Shown here in pieces: positions 1-64,000 of a stretch of 64,000 bases of DNA. The notes below the pieces were generated by a model. The model had not been told where the DNA came from. It did no database searches and saw only the letters and a list, made by a program, of their open reading frames with translations. A program made the translations under genes and the position numbers. The DNA comes from an uncultured Gammaproteobacteria bacterium (GTDB lineage: Bacteria; Pseudomonadota; Gammaproteobacteria; GCA-001735895): positions 38,897 through 102,896 of the forward strand of contig CAMYLU010000001.1 of the NCBI GenBank assembly GCA_947259485.1. The letters are read 5' to 3'. Each line of letters begins with the position of its first letter. The stretch's first letter is position 1.

Positions 1-1789
<1,789 letters not shown>

Positions 1790-1819
1790 AACCAGTCATA
1801 ATAACCAAAAAGGGCGCGC

Positions 1820-1848
1820 ATTCTAGCGCAATAATCCCCCTTTTCCAA
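1820..1848 (-). promoter_or_regulatory. Candidate sigma70 promoter of mnmG
   Basis: Minus strand TTGGAA-N17-TAGAAT followed by GC-rich discriminator GCGCGCCC. Confidence 0.5.
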
Positions 1849-1862
1849 AAATATCCTTCGAA

Positions 1863-1955
1863 CGCTACGTCGGTTGAATACCCCCCAAAAGCCGCTCCCG
1901 ACCGGCACCTGTGCCGGTCGGGAGCGCCTTTTGCGGGCATTAACCCGGCATGGCG
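1863..1955. repeat. Long imperfect intergenic hairpin, reduced member of the 4179/16868 repeat family
   Basis: CGCTCCCGACCGGCAC-CT-GTGCCGGTCGGGAGCG core flanked by CAAAAG/CTTTTG and further imperfect arms; shares CCGGTYGGSAGCGCCTTTTGNGGG with the other copies. Confidence 0.75.
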
Positions 1956-1971
1956 ATCACGATAAATTGCA

Positions 1972-1997
1972 AGATCCCAGCTTGCGCGGGGATGACG
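1972..1997. repeat. REP-like short palindrome
   Basis: Minus strand GTCATCCCCGCGCAAGCTGGGATCT resembles widespread GTCATYCCCGCG..GCGGGAAT palindromes. Confidence 0.45.
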
Positions 1998-2022
1998 TTC
2001 TAAAGGGCAGGAGGACGACGGG

Positions 2023-2685
2023 TTAGCGGGAGTGGGTGGTTATGAGGTCGGGGAGGTCGTGCATGCGCTCGAAGACGACGTGGGCACCGCTGGCGTGGAG
2101 TCTGTGCGCCGGCATCAGCTCGGCGAAACCGAACACGTTCATACCTGCCGCTACTGCGCCGGTGACCCCGATGGGGCTGTCTTCGATGACGAGGCAACGC
2201 CCGGGATCATCGATGCCCATGGTCCGGGCCGCATGCAGGTAAATATCGGGATGCGGTTTGCCGCGTTCGACATCGCTGGTACTGAAGATTTTGCCGGGAA
2301 AAAAACGCATCAGGTCGGTCTTGCCCAGCGTCATTTGCATCTTTTCGTGCGATCCACTCGATGCGACGCAACAGGGCAGGGCCAGTTGTTCCAGCACGGT
2401 CTCGATGCCGTCGATCGCGGCGACCGATTCGGCCAGTGCGCGGTTGATGTCCTGCTGGTAGCGTTGGTCCAGTTCTGGCGGGGGTGGTTCGCCGATCAGC
2501 GCCTCGATCTTTTGTAAGCATTGATCGCGTGAGTGCCCGACGAAGGTATCGAACATATCCTCAAGCGTAAACTGCAGGCCGCAAACCTCTTCCAGTACGT
2601 CAGCGAATACCTCGTTGGCGACGCGCTCACTGTCGACCAACACGCCGTCGCAATCGAATATGACCAGGTCAAACCTGTGGCCCAA
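2023..2685 (-). CDS. HAD-superfamily hydrolase (YieH-like phosphatase)
   Basis: FDCDGVLVDSE motif I, KPHPDIY, IEDS. Confidence 0.92.
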   Translation of the reverse strand: MGHRFDLVIFDCDGVLVDSERVANEVFADVLEEVCGLQFTLEDMFDTFVGHSRDQCLQKIEALIGEPPPPELDQRYQQDINRALAESVAAIDGIETVLEQLALPCCVASSGSHEKMQMTLGKTDLMRFFPGKIFSTSDVERGKPHPDIYLHAARTMGIDDPGRCLVIEDSPIGVTGAVAAGMNVFGFAELMPAHRLHASGAHVVFERMHDLPDLITTHSR

Positions 2686-3633
2686 TTAAACAGCCCCGGG
2701 TGAATCCTTTTTGGCGATGGTGGTGGCAAGTGCGACCATTGAGGACAGGTCGGTCAGGTTCGACGGCACGACCAGGGTATTGCCTTCTTTTGCCAGGTTG
2801 CCGAACTGCGTGATATAGGCTTCGGCAACGCGCAGCTGCATCGCAGCATCCCCGCCTTCGACAACCAGCGATTGTGCCACCCGGTAAAGGCCTTTCGAAG
2901 TTGCGGTGGCGACCGCCAGGATCGCCTGGGCTTCACCCTCGGCTTCGTTGATCTGCTGCTGCTTGGCAGCCTCGGATTCCTTGATCACGCGCTGCTTTTC
3001 GCCTTCCGCCTCGTTGATCTTGGCGTCTCGCTCGCCTTCCGAGGTCAGGATTACCGCACGCTTTTCCCGTTCCGCGCGCATCTGCTTTTCCATTGCGCTG
3101 AGCACGTCATGCGGTGGATTGATGTTCTTGATTTCATAGCGCAACACCTTGACGCCCCAGGGGTCCGAAGCCTTGTCGAGTTCGGAGACGACATTGGCAT
3201 TGATCATCGAACGTTCTTCGAAAGTCCGATCCAGCGCAATTTTACCGATCTCGCTACGCAGCGTGGTTTGCGCAAGTTGTGAAATCGCAAAAGCGAAGTC
3301 GGAAATACCGTAGGAAGCACGCTCCGGATCCATTACCTGCAGGTACAGTACGCCATCGACTCCAACCTGGACATTGTCGTTGGTGATACAGACTTGCTCG
3401 GGGATATCAACGGCCAGTTCCTTGAGGCTATGCCGATAGGCCACGCGCTCGATAAACGGTATCAGTATATGAAAACCCGCGCGCAGTGTACGGCTGTACT
3501 TACCGAGGCTTTCAACCACGAACGCACTTTGTTGCGGCACAACCACCGCGGTCTTGAAGATAACAAGAATGACGACGATCGCTGTCGCAATCGATACCCA
3601 GAAGGCAAAATTACCGTACATGATGTTCTCCAT
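2686..3633 (-). CDS. SPFH/Band 7 (stomatin-like, QmcA/paraslipin) protein
   Basis: N-terminal TM; QLAQTTLRSEIG, WGVKVLRYEIKNI, KQMRAEREKRA. Confidence 0.93.
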   Translation of the reverse strand: MENIMYGNFAFWVSIATAIVVILVIFKTAVVVPQQSAFVVESLGKYSRTLRAGFHILIPFIERVAYRHSLKELAVDIPEQVCITNDNVQVGVDGVLYLQVMDPERASYGISDFAFAISQLAQTTLRSEIGKIALDRTFEERSMINANVVSELDKASDPWGVKVLRYEIKNINPPHDVLSAMEKQMRAEREKRAVILTSEGERDAKINEAEGEKQRVIKESEAAKQQQINEAEGEAQAILAVATATSKGLYRVAQSLVVEGGDAAMQLRVAEAYITQFGNLAKEGNTLVVPSNLTDLSSMVALATTIAKKDSPGAV

Positions 3634-4076
3634 TATTCGTGAGTCTTAACGGTATCGAGCTTTAACGTAAGCCCGTCCACACTACTGATTTGTACATGCT
3701 GCCCCTGTTCGAAAGGCTGGTCGCTGGCGTTAATCACGGTCCACTCGGTACCACGATATGCCAGCCGTCCTGTATCGCCGGGTTGCAAGGATTGTTCGAC
3801 AGTCACGATTTCACCCTTTGGCCCGGTTTCGTAGCCGATGCCGGAACCACGCAACTTGGCGTAGAGTTTCTTGCGAAAAAAGACCATTAACACCAGCGCA
3901 ATAACGGAAAACAGTATCCATTGCACCCAGGGCTCGAGGCCAATCCCGGCGAGCTCGACCAGGCCGGTGATGGCCGCCGCGATGCCGATGAATACCAGGT
4001 AAAACCCCGCGTCGACAATTAACAGCTCCGAACCAAGCAGTAATGCGCCAACAATCATCCATCCCCACCAGGGCAT
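3633..4076 (-). CDS. NfeD-like membrane protein
   Basis: Hydrophobic N-terminus plus C-terminal OB fold (GTEWTV); canonical partner of SPFH gene. Confidence 0.88.
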   Translation of the reverse strand: MPWWGWMIVGALLLGSELLIVDAGFYLVFIGIAAAITGLVELAGIGLEPWVQWILFSVIALVLMVFFRKKLYAKLRGSGIGYETGPKGEIVTVEQSLQPGDTGRLAYRGTEWTVINASDQPFEQGQHVQISSVDGLTLKLDTVKTHE

Positions 4077-4178
4077 AACATTCTCCTGTCAATTCAATAA
4101 ATTATCTTATCCCTGAGACTAGCATAGTCAAGGCATTCAACATGTCACCTTTTCAGACAAAATCTCTCCCTTTAAAGC

Positions 4179-4322
4179 GCCACCTCGGGATTAAGCCCCG
4201 AAAAGTGTCGCGAGGCAGGACGCCGCGGTCCGACGCTTCGGGCGCCAAGCGATTCCATGGATGGACCAACCGGCGCTTGCGCCGGTTGGGAGCGCCTTTT
4301 GGGGGCTTAATCCCGAGGTGGC
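4179..4322. repeat. Structured intergenic repeat, copy 1 (27-bp terminal inverted repeats)
   Basis: GCCACCTCGGGATTAAGCCCCGAAAAG ... CTTTTGGGGGCTTAATCCCGAGGTGGC (26/27 complementary); inner CCAACCGGCGC-TT-GCGCCGGTTGG hairpin; homologous to 16868-16997. Confidence 0.9.
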
Positions 4323-4360
4323 TCTTCTGGAATTGCAGCAGATGCCGCGGATTGAAGATC

Positions 4361-5647
4361 TTAGGATTGAGAAAGATTGAGCGCCTGGTCGAGATCCCAG
4401 AGGATATCGTCGAGGGTTTCGAGTCCGACCGAGATACGCACCATGTCCGGGGTAACCCCGGCCGCGATCTGCTGTTCCTCGCTGAGTTGGCGGTGGGTGG
4501 TCGATGCCGGATGAATAATCAGCGTGCGCGCATCGCCGACATTGGCGAGATGGCTCATGAACTGGGCGCTGTTGATAAACTTCTCACCCGCCGCTGCACC
4601 GCCATTGACGCCGAAGGTCAGAATCGAGCTTGCCCCCTTCGGCAGGTATTTCTTTACCAACGGCTGATAGGGATTATCTTCGAGCCCCGCGTAATTGACC
4701 CACCCGACTGCCGGATGCTCACGCAGAAACTCCGCCACTCCGATTGCGTTGGCACAATGGCGGTCCATGCGTACCGGCAGGGTCTCGATACCTTGCAGCA
4801 TCATGAAGGCATTGAACGGACTCATCGCCTGCCCAAGGGTGCGAAGGGTTTCGCAGCGGGCTTTCATGGTGAAACCGAAATCACCAAAGGTTTCATAAAA
4901 ACGAATGCCGTGATATCCGGCCGAAGGTTCGGTCATGCCCGGGAAATTACCGTTATCCCAGTCAAACTTGCCTGATTCGATCATGACGCCGCCCATGCTG
5001 GTACCGTGTCCACCGATAAACTTGGTTGCCGAATGCACCACGATATCGGCGCCGAAATCAATCGGCTTGCACAGGTACGGCGTGGCAAAGGTACTGTCGA
5101 CTATCAACGGAATACCGGCGTCGTGTGCGATCGCGGCGATGGCTTCGATATCGATTATGTTATTGGTCGGGTTGCCGATGGTTTCGGCATAAACTGCCTT
5201 TGTTTTCGTGGTGATTGCCTGGCGGAAGTTTTCGGGATCGTCGGAATCGACGAACGTCGTCTCGATGCCCATCTTGCGAAAGGTCACATCGAATTGCGAA
5301 AAAGTGCCACCGTAAAGCGTTTTTGCCGACACCAGTTCGTCACCCTGTTGCATCAGCGTCAGGATAGCAGTCATCTGTGCAGCCATGCCCGAACTGACCC
5401 CGAGTGCGGCGCGGCCGTTTTCGAGCGATGCCATGCGCTCCTCGAACACCGCGGTGGTCGGGTTGGTCAGGCGCACATAGGTATTGCCGAAAGTTTGCAG
5501 GTTAAACAGGCTCGCGGCATGCTCGGCATCATCGAACACGTATGACGTGGTCTGGTATATCGGTACCGCGCGGGCACCGGTAACCGGATCCGGAATTTGG
5601 CCTGCATGCAAACACAGGGTTTCGATTCCAAATTTTCGGTCTGCCAT
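4361..5647 (-). CDS. metY: O-acetylhomoserine aminocarboxypropyltransferase / cysteine synthase
   Basis: AVPIYQTTSY, HSATKFIGGHG PLP-lysine motif, IIHPASTTH. Confidence 0.92.
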   Translation of the reverse strand: MADRKFGIETLCLHAGQIPDPVTGARAVPIYQTTSYVFDDAEHAASLFNLQTFGNTYVRLTNPTTAVFEERMASLENGRAALGVSSGMAAQMTAILTLMQQGDELVSAKTLYGGTFSQFDVTFRKMGIETTFVDSDDPENFRQAITTKTKAVYAETIGNPTNNIIDIEAIAAIAHDAGIPLIVDSTFATPYLCKPIDFGADIVVHSATKFIGGHGTSMGGVMIESGKFDWDNGNFPGMTEPSAGYHGIRFYETFGDFGFTMKARCETLRTLGQAMSPFNAFMMLQGIETLPVRMDRHCANAIGVAEFLREHPAVGWVNYAGLEDNPYQPLVKKYLPKGASSILTFGVNGGAAAGEKFINSAQFMSHLANVGDARTLIIHPASTTHRQLSEEQQIAAGVTPDMVRISVGLETLDDILWDLDQALNLSQS

Positions 5648-5659
5648 GGCTTGCTCCGC

Positions 5660-6130
5660 TTACCGGTTAAATATCGTTGGTCGTTGCGCCGAAATGACGC
5701 CGGTATTGACGCCGGCCGTATTCAGCCCACCGAACAGGCGCGCATACTCGATTTTCACGCAACGATCCATCACCACTTCGAGTCCGGCGGCGCGTGCTTT
5801 TTGTGCCGCCTCCTCGTTAATAATACCAAGCTGCATCCACACCACTTTGGCCCCAATTTCAATCGCGTCATCGACAAACGGCGGGATTCGATCAGAACGT
5901 TGAAACAGATCGACCATGTCGACCGGGGTCGGGATGTCTTTTAAATCGGCATAACATTTCTGTCCCAGAATCTCATCGTATTTGGGGTTTACCGGAATTA
6001 TTTCGAAACCGTGTTCGAGCAGGTATTTGCCGACGAAATTGCTCGGTCTTGACCAGTCGTCGGAAAGCCCGACGATCGCAACGCGTTTGTTTTCAATGAG
6101 AATACGACGCAGGGTATTGATGTCGTTCAT
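5660..6130 (-). CDS. CoA-binding protein (YccU-like)
   Basis: AIVGLS, IIPVNP, VWMQLGI, VMDRCVKIE. Confidence 0.9.
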   Translation of the reverse strand: MNDINTLRRILIENKRVAIVGLSDDWSRPSNFVGKYLLEHGFEIIPVNPKYDEILGQKCYADLKDIPTPVDMVDLFQRSDRIPPFVDDAIEIGAKVVWMQLGIINEEAAQKARAAGLEVVMDRCVKIEYARLFGGLNTAGVNTGVISAQRPTIFNR

Positions 6131-7758
6131 AGCTTCCTGGCGCTTTCGCGTAATACAAATTTCTGGATTTTGCCGGTCGAGGTTTTCGGCAGGGGCCCAA
6201 ATACCACCTTTCGCGGTGCTTTGAAATGCGCCATGTTAGCGCGACAAAAATCGATAATTTCCTGCTCACTCACTTCACCCGCATCATCGCGCAGGGTCAC
6301 AAACGCGCACGGCGTTTCGCCCCACTTCTCATCGGGCATGCCGGCGACAGCGGCTTCGAGAACGGCGGGGTGGCGATACAGCGTACCTTCAACTTCGATG
6401 CTGGAAATATTCTCTCCCCCGGAAATGATAATATCCTTGGAACGGTCCATGATCTGGATATAGCCGTCTTGATGACAAACCGCGAGATCGCCACTGTGGA
6501 AGTAACCCCCTGCAAAGGCTTCTTCACTGGCACGGAGATTTTTAAGATACCCCTTCATGACGATGTTGCCCCTGAACATGATCTCGCCGATGGTTTCTCC
6601 ATCACGCGGCACTGGTTTCATGGTCTCGGGATCCATGACGACGAGCTCCTCCAGCATCGGGTAGCGCACGCCCTGGCGCGCTTTCATCCCGGCCTGGTCG
6701 GCAAGCGATAACTCGTCCCATTCCCGGTGCCAGGCACAAACTACTGCCGGTCCATACACTTCCGTCAGGCCGTAGGCATGCGTTACCTTGAAGTTTAGTT
6801 TCTGCATCGCCTCGAGCACCGCCGGCGGCGGCGCCGACGCAGCTGTCATAATATTTACCTGGTGATCAACGCCCGCTTTCAATTTCTCATCGGCATTGGC
6901 CATCAGGTTCATAACGATCGGAGCACCGCAAAGGTGGGTGACCTTGTGCTGCTTGATTGCATTGAAGATATCATCCGCCCTGACCGCACGCAGACAAACA
7001 TTGGTTCCATTCAAGGCGGCGATGGTCCACGGAAAACACCAGCCGTTGCAGTGAAACAAGGGTAAGGTCCACAGGTACACCGGGTGTGCACCCATATCCC
7101 AGCCTAGTACATTCGACACTGCGTTCAGGTAAGCACCGCGATGATGGGTTACCACACCCTTGGGATCTCCGGTGGTGCCCGAGGTATAGCCAAGCGCGAT
7201 CGCCTGCCATTCGTCCTGCGGTAATTGCCACCTGAATTCGGCGTCACCTTGTTTAAGAAAATTTTCATACTCGAAATCGCCGATAAAATCACCGCCGTTA
7301 AATTCGGAATCATCGACATCGATAACCAGGGGTTTGTTTTCAAGTTGGGAAACGGCCGCTTTTATAGTGTCTGAAAACTCGCGGTCGGTTAACAATACTT
7401 TCGCATCGCCGTGCTTGAGTTGGAATGCGATTGCGTCTGCATCAAGGCGTATATTGAGCCCGTTAATTACACCGCCCGCCATCGGAATTGCGAAATGGGC
7501 CTCGTACATCGCGGGAACATTGGGCAGCATCAAGGCGACGGTTTCGTCCTGTCGCAAACCGTGTTTCTGCAGCGCCGAGGCGAAGCGACAGGACCTGGCG
7601 TAGGTCTGGGCCCAGGTTTGCTGCCTGGCAGCGTAGATCAGCGCCGGGTGATCGGGGTAAACCGAAGCCGCACGCTCGATAAACGTGATTGGCGATAGCG
7701 GCGTATAGTTAGCCTCATTTTTTTCCAGATCCCTCGAGTACTGACTATCAGCATTCAT
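6127..7758 (-). CDS. AMP-dependent acyl-CoA synthetase
   Basis: YTSGTTGDPKG, YGLTE, FHSGDL, DRSKDIIISGGENI; start placed at MNADS. Confidence 0.92.
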   Translation of the reverse strand: MNADSQYSRDLEKNEANYTPLSPITFIERAASVYPDHPALIYAARQQTWAQTYARSCRFASALQKHGLRQDETVALMLPNVPAMYEAHFAIPMAGGVINGLNIRLDADAIAFQLKHGDAKVLLTDREFSDTIKAAVSQLENKPLVIDVDDSEFNGGDFIGDFEYENFLKQGDAEFRWQLPQDEWQAIALGYTSGTTGDPKGVVTHHRGAYLNAVSNVLGWDMGAHPVYLWTLPLFHCNGWCFPWTIAALNGTNVCLRAVRADDIFNAIKQHKVTHLCGAPIVMNLMANADEKLKAGVDHQVNIMTAASAPPPAVLEAMQKLNFKVTHAYGLTEVYGPAVVCAWHREWDELSLADQAGMKARQGVRYPMLEELVVMDPETMKPVPRDGETIGEIMFRGNIVMKGYLKNLRASEEAFAGGYFHSGDLAVCHQDGYIQIMDRSKDIIISGGENISSIEVEGTLYRHPAVLEAAVAGMPDEKWGETPCAFVTLRDDAGEVSEQEIIDFCRANMAHFKAPRKVVFGPLPKTSTGKIQKFVLRESARKL

Positions 7759-7763
7759 TCCGT

Positions 7764-8567
7764 TTAACGGCCTTTCCATTCCGGTTTGCGCTTTTCGATA
7801 AATGCATCGATACCTTCGCGTGCATCATACGAATCCATGTTACAGGTCATCCGTTCGGCAGCGTAAGCATAGGCGTCGGATAAATCCATCGACAATTGCT
7901 GGTAAAACATATCCTTGCCGAGCTTAATCGCATGCGCCGACCTGGAGACGATTTTCTGTGCCAGCGCTGTGGTCGCCTGCTCGAGCTCATCAGCGGGGAC
8001 AACTTCGTTAACCAGCCCATACTGATGCGCGGTCCGGGCTGATATAAAATCTCCGGTAAGCAGCATATGCATGGCCTGCTTGCGTCCCATGTTACGACTC
8101 AACGGTACCGCCGGGGTAGAACAAAACAATCCGACGTTAATCCCCGAAACCGCAAAGCGCGCTTCTTCGGACGCAACCGCGAGATCGCAATTCGCGACCA
8201 GTTGGCAACCGGCGGCGGTGGCAATCCCGTTGACCCGGGCAATCACGGGCTGCTGCAACTGGTTAATGGTCAGCATCATCTTGCTGCACTGGTTAAACAG
8301 CGCCTGGTGAAACTCGCGCTCCTCGCTGGAACGCATTTCTTTCAAGTCATGGCCGGGACAAAAAGCCTTGCCGCTTGCAGCGATGATGACGACACGAATC
8401 GAATCATCCTGATCGATATCGTCGAGTGCGGTCTGCAGTTCGCTCAGCATCTCTCCTGAAAGTGCGTTGTATTGCCGCGGACGATTCAGCGTCAGCGTGG
8501 TAATGCCATCGCTGTCCTGCCGCAATAGAATGGATTGATCTGCTACCTGGTCGGCTGTGGCACCCAT
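7764..8567 (-). CDS. Enoyl-CoA hydratase/isomerase
   Basis: LTLNRP, FCPGHDLKE, ATAAGCQL, GLFCSTP. Confidence 0.92.
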   Translation of the reverse strand: MGATADQVADQSILLRQDSDGITTLTLNRPRQYNALSGEMLSELQTALDDIDQDDSIRVVIIAASGKAFCPGHDLKEMRSSEEREFHQALFNQCSKMMLTINQLQQPVIARVNGIATAAGCQLVANCDLAVASEEARFAVSGINVGLFCSTPAVPLSRNMGRKQAMHMLLTGDFISARTAHQYGLVNEVVPADELEQATTALAQKIVSRSAHAIKLGKDMFYQQLSMDLSDAYAYAAERMTCNMDSYDAREGIDAFIEKRKPEWKGR

Positions 8568-8571
8568 AAGC

Positions 8572-9069
8572 CTATCCTCGCTGAAACTTGTTCCTGATGT
8601 AAATTGAAAAATAATCCCCGTAACGTTGCTGTAATTCGGGTAGTTTCCAGTCCTGGCCGGTTACCTTACCGCGACACAACGCACTTCCGCAATGGCAATC
8701 AAGCGCATAGTGGTCAGAACGTTCCATCGAGTAATCGTGACACAATTCCTCCCCGGCCTTGATGTCGCGCATTGCGACATAGACCACCTGTCCACGAAAA
8801 CCGACATTCGGATCACAGGAGTGATTGATGAACACCGACATGTCGTCGACATCATCGGCGGTACGTGGCGCCAGGTAAAAATCATCATCGATTTGCAACG
8901 CCATATCCCCGGCTTCGGCGGTGGCCCGGTCGAGGTCGTTACGGGTAATTATATGGCCGGCCTTGATTGCAACGATTTCGTCTTTGGCGATATCCGCAAT
9001 CGCGATCACACCCCGTCCGGCAAGCGTATCCTCCCGCACCGTTATCTTCGGTGAACGCCAGGTTTTCAT
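8572..9069 (-). CDS. SET-domain protein with post-SET cysteines
   Basis: GRGV, INHSCDPN, RDIKAGEELCHDY, CHCGSALCRG. Confidence 0.92.
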   Translation of the reverse strand: MKTWRSPKITVREDTLAGRGVIAIADIAKDEIVAIKAGHIITRNDLDRATAEAGDMALQIDDDFYLAPRTADDVDDMSVFINHSCDPNVGFRGQVVYVAMRDIKAGEELCHDYSMERSDHYALDCHCGSALCRGKVTGQDWKLPELQQRYGDYFSIYIRNKFQRG

Positions 9070-9113
9070 TACAAATTCCGCATGCAGGCCGGCTGGTTCC
9101 GTGACTGCAAGGG

Positions 9114-10067
9114 TCAGGCTGGATCACGCCGCAAGGGCTGGCACATGCAATGAACACCGCCGCCGGCCCAGGTGAACATCGTCATATCCGGGTCGTAGAC
9201 CTCGAGTCCGATGGCGCGCATTTTCTGGTTCAGGTCTTTTGCTAACAGCGTGGATAAAACCTTGTCATTGCCGAGTGCGACGACGTTACAGCCCAGCGCC
9301 ATGGTTTCCTCAAAGGTGGCCGGCAGGATTTCGATACCCATTTTTTTAAGCCATTCGACAATATCGTCATCGGTGGTTTCGAGGCAGACCGCGGCACAGT
9401 TTTCGGTCAGCATGCACACCATTAAATCAATATGTACATAGAAAGGATCGATCGGGGCGAACTTGATCTCCCAGCCTTCGTCGATAAACCAGTTGGCAAC
9501 CTGCCGCGCAGCAACCCCCTCGCTGCGATGATCGGTATAGCCCACCAGGGCCACGCCCGGCTTGATGATATTAAAGTCGCCGCCTTCAAAACTGCCCATC
9601 GACACCATGTCGTAAATGGGAACATTATTTTCCAGGTAAAAACGCAACGCGGGTGCGTACTCGCCGCGACGTCGGGGATTGGCCATCTGGCAGATTACGG
9701 CACCATAGGGCGTCATGAACGAGGAATCGCGCGCGTAGACCTGCATCGGGGTGCCTTCATCGACCGGCAGGAAATGGCACTTTGTGCCGGCCTGCTCATA
9801 GGCATGGACCATTTCAGCATGCTGTCTTTCTGCGAGGGCCTGGTCGAACTTGTGCCCACGGCGAAGTGAGTCGCGCACCAGCGAACTATACTCCGCATTT
9901 TCAAGACCCAGCCAGCGGAACGTATCCACCGGGCCCAACAGGACGTCCAGCAGTGGACCGGTTTCGGATTTCAGGTACCAGTCGGTCATTTCCTGCGTTC
10001 CACCACCGCTTTTCCTGGCGCGCAACGGCTTTTGCATTGTAACGGGACTGGTGACTGGTGCGTTCAT
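9114..10067 (-). CDS. Amidinotransferase / dimethylarginine dimethylaminohydrolase family protein
   Basis: YARD, EGGD, HID, GGGVHCM catalytic motifs; RBS GGAG before ATG 10067. Confidence 0.88.
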   Translation of the reverse strand: MNAPVTSPVTMQKPLRARKSGGGTQEMTDWYLKSETGPLLDVLLGPVDTFRWLGLENAEYSSLVRDSLRRGHKFDQALAERQHAEMVHAYEQAGTKCHFLPVDEGTPMQVYARDSSFMTPYGAVICQMANPRRRGEYAPALRFYLENNVPIYDMVSMGSFEGGDFNIIKPGVALVGYTDHRSEGVAARQVANWFIDEGWEIKFAPIDPFYVHIDLMVCMLTENCAAVCLETTDDDIVEWLKKMGIEILPATFEETMALGCNVVALGNDKVLSTLLAKDLNQKMRAIGLEVYDPDMTMFTWAGGGVHCMCQPLRRDPA

Positions 10068-10212
10068 TAGAATACTCCGCGGCCGGTTGTCGGAGTTGGA
10101 GTATATTACCTGCCGAGCGCTGCCCACAAGTAATTGGACATCGTCAGCAGGCTTTGCCGGATGAAACTGATTAGCGGCCGGGGCGGCATGTTGTCACGCC
10201 ACAAATGCAGAA

Positions 10213-10476
10213 TCAGGTTTTGGTCGTTGGTTTGCGTGCGGCGTAGGCCGAGTAGCCCAGTGTCGAGCGTTCGTTGAGATTTGCGGCGTATTCCTTGACG
10301 TACGCGGTCACCGATTTAAGGGTGCCGGATCGCTTTCCTTTTATTTCCGAGGTGCCCTCACCAATGACATATTCATACCACTCCCCTTCGGTCACGCCGT
10401 CGGGTGGATCAGTTTTCTCTATGCTGGTGACCGGAAACTTGCGCACACTTACTTCACTATCGGATGAATCAGCCAT
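10213..10476 (-). CDS. Small hypothetical protein downstream of rhlE
   Basis: 87-aa ORF with RBS, co-oriented with rhlE. Confidence 0.7.
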   Translation of the reverse strand: MADSSDSEVSVRKFPVTSIEKTDPPDGVTEGEWYEYVIGEGTSEIKGKRSGTLKSVTAYVKEYAANLNERSTLGYSAYAARKPTTKT

Positions 10477-10502
10477 AATTTTTTCCTAAAACCTCTATTT
10501 TA

Positions 10503-11795
10503 TCAGGCAGCCGCACGCCGACCTTGTTTGTAGCGCTGGTTTTTACCCTGTTGCGCAGTGTTTTTCGATTGACCCTTACCTTTGTGCTGAAAACGCCGTT
10601 TCGGCTTGTTCCTGGTTTGGGGCCGCCCGCGCTCGATTGGTTCCGCCTTTATCGAGTCATCAGGCTCGTATCCCTCGATTATGCGTTTCGGAATCTGGCA
10701 CTTGATCACGCGTTCAATATCCCTGAGCAATTTCAGTTCATCGATACATACCAGCGAAACCGCTTCACCCTCGCGCCCAGCGCGACCGGTGCGACCGATG
10801 CGATGCACGTAGTCTTCGGGGACGTTGGGTAAATCATAATTGACCACGTGCGGCAACTGATCGATATCGAGTCCGCGCGCCGCGATGTCGGTTGCCACCA
10901 ACACCTGGATCTTGCCAGCCTTGAAGTCTGCAAGCGCTCGGGTTCGCGCACCCTGGCTCTTGTTGCCATGGATTGCGGAGGCATCGATACCATCGGTAAT
11001 CAGCTGCGCGGCTAACCGGTTTGCGCCATGCTTGGTGCGGCTGAAAACCAACACCTGTTGCCAGCGATTGGCGCCGATCAGCTGCGACAGCAGTTCACGC
11101 TTGCGGTTCTTGTCGACGGGATGAATAACCTGCTGGATGGTTTCCACGGCAGTGTTGCGCCTGGCGACTTCGACCAGGGCGGGCGACTTCAGCAGGCCAT
11201 TGGCGAGCTTCTTGATATCGTCCGAAAAGGTAGCCGAGAACAGCAGGGTTTGCTTCTGTTTCGGAACCAGGGCAAGCAGCTTGCGGATATCGTGAATAAA
11301 ACCCATGTCGAGCATACGGTCAGCTTCGTCAAGTACCAGCAATTCTACACTAGAAAGGTCCACAGATCTCTGGCCAACATGATCGAGCAGTCTGCCCGGG
11401 GTGGCAACCAGGATGTCGACGCCGCGAATCAGTTTCTGCTTTTGCGGATTAATGCTGACCCCGCCAAATACCACGGCTGATTTCAACGGCAGCCACTTGC
11501 CGTAATTATTTATGCTTTCGGCAACCTGTGCTGCAAGTTCCCGGGTGGGTGTTACCACCAACGCACGGATGACGCGACGCCCATTTTGTGGCGGCCTGGT
11601 TGCTGCCAGGCGCTGTAACAGGGGCAGGGTAAATCCGGCGGTTTTACCGGTTCCGGTTTGTGCACTGCCCATCAGGTCCCGGCCTTTGAGTATGAGCGGG
11701 ATCGCTTGCTTTTGTATCGGGGTGGGCGTGCTATAGCCTTTTTCGGATACAGCACGGACTAACTCGGCCTTAAGGCCAAGATCATTAAATGACAT
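10503..11795 (-). CDS. rhlE: DEAD-box RNA helicase RhlE
   Basis: [29 protein letters not shown]; basic C-tail; start MSFNDLGL. Confidence 0.93.
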
Positions 11796-11951
11796 GTTGT
11801 GAAATTCTCCAGCAATCAACCCGCCAGATCACACTAATGCGACTGGAACGGCCAGGGTAGATTTAAACGCTTATGAGCGGGTAATCCTGAAAGATTACCG
11901 TTTAAAGACAGGTGCAGACCGATCGGCACCAGAAAGATTGCGCGCAGCATA
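11796..11951 (-). promoter_or_regulatory. Structured 5' leader and extended -10 upstream of rhlE
   Basis: TGTATGCT -10-like; TTTAAA-[GGTAATC/GATTACC]-[CGCT/AGCG]-TTTAAA multi-stem; further CCAGTCGCA/TGTGATCTGG hairpin. Confidence 0.5.
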
Positions 11952-11986
11952 CACGAAAACACGCCGTATAGGTGATTTATATTAGT

Positions 11987-12640
11987 TTAGTCGTTATCGG
12001 TGAGCCCGGCGCCCGCACCCGCACGTGACTCCTCGGTAGCCGGGGCATAAGTCTCAAAAGCGAGTTCATTGATGCACTTGAAGGTGTTGCTATCGATTTG
12101 ATAGGCGAACGTCGAAGGTAATTGTTGCGGCGTCGACAGGTCGTCCCGGTAACAGCTCACCGCATCAACCGCGGGCAGTAGCAAATCATCGCTGTTACCT
12201 TCGATGCTGAGTCCGTTCTCAAAGCAACTCACACGCACACCTGCCCAGGCGGTGGTGAATACTGTTCGGTGACAACGCGCCGCTTGCCCCACGGTAGCGG
12301 CAAGCAACAGCGGGTAGGCGGTGGATCCAAGCTCGAACTTTTTACCTTCGAGCATTTGCGCCGAACGATCGGCAAGTGCCGCGCCGGTAATGATCGGACA
12401 TAGCAAGCCACCGCTTGATTGCCAGGGCTGCGCGCTGCAGTTCGGAATAAGACCAAGGTAGTCCCTGTGTTTTAAGTATTGCAAATGCGCGAACAAGATT
12501 TCAGGACCGGGCAGGTTGAAAGCAGCCAGCCAGCGTGCAGCCTTGCCCGCCTCTTCGGCGATCCCCCATTCCAGGCCACGGGCGCGCGCGGCCTTGCGCA
12601 GGTAGGACTCGGTTTCAGCGAGCGTGAGGTTATAACTCAC
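11987..12640 (-). CDS. DUF3726-like protein
   Basis: RKAARARGLEWGIAEEAG, TYAPATEESRAGAGAGLTDND; GTG start overlaps upstream TGA (GTGA). Confidence 0.75.
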   Translation of the reverse strand: MSYNLTLAETESYLRKAARARGLEWGIAEEAGKAARWLAAFNLPGPEILFAHLQYLKHRDYLGLIPNCSAQPWQSSGGLLCPIITGAALADRSAQMLEGKKFELGSTAYPLLLAATVGQAARCHRTVFTTAWAGVRVSCFENGLSIEGNSDDLLLPAVDAVSCYRDDLSTPQQLPSTFAYQIDSNTFKCINELAFETYAPATEESRAGAGAGLTDND

Positions 12641-14313
12641 GGTGCCGCTGCAAGTAACTCGTATGGGAATGGCGCATCCTGGTACATGCAGATACGTACC
12701 CAGCGGTCCGAGCGCGGGTCGAACTTGGTGGCGCCGAAGAACGACAGCTTGCAACGCAAAATATCGATCGGCAGCATGTCGGCCGCAATGAGGTTGTCCT
12801 GGATTTCGGCAAAGGGGCGCGAAGCCAGGTTCTGCACGCGCCGTGCCGTATGGCGGTGCTGGGGATGGGCCAGCAGAAATTCTGCCGTAGTCGGTCCGTC
12901 GCTCCATGACTTCAAGGCCGCGTGCAGTTGCTTGATGTCACAACCAACTGCGAGCGGTAATTCATATTCGGCGCCAGGCTCCTCAAACCGCTCACCGACG
13001 CGGGGCTCGAGTTTTTCCGCCGAGGTGTACCAGAAGCGCGCGCGATTTTGCGGCTGATCATAGTCGACCTTTAGGGCCCATTCGCATTGTTTTTCGATAA
13101 TCTCGCGCAGGCGCGCAAGCGGCATCGCACCGTCGATGAAAAAGCTCAGATGCTCATCGGCGTCCATGCACTGGGTTAATTCATCAACCAGTTCAGCGTA
13201 GGGTTCGAGTAACAATGACACCAACTGCTCCTGTCCTTCCAGCGACAAGTTATCTTCCGCCCAACGATAGAAGCGGTCCCAGGGATGATCATCGCCAAGC
13301 AATTCACTGCCAATGTAACCTGCCATTTGCTCGAGGTCGGAGGCCAGGGCTTTCAATTTTTCAATCTGGATCGGATGCTGCGAATGCCATTGCGAAACGT
13401 TGAAGCAGGCATGTTCGAAATGTTGTTTAAACTCGTCGATCGACGCCGGCGCAGCCTGCGCCAGCGAACGCACGCGCGCGAGCGCTTCTTCGCGTGCCAT
13501 CATCCAGTTATTGAGTAACGCCGGGTGATTAATTAGAAACGGCGCCATGCCGAGACCGGTGGAATTACCCACGCCGATGCGGCGACGCAATTCGGGATCG
13601 ATGGTAACCGCCTGGCCGCCACCACGGACACTGGCAATATGCTCGACCAGGTCGATCGAAAACGCTCGCGTCAGCCACACCGATAACAATTCGGCCTGAA
13701 ACGGGCCGCTCAGCTCCGGTCGTTCGGCAATTGTCAGTCGATCGGCTGCGCCAAATTTGCCGGATCCGTAAACCGCGGTAGTGCGCATCAGGTAACCCAC
13801 CGCTTCAAGCTGGTCGCGATCAGGCTGCTGGCCATGCGCAAGACACTCGATAACGTGTTGCCATAACCGCACCGAACGATTCGCGCGCGACAGGCTGAGC
13901 TCGGAGTCGGAAATACGGCCCGCCTCCTGCTTCGGCACGTTCTGCTCGAGGCGGTCGAGATCGGCCTCGCTCGGAATACCATCGAAAAGCGTGAAAGTGG
14001 CATCCCAGGCTGTCGCGATAACGCGATCGGAACGCATGTCGTCGGATAAGTCATGCGAAAAGGCTACCAGCGAGTAGGTTCGTGCGGGTCCGTATACCGT
14101 GTAAACCGCACGTCCGAATCCCTGCTCATCGATCGCCCACAGGTTGCGTTTGAATTTCCAGTCCTCTTTTTTGAGGCGCCGCAATAACGTGCGCATGAAT
14201 GACAACCGGGTCTGGTGAAAGCTGCCCATGCGCGCCAGTCGCATCACCACTTCGGGTGGTCTGCGGTAGCCCGCCGCCGCCGGCATCGGATTTTTATCAG
14301 CGCAGTCGCTCAT
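12637..14313 (-). CDS. Conserved hypothetical protein (558 aa)
   Basis: Long ORF translationally coupled in operon; GVGNSTGLGMAPF, FDPRSDRWVRI. Confidence 0.8.
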   Translation of the reverse strand: MSDCADKNPMPAAAGYRRPPEVVMRLARMGSFHQTRLSFMRTLLRRLKKEDWKFKRNLWAIDEQGFGRAVYTVYGPARTYSLVAFSHDLSDDMRSDRVIATAWDATFTLFDGIPSEADLDRLEQNVPKQEAGRISDSELSLSRANRSVRLWQHVIECLAHGQQPDRDQLEAVGYLMRTTAVYGSGKFGAADRLTIAERPELSGPFQAELLSVWLTRAFSIDLVEHIASVRGGGQAVTIDPELRRRIGVGNSTGLGMAPFLINHPALLNNWMMAREEALARVRSLAQAAPASIDEFKQHFEHACFNVSQWHSQHPIQIEKLKALASDLEQMAGYIGSELLGDDHPWDRFYRWAEDNLSLEGQEQLVSLLLEPYAELVDELTQCMDADEHLSFFIDGAMPLARLREIIEKQCEWALKVDYDQPQNRARFWYTSAEKLEPRVGERFEEPGAEYELPLAVGCDIKQLHAALKSWSDGPTTAEFLLAHPQHRHTARRVQNLASRPFAEIQDNLIAADMLPIDILRCKLSFFGATKFDPRSDRWVRICMYQDAPFPYELLAAAP

Positions 14314-14315
14314 GC

Positions 14316-15305
14316 TTAATAATCCGGCCCAAAGTTTTCATCGAAGAATCGCAGCCAGTTGTTGCCCATGATTTTCGCGGTGTCCGTAACGTCGAAACCG
14401 ACCTCAAGCAAACCCTTTTCGACATTGCCGAATTCGCGATTATCATGGAACCATTCCGGCATTGGCGGGAAGCCGGCATTGCTAGCCGAACCCTCGCCGT
14501 AATCGATCTTCTTGGTCCAGCGGCCAACGCGCATCCATTCGACCACCGAGTCCGGTTGATCCTGGCACAGGTCGGAACCGAGCCCGATATGGTCGACGCC
14601 CATGACCTCGGCGCAATCGGCAATCATCTGGCAAAAACTCTGCAGGCTGCAGTCGCTACCATCCTTTAGGTGATGGGGGTACATGCTAAAACCCAGCATG
14701 CCACCGGTTTCGCCCAGACCTATTAGAATTGCGTCCGACTTGTTGCGTAAAGCGGGATGCCAGAATGCCGGGTTGGCGTGCGTCACCACGATTGGACGGG
14801 CACTGACTTCGATCGCTTCCAGGGTCGAACGCTCAGCCGAATGACTCATATCGACGACCAGGCCGACACGGTTCATTTCCGCGATCACTTCACGACCCAT
14901 GCGGGTCACACCGGTATCTTCGGTTTCGTAGCAGCCGGTGGCCAGCAGTGACTGGTTGTTATAGGTCAGCTGCATGAAGCGCGCGCCGAGCGTATGTAAA
15001 ATCTCGACCAGGCGAATATCGTCTTCAATCGGTGACGGATTCTGAAAACCGTAAAAAATCGCGGTGCGCTTGGTATCCCGCGCGAGACGCACATCGTCAC
15101 CGGTGAAGCCCTGGAAAATCAGGTGCGGAAAACGCTCGAAGTGGCTGTTCCACTGTTCCATGTTGGCCACGGTTTCACGAAAGTTTTCATGGTAGGCAAT
15201 GGTGACATGAACTGCATCGACCCCGCCGGCGCGCATTTGCTCGAAGATTTTCTCGGACCAGTTGGCGTATTGCAGCGCATCGATGCGATATGGGATTTCG
15301 GTCAT
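14316..15305 (-). CDS. Membrane dipeptidase (M19/amidohydrolase) family protein
   Basis: MQLTYNNQ, VDMSHS, THAN, IGLGSD. Confidence 0.88.
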   Translation of the reverse strand: MTEIPYRIDALQYANWSEKIFEQMRAGGVDAVHVTIAYHENFRETVANMEQWNSHFERFPHLIFQGFTGDDVRLARDTKRTAIFYGFQNPSPIEDDIRLVEILHTLGARFMQLTYNNQSLLATGCYETEDTGVTRMGREVIAEMNRVGLVVDMSHSAERSTLEAIEVSARPIVVTHANPAFWHPALRNKSDAILIGLGETGGMLGFSMYPHHLKDGSDCSLQSFCQMIADCAEVMGVDHIGLGSDLCQDQPDSVVEWMRVGRWTKKIDYGEGSASNAGFPPMPEWFHDNREFGNVEKGLLEVGFDVTDTAKIMGNNWLRFFDENFGPDY

Positions 15306-16753
15306 GCCGGATTACCGCTTGCGATATAGGCCGTTTTGACCGTGGTGTAAAACTCCTGGGCATACTGTCCCTGCTCGCGCGGGCCGTAAGACGACTCGCC
15401 GCGCCCACCGAAGGGCACATGGTAATCGGTGCCGGCCGTCGGCAGGTTAACCATCACGCAGCCGGTTTTTACATTGCGGCGGAAATGCGTCGCCCGCGCG
15501 AGACTGCTGGTAATAATTCCCGCCGTCAAACCAAATCGGGTGTCGTTGACGGTTGCGAGCGCCTCGTCGTAGGAATCAACCTTGATAACGCAGGCGATCG
15601 GCGCAAATAATTCCTCGCGATTGACCTGCCAGTCATTGCGCGTGCCGACAAATACCGCCGGGGTCATAAAGTAACCCTCGGTTTCACGCTCGACATGCTC
15701 ACCGCCACAAAGCAGCTCGCCACCTTCTTTTTGCGCAAGCTCGACATTGGCCAGGTTTTGCTGCAACTGGGCGTCGCTCGAAACCGGGCCGATCTGGGTG
15801 CCCGGTTCGAGTGCATGCCCGACTACCATGTTACGCGCACCCTCGACCAGGCGTTCAACGAAATTGTCATGCACCGTCTTGTGCACCACGACGCGTGACG
15901 AGGCCGTACATTTTTGACCGGTGCTACCGAAAGCGCCGCCCAGCGCGCAGGCGAGCGCGGTATCCAGATCAGCGTCATCCATGATCGCGAGCGCGTTCTT
16001 GGAACCCATTTCGAGCTGAACCTTGGTGAAATTGGTAACCGCCGACTGCGCGATACCGCGCCCCACCGGGACCGAACCGGTAAAGCTGATCGCGTTGACC
16101 TGCGGGCTTTCGACGAGTTCCTGGCCGACTCCACTGCCCGAGCCCATAACCAGGTTGAACAATCCCGCCGGGACGTCCTGCCGCGAAATGATCTCTGCAA
16201 GTGCGACCGCACTTGCGGGCACCAGGTTGGCGGGTTTCCAGATCACCGCGTTACCAAATGCGAGCGCGGGCGCAATTTTCCATACCGCGGTCGCAATCGG
16301 AAAATTCCATGGGGAAATGACAGCCACGGTACCCACCGGTTCGCGGCGTACATCAACTTCGATGCCTTCACGTACCGAGTCGGCATTGTCACCGATCTGG
16401 CGCAGTGCCTCGGCGGCATAGTAGGTGAAAAACTGGCCCGAGCGATAAACCTCGCCCTTGCCCTCGGGCTGGGTTTTACCTTCTTCGCGCGCGAGCAAGG
16501 TGCCGAGTTCCTCGCAACGATCGATCAATTCATTACCGATGGCCATCAACACGTTGTAACGACGTTCGAGCCCGGCACCCGCCCATTCGCGTTGCGCGGC
16601 CTGCGCGGCATCGAGCGCTCGCTGCAATTGCGCGCTATCGGCCTGGGCGTACTGACCGATGGTATCGGACAAATCGGAGGGGTTGATATTAGCGATTTCA
16701 CTGGCACCGGCGAGCCATTCGCCAGCAATGAAATTTTTATTCAGGTTAGACAT
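15302..16753 (-). CDS. Aldehyde dehydrogenase (2,5-dioxovalerate DH-like)
   Basis: PWNFP, FTGS, LEMGSKN, GQKCTA, EELFAP. Confidence 0.92.
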   Translation of the reverse strand: MSNLNKNFIAGEWLAGASEIANINPSDLSDTIGQYAQADSAQLQRALDAAQAAQREWAGAGLERRYNVLMAIGNELIDRCEELGTLLAREEGKTQPEGKGEVYRSGQFFTYYAAEALRQIGDNADSVREGIEVDVRREPVGTVAVISPWNFPIATAVWKIAPALAFGNAVIWKPANLVPASAVALAEIISRQDVPAGLFNLVMGSGSGVGQELVESPQVNAISFTGSVPVGRGIAQSAVTNFTKVQLEMGSKNALAIMDDADLDTALACALGGAFGSTGQKCTASSRVVVHKTVHDNFVERLVEGARNMVVGHALEPGTQIGPVSSDAQLQQNLANVELAQKEGGELLCGGEHVERETEGYFMTPAVFVGTRNDWQVNREELFAPIACVIKVDSYDEALATVNDTRFGLTAGIITSSLARATHFRRNVKTGCVMVNLPTAGTDYHVPFGGRGESSYGPREQGQYAQEFYTTVKTAYIASGNPA

Positions 16754-16867
16754 TACATTTCCCGCAAACGGCTCATAGTTGCCATACACAATAAGTCCGG
16801 TCATTCACGCCGTCAATGATTAAACCATTAAAAGAATCGTGCAGAAATAGCCGGGAGCAATCCAGAC

Positions 16868-16997
16868 GCCACCTTGGAAAATAGCCCACAAAAGGCGCTG
16901 CCAACCGGCGCGAGCGCCGGTTGGTCCATCCATGGAGACGCTTGAAGCTCGGCATCCATGCCTCGCTACACTTTTGTGGGCTATTCTCCAAGATGGC
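16868..16997. repeat. Structured intergenic repeat, copy 2 (inverted relative to copy 1)
   Basis: GCCACCTTGGAAAATAGCCCACAAAAG ... CTTTTGTGGGCTATTCTCCAAGATGGC; reverse complement shares CCATGGATGGACCAACCGGCGCTYGCGCCGGTTGG core with 4179-4322. Confidence 0.9.
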
Positions 16998-17036
16998 TAA
17001 CGAAAATATCGATAGCCGATAGAGTAGTAACTGCGA

Positions 17037-18083
17037 TTAATTGAGGACGAGGGTGTCGCCGATCCTGGCGGGCTGGAACTGTTCAAGGTCAAGGCCGCGG
17101 CGGTTCATTTCCTCGACTAGTAGTTGCGCGGGTTCGAGTATCGGCTCAATGGTCAACTGGAAAGTGCCCCAGTGGATCGGCAACGATTGCTGCGCGTTTA
17201 CCTCGAGGTGAATGTCGATCGCCTGGGCCGGGTCGACATGTGCGCTCTCCATGAAATAACGCGGTGCATAGGCACCGATGGGAATCATCGCCAGGCGAAA
17301 CGGGCCCAGGCGTTTGCCAATGTCCTTGAAATAGCGTTCGTTATAACCGGTATCCCCGGCAAACCAGCTGTTGAAACCTGCAATATCGACAGCCCATCCA
17401 CCCCACAGGGTTTTGTTGGTGTCCCAGGGCGTGCGTTTCGACCAATGCTGTGCCGGCGTCATCGTCACTTCGACCTGGTCATTGAAGCGATGCTTCTCCC
17501 ACCAATCGAGTTCGACTACGCGCTCATCGGAAATTCCGCGCTCGACAAACCAGGCCTTTAGTCCCAGCGGCACATACCAGAGTACCGAATCGCCAAACAT
17601 ATCGACGGTACGATGATCGAGCGAATCATAGTGGTTGTGCGACAGCAAGATGAAATCAACCTTTGGCATTTGCTCGAAGCTCAGCGCAGGCTGGGTATAG
17701 CGTGGCTCGACCGCAAATTCGTAGTAAAACGGGTACTGGGTGAGGTGCGGATCGGTCAGATAGCTGATGCCGTTATATTGCACCAACGCGGTTGCATGCC
17801 CGATCCAGGTCACCCGCGGCCGGGTTGCGAAAGACTCGATCAAATCCAGATCAGCTTTGCCGACGATCGACCTGATTTCCTCGGAATCGCGCGGTGGCGG
17901 GTCGCCCTCTCGCAAGCGCATAAAAAAATGTCCTAGAAACGAACCCGTCTTGGTACTAACGAATTCGCCGTTACCATGATGCGCTTTTGCCGGGTCGAAT
18001 TCGACGCCTGTGTAAACACAACCCAGCAGTAAAAGGCAGAGTGTGCCGAGAATCGTCGGCCTGAATTTATCTGGTTTTTTCAC
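17037..18083 (-). CDS. MBL-fold metallohydrolase (NAPE-PLD/RomA-like)
   Basis: WIGHAT, SHNHYDSLD, AQHWS, PIHWGTF; N-terminal signal. Confidence 0.9.
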   Translation of the reverse strand: MKKPDKFRPTILGTLCLLLLGCVYTGVEFDPAKAHHGNGEFVSTKTGSFLGHFFMRLREGDPPPRDSEEIRSIVGKADLDLIESFATRPRVTWIGHATALVQYNGISYLTDPHLTQYPFYYEFAVEPRYTQPALSFEQMPKVDFILLSHNHYDSLDHRTVDMFGDSVLWYVPLGLKAWFVERGISDERVVELDWWEKHRFNDQVEVTMTPAQHWSKRTPWDTNKTLWGGWAVDIAGFNSWFAGDTGYNERYFKDIGKRLGPFRLAMIPIGAYAPRYFMESAHVDPAQAIDIHLEVNAQQSLPIHWGTFQLTIEPILEPAQLLVEEMNRRGLDLEQFQPARIGDTLVLN

Positions 18084-18163
18084 CCACCTTCCTGCAACTT
18101 TATTGCAGCTATTATACGGGAGAGGCGTGGTAACAGATCAATTGTCAATTCCAGGGATTCGCG

Positions 18164-20260
18164 TCATTCCGAGGGAAGTTTTGTTTCCAGGTACCTGGTC
18201 ATCTTGTCAGGGGACAGTGGCGCGCTGAAATAGTAGCCCTGGTAAATCTTGCATCCGTATTGCTTCAACAAGTGAAACTGGTCCAGTGCTTCGACACCCT
18301 CGGCAACGACCTCGAGACCAAGATGCTTTGAAAGCGCCAGGATCGAGGCAACCATGGCCTGGTCACCCGGGTCGTCACAGATATCCCTGACAAACGAGCG
18401 ATCGATCTTGATATGGTTTACCGGCAGGTTTTTTAAATGCGCCAGCGACGAGTAACCGGTACCGAAATCGTCAAGCGAGAAACTGATGCCGCTATGGTTG
18501 AGCTCTTTCATACGCAGTATCGCATCATCGAGGTTATGGATAATGTTGTGCTCGGTGACTTCCATCATGATGTTTTGCGACGGCACGTTGACGCGCGCGA
18601 GTTGCCCATGGATGTTTTCCGCGAACTGGGCATCGCGGAATTGTCGAGGACTGATGTTAATGCATAACATGAAATCTTCTGCAACCAGGCCCTGTTCCAT
18701 CCATAGCGTCATCTGCTTGAGCGCGGTTTCGATGACCCAACCACCCACATCGACAATTTGTCCCGATGATTCGAGCACGTCGAGAAATTCCGCGGGTGCG
18801 ACCAGGCCCAACTCGGGATTCTCCCAGCGAATCAGGGCTTCTGCACCGATTATTTCCATTGCAGTGTTAACCAGGGGTTGATAGTGAAGGCGGAACTGGT
18901 CTTCCTTGAGCGCTCGATGCAACTGGTTTTCAAGCTCCAGTTGGCGAGTGACTTCACTGCTCATGCTTTCGCTGAAAAATTCGAGCCGGTTACGCCCCTC
19001 TCGTTTGGCCTCGTACATCGCGGTATCGGCAAAGCGCAGCAAATCATGGCCACTGGTTGCTTCCTCCGAGATCATCGAGATGCCGATGCTCGCGGTGACG
19101 CGTAAATCGGTTTCATGAATTCGACATTCCATCGAGATAGTGTCACGAATCTTGTTGGCGATTTCACGCGCACGGGAAATAGCCTGCCGGCCATCCCGGC
19201 TCAAGCTCGACAGGATGACGATGAACTCATCGCCTCCGAGTCGCGCCACGGTATCGTCACCGCGCACCTGTCCCTTTAATCGCTGTGCGATTTCCTGCAG
19301 CACGAGGTCACCGGCCGGATGTCCGAGCGAATCGTTGATGTTCTTGAAGTTATCCAGGTCAATAAAAAAAAGCGCTCCGAAGCTCTGGTTGCGGCGTACG
19401 CGCACGACTTCCATATCGAGACGCTTGGCAAGCTCATTACGGTTCGGCAACCCGGTTAAGGTGTCGTAATAGGCGAGAAACTGGACGCGCTCTTCGGCCG
19501 CGCGCAGATGACGAATATCGCGCGCGATGGTTGAGAAAAACTCGATCTCACCCAGGTTGTTGCGATGCGAAATCAGGACCTGGGACGTGAGCACCTTGTC
19601 ACCATTGAGCGACATAAAAGTGGTTTCGTCAGTCCACATGCCCTCACGTATCGCCTGGGGAATACCTTCACTCAAAATCTTCTGGCCATCGGCGGGAGAG
19701 TGAAAATCGGCAAGACGGATACGGCGGATGTCTTCGTTCTTGCCGATTCCGAGCAGATTTCGGCCTGACTGGTTGATATAAGTCAGAAAGCCATCGAGAT
19801 TAGCAATACAAATCAGGTCCGGAGTCGCTTCGAGAATCGCGGTCAGGCGCTGCTGGCGTTCCCTGGCAAGTTTCTGATCGATGACCAGGCGCCATTCACG
19901 CATCACCCGGTTCGCGGTACGCGGCAATGACGCCAGGGATTCCTGGGTTTTGACGATGTACTCTGCCGCGCCAGACTTGATCGCGCTGACCGCCACTTTT
20001 TCGTCGCCATGACTGGTCATAACGATCGTCGGGAAACCGGTTGCGGAAGCTAAAAGCTCGGTACCCTGTCCATCAGGTAACCTGATATCCGTAATCACCA
20101 AATCTGGAGGGGTATGATTAATCAGGGATTTTGCCTGGGCCAGGCTCGTGGTAATAACCAGTCTGCAATGCGCTTCAGTTTCAAACGCCCGATTGATCAA
20201 GGTCGCATGATCCGGGTCATCCTCGACGAGTAAAATATTATATTCTGGCTGGACGGGCAT
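18164..20260 (-). CDS. REC-PAS-GGDEF-EAL c-di-GMP signalling protein
   Basis: LLVEDD receiver, PAS, GGDEF, EAL, DDFGTGYSS. Confidence 0.95.
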   Translation of the reverse strand: MPVQPEYNILLVEDDPDHATLINRAFETEAHCRLVITTSLAQAKSLINHTPPDLVITDIRLPDGQGTELLASATGFPTIVMTSHGDEKVAVSAIKSGAAEYIVKTQESLASLPRTANRVMREWRLVIDQKLARERQQRLTAILEATPDLICIANLDGFLTYINQSGRNLLGIGKNEDIRRIRLADFHSPADGQKILSEGIPQAIREGMWTDETTFMSLNGDKVLTSQVLISHRNNLGEIEFFSTIARDIRHLRAAEERVQFLAYYDTLTGLPNRNELAKRLDMEVVRVRRNQSFGALFFIDLDNFKNINDSLGHPAGDLVLQEIAQRLKGQVRGDDTVARLGGDEFIVILSSLSRDGRQAISRAREIANKIRDTISMECRIHETDLRVTASIGISMISEEATSGHDLLRFADTAMYEAKREGRNRLEFFSESMSSEVTRQLELENQLHRALKEDQFRLHYQPLVNTAMEIIGAEALIRWENPELGLVAPAEFLDVLESSGQIVDVGGWVIETALKQMTLWMEQGLVAEDFMLCINISPRQFRDAQFAENIHGQLARVNVPSQNIMMEVTEHNIIHNLDDAILRMKELNHSGISFSLDDFGTGYSSLAHLKNLPVNHIKIDRSFVRDICDDPGDQAMVASILALSKHLGLEVVAEGVEALDQFHLLKQYGCKIYQGYYFSAPLSPDKMTRYLETKLPSE

Positions 20261-20326
20261 GGCGCTGCGCTTGTACCTTGTATCACCGTATGCAAACTTC
20301 TCGCCGTTTTATCGGCAGGTGCCTGA

Positions 20327-21178
20327 TTATCCTAAGATAATACTTTTAATCTCTGCGCACTGCTGTCCACTGGTTTCGACGATTTCATCGAGGTTATTTT
20401 CGTCGAGTTCCAGTTTCCCGATCAAGAACTCGTGCCTGCTATCATATTCACCATCCTGCGCAAGATCGCTGCTGGTCAACAGGTTCGCCAAGGCCAGGAT
20501 CATGGTTGCCTGCTGATCGCTTCGGGCCAATTGATACTGGTGATGACAACGGGTGAGTTCACTCAGGGCCTCCGATAATCCCCAGGCTTCGATCAGCAGG
20601 GCACCAACCTCGGCGTGATCAAAGCCCATTAATTCGCGCTCTGCCTGGTCACGCAGCTGATGCTGCTCCTCGATCTGGCGTTTAACCGCATCGGCCAGGA
20701 CCTCGTCCTGCTGGTAAATAACGAGGATACCGATATCGTGCAACATGCCGGCAAGAAACAGGATCTCTGACTCGGGCCCGCCTGTCGTTTTTGCAATCAG
20801 GCGCGCGGTGATTCCGCAGCGCAAGCTGTGCAACCAGAACTCATCGATATTGATTCCACGATATTTTAATGCGCTCATCGAGCCCACCACAGTAGTGGCC
20901 AATACCAGGTTACGCAGATCGAGCTCGCCGATAATACCGACCGCGCTCGCAACCGTTTCAATCTCGCGCGCAAAACCGTAATAGGAACTATTGGCAATAC
21001 GCAGTACTCTTGCACTCAGGGAGGGATCGTATGCGATAATTTCGGCGATCTGCTCGCGACTGTGCTCCGGATCGTCGATCGTTTGCTGTAAACGCAAATA
21101 AATTTCCGGCAGGCTGATAAGCTGTAGAACGTTTTCTACCAGCGCCCGGGGTGTTTCTACTCTGACACCATTATCCAC
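20327..21178 (-). CDS. HDOD domain protein
   Basis: SLPEI, DPSLSARVLRIANS, GMLHDIG, DHAEVG. Confidence 0.92.
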   Translation of the reverse strand: MDNGVRVETPRALVENVLQLISLPEIYLRLQQTIDDPEHSREQIAEIIAYDPSLSARVLRIANSSYYGFAREIETVASAVGIIGELDLRNLVLATTVVGSMSALKYRGINIDEFWLHSLRCGITARLIAKTTGGPESEILFLAGMLHDIGILVIYQQDEVLADAVKRQIEEQHQLRDQAERELMGFDHAEVGALLIEAWGLSEALSELTRCHHQYQLARSDQQATMILALANLLTSSDLAQDGEYDSRHEFLIGKLELDENNLDEIVETSGQQCAEIKSIILG

Positions 21179-21271
21179 GATCTATTTGCATGATTACGAA
21201 AGTATTCGTAAGTATAGACGGGATAATTTATAAATCCGTGGGATGCCCGGGGGCAATAAACGGCAGGTCTA

Positions 21272-21727
21272 TCAACGCCAGGGATTTTGATTCCAGGCGA
21301 GCCAGTAATGCCCGAGATTGTCTATTAAAGACTCAAACTCGGAGAAATCCATCGGCTTAACAATATAACTATTGGCGTGGTACTTGTAAGACTTTGCGAT
21401 ATCTGTTTCCGCCGCCGATGTCGTCAGAATGACGACCGGCGTCTTGCGGGTATTCTCGTCGGATTTTATACGACGCAACACCTCGAGGCCGTCAATCTTG
21501 GGTAATCGAAGATCGAGTAAAACGCAGTGCGGTCTGGGGAACTTTTCCACGTCGCCGTATTCGCCTTCGCGAAAGATATAATCAAGCGCCTTCTGACCAT
21601 CATCGACATGGAAAATCTGGCTCGAAAGCTTGTGCTGAGCGAAGCTGCGCTTGACCATTTCAGCATGCGCATCGTTATCTTCAACCAGCAACAGGTTCAA
21701 CGGTTCAACAGCAGTTTCAGGGGTCAT
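21272..21727 (-). CDS. Single-domain response regulator (Rcp1-like)
   Basis: LLVEDN, LLDLRLPKIDG, ILTTS, ANSYIVKP. Confidence 0.93.
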   Translation of the reverse strand: MTPETAVEPLNLLLVEDNDAHAEMVKRSFAQHKLSSQIFHVDDGQKALDYIFREGEYGDVEKFPRPHCVLLDLRLPKIDGLEVLRRIKSDENTRKTPVVILTTSAAETDIAKSYKYHANSYIVKPMDFSEFESLIDNLGHYWLAWNQNPWR

Positions 21728-21730
21728 ATT

Positions 21731-21855
21731 TCAAGTCACTTCGTGGACCTGTAGCGTAAAACAAACCAATGGTCCTGTCCATCACCCAGAGATCAAATCA
21801 GGATATCTCAATCGCGTATATCAATAATCTCAAATAGCAGGGCAAGACTGACCCC
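21731..21855 (-). pseudogene. Remnant of histidine kinase HATPase C-terminus
   Basis: Translates GVSLALLFEIIDIRD*DILI*SLGDGQ / (frameshift) GPLVCFTLQ, matching the GxGLAL..I.D.HGG.I..ES..GxGxxFxFTL pattern; directly upstream of the Rcp1-like regulator. Confidence 0.6.
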
Positions 21856-21904
21856 AAATAACAGGATCTGCCATTCCTGACATCATGTTTAAGCCAGGAC
21901 TGGT

Positions 21905-23437
21905 TCAATTCTTTTTCGGATTAAACGCCTTCGGTCTCGGGTAACGCGAGGTAATATCAAATTTGGTCAGGTCCATATGGCTGCGCGTATATTCCCCGGA
22001 TGCATCGCGCATCGGATCGAAATCCCAGCCCTGGTAACGACCGATGCGCAGCGCCGTATGCACCGACCGCCGACGCTGCTGGTCGTTAATTACCGTTTCA
22101 CACAGCGTTTCGGAATCCCAGTAGTCGGCGGCTTCCCGGCGAAACTTTTCGAGCTGTTCGTGATCGGTTAAATTTTCGAGCTCGTGTGGATCCTTATCAA
22201 GATCGAAAAGTTGTTCGGGGTCGGTGCTACAAGAAATATACTTGTACGGCCCACGTCGAATCATCAGCATCGGCGCGCCGGTGCCCTCGGCGAGGTACTC
22301 ACTGACGCAGGCATCGGGATCATTGCTGGCATCACCATCGCAAAGCGGCACTAGCGAGCGCCCATGAAGCGGATCGATCGGTGATGGGCGATCAACCCCC
22401 GTGGCCTCTGCAGCGACATCAACCAGCGTCGGTAAAACATCGACCTGCGCCACCGGCGCTGCCACGCGCCGTGCAGCGAAGCGCCCTGGCTGGTGCACGA
22501 CCATCGGAATGCGATTCGACCATTCGCGGAAACTCATCTTGTACCACAACCCGAATTCGCCGAGCATATCGCCGTGGTCGGCGGTGAAAATGATCGTGGT
22601 GTTATCAGCCATGCCGCATTCGTCGAGCGTTGCTCGCAGGCGTCCAAGCCATTCGTCTACGTAACTGACGTTGCCGTAATAGGCGCGGCGCGCGTTGATA
22701 ATGTCCTGCTCACCGATATCGACCGCATCCAGCGCAATCGCTTTTTCAAGGCGCGCGTTATGCGCATCCTGGGTCGCCGGGCGCGGCACGGATGGCGGCG
22801 GGATATCAACCCCTTCATACAAGTCCCAGTATTGCTGCCGCGTGGCGTAGGGATCGTGAGGATGAATAAAGCTCGCCACCAGGCACAGCGGGCGTTCATC
22901 TTCACTGCGTGCATGATCGTACAGCACCCGTTGGGCCTGCGTGCCGACTTCGTCGTCGTAAGCAAGCTGGTTGGTGATCGCCGCGACTCCGGCCTGTTTG
23001 ACGCTCGACATGTTGTGATACCAGAGATCGATACGCTCGTCGGGCCTGGTCCAGTCAGGGATCCAGCCAAAATCGGACGGGTAGATATCGGTCGTGACCC
23101 GATCTTCGAAACCGTGCAGTTGATCTGGCCCGACAAAGTGCATCTTGCCGGAGAGGCAGGTGCGGTAACCCATCAGGCGCAGGTAGTGCGCAAAGGTTGG
23201 CATGGTTGCAGGCATGTAGGATGCGTTGTCATAACCGCCACAGGCAGAAACATTCTGCCCGGTCATAAAGGCGTAACGTGCCGGTGTACACAACGGGCTG
23301 GAACTATAAGCAGCATCGAAAATAACGCCTTCCCCGGCGAGGCGGTCGATGTGCGGACTTTTCACAACGGCGTTCTGGTAGCAGCCAAGGGCAAGTGCAC
23401 CGAGCTGGTCCGCCATGACTACGAGGATGTTCTGCAT
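21905..23437 (-). CDS. betC: Choline sulfatase
   Basis: CTPAR formylglycine motif, GKMHFVGPDQLHGFE, WYHNMSSV. Confidence 0.88.
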   Translation of the reverse strand: MQNILVVMADQLGALALGCYQNAVVKSPHIDRLAGEGVIFDAAYSSSPLCTPARYAFMTGQNVSACGGYDNASYMPATMPTFAHYLRLMGYRTCLSGKMHFVGPDQLHGFEDRVTTDIYPSDFGWIPDWTRPDERIDLWYHNMSSVKQAGVAAITNQLAYDDEVGTQAQRVLYDHARSEDERPLCLVASFIHPHDPYATRQQYWDLYEGVDIPPPSVPRPATQDAHNARLEKAIALDAVDIGEQDIINARRAYYGNVSYVDEWLGRLRATLDECGMADNTTIIFTADHGDMLGEFGLWYKMSFREWSNRIPMVVHQPGRFAARRVAAPVAQVDVLPTLVDVAAEATGVDRPSPIDPLHGRSLVPLCDGDASNDPDACVSEYLAEGTGAPMLMIRRGPYKYISCSTDPEQLFDLDKDPHELENLTDHEQLEKFRREAADYWDSETLCETVINDQQRRRSVHTALRIGRYQGWDFDPMRDASGEYTRSHMDLTKFDITSRYPRPKAFNPKKN

Positions 23438-23460
23438 GTCCGTTACCCCTGGTTTAATAG

Positions 23461-23820
23461 CTACAACAGGTTTGCACCATCGAACACGGTAACTTCCATG
23501 CCACTGGTATCAATATCATCTATACAGCCGAGGTTAACCCTGCAATGGCCGGGGATGCGCAGCATTTCATTGTGGGTATAAATACCGCACTGCTTGCAAA
23601 AGTAATGCCTGGCTACCTTGCTATCGAACTGGTAAAGACCGACATCATCCGGGTCTGCGTCAATCTTGAGCGCTTCCACCGGTATCGCCTCGGTGCTCAT
23701 CAGCGCGCCCTTGCGACGACAAATCGAGCAGGTGCAGCGCAGTGCCTGCGTGATCTCTTCACCTTCGTATGAAAATTTAATTGCGCCGCAATGGCAACTA
23801 CCCTGGTATTGATGCGTCAT
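23461..23820 (-). CDS. GFA/CENP-V family protein
   Basis: GSCHCG, CTCSICRR, FCKQCG. Confidence 0.9.
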   Translation of the reverse strand: MTHQYQGSCHCGAIKFSYEGEEITQALRCTCSICRRKGALMSTEAIPVEALKIDADPDDVGLYQFDSKVARHYFCKQCGIYTHNEMLRIPGHCRVNLGCIDDIDTSGMEVTVFDGANLL

Positions 23821-23843
23821 GGCTACTCCGCTTGACTATGACC

Positions 23844-24617
23844 CTATTTTACCGCGCTAAACAGGAATCGGTTTACACAAAAAAAGTACTCGTCCTTTTG
23901 AACAAGTCGTTCGATACCATTGAGCCAGGCCTCGGATTCCGCCTCCGAAATTGCATCCAGCTTGCGTGCGGTAGTGGCAAAATTCTGCAGCATGTTGGCC
24001 GAAAAGCTGTTCTTCGAGTAACTCGCGTTCAACACCGGAATCGCTTCCACGCGCAGCGCGCTGAAACCGATTTGGCTGAGAACCGGGCGCAGCCGGCGCG
24101 GCAGGTTTGGATTGACTACAGCGCGGCCCCAGGCATCAAGAATCTTGCGTGTCACAACCTGGTCCTCGCTATTGATGATGGCTCCGCTCCAGTCAGTTTC
24201 GACAATGGCGATGCGGCCGCGAGGCTTTAACAGGCGATAAAACTCTTTTAAGGCCTGATCCATATCCTCTACATAAAGCAATGTCTGGGTACAGCTTAAC
24301 GCATCGAAACTGGCGTCCTCGAACGGCATGGTTTCAACGCTGCCCTGCTGCAGGTTAACCTGCTCAAACCCGCCACAGCGTGCACGCGCATGGGCAAGCA
24401 TGTCCTCGCTGAAATCGACCCCCTCGGCCCGGCCATCGGAACCGATGGCAAGCGCCTCAAGTTCCAGCAAGAGCCCGGTACCGCAGCCCGCGTCGAGCAC
24501 GGATTCACCACTGGAAAGTGCGAGTGCGGCGAGCGTACGCAGGCGCTGATTTACGATTTCGGGGGTCTGGTAACTGCGCTCGATAAGCTCGGCGGCTTTT
24601 TTATCGTAGGTTTCCAT
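23844..24617 (-). CDS. Class I SAM-dependent methyltransferase
   Basis: VLDAGCGTG, LKPRG. Confidence 0.9.
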   Translation of the reverse strand: METYDKKAAELIERSYQTPEIVNQRLRTLAALALSSGESVLDAGCGTGLLLELEALAIGSDGRAEGVDFSEDMLAHARARCGGFEQVNLQQGSVETMPFEDASFDALSCTQTLLYVEDMDQALKEFYRLLKPRGRIAIVETDWSGAIINSEDQVVTRKILDAWGRAVVNPNLPRRLRPVLSQIGFSALRVEAIPVLNASYSKNSFSANMLQNFATTARKLDAISEAESEAWLNGIERLVQKDEYFFCVNRFLFSAVK

Positions 24618-24634
24618 ATCGCCTCAAAACCATG

Positions 24635-25829
24635 TCAGTCTTTTGTTTCGAGGCTAAGCTTGAGTCCCTGCTGGTAATAGCTTGCAGCCTTGAGCGGCTG
24701 CTGCAATTGATGTTCGAACAATTCGGCAAGTGCGAGACAGGCGGCCGGTGTTGCCCTGGCGCCGATACTGGCTTCAAGGTAGCCCTGGGCCTTGCCCCAC
24801 AGGCGTGCGCGCACCGCTATCCGCCCCAGGGCCAGTAACAGGTTTTCGTTGTGACCGAATTCATCGAGCCATTTCTCGACACGCGCCAGTTGCACATTCG
24901 CGTCCTTTGCCTCGAATCGTCCATAACACTCGATCAGGCCATCATCCCATTGATTATCAAGCGCTTTGAGTAAGAGCTGTTCGGCCTTACTGCTGTACCA
25001 ACCCTGTCGCGCCATCCGGTCGAGATAGTAACGCATCATGACGGCATCGGATTGCAAGGCTTTTGGGATCTTGCTCCAGGCTTCTTCAAAACCCGCCTGG
25101 TCACCGCTGGCGAGATCTAGAATTCCGCGATAACCGGACTGTTCCATCTTCTTGAGGCGCGATTCCTTGAGCAGTTTCTTGCGCCGCACTTCGGGCAGAA
25201 TCTCGACCAATGCCTGCCAGTCCTTCAGATCAAAGTAAGCACGCGCCAACAGCATGGTCACGTAATCGTGGCGCGGTGCAATGCTGTGCAGGTGCGTCAG
25301 TGTTGCCAGCGCCTGCTCGGTTTGCTGATGCGCAAGCTGGAGTTCGGCCTGCGTGACACCAACCGCGAGCTCGGCATCGGGATTCGCCTCGTGCGCATCT
25401 TTCAGGTATTTGTCTCGGGCATCGTGCTTGCCTTGCAACTGGGCTGCGCGCGCCGCCCCGAGGTAATGCACCAACGGGCTCTCACTGGAATCGACCAGGC
25501 GCATCAAGTGGTGTTCCGCTTTTTCGAAACGCCCCTCGGAAAGATCGATCAGGCCCTGGTTGAGCTGCCGCCGCGCCCTGGCATAACGCCGGTTTTGCGA
25601 CTGGCGTCGCATCGTACGCGGCAGGCGCCAGATGCCGCGCAACAACCTGAGGCCGTAGTAAAGCGCAATAACCAGTACGATCAGTACCACCAGCCCAAAT
25701 GCAAGGGTAGTTTCGACCGTGTAGTCACGATATCGCAATAGCATGAAGCCCGGGTCTTCGCGTACCAGTAATACTGCGCCCAGCGCAAGGATTACCAGGA
25801 TTAACAGACTGACAATAAACTTAACCATT
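24635..25829 (-). CDS. hemY: HemY-like TPR protein
   Basis: Two N-terminal TMs, TPR repeats, follows hemX; start at MVKFIV is approximate. Confidence 0.85.
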
Positions 25830-27170
25830 GTCAGGCTCCGGGGCTTCGCTTGCAGCGGGTTGCGGTGCCGTTTCACGCTGGCTCAGAATACGCAGTAATT
25901 CGCGCAGGGAACCGGTGATATCGGGCTTTTCGGGTTTCAGCTCCATCTTTTGCAGTTCCTGCAACTGGGTCATGAAATCGTTATTGGCGGCGTTATCGAG
26001 ATCGTAGAATTCGCGAAACAGGCGCAGGCTTTGTTCAATCAGTCGCTGATACTGCCGACCATCGCGCTCGAGTACCGCCCAGCGCGCGAGCTTGAGATTA
26101 TCTTCGAGCGTTTCACCGACGTCGGCGAAATTGGCCTCGATCTCGGTCGGCTGGGTCGCCTCGTTGCGGACCTTGACTAACGAGTTGATAAACACGTTAA
26201 AGCGATCAAACCAGTCCTGTGAGGTTTCGACTTCCTGTGGCTCCGAGGCGACTTCATCCACGCGCAGCGCGAAGCCGGGTTCGAGCACCCTTACCTGGCG
26301 GCGCAGCTGTGCCAGGATTAGGGTCATGCCCACCAGGTCGGCACGCTTGCGTGTTTTCAGGTCGGCAATTTCCTCGCTGATCATGACCCGTACCGGCAAC
26401 AGCCCGGGGTCACCAGTGAGTGCGATTCGGTCGCTCGACGCCTGCAACGTAATCGCGGCACCCTCAAAATCGTCCTGCAGGATCAGTTTGTGCTGCGCGA
26501 CGCGCATCAGGTATTCGACTTCGGCTAGTTGCCAGTCGTTCTTGTCACGCCCATAGAGCTCATAGAGTTTCTCGGTTGACTCCCGCAGGCCCTGTTGCTC
26601 GACCCCGAGTTCGTCGATCTTTCTGCCGAGATTGCCGATATCGCCTTTTAGGGGCGACAGGCTGGAGTCGAGGCGGGCATTGTTCGCCTTGCTTTCCAGC
26701 TGTTGTCGCAACTCGCCAATCGTCGCCTGGTAATCACCGGCGACCTGTTGCTGTTGCCACCAGTAGTAACCCGCCGCACCGGCCAGTAATAGAATTAGCA
26801 GGAAATTGAATAAGCCGAACCAGGAGCGGCGCGGTTTCGGCGGCGCCGGTTGATCGGACTCCGCTTGCGCTTGGTTTTCGGTCTCGCCGACCCCTTCGCC
26901 CTCGACTACCAGCGGGGTTTCGGCCTCGCCGGACTCATCGCTCTCGGCCACAGTCGAGGATTTAGCCTCGCTGGACCCCTCGTCCTCGAGTGCCGGTGAA
27001 GTTTCGTCTTCACCGGATACCTCGATCTCGAGCGCTGGCGAGGTTTCGTCTTCGCCGGAGGCCTCGACCTCGAGCTCAACTTCGGAATCGGCTACCTGCA
27101 TTGAGTCCGGGCTAGCGGCCTTTCCCTCAGGGCCTTTTTTCTTGTCACTCGATGAATCGTCTTTACTCAT
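25821..27170 (-). CDS. hemX: HemX protein with acidic repetitive N-terminus
   Basis: WQLAEVEYL motif, TM plus coiled coil, hemD-hemX-hemY order. Confidence 0.85.
   Translation of the reverse strand: MSKDDSSSDKKKGPEGKAASPDSMQVADSEVELEVEASGEDETSPALEIEVSGEDETSPALEDEGSSEAKSSTVAESDESGEAETPLVVEGEGVGETENQAQAESDQPAPPKPRRSWFGLFNFLLILLLAGAAGYYWWQQQQVAGDYQATIGELRQQLESKANNARLDSSLSPLKGDIGNLGRKIDELGVEQQGLRESTEKLYELYGRDKNDWQLAEVEYLMRVAQHKLILQDDFEGAAITLQASSDRIALTGDPGLLPVRVMISEEIADLKTRKRADLVGMTLILAQLRRQVRVLEPGFALRVDEVASEPQEVETSQDWFDRFNVFINSLVKVRNEATQPTEIEANFADVGETLEDNLKLARWAVLERDGRQYQRLIEQSLRLFREFYDLDNAANNDFMTQLQELQKMELKPEKPDITGSLRELLRILSQRETAPQPAASEAPEPDNG
26985..27068 (-). repeat. 42-bp (14-aa) tandem repeat in hemX N-terminus
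   Basis: xExSGEDETSPALE twice, with degenerate copies following. Confidence 0.8.
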
Positions 27171-27188
27171 ATCTTATTAGTGTCGAGG

Positions 27189-27968
27189 TTAGCGCTGATC
27201 CGCCCATTCGCATATCGTCTGCTGGATTCCTTCGTCGCTTGCACTTTGCGCGATAACGATGGGTGCATTATGTCCCAGTTTCAGCGCTGATTCACGCATT
27301 CTTTCGCTAATCAAAAGCCACGGGATCTGGCGTAATCGTTCAGCGGCTGCAGCATCTACCAGCTCGAACAGATTATGCATACCCTCGTTACTGGTCAATA
27401 CCGCGAGCGTTGGAAACCCGTCATCAACGAGATGATTGAAGGCAGACAGATCACCGCGGGGCAGCTCGCGCCGGTATACCTCGCAATAGTCGACCTCCGC
27501 GCCGCGTGCGGCCAGTTCATCACCGAGCAGGTTGCGGCCCTGCTGACCACGAAAAATCATGATGCGTTTACCCGCGACCAGCTGCAAGGCTTCGGCCTCG
27601 AGCAGGGCTTCACTGTTATAGGGTTCACCCGCGACCAGGCAGTGGTCCAGGTTCTCGATCCGCTCGGCGAGTGCTTGCCGGGTCGCTCCACCGATTACGC
27701 CAAAGGTGGTACCGGTTGCAAGCCGCGCCATATCGATTAATTGAAACGCACCTTCAACCGCATTGCGACTGACAAATAACAGCACATCGTATAGCCCGAT
27801 ATCCCGGGCCAGTCTTTGCCGCAAGGCGTCGTTTCCGGTCAGCTCGATTTCGATTACCGGAAATGACAGAACCCGGGCGCCATCCCGCTCGAGCAACGCG
27901 GTAAGCTCGACCTGCTGGTGCCGAGGCCTGGTATTCAGAATCACCTGGCCCTTAAGAACCGACGGCAC
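27189..27968 (-). CDS. hemD: Uroporphyrinogen-III synthase
   Basis: LNTRP, FVSRNAV, SEALL, EVYRR. Confidence 0.92.
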   Translation of the reverse strand: MPSVLKGQVILNTRPRHQQVELTALLERDGARVLSFPVIEIELTGNDALRQRLARDIGLYDVLLFVSRNAVEGAFQLIDMARLATGTTFGVIGGATRQALAERIENLDHCLVAGEPYNSEALLEAEALQLVAGKRIMIFRGQQGRNLLGDELAARGAEVDYCEVYRRELPRGDLSAFNHLVDDGFPTLAVLTSNEGMHNLFELVDAAAAERLRQIPWLLISERMRESALKLGHNAPIVIAQSASDEGIQQTICEWADQR

Positions 27969-27970
27969 GC

Positions 27971-28903
27971 CTAATCCCGCAGCCTGGCGAGGATACGATC
28001 GGCGCCCTGTGCCAGCAGTTGATGCGCCAATTGCACCCCGAGATCGTGGGCTTCCGAGCTGTTGCCGCGGATTTCAGCACGCAGAATCTGACTGCCGTCG
28101 GGTTCACCCACGAGGCCCCGCAGGTAAATCTGGTCTCGTTCAAGCACTGCGTAACCCGCAATCGGCACCTGGCAGCCACCGCTCAGGGTTTCATTCAAGG
28201 CACGCTCGGCGGCAATCCTGAGCGTGGTTTCGGCATGCGCGAGTGGTTCGATCAATTCGCGCAATTGTTCATCGTCGCTGCGGATTTCGATACCGAGTAC
28301 ACCCTGGCCGATCGCAGGCAGACAATCCTCGGGCGCGATCGCGGCCTTGATGCGTTCGGCAAATCCCAGGCGCTGCAATCCCGCTGCGGCAAGGATTATG
28401 GCATCGTACTCACCCGCATCGAGCTTGGCGAGGCGGGTATTGACGTTGCCACGCAACCAGTCGACACGCAAATCAGGGTAGCGTTCGCGGATTTGGGTCT
28501 GGCGGCGCAGACTGGAGGTACCAACCAGTGAACCGGGCGGCATCGCGGAGAGATCTTTATGATGGTTCGAGACGAATGCATCACGCGGATCTTCGCGTTC
28601 CATGACCAGCGCAAGCTCAAGCCCATCTGGAAAATCTACCGGTACATCCTTGAGTGAATGCACGGCAAGATCGGCACGACCGTCGAGCAAGCCAAGTTCG
28701 AGCTCCTTGACGAACAGGCCCTTGCCGCCAACCTTGGCGAGCGGTGCATCGAGCATTTTGTCGCCGCGTGTTTTCATCGTCACCAGCGCAACCTTGATTT
28801 GTGGATGCAAGGTCTCGAGACGCGTCGCAACATGCTCGGCCTGCCACAGCGCCAAAGGGCTGCTGCGGGTAGCGATGCGCAGTTCTGCTCTGGGTTTGGC
28901 CAT
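27971..28903 (-). CDS. hemC: Porphobilinogen deaminase
   Basis: [35 protein letters not shown]. Confidence 0.97.
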
Positions 28904-28908
28904 GCCGG

Positions 28909-29640
28909 TTACAGGTTCCTGATGATTTTACGCACGCCCGGCAGGTGGCGGCGGCTGACCTCGAGGGTATCGTCAATATCGCGGAAGGTAACGCGGTGGC
29001 CTTCATCTTCGGACTGCATCCCGGCGAGCCGCGACAAGCTTACCAGTGCATTGCGGTGGATGCGATAGAAGCGATCTCCAAATTCGGACTCGAGACCCTT
29101 GAGCGCATCTTCGATTAATACCTCGCCCTCGGTATGACGCACGGTGACGTATTTCTGTTCGGCATGAAAATAATAGATGTTTTCGATCGGTACCAGCACC
29201 AGGCTGCCGCGCACGCGCGCGCAAATATGCTGGCGCATCTCGAGTTCCGACAGCACGCCATTGCTGCGGCTGGCCTGCGCCCGGGTTGGGCGGATGGTTG
29301 CGTCCAGAGCGGTCTGCAGGCGCTCCTGTTTAACCGGCTTGAGCAGGTAATCAACCGCATGGGTTTCGAATGCTTCGAGTGCATGATCAGAAAACGCGGT
29401 GACGAAAATAACCGCGGGTGGTTCATCCAGCTTGGCGATATGACGCGCGGCCTCGATGCCGTCCATGCCCGGCATCCGTATATCAAGTAACACGATATCC
29501 GGTTCGAGGCTCTGCGCCATTCCGAGCGCTTCCAGTCCGTTAACCGCCTCGCCCACCAGTTCGTGCGAATTGAGTTCGCCCACCATGCGCGACAGACGAT
29601 CTCGTGCAGGTTTTTCATCGTCTACTATCAGTATCTTCAC
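28909..29640 (-). CDS. algR: LytTR response regulator (AlgR-like)
   Basis: REC domain plus LytTR (RIHRN, VSRR); upstream of hemC. Confidence 0.85.
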
Positions 29641-30695
29641 GCAGCCTCCGCGCTCGGAATATTTAGTTTTACAGTATAGCGCGTCTCTGTTTCAGATAGC
29701 TCCATTGCAGCCAAACCACTGAACGCCAGGGTGAGGCGCTCCTGGATATTCTCCAGTGCCATACGATTACCCTGGCGTCTTTCCGCCTGTTGCACCGGTA
29801 TCAACGGATTGGAGATTAAAATTTCAATATCGGTATCCGATTCATAAATGTCGATCTCAATGGTCCCACCGCCCGGCTGTGGTTCAACTCCATGGTAAAT
29901 CGCGTTTTCCACCAATGGCTGCAAGGTCAGCGCCGGCAGGTTGAGTTTTGGTTCCGGGGTTGGGACTTTCCAGATCACTTCCAGTCGATCACCGAGGCGC
30001 AAGGCCTCGAGGTCGATATAGCTGCGCGTCAACTCCAACTCCTGCTTGAGGGAAATACTGGATTCGGCCGCGAGGCTGGCCCGAAACAGGTCCGACAGGT
30101 TCTCAATCGCCTGTTCTGCGAGGTCCGGCTGGTCATGGGTAAGACTGGCGATGGTATTCATACTGTTAAACAGGAAATGGGGTCGTATGCGTGCCTGCAG
30201 TGCCTGCAACCGCGCTTGCGCCTGTACCTGCAGGCGCTGCTCAGACTCGTAGTGGAGGTAAAAGTAACGCAGTGCGAGACCGATCAAAATAGCTGCAACC
30301 GACAGGTTGCGAATCAGCGTGTAACCAACGTCCCGCGCGGTCGGCCCAAAGCGCAATATTTCGCCGATGCTTAAACTGCCGAAGCTAACCAACAGTGTCA
30401 TCAACAAGGTTATTGTAAATGCAATGATCGTGGTGCGCAGGTGATCTCCGAGCCAACCCCGGCGCATGAACAGGCACAACACTGCCGCTGTAATCATACC
30501 GACCCACAGCATCGCAACCGAGATCAGCGCGATATGAACGAACAGGCTACCCCCGCCAAAGCTGACCAGGGCGAATACGATTGCGATCAGTTCAACCACC
30601 AGTAACAGGCGCAAAAACGCTTCCCCATCGCAGAAATTGGGCAGGTAAGTCGTGTTTTCGGAGCCGGGTATACTTTTTTCTGTATTATCTGGCAT
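29637..30695 (-). CDS. LytS-family sensor kinase (AlgZ/FimS-like)
   Basis: LPNFC, LQARIRPHFLFN, QPLVENAI; start approximate. Confidence 0.88.
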   Translation of the reverse strand: MPDNTEKSIPGSENTTYLPNFCDGEAFLRLLLVVELIAIVFALVSFGGGSLFVHIALISVAMLWVGMITAAVLCLFMRRGWLGDHLRTTIIAFTITLLMTLLVSFGSLSIGEILRFGPTARDVGYTLIRNLSVAAILIGLALRYFYLHYESEQRLQVQAQARLQALQARIRPHFLFNSMNTIASLTHDQPDLAEQAIENLSDLFRASLAAESSISLKQELELTRSYIDLEALRLGDRLEVIWKVPTPEPKLNLPALTLQPLVENAIYHGVEPQPGGGTIEIDIYESDTDIEILISNPLIPVQQAERRQGNRMALENIQERLTLAFSGLAAMELSETETRYTVKLNIPSAEAA

Positions 30696-30800
30696 AAAGA
30701 GTTGATTTGTTCGTCGTGCGCTGCAAGCATACAACAATATCCATCGAAATGTGCTGTCGTATTACGCACAGTTTTACCGTAGCCAAACGACCTGATACCA

Positions 30801-32189
30801 ATGAGTAAAAATGATACCCGCATGTGGGGCGGGCGTTTCAATCAACCCACCGACGAGTTCGTGCAGGCGTTTACCGCCTCGGTCGGTTTCGACCGAAGGC
30901 TCGCGCATGCCGACATCGAAGGTTCGCGTGCGCATGCAATGATGTTGAAGCACATCGGCGTGCTCAGCTCCGACGAACTCACTGCAATCAAATATGGTCT
31001 GCAGCAGATTCGGGATGAAATCGACGCCGGCAAGTTTGCCTGGTCGGTGGCACTCGAAGACGTGCACATGAACATCGAGGCGCGCCTGACTGAACTGGTC
31101 GGTGATGCCGGTAAGAAACTGCACACCGGGCGCTCGCGCAACGACCAGGTCGCGACTGACATTCGGCTTTACCTGCGCGAACAGATCGGAGCCTGTATGC
31201 ACGCAATACGCGGCTTTCAAAACGGGCTGCTCGACCTCGCCGAACGCGAAGCGCAAACGATTATGCCCGGCTTTACCCATTTACAGGTCGCACAACCCGT
31301 CAGCTTCGGGCACCACATGCTGGCCTGGTTCGAAATGCTCGATCGCGATCACGGCCGACTTACCGATTGCGCTGCGCGCATGAACCAAATGCCGCTTGGC
31401 AGTGCCGCGCTCGCCGGCACCTCGTTTGAACTCGATCGTGAGTACACCGCTGAATTGCTTGGCTTTGACATGCCCAGCCGCAATTCTATCGATGCGGTCA
31501 GCGATCGCGATTTCGCCATCGAATTTTGCGCAGCCGCCTCGATCTGCATGATGCACCTGTCACGCATGGCCGAGGAACTCGTGCTTTGGTCAAGTGCACA
31601 GTTTAATTTTATCCAGCTGCCGGACCGCTATTGCACGGGTTCTTCGATCATGCCGCAAAAGAAAAACCCGGATGTGCCTGAGCTGGTGCGCGGCAAAGCC
31701 GGTCGCGTAAGCGGACACCTGGTGAGCCTGTTGATGCTGATGAAAGCGCAACCGCTGGCGTATAACAGGGATAACCAGGAAGACAAGGAGCCGTTGTTCG
31801 ATACGCTCGACACGCTGATCGATTCGTTGCACGCCTTCGCAGTCATGGTGCCGGCACTCAGCGTTAACCGCGACAGCACCTATCAAGCCGCACAGCAGGG
31901 GTATGCGACGGCGACCGACCTGGCCGACTACCTGGTCAGGAAGAATGTGGCCTTCCGCGACGCCCACGAAGTAGTCGGCAAGGTGGTCGCGTTTGCGATC
32001 GAGCAGGGCAAGGACCTGAGCGCGTGCACGCTCGAGGAATTACAGAAATTCGACTCGCGTATCGAGCAGGATGTGTTTGAAGTGTTGACGCTTGAAGGTT
32101 CGCTTAATGCACGCAACATCACAGGTGGAACCGCTCCGGAACAGGTGCTGTTCGAGGTCAACGCGGGTCGCGAAAGGCTCAAGGACTAA
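30801..32189 (+). CDS. argH: Argininosuccinate lyase
   Basis: [26 protein letters not shown]. Confidence 0.97.
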
Positions 32190-32232
32190 CGTCAGTGGGA
32201 TACGTCGGACCGCCGCGTGCGCAGGAACGACA

Positions 32233-32901
32233 TCACATCAGTATTTTTTCAAGCCACTCAGCGAGATGGAAGATTTCCTGTTCGGAAACACTGTGCGCCA
32301 TGCCCTTGTATTCATGCCATTCAACCTCGTAGCCGCCATTTTCAAGGACGGCGCGTGTTTCGTAGGCAAGGGCCACCGGCACCACCGGGTCGGCCGAACC
32401 ATGCGCCAGCAAAATCGGAATGCCGTCGTTGGTGGCGGACTTTTCCTTTTGCAGTGATTCTGCGAGTGGCAGAAAAGTAGACAGGGCGATAATACCGGCG
32501 AGTTTTTTGCCGTGACGCAGACCGGCGTGCAACACGATGGCGCCACCTTGCGAGAAACCCGCAAGCACGATGCGCCCGGGCGCGATGCCACTGGCGATTT
32601 CAGTATCCACAAGCTCACTAACCATTTTAGCCGAGGCGCGGATACCTTTTTCATCGGCCTCGGCGCTGATATCCGCGGTGCGAATATCAAACCAGGCGCG
32701 CATCACGAAACCCTGGTTGATGGTGACCGGCATCATAGGAGCGTGTGGAAAAATGAAACGAATGTTAAGGCCGGGATCAAGGCGCAGTTCGGGCACGATG
32801 GGCTCAAAATCGTGCCCGTCGGCGCCGAGGCCATGCAACCAGATCACGCTAGTATCGGGCGCATGCACGCCGGTTTCTATTACCAGGGGCTTATCAGCCA
32901 T
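32233..32901 (-). CDS. Carboxylesterase/phospholipase (alpha/beta hydrolase)
   Basis: LHGLGADG, GFSQGG, HGSAD, MAHSV. Confidence 0.92.
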   Translation of the reverse strand: MADKPLVIETGVHAPDTSVIWLHGLGADGHDFEPIVPELRLDPGLNIRFIFPHAPMMPVTINQGFVMRAWFDIRTADISAEADEKGIRASAKMVSELVDTEIASGIAPGRIVLAGFSQGGAIVLHAGLRHGKKLAGIIALSTFLPLAESLQKEKSATNDGIPILLAHGSADPVVPVALAYETRAVLENGGYEVEWHEYKGMAHSVSEQEIFHLAEWLEKILM

Positions 32902-32954
32902 AACAGGTCTCGTTAATAGCAAAGGCCGGATTATAGCGGTGGATCATCAATCCT

Positions 32955-33699
32955 TCACGCACTATTCAAATCACTCAGCGGACTGCGCACCCCGCGCGCA
33001 CCACGCTTCAGCACGTGCGTGTGAATTTCGGTGGTTTTGACATCCTGGTGACCGAGCTGCTCCTGCACGGTGCGAATATCAGCACCGAATTCAAGCAAGT
33101 GCGTGGCGAAGGAATGGCGCGGCCAGCATCCACACGCCAGCGAACTGTTCATTCAGGCCGTCCTCCCTGAGATGCAACCTAACTCGCTCCACCTGATTTT
33201 TTAATCGGGGCAATAATTCCGGGGCAAGCGTGGTCAAGCGATGCCGGTAACCTTTGCCATTCCAGACCTGGATTTGCAAATGATCGAAGTCGATATCTTT
33301 AACGCGCAAACGTGCGACCTCGATACGTCGCAAACCTGAACCATACAGTAACGAAGTTATCAGAAAAGGTACTCCATTTAATTGCGTCCACAACTTCGCC
33401 ACATCGGTCCGGGACAACACCACCGGTAGTTTTGGTGGTACCTTAGAGCGCCTGTAACTGTGAACATCGCCCAGCGGTGTCTCCAGGAAACGGTTGTATA
33501 AAAACGCCAACGCATTCAGCGCAAGCTTCTGAATCGCCGCCGAAACGTTTCGCTCAACCGTCAAAAAAGTCAATAACTGCTCGACCACCCAATTCACCCG
33601 GATGTCGCTTACCATGAAAGTGGATGTAGTACTTGATCCAGTACAAATAAGATTCTATGGTACGTGGGCTTTAGTGGGTGATGGATTCAATAAAAGGAG
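32955..33699 (-). pseudogene. intI: Integron integrase pseudogene
   Basis: Fragments PFIESITH*SPRTIESYLYWIKYYIHFHGKRHP / LTVERNVSAAIQKLALNAL..LPVVLS..LLYGSGLR..LRVKDIDF..GKG..AGVWM / [36 protein letters not shown]; stop codon, two frameshifts, internal deletion. Confidence 0.93.
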
Positions 33700-34011
33700 C
33701 GGTGGTTTTGCCCTGATTGCGGGAGTTCGTTGCATTGTCGATATCTCGTGAATCTAGGTGATGATGATATTGCTGGAAATCCGGATCACATCATTATGTC
33801 TGTCGGAACTCTCGGCAAACCTGAGGTAGTGGAGATGGAGTACCACTACGGTGTCGAAAGTCAGGCCCCATGGGTTCACTTCGATGATAATTTACCGCGT
33901 ACACGCAGCGACGAAGATCCAGGCCTGATTAACGCATTGTCGTTAGCAAAAAAAAGGGGGCCTAAATATTCAATCATCGGATTGCATCTTGTGGCAAAAC
34001 AACCAATTTGA
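33697..34011 (+). pseudogene. 5'-truncated GFA-family cassette gene
   Basis: ERWFCPDCGSSL...HYGVESQAPW; N-terminal half missing; abuts intI 5' end. Confidence 0.75.
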
Positions 34012-34027
34012 CATTTGATCACGTGCC

Positions 34028-34100
34028 ACATAACAAGCGCATGCAGTCCGACCTCCAAAGGGCTACGCCTTTTGTCGACGGCTGATGCGGAACGTTGGGT
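34028..34100 (+). repeat. attC site
   Basis: ACATAAC AAGCGCATGCAGTCCGAC...GCTACGC...GGCTGATGCGGAAC GTTGGGT. Confidence 0.9.
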
Positions 34101-34122
34101 AAAACTAAAGGAGAATATTCGA

Positions 34123-34464
34123 ATGTCTTCAGTGAAATCGAGGAAAGAAATATGGCAGGAGTGGAAAGAGTTATTAAACATAGCTCCGGCGGAACTAGAA
34201 GATTGGCTTCAAACAGAAGAGAGCAAGGCGGTGGGGGATTCAACCGATGGTGAATCAACAGGACACAAGTCAGGGCGTAAAATTTTACAAATAAAGCGAA
34301 CCAAAAAAGAGGATCTGACTGACGATCAATGGACCCACATGGCCAAAGTAGTTGGATACATTAAGAGACATCGTGCGCAAGATGGCCCACGAGATGACGT
34401 AGAAAATAGTTCTTGGCGATACTCCTTGATGAACTGGGGGCATGACCCATTAAAAGAAGACTGA
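34123..34464 (+). CDS. DUF3140 family protein (cassette)
   Basis: ELEDWL, GESTGHKSGR, WRYSLMNWGHDP; RBS GGAG before ATG 34123. Confidence 0.8.
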   Translation: MSSVKSRKEIWQEWKELLNIAPAELEDWLQTEESKAVGDSTDGESTGHKSGRKILQIKRTKKEDLTDDQWTHMAKVVGYIKRHRAQDGPRDDVENSSWRYSLMNWGHDPLKED

Positions 34465-34601
34465 ATCAGATAAAGTAACAGTTATTTTTCCGAAGAGCGA
34501 AGCCATGAGTAAAGCATATCAAACGAACACCAACAATACTTCACGAATTGAAACCTATAGGTCCCGTGAAATTTTATGTTGAGTTTTATGAGTAAAGAGC
34601 C

Positions 34602-34676
34602 CTCTAACAAGCGCATGAAGACTGGCCTCACCAAGTGCTACGCGCTTGCTTCGGCCGCTGATACGAGGCGTTATGC
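34602..34676 (+). repeat. attC site
   Basis: CTCTAAC AAGCGCATG...GCCGCTGATACGAGGC GTTATGC. Confidence 0.9.
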
Positions 34677-34738
34677 GGCAGGTACAAACGCTGGCTGTAC
34701 TCGGAAGATTCGATCCTAAAATAGTAGGCCGCGAAATA

Positions 34739-35803
34739 TTACAACGTATCAAAAACAATAATTAGTTCTCCAGAATCAACACCCAAATCAACCGTTCGTT
34801 TAACCGTCTGTTTGAAAGTTTTGTCCCTCCAGGCTGTAACGACTAGCTCGTGATTTCCGGGCCCCAAACCGGTAAATTTAAATTCCCCACTGGCATTCGC
34901 ACTGACTTTGCGTGTCGAACGGGTTCTTACGCCTTTTTCATGTAACGCCCAATTCAGGTAAACCTCAGCACCGTCAAAGGTCTGACCGGATTCATCATAA
35001 ATACTGCCCCTGAGATTGTACGGGCCGAGATCAATGGTCAGGATTACCGGCATAGCAGTATCAGGGTCAAATTCTAGTCCGGATGCTCTTACTATTTGTG
35101 GTCCTTTGATCGTCACCTTGAATTTTCCTCTCGGAAATTCAGATACGGTAAAAGTGCCATTCGCATCAGTTAGGACCCTGGTAGTCGAGTATTCTTTTTC
35201 GACGGTCGTCACAGATAGCTCAAGATTGGTGACTGGCCGATCATACGGATCTACAATTCGGCCAATTAGTATGCCAACAGGAATGGGTTCCAGAATAATG
35301 TTATGTATTTCCTGATCCGACCTCAATTTAATCTGGGACTTGGTGTAACTATCAAACATTCCCCGTGGAGAAACTTTTAATACATAATCCCAACCCGGCT
35401 TGATATCGACAAATTTATAATCGCCAGAATTACCGGTAACTATCGAGTAACGTGCTTTCTGTGAGGGTGAGTACAATATTACTGTTTCACCGGCAATATA
35501 TTCTCCAAAATCAGTCCCTACCCACCCAGACAAGGAGATGTTATTGGTTGCGGGAGATATATCCTGCAAATTCCCAGTTGTCGCTTGAACTTCAACCGTC
35601 GACCGCACTTCTTGATTGCCATTACCAGGAGAAACATTTGGACTACTGACCTGATCTTCAATACCGTTCTCGAACCCAGTAACTTTAGAGGACGACTGAT
35701 GTTGCAGAGGATACAAATCGACTAAAGGAAGGCTGTAAAGCGCCATCACAATCGCCACCAGACCAATTGACGAAACTAGTAACAGTTTTCGATAGTCCGC
35801 CAT
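34739..35803 (-). CDS. Membrane-anchored protein with three carboxypeptidase-regulatory-like (beta-sandwich) repeats; inverted within cassette
   Basis: N-terminal TM; repeated G.V.D..G..I.GA.V...TD.NG.F.F..L.PG pattern. Confidence 0.75.
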   Translation of the reverse strand: MADYRKLLLVSSIGLVAIVMALYSLPLVDLYPLQHQSSSKVTGFENGIEDQVSSPNVSPGNGNQEVRSTVEVQATTGNLQDISPATNNISLSGWVGTDFGEYIAGETVILYSPSQKARYSIVTGNSGDYKFVDIKPGWDYVLKVSPRGMFDSYTKSQIKLRSDQEIHNIILEPIPVGILIGRIVDPYDRPVTNLELSVTTVEKEYSTTRVLTDANGTFTVSEFPRGKFKVTIKGPQIVRASGLEFDPDTAMPVILTIDLGPYNLRGSIYDESGQTFDGAEVYLNWALHEKGVRTRSTRKVSANASGEFKFTGLGPGNHELVVTAWRDKTFKQTVKRTVDLGVDSGELIIVFDTL

Positions 35804-35951
35804 TGGGACATTGTACCGGAGTATTTTATAATGGCCGCGTATTTTTCAGACCAACACCGTTTTATGGAGCAGGGATCAAGAGCATCAGTGTTCACCCAAA
35901 TGACTCTCTCAAGTAAAAGGCATCTGCAATGTTAAAATGTGAGTATATGCC

Positions 35952-36012
35952 GCATAACAAGCGCATGCAGCCGGCTACGCCTTTGGCTTGCCGCTGATGC
36001 GGGGCGTTAGCG
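35952..36012 (+). repeat. attC site
   Basis: GCATAAC AAGCGCATGCAG...GCCGCTGATGCGGGGC GTTAGCG. Confidence 0.9.
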
Positions 36013-36025
36013 AGCAAGACAATCC

Positions 36026-36424
36026 ATGACTGGTGAGAAAGGATTAGATAAGTTACTCGCATCCATGTCCCCGGAATTAATGGATGGAGAGTATGTGTTT
36101 TGCACATTCCAGAATGCTCAATACGGAGATTATTCGGATTTAGAACCAATAGCTGCAATTAGTGAATTAGAGGGACTCACTTTGATCATCCCAAAATCTA
36201 AAGCTGATGAGAAAAGCTTTAGTTATGAGTCAGTCTTTAAAGGCATCACATTAAGTATTCACTCTAGCCTTGATGCAGTGGGGCTGACAGCGGCGTTCTC
36301 AAGTAAACTAACTGAGCGTGGAATCAGTGCAAACGTAATTGCAGGTTATTACCATGATCACATATTTGTTCAGCGAGAACTTGCAAAGAGAGCCATTGAG
36401 GCACTCAATGAACTTGCTCGCTAA
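36026..36424 (+). CDS. ACT-domain protein (DUF2241-like) (cassette)
   Basis: MTGEKGLDKLL, VFC, HSSLDAVGLTA, GYYHDHIFV. Confidence 0.85.
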   Translation: MTGEKGLDKLLASMSPELMDGEYVFCTFQNAQYGDYSDLEPIAAISELEGLTLIIPKSKADEKSFSYESVFKGITLSIHSSLDAVGLTAAFSSKLTERGISANVIAGYYHDHIFVQRELAKRAIEALNELAR

Positions 36425-36493
36425 TAAGCGCATGCAGTCCGACCAAACCAGTCGCTAGGCGTCTAGTTTGGCCGCTGATGCGAGGCGTTAGGC
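36419..36493 (+). repeat. attC site (R'' AAC->AAT)
   Basis: CGCTAAT AAGCGCATGCAGTCCGACCAAAC...GTTTGGCCGCTGATGCGAGGC GTTAGGC. Confidence 0.88.
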
Positions 36494-36515
36494 GATTGGA
36501 AAATACCGAGTCGGA

Positions 36516-36962
36516 ATGAATCCAGTTTGGAGAATAAGAGAAGCAATGCCAGGAGACTCCGATGGCCTCAAAAACTGTATGGAGTCAGCCTATGCTACTT
36601 ATCAGGAACGAATGGGTGGAAAACGACTGCCACCTATGGACGTCGATTACTCGTCAGAAATACAAAACTATCCCACTTGGGTAGTGGAGTCGAACGGAAG
36701 TATTCTTGGCGGATTAATCATGGTATTCGAAAAAGATGGAGCCTCAATTGCAAATATAGCTGTTGATCCCAAATGTCAGGGACAAGGAATTGGAAGTGCG
36801 CTCATGAGTTTTGCGGAATCAAAAGCAAGGGAAAATAACTTCTCCGAATTACATCTAGCCACCCATGTGTTACTTAGTAAAAATATTTCCTTCTATCAGC
36901 ATCTTGGCTGGGAGGAAACTGAGAGAGATGAAACCAGAGTTCTTATGAAGAAAGAAATATGA
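36516..36962 (+). CDS. GNAT acetyltransferase (cassette)
   Basis: NIAVDPKCQGQGIG, FYQHLGW. Confidence 0.9.
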   Translation: MNPVWRIREAMPGDSDGLKNCMESAYATYQERMGGKRLPPMDVDYSSEIQNYPTWVVESNGSILGGLIMVFEKDGASIANIAVDPKCQGQGIGSALMSFAESKARENNFSELHLATHVLLSKNISFYQHLGWEETERDETRVLMKKEI

Positions 36963-36990
36963 ATCGCAAAAGATCAATTCTCCATGAATC

Positions 36991-37044
36991 GCCTAACAAG
37001 CGCATGCTGTCGGACTTGCAAACCGCTGATGCGGAGCGCTATGC
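36991..37044 (+). repeat. attC site (internally deleted; R' GTT->GCT)
   Basis: GCCTAAC AAGCGCATGCTGTCGGAC..CCGCTGATGCGGAGC GCTATGC. Confidence 0.85.
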
Positions 37045-37084
37045 GATTATCCAACTTGGCAGCATTGAGAAATGTTGAAATCGA

Positions 37085-37699
37085 ATGGCTAAACTTACAC
37101 TGAATTCATTTCTTACACTTGATGGCGTTATGCAAGCCCCAGGAGGGCCTAACGAAGATCCAAGCGGAAACTTTCAGCATGGCGGTTGGGTAGTCCCCCA
37201 TTTTGATCCAGACATGGGAGCAATCATGTTAGATATATTCTCCAGGGCGAGTGCATTTTTATTAGGGCGTGGCACTTATGATATTTTTTCGGCTCACTGG
37301 CCAAAGATCACCGACCCCAGCAATATTGTTGCATCAAAACTCAACTCGCTACCCAAGTTTGTTGTATCGAGCACGCAAAGCAGCTTTGCCTGGAATAATA
37401 CGAATCACGTTGTCGAAGTACCAGGAGATATTGAATCTATCAAAAACCAGTTTGAAGGTGAGCTACAGGTACATGGTAGTTATGTGCTGGCGCAAACACT
37501 AATAGAGCATAATTTGATCGACGAGTATCGACTTTTTATTATTCCAGTTGCCCTGGGGACTGGAAAGCGGCTGTTTAATTCTTTCTCGACACCCGTAGGA
37601 TTTGAGTTGATGGGCGCCAGGAGCATGCGCACAGGAGTTACATACAATGTCTATCGACCAACACAGAATTTTCAAACAGGATCATTCGAAATTGAGTAG
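37085..37699 (+). CDS. Dihydrofolate reductase-like / RibD C-terminal family protein (cassette)
   Basis: TLDGVMQAPGG, LLGRGTY, IDEY, LGTGKRLF. Confidence 0.88.
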   Translation: MAKLTLNSFLTLDGVMQAPGGPNEDPSGNFQHGGWVVPHFDPDMGAIMLDIFSRASAFLLGRGTYDIFSAHWPKITDPSNIVASKLNSLPKFVVSSTQSSFAWNNTNHVVEVPGDIESIKNQFEGELQVHGSYVLAQTLIEHNLIDEYRLFIIPVALGTGKRLFNSFSTPVGFELMGARSMRTGVTYNVYRPTQNFQTGSFEIE

Positions 37700-37704
37700 A
37701 CATC

Positions 37705-37776
37705 GTATAACAAGTGCAAGCAGTCGGACATCCAAAGGCTACGCCTTTTGTTTGCCGCTGATGCGGAGCGTTACAG
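37705..37776 (+). repeat. attC site
   Basis: GTATAAC AAGTGCAAGCAGTCGGAC...GCCGCTGATGCGGAGC GTTACAG. Confidence 0.9.
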
Positions 37777-37815
37777 GACATCTTCAACTTATTCTCGAAC
37801 ATCTAGAATTGTAGA

Positions 37816-38241
37816 GTGGCCGAGCTAAAGACCAAGAAAACTAGAGCAAGCGTCACGGCGTTTCTGGAATCCGTCGAGAATGAGCAGCGACGTGAAGACG
37901 CCTTTGAGCTGTTAGAAATATTCAAACAAACCACAAAAATGGCGCCGGCTTTATGGGGAAATAGTATCGTGGGTTTTGGCGAATATCACTATAAATCCGA
38001 GCGAAGTAGCCAAGAGGGAGATTGGCCTCTTACGGGTTTTTCTCCGCGAAAACGTAATATGACGGTTTATATAATGCCGGGCTTCACTAACTACCAGGAA
38101 TTACTGAGCAAGCTTGGTCAGCATAAAACCAGTGTTTCGTGCATTTACTTCAATAAAATAGAAAACATAGATGTGAAGGTATTGAAACAAATCATACGAA
38201 GGTCTGTTGTCGATATGAAAAAATTATACACATGGAAATAG
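37816..38241 (+). CDS. DUF1801 family protein (cassette)
   Basis: WGNSIVGFGEYHY, GFSPRK, LGQHKTSVSC. Confidence 0.82.
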   Translation: MAELKTKKTRASVTAFLESVENEQRREDAFELLEIFKQTTKMAPALWGNSIVGFGEYHYKSERSSQEGDWPLTGFSPRKRNMTVYIMPGFTNYQELLSKLGQHKTSVSCIYFNKIENIDVKVLKQIIRRSVVDMKKLYTWK

Positions 38242-38276
38242 CGAAGCTATTAAATGAAGTGCAATGGTATGCTGCC

Positions 38277-38336
38277 CCATAACAAGCGGTTGCAGTCAGA
38301 CTTGCAAACCGCTACGCACTTTGCGAGGTGTTATGC
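38277..38336 (+). repeat. attC site (right arm partly deleted)
   Basis: CCATAAC AAGCGGTTGCAGTCAGAC...GCTACGC..TGCGAGGT GTTATGC. Confidence 0.8.
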
Positions 38337-38360
38337 GATTTTCTCAGACCTAACAGATAG

Positions 38361-38654
38361 ATGAAGCATTTGTGCCCACATTGTCATGATGAATGCATGT
38401 CTACGATGCAAAAGTTATTCATGGGTTCGGCATCTTCAAGACCATGCAAGAGCTGTGGAAGAGAAGTTACCATTCCGAGGAAGTACTACGTTTTGATGAT
38501 AGTCGCTTTGGGATTACTTTTTCTCGGTTCAAAGATGGTGAAACTGGAGACGATACAAATTTTGATTATAGGACTAGTAATAGCAATTGTATTTTCGCTG
38601 ATACAGATTTATATCGTTCCAATTTCAAAGAACAAATCCGCCCAACTAAGATGA
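38361..38654 (+). CDS. Small Zn-ribbon membrane protein (cassette)
   Basis: CPHC...CKSC plus two TM helices. Confidence 0.7.
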   Translation: MKHLCPHCHDECMSTMQKLFMGSASSRPCKSCGREVTIPRKYYVLMIVALGLLFLGSKMVKLETIQILIIGLVIAIVFSLIQIYIVPISKNKSAQLR

Positions 38655-38699
38655 TCAATATTGTATCGAATTGTGTAACCACGATTAAGCGGAGAAATT

Positions 38700-38909
38700 A
38701 TGGACATATATGAAAAGTGGGGATACTCGTTACTATCGATTATTGCGGCAATTTACTTGATTGCTATGTTTGTAGGAATGATAGCGGCCTTTCTGTATGG
38801 CCTTCTAGGTCTTCTCCTAATGGCAGGCATTGGGGTTTTACTGGTTAAGGTAGTAAAAGAGCGCAAGCAGCCGGACATGCAAAAGGCTACGTCCTTTATC
38901 TGCCGCTGA
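38700..38909 (+). CDS. Small membrane protein whose C-terminus reads into an attC
   Basis: RBS GGAG; two TMs; last ~15 codons lie within attC sequence. Confidence 0.65.
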   Translation: MDIYEKWGYSLLSIIAAIYLIAMFVGMIAAFLYGLLGLLLMAGIGVLLVKVVKERKQPDMQKATSFICR

Positions 38910-38924
38910 TGTGAGACGTTATGA
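38860..38924 (+). repeat. attC site lacking R''
   Basis: AGCGCAAGCAGCCGGAC...GCTACG...GCCGCTGATGTGAGAC GTTATGA. Confidence 0.82.
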
Positions 38925-38951
38925 AAATTTCAAAACTTATAGAGACGGATC

Positions 38952-39305
38952 ATGGAATACGTGGAAGGTTTAGTCGCAGCAGTTCCCACTAAGAAAAAAG
39001 AGGAATTCATTAAACACGCCAGAGAAGCTGCCGCTGTCTTTAAGGAGCACGGCGCAATTCGACTCGTTGAATGCTGGGGGGATGATGTACCTACCGGTGA
39101 GATTACGTCGTTCCCGATGGCGGTAAAATGCAAGGAAGATGAGACAGTCGTGTTCTCGTGGATAGTTTGGCCATCCCGCGAAACCCGCAACACCGGTATG
39201 GAGGGAGTCATGAACGACCCTAGAATGACCAGCGAGTCTAATCCCATGCCTTTTGATGGGACCCGATTAATCCATGGCGGGTTTCAGATAATAGTTGAAG
39301 AGTAA
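38952..39305 (+). CDS. DUF1428 family protein (cassette)
   Basis: YVEG, ECWGDDVP, TSFPMAV, VVFSWI, MPFDG. Confidence 0.88.
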   Translation: MEYVEGLVAAVPTKKKEEFIKHAREAAAVFKEHGAIRLVECWGDDVPTGEITSFPMAVKCKEDETVVFSWIVWPSRETRNTGMEGVMNDPRMTSESNPMPFDGTRLIHGGFQIIVEE

Positions 39306-39318
39306 CGAGAAATTATTT

Positions 39319-39391
39319 TCATAGCAATCACATGCAGTCAGACTGCCAAACCGCTACGCGTTTTGTCGAGCGTTGATGCGTGGCGTAATGA
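39319..39391 (+). repeat. attC site (both cores mutated)
   Basis: TCATAGC AATCACATGCAGTCAGAC...GCTACGC...CGTTGATGCGTGGC GTAATGA. Confidence 0.8.
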
Positions 39392-39407
39392 GTAAAGAGG
39401 CAAGTAA

Positions 39408-39839
39408 ATGACAGAACCTGAAATCTGGACATTCTTCTACGGCTCATTCATCAATTTGAATGTCCTGAAAGAGCTTGACTACACCCCACGAAAATATGAG
39501 GTTGCAAGACTTTCCGGATTTGATATCACGATCCGTCCGATCGCAAACCTTATTAAGTCTGAGCAGCATACCGTCTATGGCATAGTTGCAACTGGCACCC
39601 ACTCTGAACTTTCACGTCTTTACGATCACGCAGAGAACGTCTTGGGCGGACGTTATCTGCCCGAAGCTGTGTTGGTTCAGACTATGTCAGGCCATTGGAT
39701 ATCTGCGCTGTGCTACATTTCTCCGAAATTAAGTGGGGAAAGTGCATCAACTGATTATGTTGATCGAATTTTAAAACCAGCTAAAACACACGAGTTCCCA
39801 ACTTGGTTTATCGAGAGGATAGAATCATTCAAGTCTTGA
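39408..39839 (+). CDS. Gamma-glutamylcyclotransferase-like protein (cassette)
   Basis: FFYGS N-terminal motif, VYG. Confidence 0.75.
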   Translation: MTEPEIWTFFYGSFINLNVLKELDYTPRKYEVARLSGFDITIRPIANLIKSEQHTVYGIVATGTHSELSRLYDHAENVLGGRYLPEAVLVQTMSGHWISALCYISPKLSGESASTDYVDRILKPAKTHEFPTWFIERIESFKS

Positions 39840-39855
39840 TGCAGTTGTAAAATGC

Positions 39856-39916
39856 TCATAAGAAGCGCATGCAGTCGGACCTGGCAAAACTGGGCCGCTG
39901 ATGCCAGGCGTTATGT
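39856..39916 (+). repeat. attC site (R'' AAC->AAG)
   Basis: TCATAAG AAGCGCATGCAGTCGGAC..GCCGCTGATGCCAGGC GTTATGT. Confidence 0.85.
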
Positions 39917-39946
39917 GTTGAATTGTAATTGAATGACGGAGGGGAA

Positions 39947-40369
39947 ATGAATGAAGGAAAAGGGCACTGCCTTTGTGGTGCAGTAAGTTTCACTGTCAAA
40001 AACATGAACTACAGCGTAGACGCATGTCATTGTGGTATGTGCAGGAGATGGGGCGGTGGACCTTTAATGTTTGTCGATTGCAGTACAGATGTTACTTTCG
40101 AAGGAATGGAAAACATTACTGTTTATGACTCTTCTGACTGGGCGGAGCGGGCGTTCTGCAAGAAATGCGGCAGCCACCTATTTTATCGACTCAAAGGCAA
40201 CAATGCTCATCAGATGCTAGTAGGTCAATTTCAAGATCAGAAGAATTTTCATTTTGACTTACAGGTATATATGGATCGAAAACCAGCTTTTTATGATTTC
40301 GGGAATAAAACGAGAGAATTAACAGAGGCCGAAGTAATAGAAGAATTTGGCCCCGAACAGAACACATAA
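39947..40369 (+). CDS. GFA family protein (cassette)
   Basis: GHCLCG, CHCGMCRR, ERAFCKKCG; stop overlaps R''. Confidence 0.9.
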   Translation: MNEGKGHCLCGAVSFTVKNMNYSVDACHCGMCRRWGGGPLMFVDCSTDVTFEGMENITVYDSSDWAERAFCKKCGSHLFYRLKGNNAHQMLVGQFQDQKNFHFDLQVYMDRKPAFYDFGNKTRELTEAEVIEEFGPEQNT

Positions 40370-40436
40370 CAAGGCGCTGCAGACGGACAAAGTGCCCGCT
40401 ACGCGTTCGCTTTGCCGCTGATGCGAGACGTTAGTC
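40364..40436 (+). repeat. attC site
   Basis: ACATAAC AAGGCGCTGCAGACGGACAAAG...CTTTGCCGCTGATGCGAGAC GTTAGTC. Confidence 0.9.
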
Positions 40437-40463
40437 GGCACAACAATATTTACTGAGAGGGAG

Positions 40464-41252
40464 ATGGTCGATAGCGAAACAGGTCAGGTATCAGAAGACG
40501 CCGCGATGATTTATGAAGCAGTATATCTTCCTGCATTGTTTCAGGAATGGTGCCCGCGGGTATTGGCTGCTGCCGATGTCAAGCCTGGACAGCAGGTTGT
40601 CGATATCGCTTGTGGCACGGGAGCCCTCGCCAAAGCTGTTTCTGAAAACGTAGCCCCAAATGGAAAGACTGTCGGGATTGATATAAATGAAGGGATGCTG
40701 GATATTGCCAGATCAAAGTCATGTTCGGTTGAATGGATCAATGCGCCCGCCGAAGCGTTGCCGTTTAATGATGAACATTTCGATTGTGTTGTAAGTCAAT
40801 TCGGTCTCATGTACTTCGAAAATCAGGAAAGCGCGATACGGGAGATGATGAGAGTACTAAAACCAGGCGGATCACTTGCGGTGGTTGTCTGGAACAGACT
40901 TGATAATAACCCTGGCCTCGCTGCCGAAGAGAATTTGTGGCGGCAATTATTTGATGAAGAGGTGGACGAAACTCCTTATAGACTTGGCGACAAAGGAGCT
41001 CTCGAAAGTTTGTTCAGGAAATCAGGCGTAGCCAATGTCCAGGTTACCACTCACGAAGGAACTGCCAGCTTTGATTCAATAGAAAGCTGGATTCACACTG
41101 GAGCAAAAGGATGGACAGAGGACGATGCGCTTAGTAACGATCAATTACAGCTTTTACTGAAGACTGCGGAAAAAGAACTCTCCAGCTTTAGAACAGCAAA
41201 TGGCACGGTCGCCTTCCCTACATCAGCACATATAGTTACAGCGAGAAAATAG
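40464..41252 (+). CDS. Class I SAM methyltransferase (cassette)
   Basis: DIACGTG, SQFGLMYF, RVLKPGG. Confidence 0.9.
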   Translation: MVDSETGQVSEDAAMIYEAVYLPALFQEWCPRVLAAADVKPGQQVVDIACGTGALAKAVSENVAPNGKTVGIDINEGMLDIARSKSCSVEWINAPAEALPFNDEHFDCVVSQFGLMYFENQESAIREMMRVLKPGGSLAVVVWNRLDNNPGLAAEENLWRQLFDEEVDETPYRLGDKGALESLFRKSGVANVQVTTHEGTASFDSIESWIHTGAKGWTEDDALSNDQLQLLLKTAEKELSSFRTANGTVAFPTSAHIVTARK

Positions 41253-41273
41253 TGTAGTGAAAATAACAGGGCT

Positions 41274-41334
41274 GCCTAACAAGTGCATGCAGTCGGACGC
41301 GGCAGAGCCGCACCGCTGATGCCAGGCGTTATAG
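41274..41334 (+). repeat. attC site
   Basis: GCCTAAC AAGTGCATGCAGTCGGACGCGGCAGAGCCGCACCGCTGATGCCAGGC GTTATAG. Confidence 0.9.
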
Positions 41335-41337
41335 GTT

Positions 41338-41616
41338 ATGAACAATTCTCCTAAAGAAGATACAAAATTAACCGATCGCCTTGCTGTTGGTGCACTAAGT
41401 GGTCTCGCAGCATTTTTGACGGGTACATTTATATGGTTTGTCGTTTTCTATTCTCTTTCGATGCTAAATATCGAGTACCAACCCTCTTTTATATATGTGG
41501 TCATCTTCAGTATTCTTATGTTTGTATTGGGCTTCGCAACATTGACTAACGTGGTGACGAATATATTAGGCGCAATATGGCACTTCCTGTACCGAAGTGT
41601 TCGAATATGGGAGTAA
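41338..41616 (+). CDS. Small membrane protein (cassette)
   Basis: Hydrophobic 92-aa ORF starting just after R'. Confidence 0.65.
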   Translation: MNNSPKEDTKLTDRLAVGALSGLAAFLTGTFIWFVVFYSLSMLNIEYQPSFIYVVIFSILMFVLGFATLTNVVTNILGAIWHFLYRSVRIWE

Positions 41617-42185
41617 GCGGGCTAAATGAGAATTCCAAATTGGAGATAAGGGAATCTACAGAATCGGATCGCAGCGCAATTGATGCGATACACATGAATG
41701 CGTTTGGACAGCCGGAAGGTCAAGAAATCGTGAATCTCGTCAATGACTTGTTAAAAGATGAAACGGCAAAACCTTTGCTTTCACTGGTGGCAGAGAAAGA
41801 CGGAAAGTTAGTAGGCCATATACTTTTCACAAAGGCACGACTACAACCTGGAAATGAAGAAACCATAATTCGAATTCTCGCACCACTGGCGGTTTCAAGC
41901 GAAAATCAAGGGGAAGGTATCGGCGGAGACTTGATTAAGGAAGGTCTGAAACAGTTAGCAGAATCAGGTGTGGACCTGGTTTTCGTACTGGGCCATCCTC
42001 ACTATTATCCGAGATTCGGGTTCCAGACTGCAGGTCTTTTAGGGTTTGAAGCTCCGCATACAATTCCGTCGGAGCAGGCAGACGCCTGGATGGTTCATGC
42101 ATTGAAGACAGGGGGTCTTGCTGGTGAAAAAGGGAGGATTCAATGCTCAAAGATATTAGACCAACCCCAATATTGGCGGGAGTAG
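41607..42185 (+). CDS. GNAT acetyltransferase (YhbS-like); start uncertain
   Basis: LAPLAV..QGEGIG, VLGHPHYYPRFGF. Confidence 0.88.
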   Translation: MGVSGLNENSKLEIRESTESDRSAIDAIHMNAFGQPEGQEIVNLVNDLLKDETAKPLLSLVAEKDGKLVGHILFTKARLQPGNEETIIRILAPLAVSSENQGEGIGGDLIKEGLKQLAESGVDLVFVLGHPHYYPRFGFQTAGLLGFEAPHTIPSEQADAWMVHALKTGGLAGEKGRIQCSKILDQPQYWRE

Positions 42186-42186
42186 A

Positions 42187-42229
42187 GCCCGCTATGCTCG
42201 AACCTTGCCACTGATGCGAAACGCCAGGC
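42187..42229 (+). repeat. attC right-half remnant
   Basis: CCCGCTATGC...TTGCCACTGATGCGAAAC GCCAGGC. Confidence 0.65.
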
Positions 42230-42675
42230 GACTTCACCTATATACGAGGAGAGGTTTATCGATTGTAGCGATCCTTTTTTTGGCATTCTACGCATGGAAT
42301 GATCGAGAACCAAAGGATCACAATGGAGCTCCAGGCTCGTCCGGGGACTCTATCCTGGAAGAAGCTTTCGAACAGCGCCAGAGCGATCTTCAGGTACAAG
42401 GAAGTGGTGAGATCGTGAAGCTCTTAGCTGACGATAACGACGGTTCCCGCCATCAACGATTTATCCTGCGGTTGACCTCTGGTCGGACATTGCTGGTTGC
42501 TCACAACATTGACCTGGCACCCAGGATTGCATCCCTGAATACAGGCGATTTTGTGGAGTTCTACGGAGAGTATGAGTGGAACCAAAAGGGTGGTGTCATT
42601 CATTGGACGCACCATGACCCTCAAGGCAGGCATGTATCGGGTTGGTTGAAACACAATGGAAAGATTTACCAGTGA
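42205..42675 (+). CDS. DUF3465 family protein (start uncertain, possibly 5'-eroded)
   Basis: DDNDGSRHQRFI, AHNIDLAPRI, IHWTHHDP. Confidence 0.8.
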   Translation: MPLMRNARRLHLYTRRGLSIVAILFLAFYAWNDREPKDHNGAPGSSGDSILEEAFEQRQSDLQVQGSGEIVKLLADDNDGSRHQRFILRLTSGRTLLVAHNIDLAPRIASLNTGDFVEFYGEYEWNQKGGVIHWTHHDPQGRHVSGWLKHNGKIYQ

Positions 42676-42691
42676 ATCCGCTCAAGCGGTC

Positions 42692-42715
42692 ATCTAACCA
42701 GGCGATGTAGCAGAT
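42692..42715 (+). repeat. attC left-half remnant
   Basis: ATCTAAC CAGGCGATGTAGCAG just after the stop codon. Confidence 0.45.
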
Positions 42716-42839
42716 TGACCTGCTAATATCTATCTTTAGATCAAAGACCAATTAAAAATTACCGCTTTTTTGGAATTGGTGTGGATGGCAACCCCTTTAC
42801 AACTGATGATGTTTATCCTACATCTTCCGCTTTATCGAG

Positions 42840-42968
42840 ATGAACTTGTTAACCCCGAACCTGGTCAATGTTGTATTATTGGTTATGCTGGTTGGCTTTC
42901 TGATCGGCCTGATTCCAGGCATACGAATATATCGTTATTCACTGATAGACGGCATGACCATTCGAATT
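42840..42968 (+). pseudogene. 3' remnant of an FtsX-type ABC permease
   Basis: LIGLIPGIRIYRYSLIDGMTIRI resembles permease C-termini that precede DUF3299 genes. Confidence 0.55.
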
Positions 42969-42992
42969 TCAAACCCCGTGAGAAGCGTAAAA

Positions 42993-43661
42993 ATGACGAA
43001 AAACGGATACCTGGCCGCGATTGCGGTTATCACGAGCCTGCTGCTCAGTACCGTTAGTACCGCAGGCGAGCCCCGGGAAATTACCTGGGACGACCTGGTG
43101 CCCGCCGAGGCACAGTTCGATGACGCATTCACCAGGCTAGATGAAGACACGCTCTTCGAACTTAGCATGGTTGCCGGAGTTCGGGATCGACTCGACGCGG
43201 GGATGGAAATCGATGAAAAAACACTCGCCGGCCATCATAAACGCACCAGGGAGCTGGTTGACGATGGTGTCGATGTCGATGGGCTGATTGCAATGCGAGA
43301 CGAAATCGCCCAGCAGCGCATCGCCAAGACCCGCCTCGCCAACGAGGCCCTGGATGGCAAACCGGTTCGGATTCCAGGCTATCTGTTGCCGCTAGAATTC
43401 GACGGCGACAAAGTCACCGAATTCCTGTTGGTGCCCTACGTTGGCGCTTGTATCCATACTCCGCCGCCGCCACCCAATCAGATCGTTCACGTCAAGAACG
43501 ATGAGGCATACACAATCGAAGGCGGACTGTATACGCCGGTGTGGGTTAACGGGCTGATGAAAACCGAACAGAGTCAGTCCAATCTGGAATTTATCGACGG
43601 TTCTTCAGATATCCCCAGCGCCTACACGCTCGATGCGGAATCCGTTGAGCCATACGAGTAA
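42993..43661 (+). CDS. DUF3299 family protein
   Basis: Signal peptide, ITWDDL, IPGY, EFLLVPYVGACIHTPPPPPNQ. Confidence 0.88.
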   Translation: MTKNGYLAAIAVITSLLLSTVSTAGEPREITWDDLVPAEAQFDDAFTRLDEDTLFELSMVAGVRDRLDAGMEIDEKTLAGHHKRTRELVDDGVDVDGLIAMRDEIAQQRIAKTRLANEALDGKPVRIPGYLLPLEFDGDKVTEFLLVPYVGACIHTPPPPPNQIVHVKNDEAYTIEGGLYTPVWVNGLMKTEQSQSNLEFIDGSSDIPSAYTLDAESVEPYE

Positions 43662-43815
43662 ACGGCGTCTCCCTGCAATCTTCCTGTTTACACGGGGACA
43701 ACTTAGTCCTTGATTTGCAACTGTCCATTGCGAGTCGGTTATCGCGGTTCAGGGCAGATTCACGAGGGTACTCTGCTCGTAGCTTGTAGTCCCCCGCAAC
43801 AAATAGCAAAATATC

Positions 43816-43878
43816 GCTTTACAAGCTGCATGCAGTCGGACCTGGCCTACGGCCAGGCCGTGGATGTAAACGTTAGCC
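43816..43878 (+). repeat. attC site (R'' degenerate)
   Basis: GCTTTAC AAGCTGCATGCAGTCGGACCTGGCCTACGGCCAGGCCG...GTTAGCC. Confidence 0.8.
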
Positions 43879-43896
43879 GTACAAATTGATGTGTAA

Positions 43897-44670
43897 TTGT
43901 CCGTGACCTCAAAAAGAAAAGACCAAATTTGCACATTACTCAAAGGCATTGAAACTGGTGATGAGGCATCGGTCGCCGTGGTTAATCCTGACAGGTATAT
44001 CCAGCATAATCCTCAGACTCACGAAGGAGGAGAAGGCCTGTCGGCACTGTTCAAAAGACTCTCCAAGAGCTCGCCCCGCGTTAATATCGTGCGCATCTTC
44101 TCGGATGGCGACTATGTATTTGCCCACACTGAATACGACTTTGACACTTCAAGGGTGGGCTTTGAAATCTTCCGCTTCGAGGGTGACCTGACCGTTGAGC
44201 ATTGGGACAATATCCAGCCGAGGGAAGGACCCAACCCCTCCGGTCATTCGATGGTTGATGGGCCAACCGAAGTAACCGATCTCGATAGAACCGAACCCAA
44301 TCGGGAAATCGTGCGCTCCCTTGTCGAAGACGTCCTTATCAATGGCCAACTCGACAAACTGGAACATTACATTGACGACAAATCCTATTGCGAACATAAC
44401 CCGCGTATCGGAGATGGTCTGTCGGCGCTACGCTCGGCGTTATCTGATCCAATGTCTAACGGCGGCATCACTATAAAATACGACACAATGCATCGTATTC
44501 TGGCAGAGGGGAATTTTGTGCTTACTGTCAGTGAAGGTTCTGTAAACGGCGTGAACTCCTCGTTCTTTGACCTTTTCCGGGTTGTCCATGGCAAACTTGT
44601 AGAACACTGGGATACGACCGAGGCGGTCCCCCCGCGCAGCGAATGGAAGAACGATAACGGCAAATTCTAA
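43897..44670 (+). CDS. Tandem SnoaL/NTF2-like protein (cassette)
   Basis: Two Y..HNP...EHWD modules. Confidence 0.85.
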   Translation: MSVTSKRKDQICTLLKGIETGDEASVAVVNPDRYIQHNPQTHEGGEGLSALFKRLSKSSPRVNIVRIFSDGDYVFAHTEYDFDTSRVGFEIFRFEGDLTVEHWDNIQPREGPNPSGHSMVDGPTEVTDLDRTEPNREIVRSLVEDVLINGQLDKLEHYIDDKSYCEHNPRIGDGLSALRSALSDPMSNGGITIKYDTMHRILAEGNFVLTVSEGSVNGVNSSFFDLFRVVHGKLVEHWDTTEAVPPRSEWKNDNGKF

Positions 44671-44734
44671 AGCTGAACTGAATCATTGGTATAATCTTCG
44701 CAGAAGATTCGAATGAACACAGGAGCATACAAAG

Positions 44735-45097
44735 ATGATCAAGTTTGTTATGTGTATAACACGGCACCCGGACATGTCTCGCGAAGAATTCATGGATTAC
44801 TGGATGAATAAACATGGCCCATTCTTCATGCAAAACGCTGCTGCCATGAGGGCCAAAAAATATGTGCAATCCCAAACGATAGACACCCCTTTGAACGAAG
44901 GGCTGAGGAGTTCGCGGGGAATGCAGCCTGAATATGATGGCGTCGCCGAGGTGTGGTTTGAATCGGAGGAAGAGCTGATGGCAGGAATGAGCTCACCGGA
45001 AGGCCAGAAGTTAGGTGCCGCGCTGCTGGAAGATGAGGGAAATTTTATCGATCACTCAAAATCTTCGGCATTCATTGTCAAGGAGCATGAACTATAA
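44735..45097 (+). CDS. EthD domain protein (second gene of the cassette)
   Basis: MSREEF..YW..HG, YDGVAEVWF, DEGNFID. Confidence 0.85.
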   Translation: MIKFVMCITRHPDMSREEFMDYWMNKHGPFFMQNAAAMRAKKYVQSQTIDTPLNEGLRSSRGMQPEYDGVAEVWFESEEELMAGMSSPEGQKLGAALLEDEGNFIDHSKSSAFIVKEHEL

Positions 45098-45099
45098 GC

Positions 45100-45171
45100 A
45101 GTTAACGAGCGCATGCGGTCGGGTAAAGTGTCCGCTACGGCTTTGAGGGCCTCTGCTGCGAGGCGTTAGGA
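45100..45171 (+). repeat. attC site (degenerate)
   Basis: AGTTAAC GAGCGCATGCGGTCGG...GCTACG...CTGCTGCGAGGC GTTAGGA. Confidence 0.8.
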
Positions 45172-45202
45172 GTTTGATCAACACGAAGGCGGTATCAAAA
45201 GC

Positions 45203-45532
45203 ATGGGGACTGTAACAAATATCACACAGGTCAAATTTTCCGTTGGCGAGCTGGTGCATCATCGCCTTTTTGACTATCGTGGAGTCATTGTAGATGTCGA
45301 TCGGGATTTCCAGGCAACGGATGAATGGTACGAAGCAGTCGCTAAATCTCGACCTCCGAAAAATAAGCCCTGGTACCATGTATTAGTCCATGGCAGCGAT
45401 CACTCTACGTATGTTGCTGAACAGAATTTAGAGCCAGATGATATTCTGGAACCTGTCAATCACCCCATGGTGGAACACTTCTTTACCGAGTTTAATGACG
45501 GGAGGTATGTGCGTGTCGACCGGGACAACTAG
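45203..45532 (+). CDS. hspQ: Heat shock protein HspQ (cassette)
   Basis: KFSVG.LVHHRLFDYRGVIVDVD, PWYHVL, TYVAEQNL. Confidence 0.85.
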   Translation: MGTVTNITQVKFSVGELVHHRLFDYRGVIVDVDRDFQATDEWYEAVAKSRPPKNKPWYHVLVHGSDHSTYVAEQNLEPDDILEPVNHPMVEHFFTEFNDGRYVRVDRDN

Positions 45533-45541
45533 CCAGGAATC

Positions 45542-45614
45542 TCCTGGCAAGTGCTTGCAGGCTGACAAAGTGCCTGCTATTCGCCCACTTTGTTGCTGAA
45601 GGGAAGCGTTAGAG
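45542..45614 (+). repeat. attC site (R'' AAC->GGC)
   Basis: TCCTGGC AAGTGCTTGCAGGCTGACAAAGTG...CACTTTGTTGCTGAAGGGAAGC GTTAGAG. Confidence 0.75.
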
Positions 45615-45620
45615 AGCACT

Positions 45621-46199
45621 GTGAGCTGTCTGGTACTTGATGCAATGGGCGTGATATTTAGTTCGGCTGATGATGTTGCTGAATTACTTATCCCTTTTGT
45701 CGCCGACAAGTCCGGGAGTCTTGATGAGCAGGTCATTCAGTCAGCATACTTAGCGGCAAGTCTCGGGAATATCAGCCCCGATGAATTTTGGGACCAGGTT
45801 AATGTTGTAGCAGAACTGGAAGACGCCTATCTTTCTCGCCACTCCTTAACCGCCGGCATCCTGGAACTCCTGTCACATGCCAGGGCCAATGGCATATCAG
45901 TCTGGTGTTTATCGAATGATGTTGGTCGATGGTCTAACAAACTTCGAAATAATCTTGGAATCGAAGAGTATTTAGAAGGATCAACTATCAGTGGTGATGT
46001 AGGTGTGCGAAAGCCTGACAAAGAGATCTATGAAATTATGATTCAATCCTGTGGCTACAAGATTGAGGATATATTGTTTGTTGATGATCGAGAAAAAAAT
46101 GTGTCAGCAGCTAGAGAATTAGGAATCGATACGGTCCTGTTCAGACCGGAGAAAGAGTTTACCGATGTAAAAAACTGGATATCACGACGTGCGCCCTAA
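45621..46199 (+). CDS. HAD-family hydrolase (cassette)
   Basis: LDAMGV, LSN, RKPD, FVDD; stop overlaps R''. Confidence 0.85.
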   Translation: MSCLVLDAMGVIFSSADDVAELLIPFVADKSGSLDEQVIQSAYLAASLGNISPDEFWDQVNVVAELEDAYLSRHSLTAGILELLSHARANGISVWCLSNDVGRWSNKLRNNLGIEEYLEGSTISGDVGVRKPDKEIYEIMIQSCGYKIEDILFVDDREKNVSAARELGIDTVLFRPEKEFTDVKNWISRRAP

Positions 46200-46265
46200 C
46201 CGGCGGTCACAGTCGAATAATCCACTAGCTGCGCGAGTAGCTTGCCGCCGAACCGGGCGTCCGTC
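46194..46265 (+). repeat. attC site (R' mutated)
   Basis: CCCTAAC CGGCGGTCACAGTCG...GCCGCCGAACCGGGC GTCC. Confidence 0.65.
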
Positions 46266-46320
46266 GTGATTTCTTACCGCCGGGGAGTTGCGAAAAATCG
46301 CCGGGCAAACTAAAAAAATC

Positions 46321-46381
46321 ACCTTACATGTGCATGCAGTCGAGCCCAGCAGAGCTGCATTACTGATGCGTAGCGTTGGAA
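46321..46381 (+). repeat. attC site (degenerate)
   Basis: ACCTTAC ATGTGCATGCAGTCG...ACTGATGCGTAGC GTTGGAA. Confidence 0.72.
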
Positions 46382-46407
46382 GCACCTGGCTTGGTAGGGG
46401 AGACTAG

Positions 46408-47226
46408 ATGTTAAAGAAAACATTCAAACAGCTCGAACAGTCGGGCTGGCGAGATAAAGCAGCCGCTTATGATGATATCTTCGCCCTGATTACCCGGCAG
46501 GCAATTAGTCCACTACTCGACAGCTTTGGCGATTTAACAGGAAAGCGCCTTTTGGATGTGGCCTGTGGAACTGGCCATTTAGCTGCTGAGGCCACGCAGA
46601 GAGGTGCCCATGCCGAAGGCACTGATTTTGCAGATACAATGCTTGCGAAGGCTTCCGCCAATTATCCTGGTATTGCGTTTTATGAGGGTGATGCCGAAAA
46701 CCTTTTTTACGAAAATACACTCTTTGATGTCATCGCATGCAATTTCGGCCTTTTACACTTTGAAAACGCGGACGCAGCTATCTCGGAAATGCATCGCGTA
46801 CTACGAAGTGGAGGGCAATTTGCATTTACCGCCTGGTGTAGTCCTGATCAAGGCTGCGATTTCATGCGACTAGTGTGGTCAGCAGTTCAGGCTCACGGTA
46901 ATCCTGATGTGGATCTTCCGCCTGCGCCACCGATGTTTCGTTTTGCAGACTCTGCAGAATGTAAAAGCGCCGTACAAGCGGCCGGTTTCTCAGATCCAGA
47001 TGTTTCGAGATTGGAGCTGGTCTGGACTGCGAATCATGCTGATGAAATCATCGAACTTATTTACAAAAGTGTCGTTCGTGCACCCATGGTGCTGGAAGCA
47101 CAGACACCCGAGGCTCGTGAACGCATTCACGAGGCGATTATTACAGGAGCGGAAGAATTCCGCTCGGGAAGTAAGATCGAGATGGCCTTTCCAGCCATGA
47201 TGACCATTGCAACCAAGCCGAGGTGA
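46408..47226 (+). CDS. Class I SAM methyltransferase (cassette)
   Basis: LLDVACGTG, NFGLLHF, RVLRSGG. Confidence 0.9.
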   Translation: MLKKTFKQLEQSGWRDKAAAYDDIFALITRQAISPLLDSFGDLTGKRLLDVACGTGHLAAEATQRGAHAEGTDFADTMLAKASANYPGIAFYEGDAENLFYENTLFDVIACNFGLLHFENADAAISEMHRVLRSGGQFAFTAWCSPDQGCDFMRLVWSAVQAHGNPDVDLPPAPPMFRFADSAECKSAVQAAGFSDPDVSRLELVWTANHADEIIELIYKSVVRAPMVLEAQTPEARERIHEAIITGAEEFRSGSKIEMAFPAMMTIATKPR

Positions 47227-47245
47227 AGGTGTATTTTGGGCTGAC

Positions 47246-47305
47246 CTCTAACACAGTGCTACAGTCGGGCCAGCCTGCGGTTGGCCACTGAACACAGCAT
47301 TTTGT
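47246..47305 (+). repeat. attC site (R' degenerate)
   Basis: CTCTAAC ACAGTGCTACAGTCGGGCCAGCC-TGC-GGTTGGCCACTGAACAC. Confidence 0.7.
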
Positions 47306-47318
47306 ACAGGAAAGAATC

Positions 47319-47816
47319 ATGGAACACGTATTCTGGTTGAGAAAAGGAAAAATCGCTGGTCGCTCGGGACCAAATACCGTCATGTGGGATCTAAGCCAAA
47401 TTAAGGCTAATGGAATTACTGCAATTCTTTCGGTAAATAATGGGGACGCAGTTCATGAAACGATGCTTTCAAACCTGGGTATAACCTATTCAAGCATACC
47501 GATGTCTTCGAATGCGCCGGCCAGGGAAGGAGATAAAGGACATTGTTTACAAAACCTGCCAAAAGCGATGGACTTTATCCGCAGAAACATTATGAATGGC
47601 CCGGTATTGATTCATTGCCGTTCCGGAAAGGACAGAACAGGTATGGTTATGGCTGCCTACTTAATCGAGTTTGAAGGATACGACGTGGGCAAATCCATGA
47701 AAGAAGTGATGGCAGTTCGGCCGATCGCATTTAGCGCGGAAGGCTGGAAGGAATTTGGCCTGGATGTCCTCAACGACTATAAAGCACTGACCCAGGGGAG
47801 TAGCAATGAACATTGA
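47319..47816 (+). CDS. Dual-specificity/tyrosine phosphatase family protein
   Basis: HCRSGKDRTG CX5R motif. Confidence 0.88.
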   Translation: MEHVFWLRKGKIAGRSGPNTVMWDLSQIKANGITAILSVNNGDAVHETMLSNLGITYSSIPMSSNAPAREGDKGHCLQNLPKAMDFIRRNIMNGPVLIHCRSGKDRTGMVMAAYLIEFEGYDVGKSMKEVMAVRPIAFSAEGWKEFGLDVLNDYKALTQGSSNEH

Positions 47817-47822
47817 CCGGGG

Positions 47823-48323
47823 ATGTCAGATATAAATATCCGCATCGTAAACGAACAAGACCTGGATCGATGTTACGAAATTGAATCTGTTTCGTACTCG
47901 GGTGATGAGGCCGCAACCAAGGATAAGATTTTAAAGCGAATTAAGACCTACCCGGAAGGTTTCATTGTTTTAGAAAATAATCGGGAGGTTATTGGTTTTA
48001 TTAACTCCGGAGCCACTCAAAAGGTTGAACTATCGGACGAAGCGTTTAAAGAGCTAGTCGGCCACGATCCTGAAGGTCAACATATAGTCATTCTTTCAGT
48101 TGTTGTTCATCCGGATTTCCAGGGAAAGGGCATGGCCGGTAAACTTATAAATAGCTTCATAGACAAGATGAGAGCGCTTGGCAAAACTGACATCTTCCTG
48201 ATCTGTCAACCAGAGCTAATCGGCATGTATGCAAAATACGGTTTTGTTAACCTGGGAAAGTCGGATTCGGACCACGGCGGAATGAGCTGGAATGAAATGT
48301 CATTGTGTTTACAGGACAAATAG
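47823..48323 (+). CDS. GNAT acetyltransferase
   Basis: SVVVHPDFQGKGMA, YAKYGF. Confidence 0.88.
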   Translation: MSDINIRIVNEQDLDRCYEIESVSYSGDEAATKDKILKRIKTYPEGFIVLENNREVIGFINSGATQKVELSDEAFKELVGHDPEGQHIVILSVVVHPDFQGKGMAGKLINSFIDKMRALGKTDIFLICQPELIGMYAKYGFVNLGKSDSDHGGMSWNEMSLCLQDK

Positions 48324-48378
48324 CAAGCACATGCAGTCAGATTAAACTAAGGTTGACCGTCTGATGTGAGCGTTATTT
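48318..48378 (+). repeat. attC site (degenerate)
   Basis: AAATAGC AAGCACATGCAGTCAG...CTGATGTGAGC GTTATTT. Confidence 0.75.
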
Positions 48379-48395
48379 AGCAATTGGAGATACGA

Positions 48396-48665
48396 GTGGA
48401 CAAGGCAATAGTAGGGGTTTTGGCAGTATTCGGTATCTTGCACCTGTTGCTGATAGTCGTGCCAATCAGCTCTACTCTGCGAGCATCTATTTCCGTTAAA
48501 AGTAAAATATTTTGGTGTGCATTCCTCGTGCTCCTTCCATTTATTGGGGTGGCATATTTCCATTTTCGATTCAGGTCAAGCCTGTTTATGGGAAAACCTT
48601 ATCAACCGAGTCCGCATGACTTAGGAGTGAGAAACCCGCCTGATTCACGAAAGGATAGAGATTGA
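48396..48665 (+). CDS. Small two-TM membrane protein (PLDc-N-like)
   Basis: KIFW...LLPFIG..YF; RBS GGAG then GTG. Confidence 0.6.
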   Translation: MDKAIVGVLAVFGILHLLLIVVPISSTLRASISVKSKIFWCAFLVLLPFIGVAYFHFRFRSSLFMGKPYQPSPHDLGVRNPPDSRKDRD

Positions 48666-48675
48666 TCTGGACGGC

Positions 48676-48748
48676 ATATAACAAGTGCATCCCGTCGGAC
48701 AATGTGCCTACTGAGTGCGCATTTTACCGCTGATGCGAAACGTTAGAC
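48676..48748 (+). repeat. attC site
   Basis: ATATAAC AAGTGCATCCCGTCGGAC...CCGCTGATGCGAAAC GTTAGAC. Confidence 0.85.
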
Positions 48749-48758
48749 AGTTAGTAAA

Positions 48759-49310
48759 ATGTTTGCAAAATTAAGTTACCAATCTTTTGTTGTGGTTATT
48801 ACAGCCTTCTTGATGAACCTGCTGGCTGCATCAATCACGAATGCTACAAACGAAACTAAACCATCACTCTTAGACTGCACCCGGGAGAACCCAGGCTCGC
48901 CCCTGCATGAATTTCGAATGATTGCCGACTTGAACGCCGATGGCGAACCTGATTACCTTTTAGCCAGGCCACCGTGCGGAAACGCAGGCTGCCATTTCGC
49001 AGTATTTCTTTCTGTGGATGGAAAGTATCGCCAGACCGACTTTGTATTCTTTCACCCAAAGGCTGTTCGGCTTCAGACTGCGGAGAAGGAACCCGCGATA
49101 CTCCAAACTTACTCACGCAAGAATTCAACTGAAGGAATACTGGTCACTTACCAGATCTCGAATGCAGGCGTTATAGAAAAAGCCACCGAGCCAATGAAAC
49201 CTGCGGGCAGGGATCGTGACAGATACGACGAACTTTTTAAATCTGGAAATTCCCCATTGGTCGAACGAGGAACTTGCCAGGGTCCGACCATTGCATGGGA
49301 ACCATACTAG
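48759..49310 (+). CDS. Secreted hypothetical protein (cassette)
   Basis: Signal peptide; DLNADGEPD Ca-binding-like loop; CGNAGC. Confidence 0.7.
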   Translation: MFAKLSYQSFVVVITAFLMNLLAASITNATNETKPSLLDCTRENPGSPLHEFRMIADLNADGEPDYLLARPPCGNAGCHFAVFLSVDGKYRQTDFVFFHPKAVRLQTAEKEPAILQTYSRKNSTEGILVTYQISNAGVIEKATEPMKPAGRDRDRYDELFKSGNSPLVERGTCQGPTIAWEPY

Positions 49311-49414
49311 ACCAACCAAACCATGTCAGCTCAAGCTGCCAGACATGGACTTGCAGCAAACCTGCATTAACTCAAAATCAATAAATACTGTAACTATTTT
49401 AGCGGAGACATAAC

Positions 49415-49735
49415 ATGATTCAGTCAACTACTCCCAGTATTCAGGGAAAGAACATCCTAAGCTACCACGGCGTAGTAACGGGAGAAGCTATTCTAGGCGC
49501 AAATATTTTCAAGGATTTTTTTGCGAGTATTCGCGACATTGTCGGTGGGCGATCAGCAGCCTACGAGCGGGAGCTAAACAAGGCAAGGACCATAGCGTTC
49601 GAAGAAATGTCGCAGCAGGCTGCTGAATTAGGGGCGAATGCAATTGTTGGAATAGACATTGATTATGAAACTGTCGGTGCCAAAGGTGGCATGCTGATGG
49701 TAAGCGTAAGTGGTACAGCAGTGACCCTTAGCTAA
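49415..49735 (+). CDS. YbjQ/UPF0145 heavy-metal-binding family protein
   Basis: [27 protein letters not shown]. Confidence 0.9.
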
Positions 49736-49749
49736 TCCCGTAATGTTTC

Positions 49750-49808
49750 GTTTAACAAGCACATGCCACAGCACCCGACTAGAGCAGGCTGGGATATGAG
49801 CGGTAGAG
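49750..49808 (+). repeat. attC remnant
   Basis: GTTTAAC AAGCACATGC...GATATGAGC GGTAGAG. Confidence 0.55.
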
Positions 49809-49812
49809 GGTT

Positions 49813-50019
49813 ATGAAGCACCCTATTGTTGGATATCACAAGGATGAAGAGAACCACTGGGTTGCGGAGTTAGCATGTGGTCACAACCAACATGTCCGAA
49901 ACAGCCCACCGCTGATTAGTAGACCCTGGGTTGAATCAGAGTCGGGCCGGGAATCCATGTTAGGTTATAAACTGGATTGTAAGAAATGTGATGCGGATTT
50001 ACCCGTAAACAACAAATAG
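49813..50019 (+). CDS. DUF3565 family protein
   Basis: HWVAELACGHNQHVR, RPWV, CKKC. Confidence 0.82.
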   Translation: MKHPIVGYHKDEENHWVAELACGHNQHVRNSPPLISRPWVESESGRESMLGYKLDCKKCDADLPVNNK

Positions 50020-50035
50020 AAAAGGAGATTTGTAG

Positions 50036-50353
50036 ATGACTCAATACCTTATTGTTTATCTAGGTGGCGATCAGCCATCCAGCCCCGAGGAGGGCAAGCA
50101 ACATTTTTCGAAGTATATGGCATGGTTGTCCTCGTTGGGCGACTCGGCGGTTAGTCCCGCCAATCCGCTTAAGAATACGAGCACAGTAAACACCGATGGT
50201 ACTGTTACCGCCGGGGGCGCAACAACAATGTCCGGTTACACTATAATTAAGGCTGATTCTATGGAGGCGGCACTGACGATTGCAAAGGCTTGCCCCTTTC
50301 TGGATATTGGCGGTTCACTTGAGGTATCCGAGCTGGTTGAGATGCAAGTGTAA
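50036..50353 (+). CDS. YCII-related protein
   Basis: GYTII.ADSMEAA..IAKACP, SLEV. Confidence 0.8.
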   Translation: MTQYLIVYLGGDQPSSPEEGKQHFSKYMAWLSSLGDSAVSPANPLKNTSTVNTDGTVTAGGATTMSGYTIIKADSMEAALTIAKACPFLDIGGSLEVSELVEMQV

Positions 50354-50358
50354 AATTA

Positions 50359-50442
50359 AATACGATAACCGCATTAACCTGGGCCCCGGAAGGCACCACT
50401 TACGCTCTGTGTATTTGGTGTCCGGTGATGCGAATCTTCAGG
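50359..50442 (+). repeat. Probable attC remnant
   Basis: CGCATTAACC..CCGGA.GGCACCA...TGGTGTCCGGTGATGCG imperfect palindrome; cores degraded. Confidence 0.5.
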
Positions 50443-50453
50443 ATATAAACTTC

Positions 50454-50786
50454 GTGGGAAAGAAGCTGATCACAGGGCGAAACCCCAGCACCAAAGAGTT
50501 GCTCGAAGCTGAGCGGGTATTGAGCCTTGACCCACAGCAGAGAAAAACTCACCCGTCAGCTATTGCGGCAGATGTGAGTAAACTCGACCATATTAATACC
50601 TACGGATCATTGCCCGAATACTATGTAGACCAGCCATTCACCTGTCGGCAATGTGGCAAACCTGAAATATGGAAAGCCAGGGATCAAAAATGGTATTACG
50701 AAGAAGCAAAGGGCCATATTGATGCAACGGCTGTTGAATGCCATGCATGTCGAAGTCGAAACAAGGAGAGGCATCAATTGAAATGA
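50454..50786 (+). CDS. Zinc-ribbon domain protein
   Basis: YYVD..FTCRQCG, QKWYYE, CHACR. Confidence 0.75.
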   Translation: MGKKLITGRNPSTKELLEAERVLSLDPQQRKTHPSAIAADVSKLDHINTYGSLPEYYVDQPFTCRQCGKPEIWKARDQKWYYEEAKGHIDATAVECHACRSRNKERHQLK

Positions 50787-50787
50787 A

Positions 50788-51552
50788 TTGCTGCCCGACC
50801 GGGGGTATAGCGTTTTGATCGCTTTACCTACCATTCTGCTCATTTCCGCGACAATAATGTTCCTTGTCGCAGAGCGCGTTTTTCCTGGAAGACCATTACC
50901 CCATTCGGCAGGATGGTATTTACGTTGCCTGTCAATAAACCTCGTACAACTTGCCATTACTCTCTTGTTGGGTGGATTATGGCTGGAGTGGCTTGGAGGA
51001 GATTCATTTTTTAACCTGGCCCAACTCGCATCTCCCTGGATCGAGGGTTTTATTGGCTGGTTTATAGGAACATTTGTATTTTATTGGTGGCATCGGCTCA
51101 GGCATCAAAACAGGTTCTGGCAAGTTTTTCACCAGATTCACCATTCCGCCTCACGTATCGAAGTTCTTACCTCGTTTTACAAGCACCCGGTCGAGATTTT
51201 CGTAAATTCATCGCTTGCCGCAGTCATACTTTTTCCGTTACTCGGTGTCTCGTTAATGGCGAGTTTTTGGTATAACTTTTTTGCGGCAACGGGCGAGTAT
51301 TTCTACCATGCCAATTTAAAGTCGCCGAACTGGATAAGATATTTTATCCAAACGCCGGAACTACATTCTGTGCATCATCAATATGATGTGCATAAATATA
51401 ATTTCAGTGACATACCGATTTGGGATCGTATATTCGGTACTTACAAGGACTCCATATCATTTACCGAAAGATGTGGATTTCCAGATGGCGCGGAACAGAG
51501 AATAGGCGAAATGTTACTATTCAAAGATGTCTATGAGAACGAAAATACCTGA
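50788..51552 (+). CDS. Sterol desaturase / fatty acid hydroxylase family protein
   Basis: YWWHR, HQIHHS, HAN, HSVHH, WDRIFGT. Confidence 0.9.
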   Translation: MLPDRGYSVLIALPTILLISATIMFLVAERVFPGRPLPHSAGWYLRCLSINLVQLAITLLLGGLWLEWLGGDSFFNLAQLASPWIEGFIGWFIGTFVFYWWHRLRHQNRFWQVFHQIHHSASRIEVLTSFYKHPVEIFVNSSLAAVILFPLLGVSLMASFWYNFFAATGEYFYHANLKSPNWIRYFIQTPELHSVHHQYDVHKYNFSDIPIWDRIFGTYKDSISFTERCGFPDGAEQRIGEMLLFKDVYENENT

Positions 51553-51686
51553 CAGGCATATTTAGAAAAGAGCGTCACCAAAACCGGTATACGCGACGGT
51601 AATATCTATCCTGTCACTTATTCTGGCGTTCGGTTATGTCTGGAGCATGTGACGGAACAATAGCCCAGGTTAAGTAATACTGAAAA

Positions 51687-51941
51687 ATGAACATACTTAA
51701 ATATACCGCGTTCCTGTTTTTAGGTTTTTCGTTTGCAGGCTTTTTGTACGTAGCCTGGCTTTTAATCGTGGTTCCAACATCCAGTTTCGATACACAGGGG
51801 CCGGGCCTGGCGGGCGCAATCGTTGTGTTCGCCGCTCAAATATTCGGATTCGTCGGTATATTTTTGTTCACAGTGTGGATTGCAATAAAATACAGGCAGG
51901 CGCCAGCAACGAGGGACAGTGATGAAGAAACTGAAAAATGA
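51687..51941 (+). CDS. Small membrane protein
   Basis: Two TM helices, co-oriented. Confidence 0.55.
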   Translation: MNILKYTAFLFLGFSFAGFLYVAWLLIVVPTSSFDTQGPGLAGAIVVFAAQIFGFVGIFLFTVWIAIKYRQAPATRDSDEETEK

Positions 51942-52158
51942 AAAAGAGATGCTCAAAAAAGCAATTATCGAGGGTGTTAAGTACGGAGAAAAAAGAGGTG
52001 TGGTCGAGTTTGAACCCACCGATTCGGCAAACGAAAAAATTGAGTACATATATCGGCTACTGGTGCACGATAAAGTGATCCAGCCTATTCCACAGGATCA
52101 GATTTCACAAAAATCAATGATGCATAAACTGGCAATATGGGCCTCAAGACTAGATTAG
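51922..52158 (+). CDS. DUF5062-like protein
   Basis: MKKLKNE, KRG, IYRLLVHDK, HKLAIW. Confidence 0.65.
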   Translation: MKKLKNEKEMLKKAIIEGVKYGEKRGVVEFEPTDSANEKIEYIYRLLVHDKVIQPIPQDQISQKSMMHKLAIWASRLD

Positions 52159-52183
52159 GTTTTGGCGCCAGGTAAAAAGCCGC

Positions 52184-52624
52184 ATGAAAAATTTTGTCAT
52201 CAGAACATTTCGCTCCAACGACGAACCGGATGTCATCGATCTATGGCATCAGTGCGGCTTAATCGTCCCCTGGAACAATCCCAAAACTGATATTCAGCGA
52301 AAACTTTCAACTTCTCCCGACCTGTTTTATATCGGATTACTCGATGACGAACTGATCGCAAGCTGCATGGCGGGATATGATGGCCATCGCGGCTGGATTT
52401 ATTTCCTCGCAGTGAAAGACGCCTGTCAACGCAAAGGTTTTGCCTCAATGCTCGTTGATCACGCCGAATCAGAATTGATTACGTTGGGCTGTCCAAAGGT
52501 AGAACTAATGGTCAGAAAGACTAACCAGAATGTCGTTTCGTTTTACCAGAGTGCCGGCTATGACATTGACCCGGTCATGGTACTGAGCAAGCGGTTGATA
52601 GAAGATGAACCGCATGACTACTAA
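52184..52624 (+). CDS. GNAT acetyltransferase (YpeA-like)
   Basis: PWNNP, MAGYDGHRGWIY, GCPKV. Confidence 0.9.
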   Translation: MKNFVIRTFRSNDEPDVIDLWHQCGLIVPWNNPKTDIQRKLSTSPDLFYIGLLDDELIASCMAGYDGHRGWIYFLAVKDACQRKGFASMLVDHAESELITLGCPKVELMVRKTNQNVVSFYQSAGYDIDPVMVLSKRLIEDEPHDY

Positions 52625-53177
52625 CCACGATGAGGTAATCAGGTCGGTACAAAACTGGGTTGATTCTTTTGTCGTGGAATTGAATCTATGTCCGTTTGCC
52701 AGGAGCGTGCTGGCAGATAGCCGGGTACGTTTCACTGTGACCGCTGCAGCGACTGAAGAACAGTTACTAACCGCGTTGCAAGTTGAACTGGAACTGCTAA
52801 ATCGCGACCCATCGATCGAAACCACGCTGCTGATTCACCCCGGGGTATTACACGACTTTTACGACTACAACCAGTTCCTGGATAGCGCCGATCAATTACT
52901 GCTGCAACTGAAACTGGAGGGAATCTACCAGGTCGCGAGCTTCCACCCGGATTACCAGTTTGGCGGCACCGCCCCGGATGATGTTGAAAATTATACCAAC
53001 CGGTCACCCTATCCTGTTTTGCAACTGCTTCGGGAAGCCGGCGTCGAACGAGCCCTTGCCGGATTTCCCGATGCAGATCAAATCCCGGCGCGTAACATTG
53101 CGTTGATGAATAGCCTGGGCAAGGAAAAGTTAGACGTTTTGACACAAGTATGTTCTAGCGGTGAAGAGTCAAAATGA
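52605..53177 (+). CDS. DUF1415 family protein
   Basis: LNLCPFA, ETTLLIHP, QVASFHP, TNRSPYP. Confidence 0.88.
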   Translation: MNRMTTNHDEVIRSVQNWVDSFVVELNLCPFARSVLADSRVRFTVTAAATEEQLLTALQVELELLNRDPSIETTLLIHPGVLHDFYDYNQFLDSADQLLLQLKLEGIYQVASFHPDYQFGGTAPDDVENYTNRSPYPVLQLLREAGVERALAGFPDADQIPARNIALMNSLGKEKLDVLTQVCSSGEESK

Positions 53178-53261
53178 TTGATAATAAGCGCCGGATAATC
53201 GGACGGTAAGTACAGCCGATTATTCATCATCCTCGAAAACGAAGAGATACTGGAGAAAGAA

Positions 53262-53549
53262 ATGGCAAACGAAGGCTATCATGAGCCCATTAGCGAACTA
53301 ACCGATGAAACCAGGGATATGCACAGAGCGATAACCTCGCTGATGGAAGAGCTGGAAGCAGTTGACTGGTATAACCAACGTGTCGATGCCTGTAAGAACA
53401 ACGAACTTAAGGCAATCCTTGCGCACAACCGCGACGAGGAAAAGGAACATGCAGCAATGGTGCTTGAATGGATACGCCGCCAGGACCCGACATTCGATAA
53501 AGAGCTTAAAGACTACCTCTTCACCGAGGATGAGATTGCCCACGGATAA
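53262..53549 (+). CDS. Encapsulin-type ferritin-like protein (Flp/EncFtn family)
   Basis: HRAITSLMEELEAVDWYNQR, HNRDEEKEHA, LEWIRR. Confidence 0.9.
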   Translation: MANEGYHEPISELTDETRDMHRAITSLMEELEAVDWYNQRVDACKNNELKAILAHNRDEEKEHAAMVLEWIRRQDPTFDKELKDYLFTEDEIAHG

Positions 53550-53591
53550 AATCCGGCCGCCAAAAGATTACGGGCAACGGCAGGACGAATC

Positions 53592-54122
53592 ATGTTTTCC
53601 ATAGAGTCGTGCGAGCTTCCAGGAGAAGCGCTGCTGACCAGCTACTCTAGTAGTGGGGCCTACACGGATTGTTATCGCACCGAAGTCCCCGGGATCGTCA
53701 CGCATACACAGTATGTCGGCGCCTTCTATACCACTTCACTCTTCAAGTTAGAACGCGTGATACTGGCCTGGTTTGTATCAAAACCCTCAACTGACCACGA
53801 GGCGGAACAATTGGCAGCAGGTTCGACCAACCAGTTTGCTGCCTGGCAAGTGGAAAGCAGGGCCGAAAACCAGTTGTTACTGTCCGATTTCCGCGGCCGC
53901 ACCAGGTCTTGGCTGATGGTGCTTCCAGCTGGCGAAGACAACAAACCAAGGACGCATCTGTATTTCGGCTCCGCGGTCACGACGGTACCAGATCAAAAAA
54001 CAGGCAAGATGACGCTAGGCAACGGATTTCGCGTCCTGCTCGGTTTTCATAAAATTTACTCGCGGCTACTCTTATACTCGGCCAGGTTACGCCTCAAGAC
54101 GCAATCGGGCGGAAAGGGCTAA
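53592..54122 (+). CDS. Hypothetical protein (DUF2867-like)
   Basis: YTDCY, FAAW, GRTRSW, FGSAV, FHKIYSR. Confidence 0.7.
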   Translation: MFSIESCELPGEALLTSYSSSGAYTDCYRTEVPGIVTHTQYVGAFYTTSLFKLERVILAWFVSKPSTDHEAEQLAAGSTNQFAAWQVESRAENQLLLSDFRGRTRSWLMVLPAGEDNKPRTHLYFGSAVTTVPDQKTGKMTLGNGFRVLLGFHKIYSRLLLYSARLRLKTQSGGKG

Positions 54123-54125
54123 AGC

Positions 54126-54884
54126 ATGCGCATCGTGTCCTGGAATATCCGTGCCGGCAGCGGTAAACGCGCAACCGGGGTACTGGCGCAATTGCTTGCA
54201 TGGCAGCCTGAAATTATCGGACTAAGCGAATTTCGGGGTACCAGTGCAAGCCAGTGGCTGGCATCCGAACTGGAGGTAGCCGGATATTGCTACCAGCTGA
54301 GCAGTATAAATTCGAAACTGCCCGCCAAAAACGCACTCCTGTTGGCCAGCCGTTACCCCCTGCAGGCAATCGAGGAAACGGGAATGCCAGGTATCCGCGA
54401 ACGCTGGCTGATGGCCGCTGTTGATACCCAGCCCACTTTGACGCTCGGCTTGATGCATATCCCGAACTACACTGCGCCCGGCTTGAAATATCCATTCCTG
54501 GAATCGCTTCTGAAGATGGTTAAAAAATGGAACCGTGGGCCGGGGCTCATAATGGGAGACACTAACTGCGGTAAACGCGGACTTGACGAGGAAAAGCCAC
54601 AGGGCCCCAGGTTTCAGCGCGAACATGACTGGATCGTCGGCATGGAGCAGCGTGGCTTTGCAGATGTTTTTCGCCACCTTCACGGGGATCGTCGCGAGTA
54701 CACCTGGTATTCGCACCGCAATAACGGATTTCGGCTAGACCACGCTTTTTGCAGTCCGCAGCTGGTGCCGGCGATTACCGGTCTTCAGCACGCCTGGGGC
54801 CGTGATCCCGAACAACCCAACCGCCGCGCTGCCCTGAGCGATCATGCGGCCGTTATTATCGAACTCGCTACCGATATAATATAG
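54126..54884 (+). CDS. Endonuclease/exonuclease/phosphatase (ExoIII-like) protein
   Basis: SWNI, LSE, GDTN, YTW, RLDH, SDHA. Confidence 0.9.
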   Translation: MRIVSWNIRAGSGKRATGVLAQLLAWQPEIIGLSEFRGTSASQWLASELEVAGYCYQLSSINSKLPAKNALLLASRYPLQAIEETGMPGIRERWLMAAVDTQPTLTLGLMHIPNYTAPGLKYPFLESLLKMVKKWNRGPGLIMGDTNCGKRGLDEEKPQGPRFQREHDWIVGMEQRGFADVFRHLHGDRREYTWYSHRNNGFRLDHAFCSPQLVPAITGLQHAWGRDPEQPNRRAALSDHAAVIIELATDII

Positions 54885-54979
54885 CTACTTCAGTCCTGTT
54901 GGCATTTCATATGACAATGCGTAATCATCCGCGAACCGAACGCCTGCCCAGATCAGGCAATGCCAGGAGTTAAACTACC

Positions 54980-55288
54980 ATGTTGGAACTTCGCCCCAAT
55001 TGTGAATTCTGCGACAAGGACTTACCCCCTGATTCGACTGAGGCCTGCATTTGTACCTATGAATGTACCTTCTGTTCCGACTGTGTCGAAAGCCTACTCC
55101 AAAACGTATGCCCCAACTGCGGTGGCGGTTTTGTCAAGCGACCGGTAAGGCCCGCTACCGAGCGTCGCACCGGTACGGGCCTGGCTCATCACCCGGCTTC
55201 AACCAAACGGGTGCACACAAAATATAGTCGCGACGAAGTCAGCGAATTTGTGCGCACACTAAAAGACATCATACCGGAGCAGCGATGA
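54980..55288 (+). CDS. DUF1272 family protein
   Basis: MLELRPNCE, ICTYECTFC, CPNCGG. Confidence 0.88.
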   Translation: MLELRPNCEFCDKDLPPDSTEACICTYECTFCSDCVESLLQNVCPNCGGGFVKRPVRPATERRTGTGLAHHPASTKRVHTKYSRDEVSEFVRTLKDIIPEQR

Positions 55289-55857
55289 TGCCAGGGCGTA
55301 ACCCGGACAAAACCGCGCTATTGATAATCGACGTACAAAAGGGCCTGGACGAACCATCGCTGGGACAGCGCAATAATCCAGGCGCTGAAGCCAACATGGC
55401 CTCAATACTCGCCGCGTGGCGTGAGCAGCAGGGCACGGTTATTCATATTCGCCATTGTTCGCTAGACCCGGAATCTCCGTTGCGCCCAGAACTGCCGGGA
55501 AACGCATTCAAAGCAGAGGTCCAGCCCCTGCCCGGCGAGAAGGAATTTACCAAGGCGGTTAATAGCGCCTTTATCGGAACCGGTCTGGAGCAGTATCTAC
55601 GGAAATCGGGTATTTCGAGACTGGTTATTATGGGGCTCACTACCGATCACTGCGTCTCGGCATCAACCCGCATGGCTTCCGATCTCGGCTTTGATGTGAC
55701 CCTGGTTAGTGATGCGACCGCGGCATTTGAACGCGTTGGCTACGACGGTGTTCATTATTCCGGCGAGGAAATCCACCGGGTTAACCTGGTAAGCCTTGAC
55801 CGCGAATTCTGCGTGCTTCGATCAACCGCAGAAGTGTTGGGCGAAATTCAAGCGTAA
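55285..55857 (+). CDS. Isochorismatase-like cysteine hydrolase
   Basis: ALLIIDVQ, K..NSAF, TDHCV. Confidence 0.9.
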   Translation: MMPGRNPDKTALLIIDVQKGLDEPSLGQRNNPGAEANMASILAAWREQQGTVIHIRHCSLDPESPLRPELPGNAFKAEVQPLPGEKEFTKAVNSAFIGTGLEQYLRKSGISRLVIMGLTTDHCVSASTRMASDLGFDVTLVSDATAAFERVGYDGVHYSGEEIHRVNLVSLDREFCVLRSTAEVLGEIQA

Positions 55858-55875
55858 TTAACCTGGAGAACAACT

Positions 55876-56340
55876 GTGAATAAAACCGGCGGTTGCCAAT
55901 GCGGCAGCATTAAATATGAATTAACCGGCGCACCGAAAATGCTCTATATCTGCCATTGCAAGGACTGCCAGAAACAGTCGTCGAGTGCATTTGGCATGTC
56001 GTTGAGGATGGATCCCGATGACATCGCTTTCATACAGGGCGAGGATCGCTTGAAAACCTGGGATACCCGCGGTGAAAACGGTGCAATCAAGCGCTGCGCC
56101 TTTTGCCCTGATTGTGGCACCCGAATCATTCACGGTTCCGACAGTCCAGATGAGGTGGTCAGCATCAAGGCCGGTTCGCTGGACGATACCAGCTGGCTGG
56201 ATCCGGTGGCGCATATCTGGTTGCAAAGCGCACAACCCTGGATAGCCATCGATCACGATCACTACCGCTGTTTCGAGCGGGAACCCGAAGACGAAAATGC
56301 GTTGAGAAAACGATGGCAATCACAAAATCCTGTGAACTGA
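55876..56340 (+). CDS. GFA family protein
   Basis: GGCQCG, CHCKDCQK, FCPDCG. Confidence 0.9.
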   Translation: MNKTGGCQCGSIKYELTGAPKMLYICHCKDCQKQSSSAFGMSLRMDPDDIAFIQGEDRLKTWDTRGENGAIKRCAFCPDCGTRIIHGSDSPDEVVSIKAGSLDDTSWLDPVAHIWLQSAQPWIAIDHDHYRCFEREPEDENALRKRWQSQNPVN

Positions 56341-56444
56341 CATTGTAACCAGGAGCCATTGCCATCGTGACAAGAGCAGCTAAAGCAATTTGTACCTACG
56401 CAGGGTATCATCGACAGTAAATTACTGGCTTACTGAACTCCGCC

Positions 56445-57107
56445 ATGTCCACTATCAAACTACTCGGACTTAGAATCAGCGTTTACACCCGCATCGCGCG
56501 AATGGCGCTCGAGGAAAAAAGTGTCGATTACGAGCTTGAGGAAGTAGATATATTTGCCGATACGGGACCTCCCGAAGAATACCTTGCGCACAATCCGTTC
56601 GGTACTATTCCATGCCTGATGCATGGTGAATTCTACCTGTACGAAACCGGTGCGATTACCCGCTATATCGACGAAACCTTTCCCGGTGTGGCATTGCAGC
56701 CGTCGGTTTCGTCACGACGCGCGCGCATGAATCAAATCATTAGCATTCTTGATGCCTATACCTATCGGCCGATGGTTTGGGATGTTTACGTGCAACGTAT
56801 TGTCGTGCCCAGTGGCGGTGGCAGACCGGATGAAAGCCTGGTAGCAGCGGCCTTGCCAAACTTGAAAAATGTCCTCCAGCAGCTTGAACTCCTGCAGGAT
56901 GAATACGAGTTCCTGACGGGCGATTCAGTATCGCTAGCAGACCTGCATGCCTATCCGATGCTTCGCTACTTCATGGAAACCCCGGAGGGTTCGACAATGC
57001 TGAAATCGTATCCCGGACTGGAACATTGGATGCAACAAATGCAGGCAAGACCCAGCGCACGCGCGACGAGTTTTCATACCACGACAGAGACCGAAAACGG
57101 CTTTTAA
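56445..57107 (+). CDS. Glutathione S-transferase family protein
   Basis: NPFGTIP, YETGAITRY, SLADL. Confidence 0.9.
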   Translation: MSTIKLLGLRISVYTRIARMALEEKSVDYELEEVDIFADTGPPEEYLAHNPFGTIPCLMHGEFYLYETGAITRYIDETFPGVALQPSVSSRRARMNQIISILDAYTYRPMVWDVYVQRIVVPSGGGRPDESLVAAALPNLKNVLQQLELLQDEYEFLTGDSVSLADLHAYPMLRYFMETPEGSTMLKSYPGLEHWMQQMQARPSARATSFHTTTETENGF

Positions 57108-57130
57108 CAGAGGACGTCGGGAAAAGACCG

Positions 57131-57628
57131 GTGCTTGTTACCCACGAGAATGAATCCACTTACCAGGTCAGTAACAACAGTTACGTGATTCCGGTGCTAT
57201 TTTTGTGCATCCCGCCGCTAATGCTGATCGAACTTGGCCCCGGAGTACTTGATGGCAGCATTAAAACCGGTGAACTGGTTGGCCTGTTTATCGGCATCCT
57301 GTTGCCGCTAGTCGGGGCCTATTATTACATTGAGTTCGCGAGCTTCACCTTTTCCAGAACTGAAGGTGTCTTTCACTGGCGCTGGCGCAACCTGTTCAAT
57401 AAAAAGACAGGGAAAGTGCCATTCAGCCGTATCGCCAAGGTCAGGCGTGATGCTATCGAATCCGGCGATTCGGGTGGTCTGAAATATTCTCACCGGCTCG
57501 TCGTGATCCTCGACGATAATACGATCATACCCCTGACGCGGGGTTACTCGGGTTTGCACAGCAAGAAACTGGATCATATAGTTGATCAAATTCGTGATTA
57601 CATCGGGCATAGTAGCGCAATGAACTGA
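57131..57628 (+). CDS. Membrane protein with PH-like C-terminal region; start uncertain
   Basis: Two TMs then beta-rich domain; in-frame GTG 57131. Confidence 0.6.
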   Translation: MLVTHENESTYQVSNNSYVIPVLFLCIPPLMLIELGPGVLDGSIKTGELVGLFIGILLPLVGAYYYIEFASFTFSRTEGVFHWRWRNLFNKKTGKVPFSRIAKVRRDAIESGDSGGLKYSHRLVVILDDNTIIPLTRGYSGLHSKKLDHIVDQIRDYIGHSSAMN

Positions 57629-58005
57629 TGGCTCTGATAGATGCCAGGCAAAACATGACTTACTACATTGTTAAAATTGTTATCTCGGCAATACTGATTG
57701 TCGCAATCTCGGAAATATCCAAGCGCAGTTCGTTGCTTGGCGCCCTGTTGGCATCCATACCGCTGGTGTCGGTGTTGGCGATGATCTGGCTTTATATCGA
57801 TACCAAAGATGTCGACCGGGTGGGCGCGCTTGCTTCCAGCATTTTCTGGCTGGTATTACCGTCGCTAGCCCTTTTCATCGCGTTGCCACTGCTATTGAAA
57901 CAGGGATACAATTTTTATTTCAGCATGGGGGCATCGATTACGATAACCATCGGTTGCTACTGGCTAATGGTCACAGTACTCGACCAGGCAGGTATTGAGC
58001 TCTGA
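57628..58005 (+). CDS. DUF3147-like membrane protein
   Basis: ISEISKRS, ASIPLVS, IFWLVLPS. Confidence 0.75.
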   Translation: MALIDARQNMTYYIVKIVISAILIVAISEISKRSSLLGALLASIPLVSVLAMIWLYIDTKDVDRVGALASSIFWLVLPSLALFIALPLLLKQGYNFYFSMGASITITIGCYWLMVTVLDQAGIEL

Positions 58006-58053
58006 CTGAAGTCGGGTCATGACAATGATCACCTTGTTAAGGCTGAGAATCTG

Positions 58054-58449
58054 ATGGAGACGAAACAGTTATACCTGATTGCAGCCGATGCCACTCTTTT
58101 CATCCATGCGTCATTTGTCGGCTTTGTTGTTTTCGGATTAATCCTGGTCTTTGTCGGCAAGCTGTCCTCCTGGTCCTGGGTACGCAATCGACGCTTTCGC
58201 ATCGCACATCTTGCGGCGATCGGTATCGTCGTGCTGCAATCCTGGTTCAGCGTTATCTGTCCTCTTACGCTGTGGGAAATGGAACTGCGGAACAGGGCCG
58301 GTGATGTAACCTACCCGGGATCGTTCGTTGCGCACTGGCTGGAGACGCTGCTTTATTACCGTGCGCCGGAATGGGTGTTTATTTTACTGTATACCCTGTT
58401 CGGGGCGCTGGTGGTCGGCAGCTGGTTCTGGGTTCGCCCCAGGAGCTGA
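58054..58449 (+). CDS. DUF2784 family membrane protein
   Basis: H..F..FV, RIAHL, CPLT.WE, LYY. Confidence 0.8.
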   Translation: METKQLYLIAADATLFIHASFVGFVVFGLILVFVGKLSSWSWVRNRRFRIAHLAAIGIVVLQSWFSVICPLTLWEMELRNRAGDVTYPGSFVAHWLETLLYYRAPEWVFILLYTLFGALVVGSWFWVRPRS

Positions 58450-58524
58450 TCTGTTCGCCTGTTTCAGCCTGGTGTTTAACCTGCAGCTCTGTTCGGCGGA
58501 AATTGCGCCACCAGAAACAGGGCT

Positions 58525-59580
58525 CTACCCCATTAAACCGGGGTAGAACTTTCGTGCAATCTCAGGATAACTGCGCACCCAGCGTTGCCAGTATTTCTCG
58601 CCAAATACTGCGGGTTGTGTCCGGCTCTCCATGCCACCTATACCGGCAGCCATCTCCGAGCGTGACGCCATTAATCCCTCGTTACGATGACGTCTACTTG
58701 CATTGACGCGGTCGATGTAATCGGCCGCTAGCGGCAATGGTTCAAGCACCGTATTCAGGTCTGGGCTGTAAAAAAAAGCCGACGAGTAACGCTCTCGTCC
58801 TGTTTTATTGGCAACACGGTGCGGGGTCGCGATGAAGTAGTTATGCGTTACCAGTTGCAGCAGCTCGCCGGTGTTAACCACCAGGCTACCGGCAACGGGA
58901 TCGACCGGGTACCAGGTGTCATCGTTGGCCTGCGCTTCAAGGCCGGTATTTTCATCCTGCAGCAGCAGCGTGAGGAATCCAGAATCCTTATGCACGCCAA
59001 CACCCTGCCCGCCAGCCCTGGTTTGCGGGTAGCGAATCAATTTCAGATAGGGTGAAGGATTTTCCCCAAACACCTGTTCGATGTGAAGTTCGTCAAGGTC
59101 AAGGGCAAGCGACATCATGCGTAGAATTTGCCGTGAAAGCCCAGAAAGGCGTGAAAAATAATCATCGACTACTTCCCTGAAACCCGGGATAGTCGCCTCG
59201 GGTGGCCACAGGTTGGGTCCCACCAACGCCATGTAGTAGGGATCCGGTTCGGGAAGTGGATTGCGATCGACACCGATATCAATCTGCTCGCGGTAGTCGA
59301 CCTGGTTGTTGGTCAGTTCCGAACCCAGTTTTTCCCAGCCGCGAAACTGCGGGGAGCCGCTCTTATCAATCGCTTCCTTGAGTTCCTCCGGCAGGGCAAA
59401 AAAATTCTTAAGCATCGCCAGGTAAGCCTCGCTGACCGACCCCGGGATACCATGATTGATGACGTAGAAAAAACCGATTTCATGACATACCTGGCGAAGT
59501 TGCCGGCACAATTCGAGCCGCTGTTGCCTGTCTCCCGTAAACCAGGGTTCCAGATCGATTACCGGGAGCTGGTGGGTCAT
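58525..59580 (-). CDS. 2OG-Fe(II) oxygenase (IPNS family)
   Basis: LPVIDL, GFFYVINHG, HKD, HRV, RYS. Confidence 0.92.
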   Translation of the reverse strand: MTHQLPVIDLEPWFTGDRQQRLELCRQLRQVCHEIGFFYVINHGIPGSVSEAYLAMLKNFFALPEELKEAIDKSGSPQFRGWEKLGSELTNNQVDYREQIDIGVDRNPLPEPDPYYMALVGPNLWPPEATIPGFREVVDDYFSRLSGLSRQILRMMSLALDLDELHIEQVFGENPSPYLKLIRYPQTRAGGQGVGVHKDSGFLTLLLQDENTGLEAQANDDTWYPVDPVAGSLVVNTGELLQLVTHNYFIATPHRVANKTGRERYSSAFFYSPDLNTVLEPLPLAADYIDRVNASRRHRNEGLMASRSEMAAGIGGMESRTQPAVFGEKYWQRWVRSYPEIARKFYPGLMG

Positions 59581-59653
59581 GAAATTCGAACAGACAAGAT
59601 CGTCGTCTCTATGAGAGGATAAGCATCAATTATAAACCAAATCAACGCTGTCC

Positions 59654-60016
59654 ATGATTAGCTACCTGGCTGATATTGTTGTCGCGCTGGTCGCGATATC
59701 GCATCTCGGTTTCCTGCTGCTGGAAATGTTCCTGTGGGAAAAACCGCTCGGATTGCGCGTGTTCAGACAAACCGCCGAGCGCGCCGCGATAACCCGGGTG
59801 CTGGCGGCAAACCAGGGGCTTTATAACGGCTTCCTTGCGGCCGGGCTGTTGTGGGGCCTGATTCTTGGTGCCGAGGGTGGCGCAATCAAGATTTTCTTTC
59901 TTGCCTGCGTGATCATTGCCGGGGTCTTCGGTGCGGCCACCGTAAGCCGTCGAATCCTGTGGATCCAGGCCGCGCCCGCGGCTCTCGGCCTGACCCTGGT
60001 GCTTGCTGCTAATTAA
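59654..60016 (+). CDS. DUF1304 family membrane protein
   Basis: LEMFLW, ANQGLYNGFLA. Confidence 0.85.
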   Translation: MISYLADIVVALVAISHLGFLLLEMFLWEKPLGLRVFRQTAERAAITRVLAANQGLYNGFLAAGLLWGLILGAEGGAIKIFFLACVIIAGVFGAATVSRRILWIQAAPAALGLTLVLAAN

Positions 60017-60139
60017 AGGTTCAAAGGAAAAGCCAGGTTACAGCTGCAGTCAAATCATTGCCGTGTGCCGCATTGAAGGTGTGGCCAAATACATCCCAGG
60101 CGCGGGAAATTGCTGCTGAACAGGCGTAAACTTCAGATT

Positions 60140-61123
60140 ATGAGCACGATGCGGGCATTTGTTATCAGCGAGCCGGGTGGTCCGGAAAAACTCGAGTTGA
60201 AAGAGATAGAGCGACCGGCAGTGAAGCCGGGATGGATCCTGATTCGTAACCGTGCCTTTGGCTTGAATCGTTCAGAATGGTTTACTCGACGGGGCGATTC
60301 TCCCTCGGTGACGTTTCCTCGCGTACTTGGAATTGAATGCGTAGGAGAAGTCGTTTCGGCAGCAGATGACGAGTTGACGGCCGGCCAGGCGGTTGCCGCA
60401 ATGATGGGCGGGATGGGGCGAGACTTTAACGGCTCCTACGCCGAATTTGTTCTGGTACCGCGTGATATTGTTTTTCCGATACAGTCTAAACTGGCCTGGC
60501 CGGTACTGGCTGCACTGCCGGAGATGCTGCAAACCGTTCATGGTTCGCTTTACACCGCGCTTGAAATCGGCAGCGCTCAAAACATCCTGATTCGGGGCGC
60601 GACCTCCTCGATCGGTTTTGCCAGCATTGCCGTCGCCAAAGCAGCCGGACTGGAGATCACCGCGACCACGCGTGACCTGGTCAAGGCGGACGAGCTTAGG
60701 GCTGCCGGTGCGGCCCATGTGATAGTAGACAAGGGTTCGGTTGCCGCGCAGGCACGCTCGATCTATACGGCAGGTTTCGATCGCGTACTCGAATTGATCG
60801 GCACCACTACCTTGCTCGATTCGCTGCATTCATCCCGCCCCGGTGGCATCGTCTGCATGACCGGAATTCTCGGAGGCGAGTGGGTTGTACCCGAATTTGC
60901 GCCGATGGATGCCATTCCGACGGGAGTTAAACTGACCAGCTACAGTGGGGGTGCCTCCGATATCACGCCTGCCCAGTTGCAGCATTATGTCAGCCTGGTT
61001 GAAGCTGGCGAGTTGAAAATCCGACTCGGTCCCCGATTCGTATTCACCGAGTTGCAACAGGCACATACCCTGATGGACGACAATCGCGCCAATGGCAAGA
61101 TCGTTGTAATGCTGGATCCATGA
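60140..61123 (+). CDS. MDR-family (quinone oxidoreductase-like) dehydrogenase
   Basis: PGGPE, GIECVG, GSYAE, RGATSSIG, GKIV. Confidence 0.88.
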   Translation: MSTMRAFVISEPGGPEKLELKEIERPAVKPGWILIRNRAFGLNRSEWFTRRGDSPSVTFPRVLGIECVGEVVSAADDELTAGQAVAAMMGGMGRDFNGSYAEFVLVPRDIVFPIQSKLAWPVLAALPEMLQTVHGSLYTALEIGSAQNILIRGATSSIGFASIAVAKAAGLEITATTRDLVKADELRAAGAAHVIVDKGSVAAQARSIYTAGFDRVLELIGTTTLLDSLHSSRPGGIVCMTGILGGEWVVPEFAPMDAIPTGVKLTSYSGGASDITPAQLQHYVSLVEAGELKIRLGPRFVFTELQQAHTLMDDNRANGKIVVMLDP

Positions 61124-61968
61124 CAACGAACATTTTAAGGATTGCTGCGTTCGCCGATGCCGGGCTCGGCGGTAACCCGGCCGGGGTCATGATTGCCGAT
61201 TCACTTCCCGACGACACCGAAATGCAACGCATTGCGGCCGAGGTGGGTTTTTCTGAAACCGCATTTGCGATGCCCGAGGGTGGCGCCTGGCGAGTACGTT
61301 ACTTCTCACCCGAATCGGAAGTTCCATTTTGCGGGCATGCGACCATCGCCCTCGGAGCGGCGTTGGCACTCAAACACGGCAACGCTGTGTTTAAGTTGAA
61401 ACTGAACCAGGCCGATATTACGGTCGAGGGGGAAAACAATGGTGGATCGCTATATGCGGCACTGCAGTCACCAGGTACGCGTAGCGCACCAATGTCCGCT
61501 GAACTATTAGCCGAGGTTTTGGCTTTGTTCGGTTACCGCGAAAGCGATCTCAATATGGAAATTCCACCGGCGCGCGTGCACGGCGGCGCGGATCATCTCG
61601 CGCTGTGTCTGCATTCACGCGCGGTGTTGTCGGCGATGCAATACGACCTTGACGCCGGGCGCGAACTGATGAACCGCGAGGGATTGATTACAATTCTGCT
61701 CGCCTACGCCGAAACACCGCGCCTGTTTCATACCCGCAATCCGTTTGCCTCGGGTGGCGTTTACGAGGATCCGGCTACCGGTGCTGCAACCGCTGCTTTT
61801 GCCGGGTATCTGCGCGACCTCGAATGGCCACACCAGGGATTCATTGAAATCATCCAGGGCGAAGACATGGGGATGCGTTCGCGTCTCAGGGCGGAATTCA
61901 GCGACGAAACTGGCAGTTCAATCCGGGTCTCCGGCAGCGCCCGCATTATGGAGGACTCATCCGCATGA
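61120..61968 (+). CDS. PhzF family epimerase/isomerase
   Basis: GGNPAGV, SETAF, FCGHAT, EDPATG. Confidence 0.92.
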   Translation: MTTNILRIAAFADAGLGGNPAGVMIADSLPDDTEMQRIAAEVGFSETAFAMPEGGAWRVRYFSPESEVPFCGHATIALGAALALKHGNAVFKLKLNQADITVEGENNGGSLYAALQSPGTRSAPMSAELLAEVLALFGYRESDLNMEIPPARVHGGADHLALCLHSRAVLSAMQYDLDAGRELMNREGLITILLAYAETPRLFHTRNPFASGGVYEDPATGAATAAFAGYLRDLEWPHQGFIEIIQGEDMGMRSRLRAEFSDETGSSIRVSGSARIMEDSSA

Positions 61969-62366
61969 AAATAACGATTGCCGGGCATCGCTTCAATGCC
62001 GTCTTCGAGGACGATAAATCACCTGCCAGCTGCGACGCGTTTCGCGCGGTTATGCCGTTCGAAAGCCAGGTAGTGCATGTGCGCTGGAGCGGTGAGGGCA
62101 TGTGGATACCCCTCGGTGACATGGACTTCGAGGTCGGTCACGAAGACGCGACCGCCTACCCTGCTGCCGGGCAAATCCTGTTGTATCCAAAGGCAAAAAG
62201 TGAAACCGAGATCCTGATCGCCTACGGCAGCGTCCAGTTTGCATCGAAGGCGGGTACCCTCGCCGGCAATCATTTCGCAACAATCACTTCCGATCTGGAA
62301 CAGCTGCGCAAAATAGGTGTTGCCACTCTCTGGGAAGGTGCCAAATCGATCCTGTTTGAAATTTGA
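61965..62366 (+). CDS. DUF3830 (cyclophilin-like) protein
   Basis: HVRWSGE, SETEIL, LAGNHF. Confidence 0.82.
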   Translation: MKITIAGHRFNAVFEDDKSPASCDAFRAVMPFESQVVHVRWSGEGMWIPLGDMDFEVGHEDATAYPAAGQILLYPKAKSETEILIAYGSVQFASKAGTLAGNHFATITSDLEQLRKIGVATLWEGAKSILFEI

Positions 62367-62854
62367 ATCAGCCCGACACCAGTATTGTAGAAATCAAGAC
62401 CACGCTTGCGGGAGAGCGCAAACAATTCGATTGTGAACTGTTAAAGTTCGCCCGGGGCGAGGTCGTGGTTATCTATCGAATGCCGCGCGATGTGCAGCTT
62501 GAGGACCTGTTGCTGCGCCAAGATTCCATCAGCATCGGCTATTTCTGGGAAGACCGTGCCTATAACGCGTATCACTGGATCGACGCGCAATGCCAAACAC
62601 TGGCGTTATACTTCAATATCTGCGATAACACCCGCATATCACGTCAACAGGTCGCATGGCGCGACCTGAGCGTGGATATTTTGATTACCCCTGACCTGCG
62701 TTGCCGAGTGCTGGATGAAGACGAATTACCCGATGACCTTGATAGCGACTTACGCGTCTATATCGAAAGCGCACGCGATGCCTTGTGCATCGATCCCGGG
62801 CGCCTGTTGCTGGAGTTCGAAGCGCGACGCCGGGAGCTGTTCCCGGGGGCCTGA
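62363..62854 (+). CDS. DUF402 family protein
   Basis: YFW..R.YN, YFNI, DL.VD, LDEDE. Confidence 0.8.
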   Translation: MNQPDTSIVEIKTTLAGERKQFDCELLKFARGEVVVIYRMPRDVQLEDLLLRQDSISIGYFWEDRAYNAYHWIDAQCQTLALYFNICDNTRISRQQVAWRDLSVDILITPDLRCRVLDEDELPDDLDSDLRVYIESARDALCIDPGRLLLEFEARRRELFPGA

Positions 62855-62856
62855 AC

Positions 62857-63495
62857 ATGGCGCTTGAACTCTGGCTTGCCTATGTCGCCACCAGCTCGGT
62901 GGTGCTGGCGATCCCCGGCCCGACCATACTGCTAGTATTGAGCTATGCCATCGCGCATGGGCGCAAAGGGACTTTGCCCGTAGTTATGGGAGTTGCGCTT
63001 GGCGATTCAGTTGCGATCACCCTGTCATTGATTGGCCTCGGTACCCTGCTCGCAACGTCGGCACTTTGGTTCACGATTATAAAGTGGATTGGCGGGTGCT
63101 ACCTGATCTACCTCGGCTTTACCCTGTTACGCAGCGCCGGCAAACCGATGCCCGTGCAGGCCCAACAGCAACCGGGGTCAGCACCGCTTAAGCTATTCGG
63201 CAACGCGTTTATCGTCACCGCGTTAAATCCCAAGAGCATCGTTTTTTTCATTGCCCTGCTGCCCCAGTTCATCAGCGCCGATCATCCGGTGATAACGCAA
63301 CTCTGGATCCTCGGGATAACCTTTGTCGTGCTCGCCACCATCGGTGCCACCAGTTATGCATTGTTTGCCGCCTCGATTCGGCGCTGGCTCTCGTCACCAC
63401 GCGCACAAAAGACCTATGGCATGGTCGGGGGCGGACTGTTGATGGGTGCAGGAGTTTGGGCCCTTACTGCAAAGCGTGTAATCTCCGCGACATGA
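62857..63495 (+). CDS. LysE/RhtB family translocator
   Basis: IPGP, G..YLIYLG, LNPKSIVFF..LPQF. Confidence 0.92.
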   Translation: MALELWLAYVATSSVVLAIPGPTILLVLSYAIAHGRKGTLPVVMGVALGDSVAITLSLIGLGTLLATSALWFTIIKWIGGCYLIYLGFTLLRSAGKPMPVQAQQQPGSAPLKLFGNAFIVTALNPKSIVFFIALLPQFISADHPVITQLWILGITFVVLATIGATSYALFAASIRRWLSSPRAQKTYGMVGGGLLMGAGVWALTAKRVISAT

Positions 63496-63623
63496 TGCGA
63501 AATAGTGTTATTAACGGTTTGATCTGCTTTTGCCTGCTGCTGGTGTTGTCCGGCTGTGGTAACAAGGGTCCCCTGGAGTTGCCAGAGGAAAAAGAGAAAA
63601 AGACCCAGGATAATACCGGTTAG
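63492..63623 (+). CDS. lptM: Small lipoprotein LptM/YifL (LppL)
   Basis: Manual translation [32 protein letters not shown]...; lipobox and CGxKGPL motif; upstream of lysA. Confidence 0.85.
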
Positions 63624-63625
63624 CG

Positions 63626-64000
63626 ATGGACCATTTCGAATACAAGCAGGGGCAACTATACTGCGAAGACGTCGCGATTGCAGCGCTGGCCGAGCAATAC
63701 GGGACACCGCTATTCGTCTATTCGCGGGCGACGCTGGAACGCCACTGGCACGCCTTCGACAGTGCATTTGAAGGGCACGACCACCTGGTATGTTACGCCG
63801 TCAAGGCTAACTCGAGCCTGGCGGTTTTAAACCTGTTGGCGCGCCTCGGCTCGGGTTTCGATATCGTCTCCGGGGGTGAATTACAACGCGTGCTGCTGGC
63901 GGGAGGCAAGCCCGAAAGCATCGTATTTTCCGGGGTCGGCAAACTCGCGCACGAAATCGAAACCGCGCTGCAACGCGATATCCTTTGCTTTAACGTCGAA
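63626..64000 (+). CDS. lysA: Diaminopimelate decarboxylase (partial, runs off right edge)
   Basis: MDHFEY...[34 protein letters not shown]. Confidence 0.96.

What the first reader, a model, noticed from the sequence alone, without database searches (positions are those of the whole stretch)
32955..58449. A frozen integron apparently being domesticated: dead integrase, attC decay gradient, intact cargo
Seen: intI is a pseudogene and attI is gone. About 20 attC sites share one core (TAAC AAGCGCATGCAGTCGGAC...GCTACGC...GCCGCTGATGCG..C GTT). They are near-canonical close to intI (34-36.5 kb), increasingly mutated or deleted from 37 to 50 kb (with exceptions at 40.4, 41.3 and 48.7 kb), and barely detectable past 50.5 kb. 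Nearly all cargo ORFs remain full length. Established: sedentary chromosomal integrons have lineage-specific attC families, with older cassettes lying distal to intI. Inference: recombination signals are eroding while cargo is under purifying selection, turning a cassette array into a fixed operon-like island between argH and lptM-lysA.
Basis: partly seen in the sequence, partly recalled or inferred. Interest (0 to 1): 0.8.

Follow-up and report, generated by a model that had tools for sequence, protein, structure and literature searches.

The report
Chromosomal integron with dead integrase
This is a chromosomal gene-capture array (integron) whose integrase gene is broken, but the wear on its recombination sites is older than that break, because sister species with a working integrase show the same wear.

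Summary
The observation largely holds. intI (window 32955-33697, minus strand) is a pseudogene with five lesions relative to an intact orthologue in sister species G002, and the native attI is deleted. One attC family gives 18 significant sites plus 5 remnants between 34.0 and 50.44 kb. Their model score falls with distance from intI (rho -0.64, p 0.002). Cargo shows purifying selection (pooled dN/dS about 0.2; flanking genes 0.09).

The same fall occurs in G002 and G004, which keep an intact intI, and in G009. Position-matched sites of G000 and G002 score alike (mean difference -1.8 bits, p 0.70), and most lesions are shared base for base. So attC erosion predates the integrase death. It looks like normal ageing of a sedentary chromosomal integron.

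No attC is detectable from 50.5 to 58.4 kb. Its right part is a block kept across the genus beside a 2OG oxygenase gene.

A degenerate copy of the genus attI lies mid-array at 42.7 kb.

This is a known kind of element. This scan has noted decayed integrons on other DNA (34 notes).

The parts
30801..32189 (+). argH, left flanking core gene
   Evidence: Pfam Lyase_1 plus ASL_C2. 96% amino-acid identity in G002 and G015.
32233..32922 (-). Carboxylesterase (Abhydrolase_2), the conserved left neighbour of intI in the genus
   Evidence: Pfam. Found in 31 of 41 genus genomes. It sits directly beside intI in G002, G022, G001, G023, G024, G004, G019 and G011 (coordinates).
32955..33697 (-). intI pseudogene: 5' end missing, 18-bp, 8-bp and 194-bp deletions, a TAA stop, and catalytic Tyr>His
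   Evidence: TIGR02249 pieces below cut-off. Alignment to intact G002 intI. Polarised codon changes.
33698..34026 (+). Junction DNA that replaces the intI start, its promoter region and attI. It holds a 93-codon ORF with no family match.
   Evidence: No homology to the G002 intI-attI region. No attI profile hit. No Pfam match.
34027..42228 (+). Proximal part of the array: 12 attC sites (R3 31-74 bits) at 34027, 34601, 35951, 36418, 36990, 37704, 38276, 38850, 39318, 39855, 40363 and 41273, plus a 3' half remnant at 42204. 9 of these 13 keep the R' GTT triplet and the 3' arm.
   Evidence: Model scores. Aligned sequences. Intergenic sequences. Half-site scan.
42693..42765 (+). Degenerate copy of the genus attI (delta-attI), following the DUF3465 gene. 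The core GTT is lost. G000-G002 homology breaks at its core, where G002 carries 2.9 kb more.
   Evidence: Alignment to five native attI sites. nhmmer E 0.0036. Motif found once in the window. Pairwise alignment. Synteny.
43815..50443 (+). Distal part of the array: sites at 43815, 45099, 45541, 46193, 46320, 47246, 48317, 48675, 49749 and 50359 (R3 57 bits down to noise). Four gene junctions have no site. 6 of these 14 junctions keep the R' GTT triplet and the 3' arm.
   Evidence: Most lesions are shared with G002.
50444..58449 (+). attC-free run of same-strand small genes, from a fatty-acid hydroxylase to DUF2784. The part from 54980 to 58449 is syntenic across the genus.
   Evidence: No model or half-site hit above background. 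Synteny beside the 2OG oxygenase in 10 of 11 species loci. No attC or attI in those loci. GC 0.51-0.55 from 53 kb, against 0.40-0.49 in the array.
58525..59580 (-). 2OG-Fe(II) oxygenase, the right-hand conserved anchor gene
   Evidence: Pfam. Found in 19 of 41 genus genomes.

Best explanation
This is a sedentary chromosomal integron at the argH-carboxylesterase locus of an uncultivated gammaproteobacterium. Sequence nearly identical to it is held by marine-sediment metagenome runs.

Shown: the integrase gene was destroyed after the split from sister species G002. One deletion also removed its start, the attI site and the region that would hold the cassette promoter.

Shown: the attC quality profile was already in place before that. 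Sites are good near intI, worn further out, and absent in the last 8 kb.

Inferred mechanism: new cassettes enter at attI, so distal cassettes are older. An attC that loses its GTT triplet or an arm can no longer be excised. Its cassette therefore stays put while proximal cassettes turn over. Immobile cassettes pile up distally under purifying selection on their genes. This ratchet runs with a live integrase.

The integrase loss in G000 is a recent extra step. It immobilises the 15 sites that still look competent. Cassettes can still be lost or swapped without the integrase, by ordinary homologous recombination between the conserved attC halves.
For: - intI lesions and the attI deletion.
- No second intI in the 96.7%-complete assembly; the only other matches are two Xer-like genes.
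- An intact intI (338-codon frame, 420.9 bits) sits beside the same carboxylesterase in G002.
- The score falls with distance in G000 (rho -0.64), G002 (-0.76), G004 (-0.75, intact intI) and G009 (-0.61). G000 and G002 were scored with a model trained on neither.
- Position-matched sites score alike (mean -1.8 bits, p 0.70).
- Lesions are shared base for base.
- The proximal cassette set differs between G000, G002 and G009, while the distal part is collinear.
- Pooled cargo dN/dS is 0.21 and 0.18, against 0.09 for flanks.
- The HAD cassette swap between G000 and G002 has its breakpoints in mid-attC, not at the G|TT crossover point.
- One contig of run X1 joins 45554 to 46345 with 52 bases on the shorter side.
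Against: - G002 is a fragmented metagenome bin. Its intI contig (C143) and its array contig (C8) are not joined, and the activity of its integrase is untested.
- Model scores measure likeness to the family consensus, not recombination. Several low-scoring sites keep 13-15 of 16 modelled pairs.
- By the cruder criterion (GTT triplet and 3' arm present), proximal 9 of 13 versus distal 6 of 14 is not significant (Fisher p 0.25).
- Of the 12 matched pairs, several are positional rather than true orthologues, because their upstream cassette differs.
- The three most proximal matched sites score lower in G000 (-21, -9, -16 bits). Some extra decay after the integrase death is therefore not excluded.
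- The pairwise dN/dS covers both lineages and mostly predates the integrase death.
Confidence: 0.75

Rival explanations
1. The integron froze when intI died, and since then the attC sites have been eroding for lack of use while the cargo is kept. The gradient is then a product of domestication after inactivation.
For: intI is dead and attI is gone. The gradient exists. Cargo dN/dS is about 0.2. The three most proximal matched sites score 9-21 bits lower in G000 than in G002.
Against: The same gradient occurs with an intact intI in G002 and G004. Lesions in mid and distal sites are shared with G002. There is no overall score deficit in G000 (p 0.70). The intI remnant still shows 11 non-synonymous to 9 synonymous changes on the G000 branch, against 7 to 7 on the G002 branch, so inactivation looks recent.
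Confidence: 0.1
2. The low-scoring distal sites are not decayed. They belong to diverged but still functional attC variants, so the gradient reflects mixed cassette origins and not loss of function.
For: attC function depends on folded structure more than on sequence (established knowledge, recalled). Sites 45099, 45541, 46320 and 48317 keep 13-15 of 16 modelled pairs and the R' GTT triplet. Site 45541 has a paired change (CAT/ATG to CTT/AAG) that keeps a stem.
Against: The GTT triplet is lost at 46193, 47246, 49749 and 50359. Four distal junctions have no site at all. The canonical hairpin is the minimum-energy fold in 3 of 8 distal sites, against 7 of 12 proximal sites (my reading of the folds).
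Confidence: 0.15
3. The last 8 kb (50.5-58.4 kb), or at least 54.98-58.45 kb, was never part of the cassette array. It is an ordinary chromosomal gene block that the array abuts.
For: No attC or attI is found there in any of the species loci examined. Synteny beside the 2OG oxygenase holds in 10 of 11 loci, at identities like those of the core flanking genes. GC of 0.51-0.55 is close to the flanks. In G004 the block and the integron lie on different long contigs.
Against: All the genes are short, on the cassette strand, and of families typical of cassettes (GNAT, GFA, GST, DUFs). Relatives show single-gene gains and losses inside the block, including a DUF1428 homologue of a G000 cassette in G001, and DUF1272 is absent from G002 and G015. 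In G050 and G049, attC-bearing cassettes follow the block.
Confidence: 0.5

Closest known systems
Xanthomonas chromosomal integrons with inactivated intI (Gillings et al. 2005, as summarised in preprint 10.1101/2025.06.18.660453; I read passages found by term search)
   Same: The integron sits at a fixed chromosomal locus. intI has been inactivated repeatedly and lineage by lineage through frameshifts, stops and deletions. Arrays are stable where intI is dead and variable where it is intact.
   Different: This is a different host group (marine-sediment gammaproteobacterial bins), a different locus (argH side, not ilvD) and a different attC family. Here a sister species with an intact intI allows site-by-site dating of attC lesions. 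I did not find that comparison in the passages I read.
CALIN beside an intI pseudogene (Cury et al. 2016, PMC4889954; passages read)
   Same: It is a cluster of attC sites without a functional integrase and with a recognisable intI pseudogene next to it. Cury et al. report such pseudogenes near 15 of 279 CALINs.
   Different: With 18 significant sites it is much larger than the average CALIN (5 sites in that paper). IntegronFinder itself was not run here.
Large sedentary chromosomal integrons such as the Vibrio superintegron
   Same: It has a lineage-specific homogeneous attC family, a long same-strand array, and cargo of small accessory genes (recalled knowledge).
   Different: The integrase is dead. 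The attC sites are far less uniform. No toxin-antitoxin cassettes were recognised in the Pfam scan.
Delta-attI-type gene cassettes of mobile integrons (PMC12901181; abstract read)
   Same: A gene inside the array (DUF3465, 42205-42675) is followed by an attI-derived site and not by an attC.
   Different: It lies in a chromosomal array. The attI copy has lost its GTT core. No function has been shown.

Membership tests
Integron (complete) | Functional integron integrase gene (a tyrosine recombinase scoring above the TIGR02249 cut-off) | tested here: not met
   There are three pieces of 153.1, 89.9 and 25.7 bits against a 265-bit cut-off. Positions 200-264 are deleted, the frame is broken and the catalytic Tyr is changed to His.
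Integron (complete) | attI site next to intI | tested here: not met
   The genus attI profile has no hit between intI and the first attC. Homology to G002 ends inside intI.
Integron (complete) | Array of cassettes, each ending in an attC with paired R''/R' and L''/L' boxes, AAC/GTT triplets and extrahelical bases | tested here: met
   18 sites at E below 1e-4 with a 16-pair covariance model trained on other species. The triplets and two bulged bases are visible in the alignment.
Integron (complete) | Cassette promoter Pc | not testable with these tools
   The region where it would lie is deleted. The consensus promoter scan gave fewer hits than shuffled sequence.
CALIN with neighbouring intI pseudogene (Cury et al. 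2016) | At least two attC sites, no intact intI nearby, and a recognisable intI pseudogene within 10 kb | tested here: met
   The definition comes from passages of PMC4889954. IntegronFinder itself was not run.
Sedentary chromosomal integron | Same chromosomal locus across related species, and a lineage-specific attC family | tested here: met
   intI lies beside the same carboxylesterase in at least 8 genus genomes. The same attC family is found in G002, G015, G009 and G004.
Delta-attI-type cassette | Cassette bounded downstream by an attI-derived site | tested here: inconclusive
   The site at 42693-42765 aligns to native attI sites, but weakly (15 bits, E 0.0036), and its core is mutated.

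The most novel reading that the evidence does not exclude
Chromosomal integrons in this genus work as a conveyor into the core genome. Cassettes enter at attI and lose their attC as they age. They end up as the attC-free block (50.5-58.4 kb) that is conserved across the genus, so that block would be the end product of cassette domestication. The degenerate attI copy at 42.7 kb would mark a fossil array start, onto which a younger array was stacked. The array would then be an accretion of at least two generations.
Probability: 0.2. Interest if true: 0.65.

Novelty: new member of a known kind. Interest (0 to 1): 0.4.

Why it matters
Integrons with dead integrases and fixed arrays are well documented, so the element itself is ordinary. 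The useful result is comparative. A sister species with an intact integrase shares the same worn sites. This shows that attC erosion along an array is part of the normal life of a chromosomal integron and not a symptom of its death. It cautions against reading 'decay gradients' as evidence of domestication after inactivation. It also gives a concrete locus, with a set of related genomes, in which to ask whether old cassettes become core genes.

Tried and rejected
- Rfam at gathering thresholds found no family in the window.
- RNAalifold could not recover the attC hairpin because of its bulges, so the structure was set by hand.
- Step versus gradient. The best single cut in G000 falls between 41273 and 43815, at the attI copy. 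It fits no better than a straight line (AIC 107.1 versus 105.8), and in G002 the line fits better. A two-tier model is therefore not supported over a gradient, although the two sides do differ (means 57 versus 33 bits, p 0.0015).
- Single-strand DNA folding discriminates poorly. Even canonical sites have modest z-scores.
- The promoter and terminator scan stayed below shuffled expectation: 21 versus 28.5, and 12 versus 17.4.
- Expression: no RNA holder was listed for this stretch.
- Metagenome contigs: many joints fall at attC sites, but with 20-26 bases on the shorter side. These sit inside the repeat and are uninformative. Only the 45554-to-46345 joint has 52 bases.
- The ORF at 33730-34011 looked like a truncated GFA gene by eye, but it has no Pfam match.
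- Polarised substitution counts in the intI remnant are too few to date the inactivation.
- A scan-notes look-up for all the gradient words found nothing.
- One had a frame error and was corrected.
- Supplementary files of the papers were not seen. They may hold per-site attC data for Xanthomonas.
Full report
**What is there**

The window is G000:C1:38897-102896. Left of the finding lie argH (30801-32189) and a carboxylesterase (32233-32922, minus strand).

The integron-integrase profile TIGR02249 then matches three collinear minus-strand pieces, all under the 265-bit cut-off:
- 33557-33679 (model positions 12-52, one TAA inside)
- 33121-33585 (positions 46-199)
- 32967-33119 (positions 265-315)

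The only other matches in the 3.69-Mb, 96.7%-complete assembly are two Xer-like genes.

**The integrase lesions**

Sister species G002 has 95% amino-acid identity in the flanking genes. It carries an intact intI (338-codon open frame, 420.9 bits) directly beside the same carboxylesterase. Aligning the two shows five lesions in G000:
- Homology ends at window 33697, about codon 6. The start codon, the promoter region and attI are therefore replaced by unrelated DNA.
- An in-frame 18-bp deletion sits next to a TAT>TAA stop.
- An 8-bp frameshifting deletion.
- A 194-bp deletion at 33119.
- The catalytic tyrosine codon is changed to His.

With three outgroups, the G000 branch has 11 non-synonymous and 9 synonymous changes. 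The G002 branch has 7 and 7 (242 codons compared). The counts are too few to date the event, but they do not suggest a long neutral history.

intI loss is recurrent in the genus:
- G015 keeps only about 40 bp of the gene's 3' end before its cassettes begin.
- Another close relative (L045) has a frameshifted C-terminus.
- One search lists many fragments. 15 of the 41 genomes searched have a match above the cut-off.

**attC sites**

I set a 16-pair structure by hand: an R box, an unpaired spacer, and an L box with two bulged bases. I then built three covariance models:
- R1 from 15 G000 sites
- R2 from 29 sites of relatives
- R3 from 21 sites of G015, G009 and G004 only

R3 is independent of both G000 and G002. 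It finds 18 sites at E below 1e-4, all on the + strand:

| Window start | R3 bits |
|---|---|
| 34027 | 73.9 |
| 34601 | 59.0 |
| 35951 | 57.0 |
| 36418 | 68.6 |
| 36990 | 45.6 |
| 37704 | 70.2 |
| 38276 | 31.3 |
| 38850 | 51.2 |
| 39318 | 53.4 |
| 39855 | 56.7 |
| 40363 | 60.6 |
| 41273 | 59.6 |
| 43815 | 27.7 |
| 45099 | 41.3 |
| 45541 | 37.3 |
| 46320 | 32.2 |
| 48317 | 36.2 |
| 48675 | 56.8 |

Weaker remnants are:
- 46193 (17.7 bits)
- 49749 (11.6 bits)
- 47246 (10.7 bits with R1)
- a 3' half at 42204 (half-site score 22.1 against a background maximum of 9.0)
- 50359-50443 (9.0 bits with R2; 3' half 10.7)

Beyond 50.45 kb, no model or half-site score exceeds the background of the rest of the window.

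**Integrity of the sites**

Reading the aligned sites:
- The R' GTT triplet is changed at 36990 (GCT), 39318 (GTA), 42204 (GCC), 46193 (GTC), 49749 (GGT) and 50359 (CTT).
- 47246 has no recognisable R'.
- 38276 has lost its 3' arm.
- Four junctions have no site at all: 44671-44734, 47817-47822, 49311-49414 and 50020-50035.

By this crude criterion, 9 of 13 sites up to 42.3 kb look competent, against 6 of 14 junctions beyond it (Fisher p 0.25). Broken sites are interspersed from 3 kb onward, and an intact site survives at 48.7 kb.

**The gradient**

R3 score against position gives rho -0.64 (p 0.002, n 20, about -2.5 bits per kb) in G000.

**Does it follow from the dead integrase?**

G002 contig C8 carries a largely collinear array. 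With the same neutral model, its scores fall in the same way (rho -0.76, p 1e-4, n 20).

G004 has an intact intI of a different clade (433.8 bits). It shows rho -0.75 (p 0.003, n 13). G009 shows rho -0.61 (p 0.006, n 19). Both were scored with R1, which was not trained on them.

Twelve position-matched pairs of G000 and G002 differ by -1.8 bits on average (Wilcoxon p 0.70), and their scores correlate (rho 0.76).

Pairwise alignments show that the following are shared, almost base for base:
- the arm deletion at 38276
- the half site at 42204
- the remnants at 47246, 49749 and 50359
- the two site-less junctions that were aligned (44.7 and 47.8 kb)

G002 even has GTT>ATT at the orthologue of 48317, where G000 keeps GTT.

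The erosion was therefore present in the common ancestor and coexists with an intact integrase.

Caveats:
- Several of the 12 pairs are positional and not true orthologues, because their upstream cassette differs. Their central parts differ accordingly.
- The three most proximal pairs score lower in G000 (-21, -9, -16 bits), so a small extra decay is possible.
- G002 is a fragmented bin, and its integrase activity is untested.

**Turnover**

Between G000 and G002 the proximal cassettes differ.
- G000 alone has DUF3140, ACT, a GNAT, RibD_C, DUF1428, AIG2 and a GFA gene.
- G002 has other blocks in their place.
- G009 holds some of the same genes in another order.

From 42.8 kb on, the two arrays are collinear apart from three differences: a 2.9-kb extra segment in G002, a swap of the HAD cassette, and the presence of 48693-49753 in G000 only.

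The HAD swap has its breakpoints in the middle of the two flanking attC sites, not at the canonical G|TT point. One contig of run X1 joins 45554 to 46345 with 52 bases on the shorter side. Both fit homologous recombination between attC repeats, which needs no integrase. This is inference.

**Cargo**

Most ORFs have full-length Pfam matches of families typical of cassettes: GNATs, GFA, methyltransferases and many DUFs.

Nei-Gojobori estimates for G000 versus G002 give pooled dN/dS of 0.21 for genes before 50 kb and 0.18 for those beyond it, against 0.09 for flanking genes. G015 and G009 give 0.11-0.16. A few short ORFs reach 0.4-0.7, on few changes.

These ratios show purifying selection along the combined lineages. 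They do not isolate the period after the integrase died.

**The last 8 kb**

DUF1272, isochorismatase, GFA, GST, two unnamed ORFs and DUF2784 (54980-58449) lie beside the 2OG oxygenase gene in other species. At least two of these genes are found there in 10 of the 11 species loci fetched. The eleventh contig ends 1.65 kb past the gene. Identities (54-80%) are like those of the core flanking genes.

None of these loci has an attC or attI hit inside the block. GC is 0.51-0.55 there, against 0.40-0.49 in the array and 0.55-0.60 in the flanks.

In G004 the block and the integron sit on different long contigs. In G050 and G049, attC-bearing cassettes follow the block.

Single-gene differences occur inside the block. 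G001 has a DUF1428 homologue there, and DUF1272 is missing from G002 and G015.

Whether the block is very old fixed cassettes or native chromosome cannot be decided here.

lptM-lysA starts near 63.4 kb. Between it and the block lie the oxygenase, DUF1304, a dehydrogenase, and PhzF-like, DUF3830, DUF402 and LysE genes.

**A fossil attI**

About 190-200 bp upstream of intI, five relatives share a conserved element that ends in GCTGTTATGT. By position it is the attI. A degenerate motif taken from it occurs only there in those five, at the matching place in G048, and once inside the G002 array.

A profile of the element hits the window once, at 42693-42756 (15 bits, E 0.0036), right after the DUF3465 gene. 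Its core GTT is lost there. G000-G002 homology breaks exactly at that core, where G002 has 2.9 kb more.

Cassettes bounded by attI remnants are described for mobile integrons (PMC12901181, abstract). The best single step in G000 scores falls at this point, but a step fits no better than a line.

**Elsewhere in the genome**

- Contig C39 has an attI-like element with an intact GTTAGGT core at 24673-24731 (E 9e-7). It is followed by the two best-scoring attC sites of the genome (78.3 and 74.1 bits) and then the contig end. No intI lies nearby.
- C34 ends 130 bp after another attC (50.3 bits).
- 5' attC halves fused to a palindromic repeat and to attI-like ends occur on C3, C5, C6, C7, C27, C34 and C42.
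- The genome-wide model search scored only 150 of 1543 first-look candidates.

**Comparison with what is known**

- Cury et al. 2016 (PMC4889954, passages read) define CALINs. They list loss of intI among their origins, and report intI pseudogenes near 15 of 279.
- The Xanthomonas preprint (10.1101/2025.06.18.660453, passages read) describes repeated lineage-specific intI inactivation with stable arrays. It summarises Gillings et al. 2005 in the same sense.
- This scan holds 34 notes on decayed integrons in other genomes.
- I found no paper stating that attC decline with distance is shared between sister arrays with dead and live integrases. That is two searches of open literature only, and supplements were closed.

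**Verdict**

This is a real, large, recently inactivated sedentary chromosomal integron, a new member of a known kind. The causal reading is not: the wear on the attC sites is inherited, not a consequence of freezing.

Noticed in passing
G000 contig C39:24400-25943 (outside the window): A second array start. An attI-like element with an intact GTTAGGT core is followed by at least three cassettes and by the two best-scoring attC sites of the genome (78.3 and 74.1 bits). It runs off the contig end and has no intI nearby. Contig C34 also ends just after an attC (58203-58264).
   Followed up: partly
G000 contigs C3, C5, C6, C7, C27, C34, C42 (coordinates): Dispersed single genes are bracketed by an attI-like element upstream and, downstream, by a 5' attC half fused to a palindromic repeat.
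   Followed up: partly
window 40464-45097 and 55876-57107: Many array genes have lower synonymous divergence from G002 (dS 0.04-0.12) than the flanking core genes argH, the carboxylesterase and the 2OG oxygenase (0.23-0.30). This hints that array segments were exchanged between the lineages after they split.
   Followed up: no
L024 (G015:C8:20000-26802) and L045: There are independent intI losses in close relatives. G015 keeps only about 40 bp of the intI 3' end before its cassettes begin. The L045 gene has a frameshifted C-terminus.
   Followed up: partly
window 34739-35803: One cassette gene is on the opposite strand to all the others. It encodes a 354-residue protein with CarboxypepD_reg-like repeats, and it is conserved in G002 (86% identity).
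   Followed up: no
window 53262-53549: An EncFtn-like (encapsulated ferritin) gene is very conserved across G002, G015 and G009 (97-99% identity, dN/dS 0.02-0.07). No encapsulin shell gene was recognised beside it.
   Followed up: no
window 45554-46345: A contig of metagenome run X1 joins these two points and skips the HAD cassette. The join lies within the 5' halves of two attC sites.
   Followed up: partly
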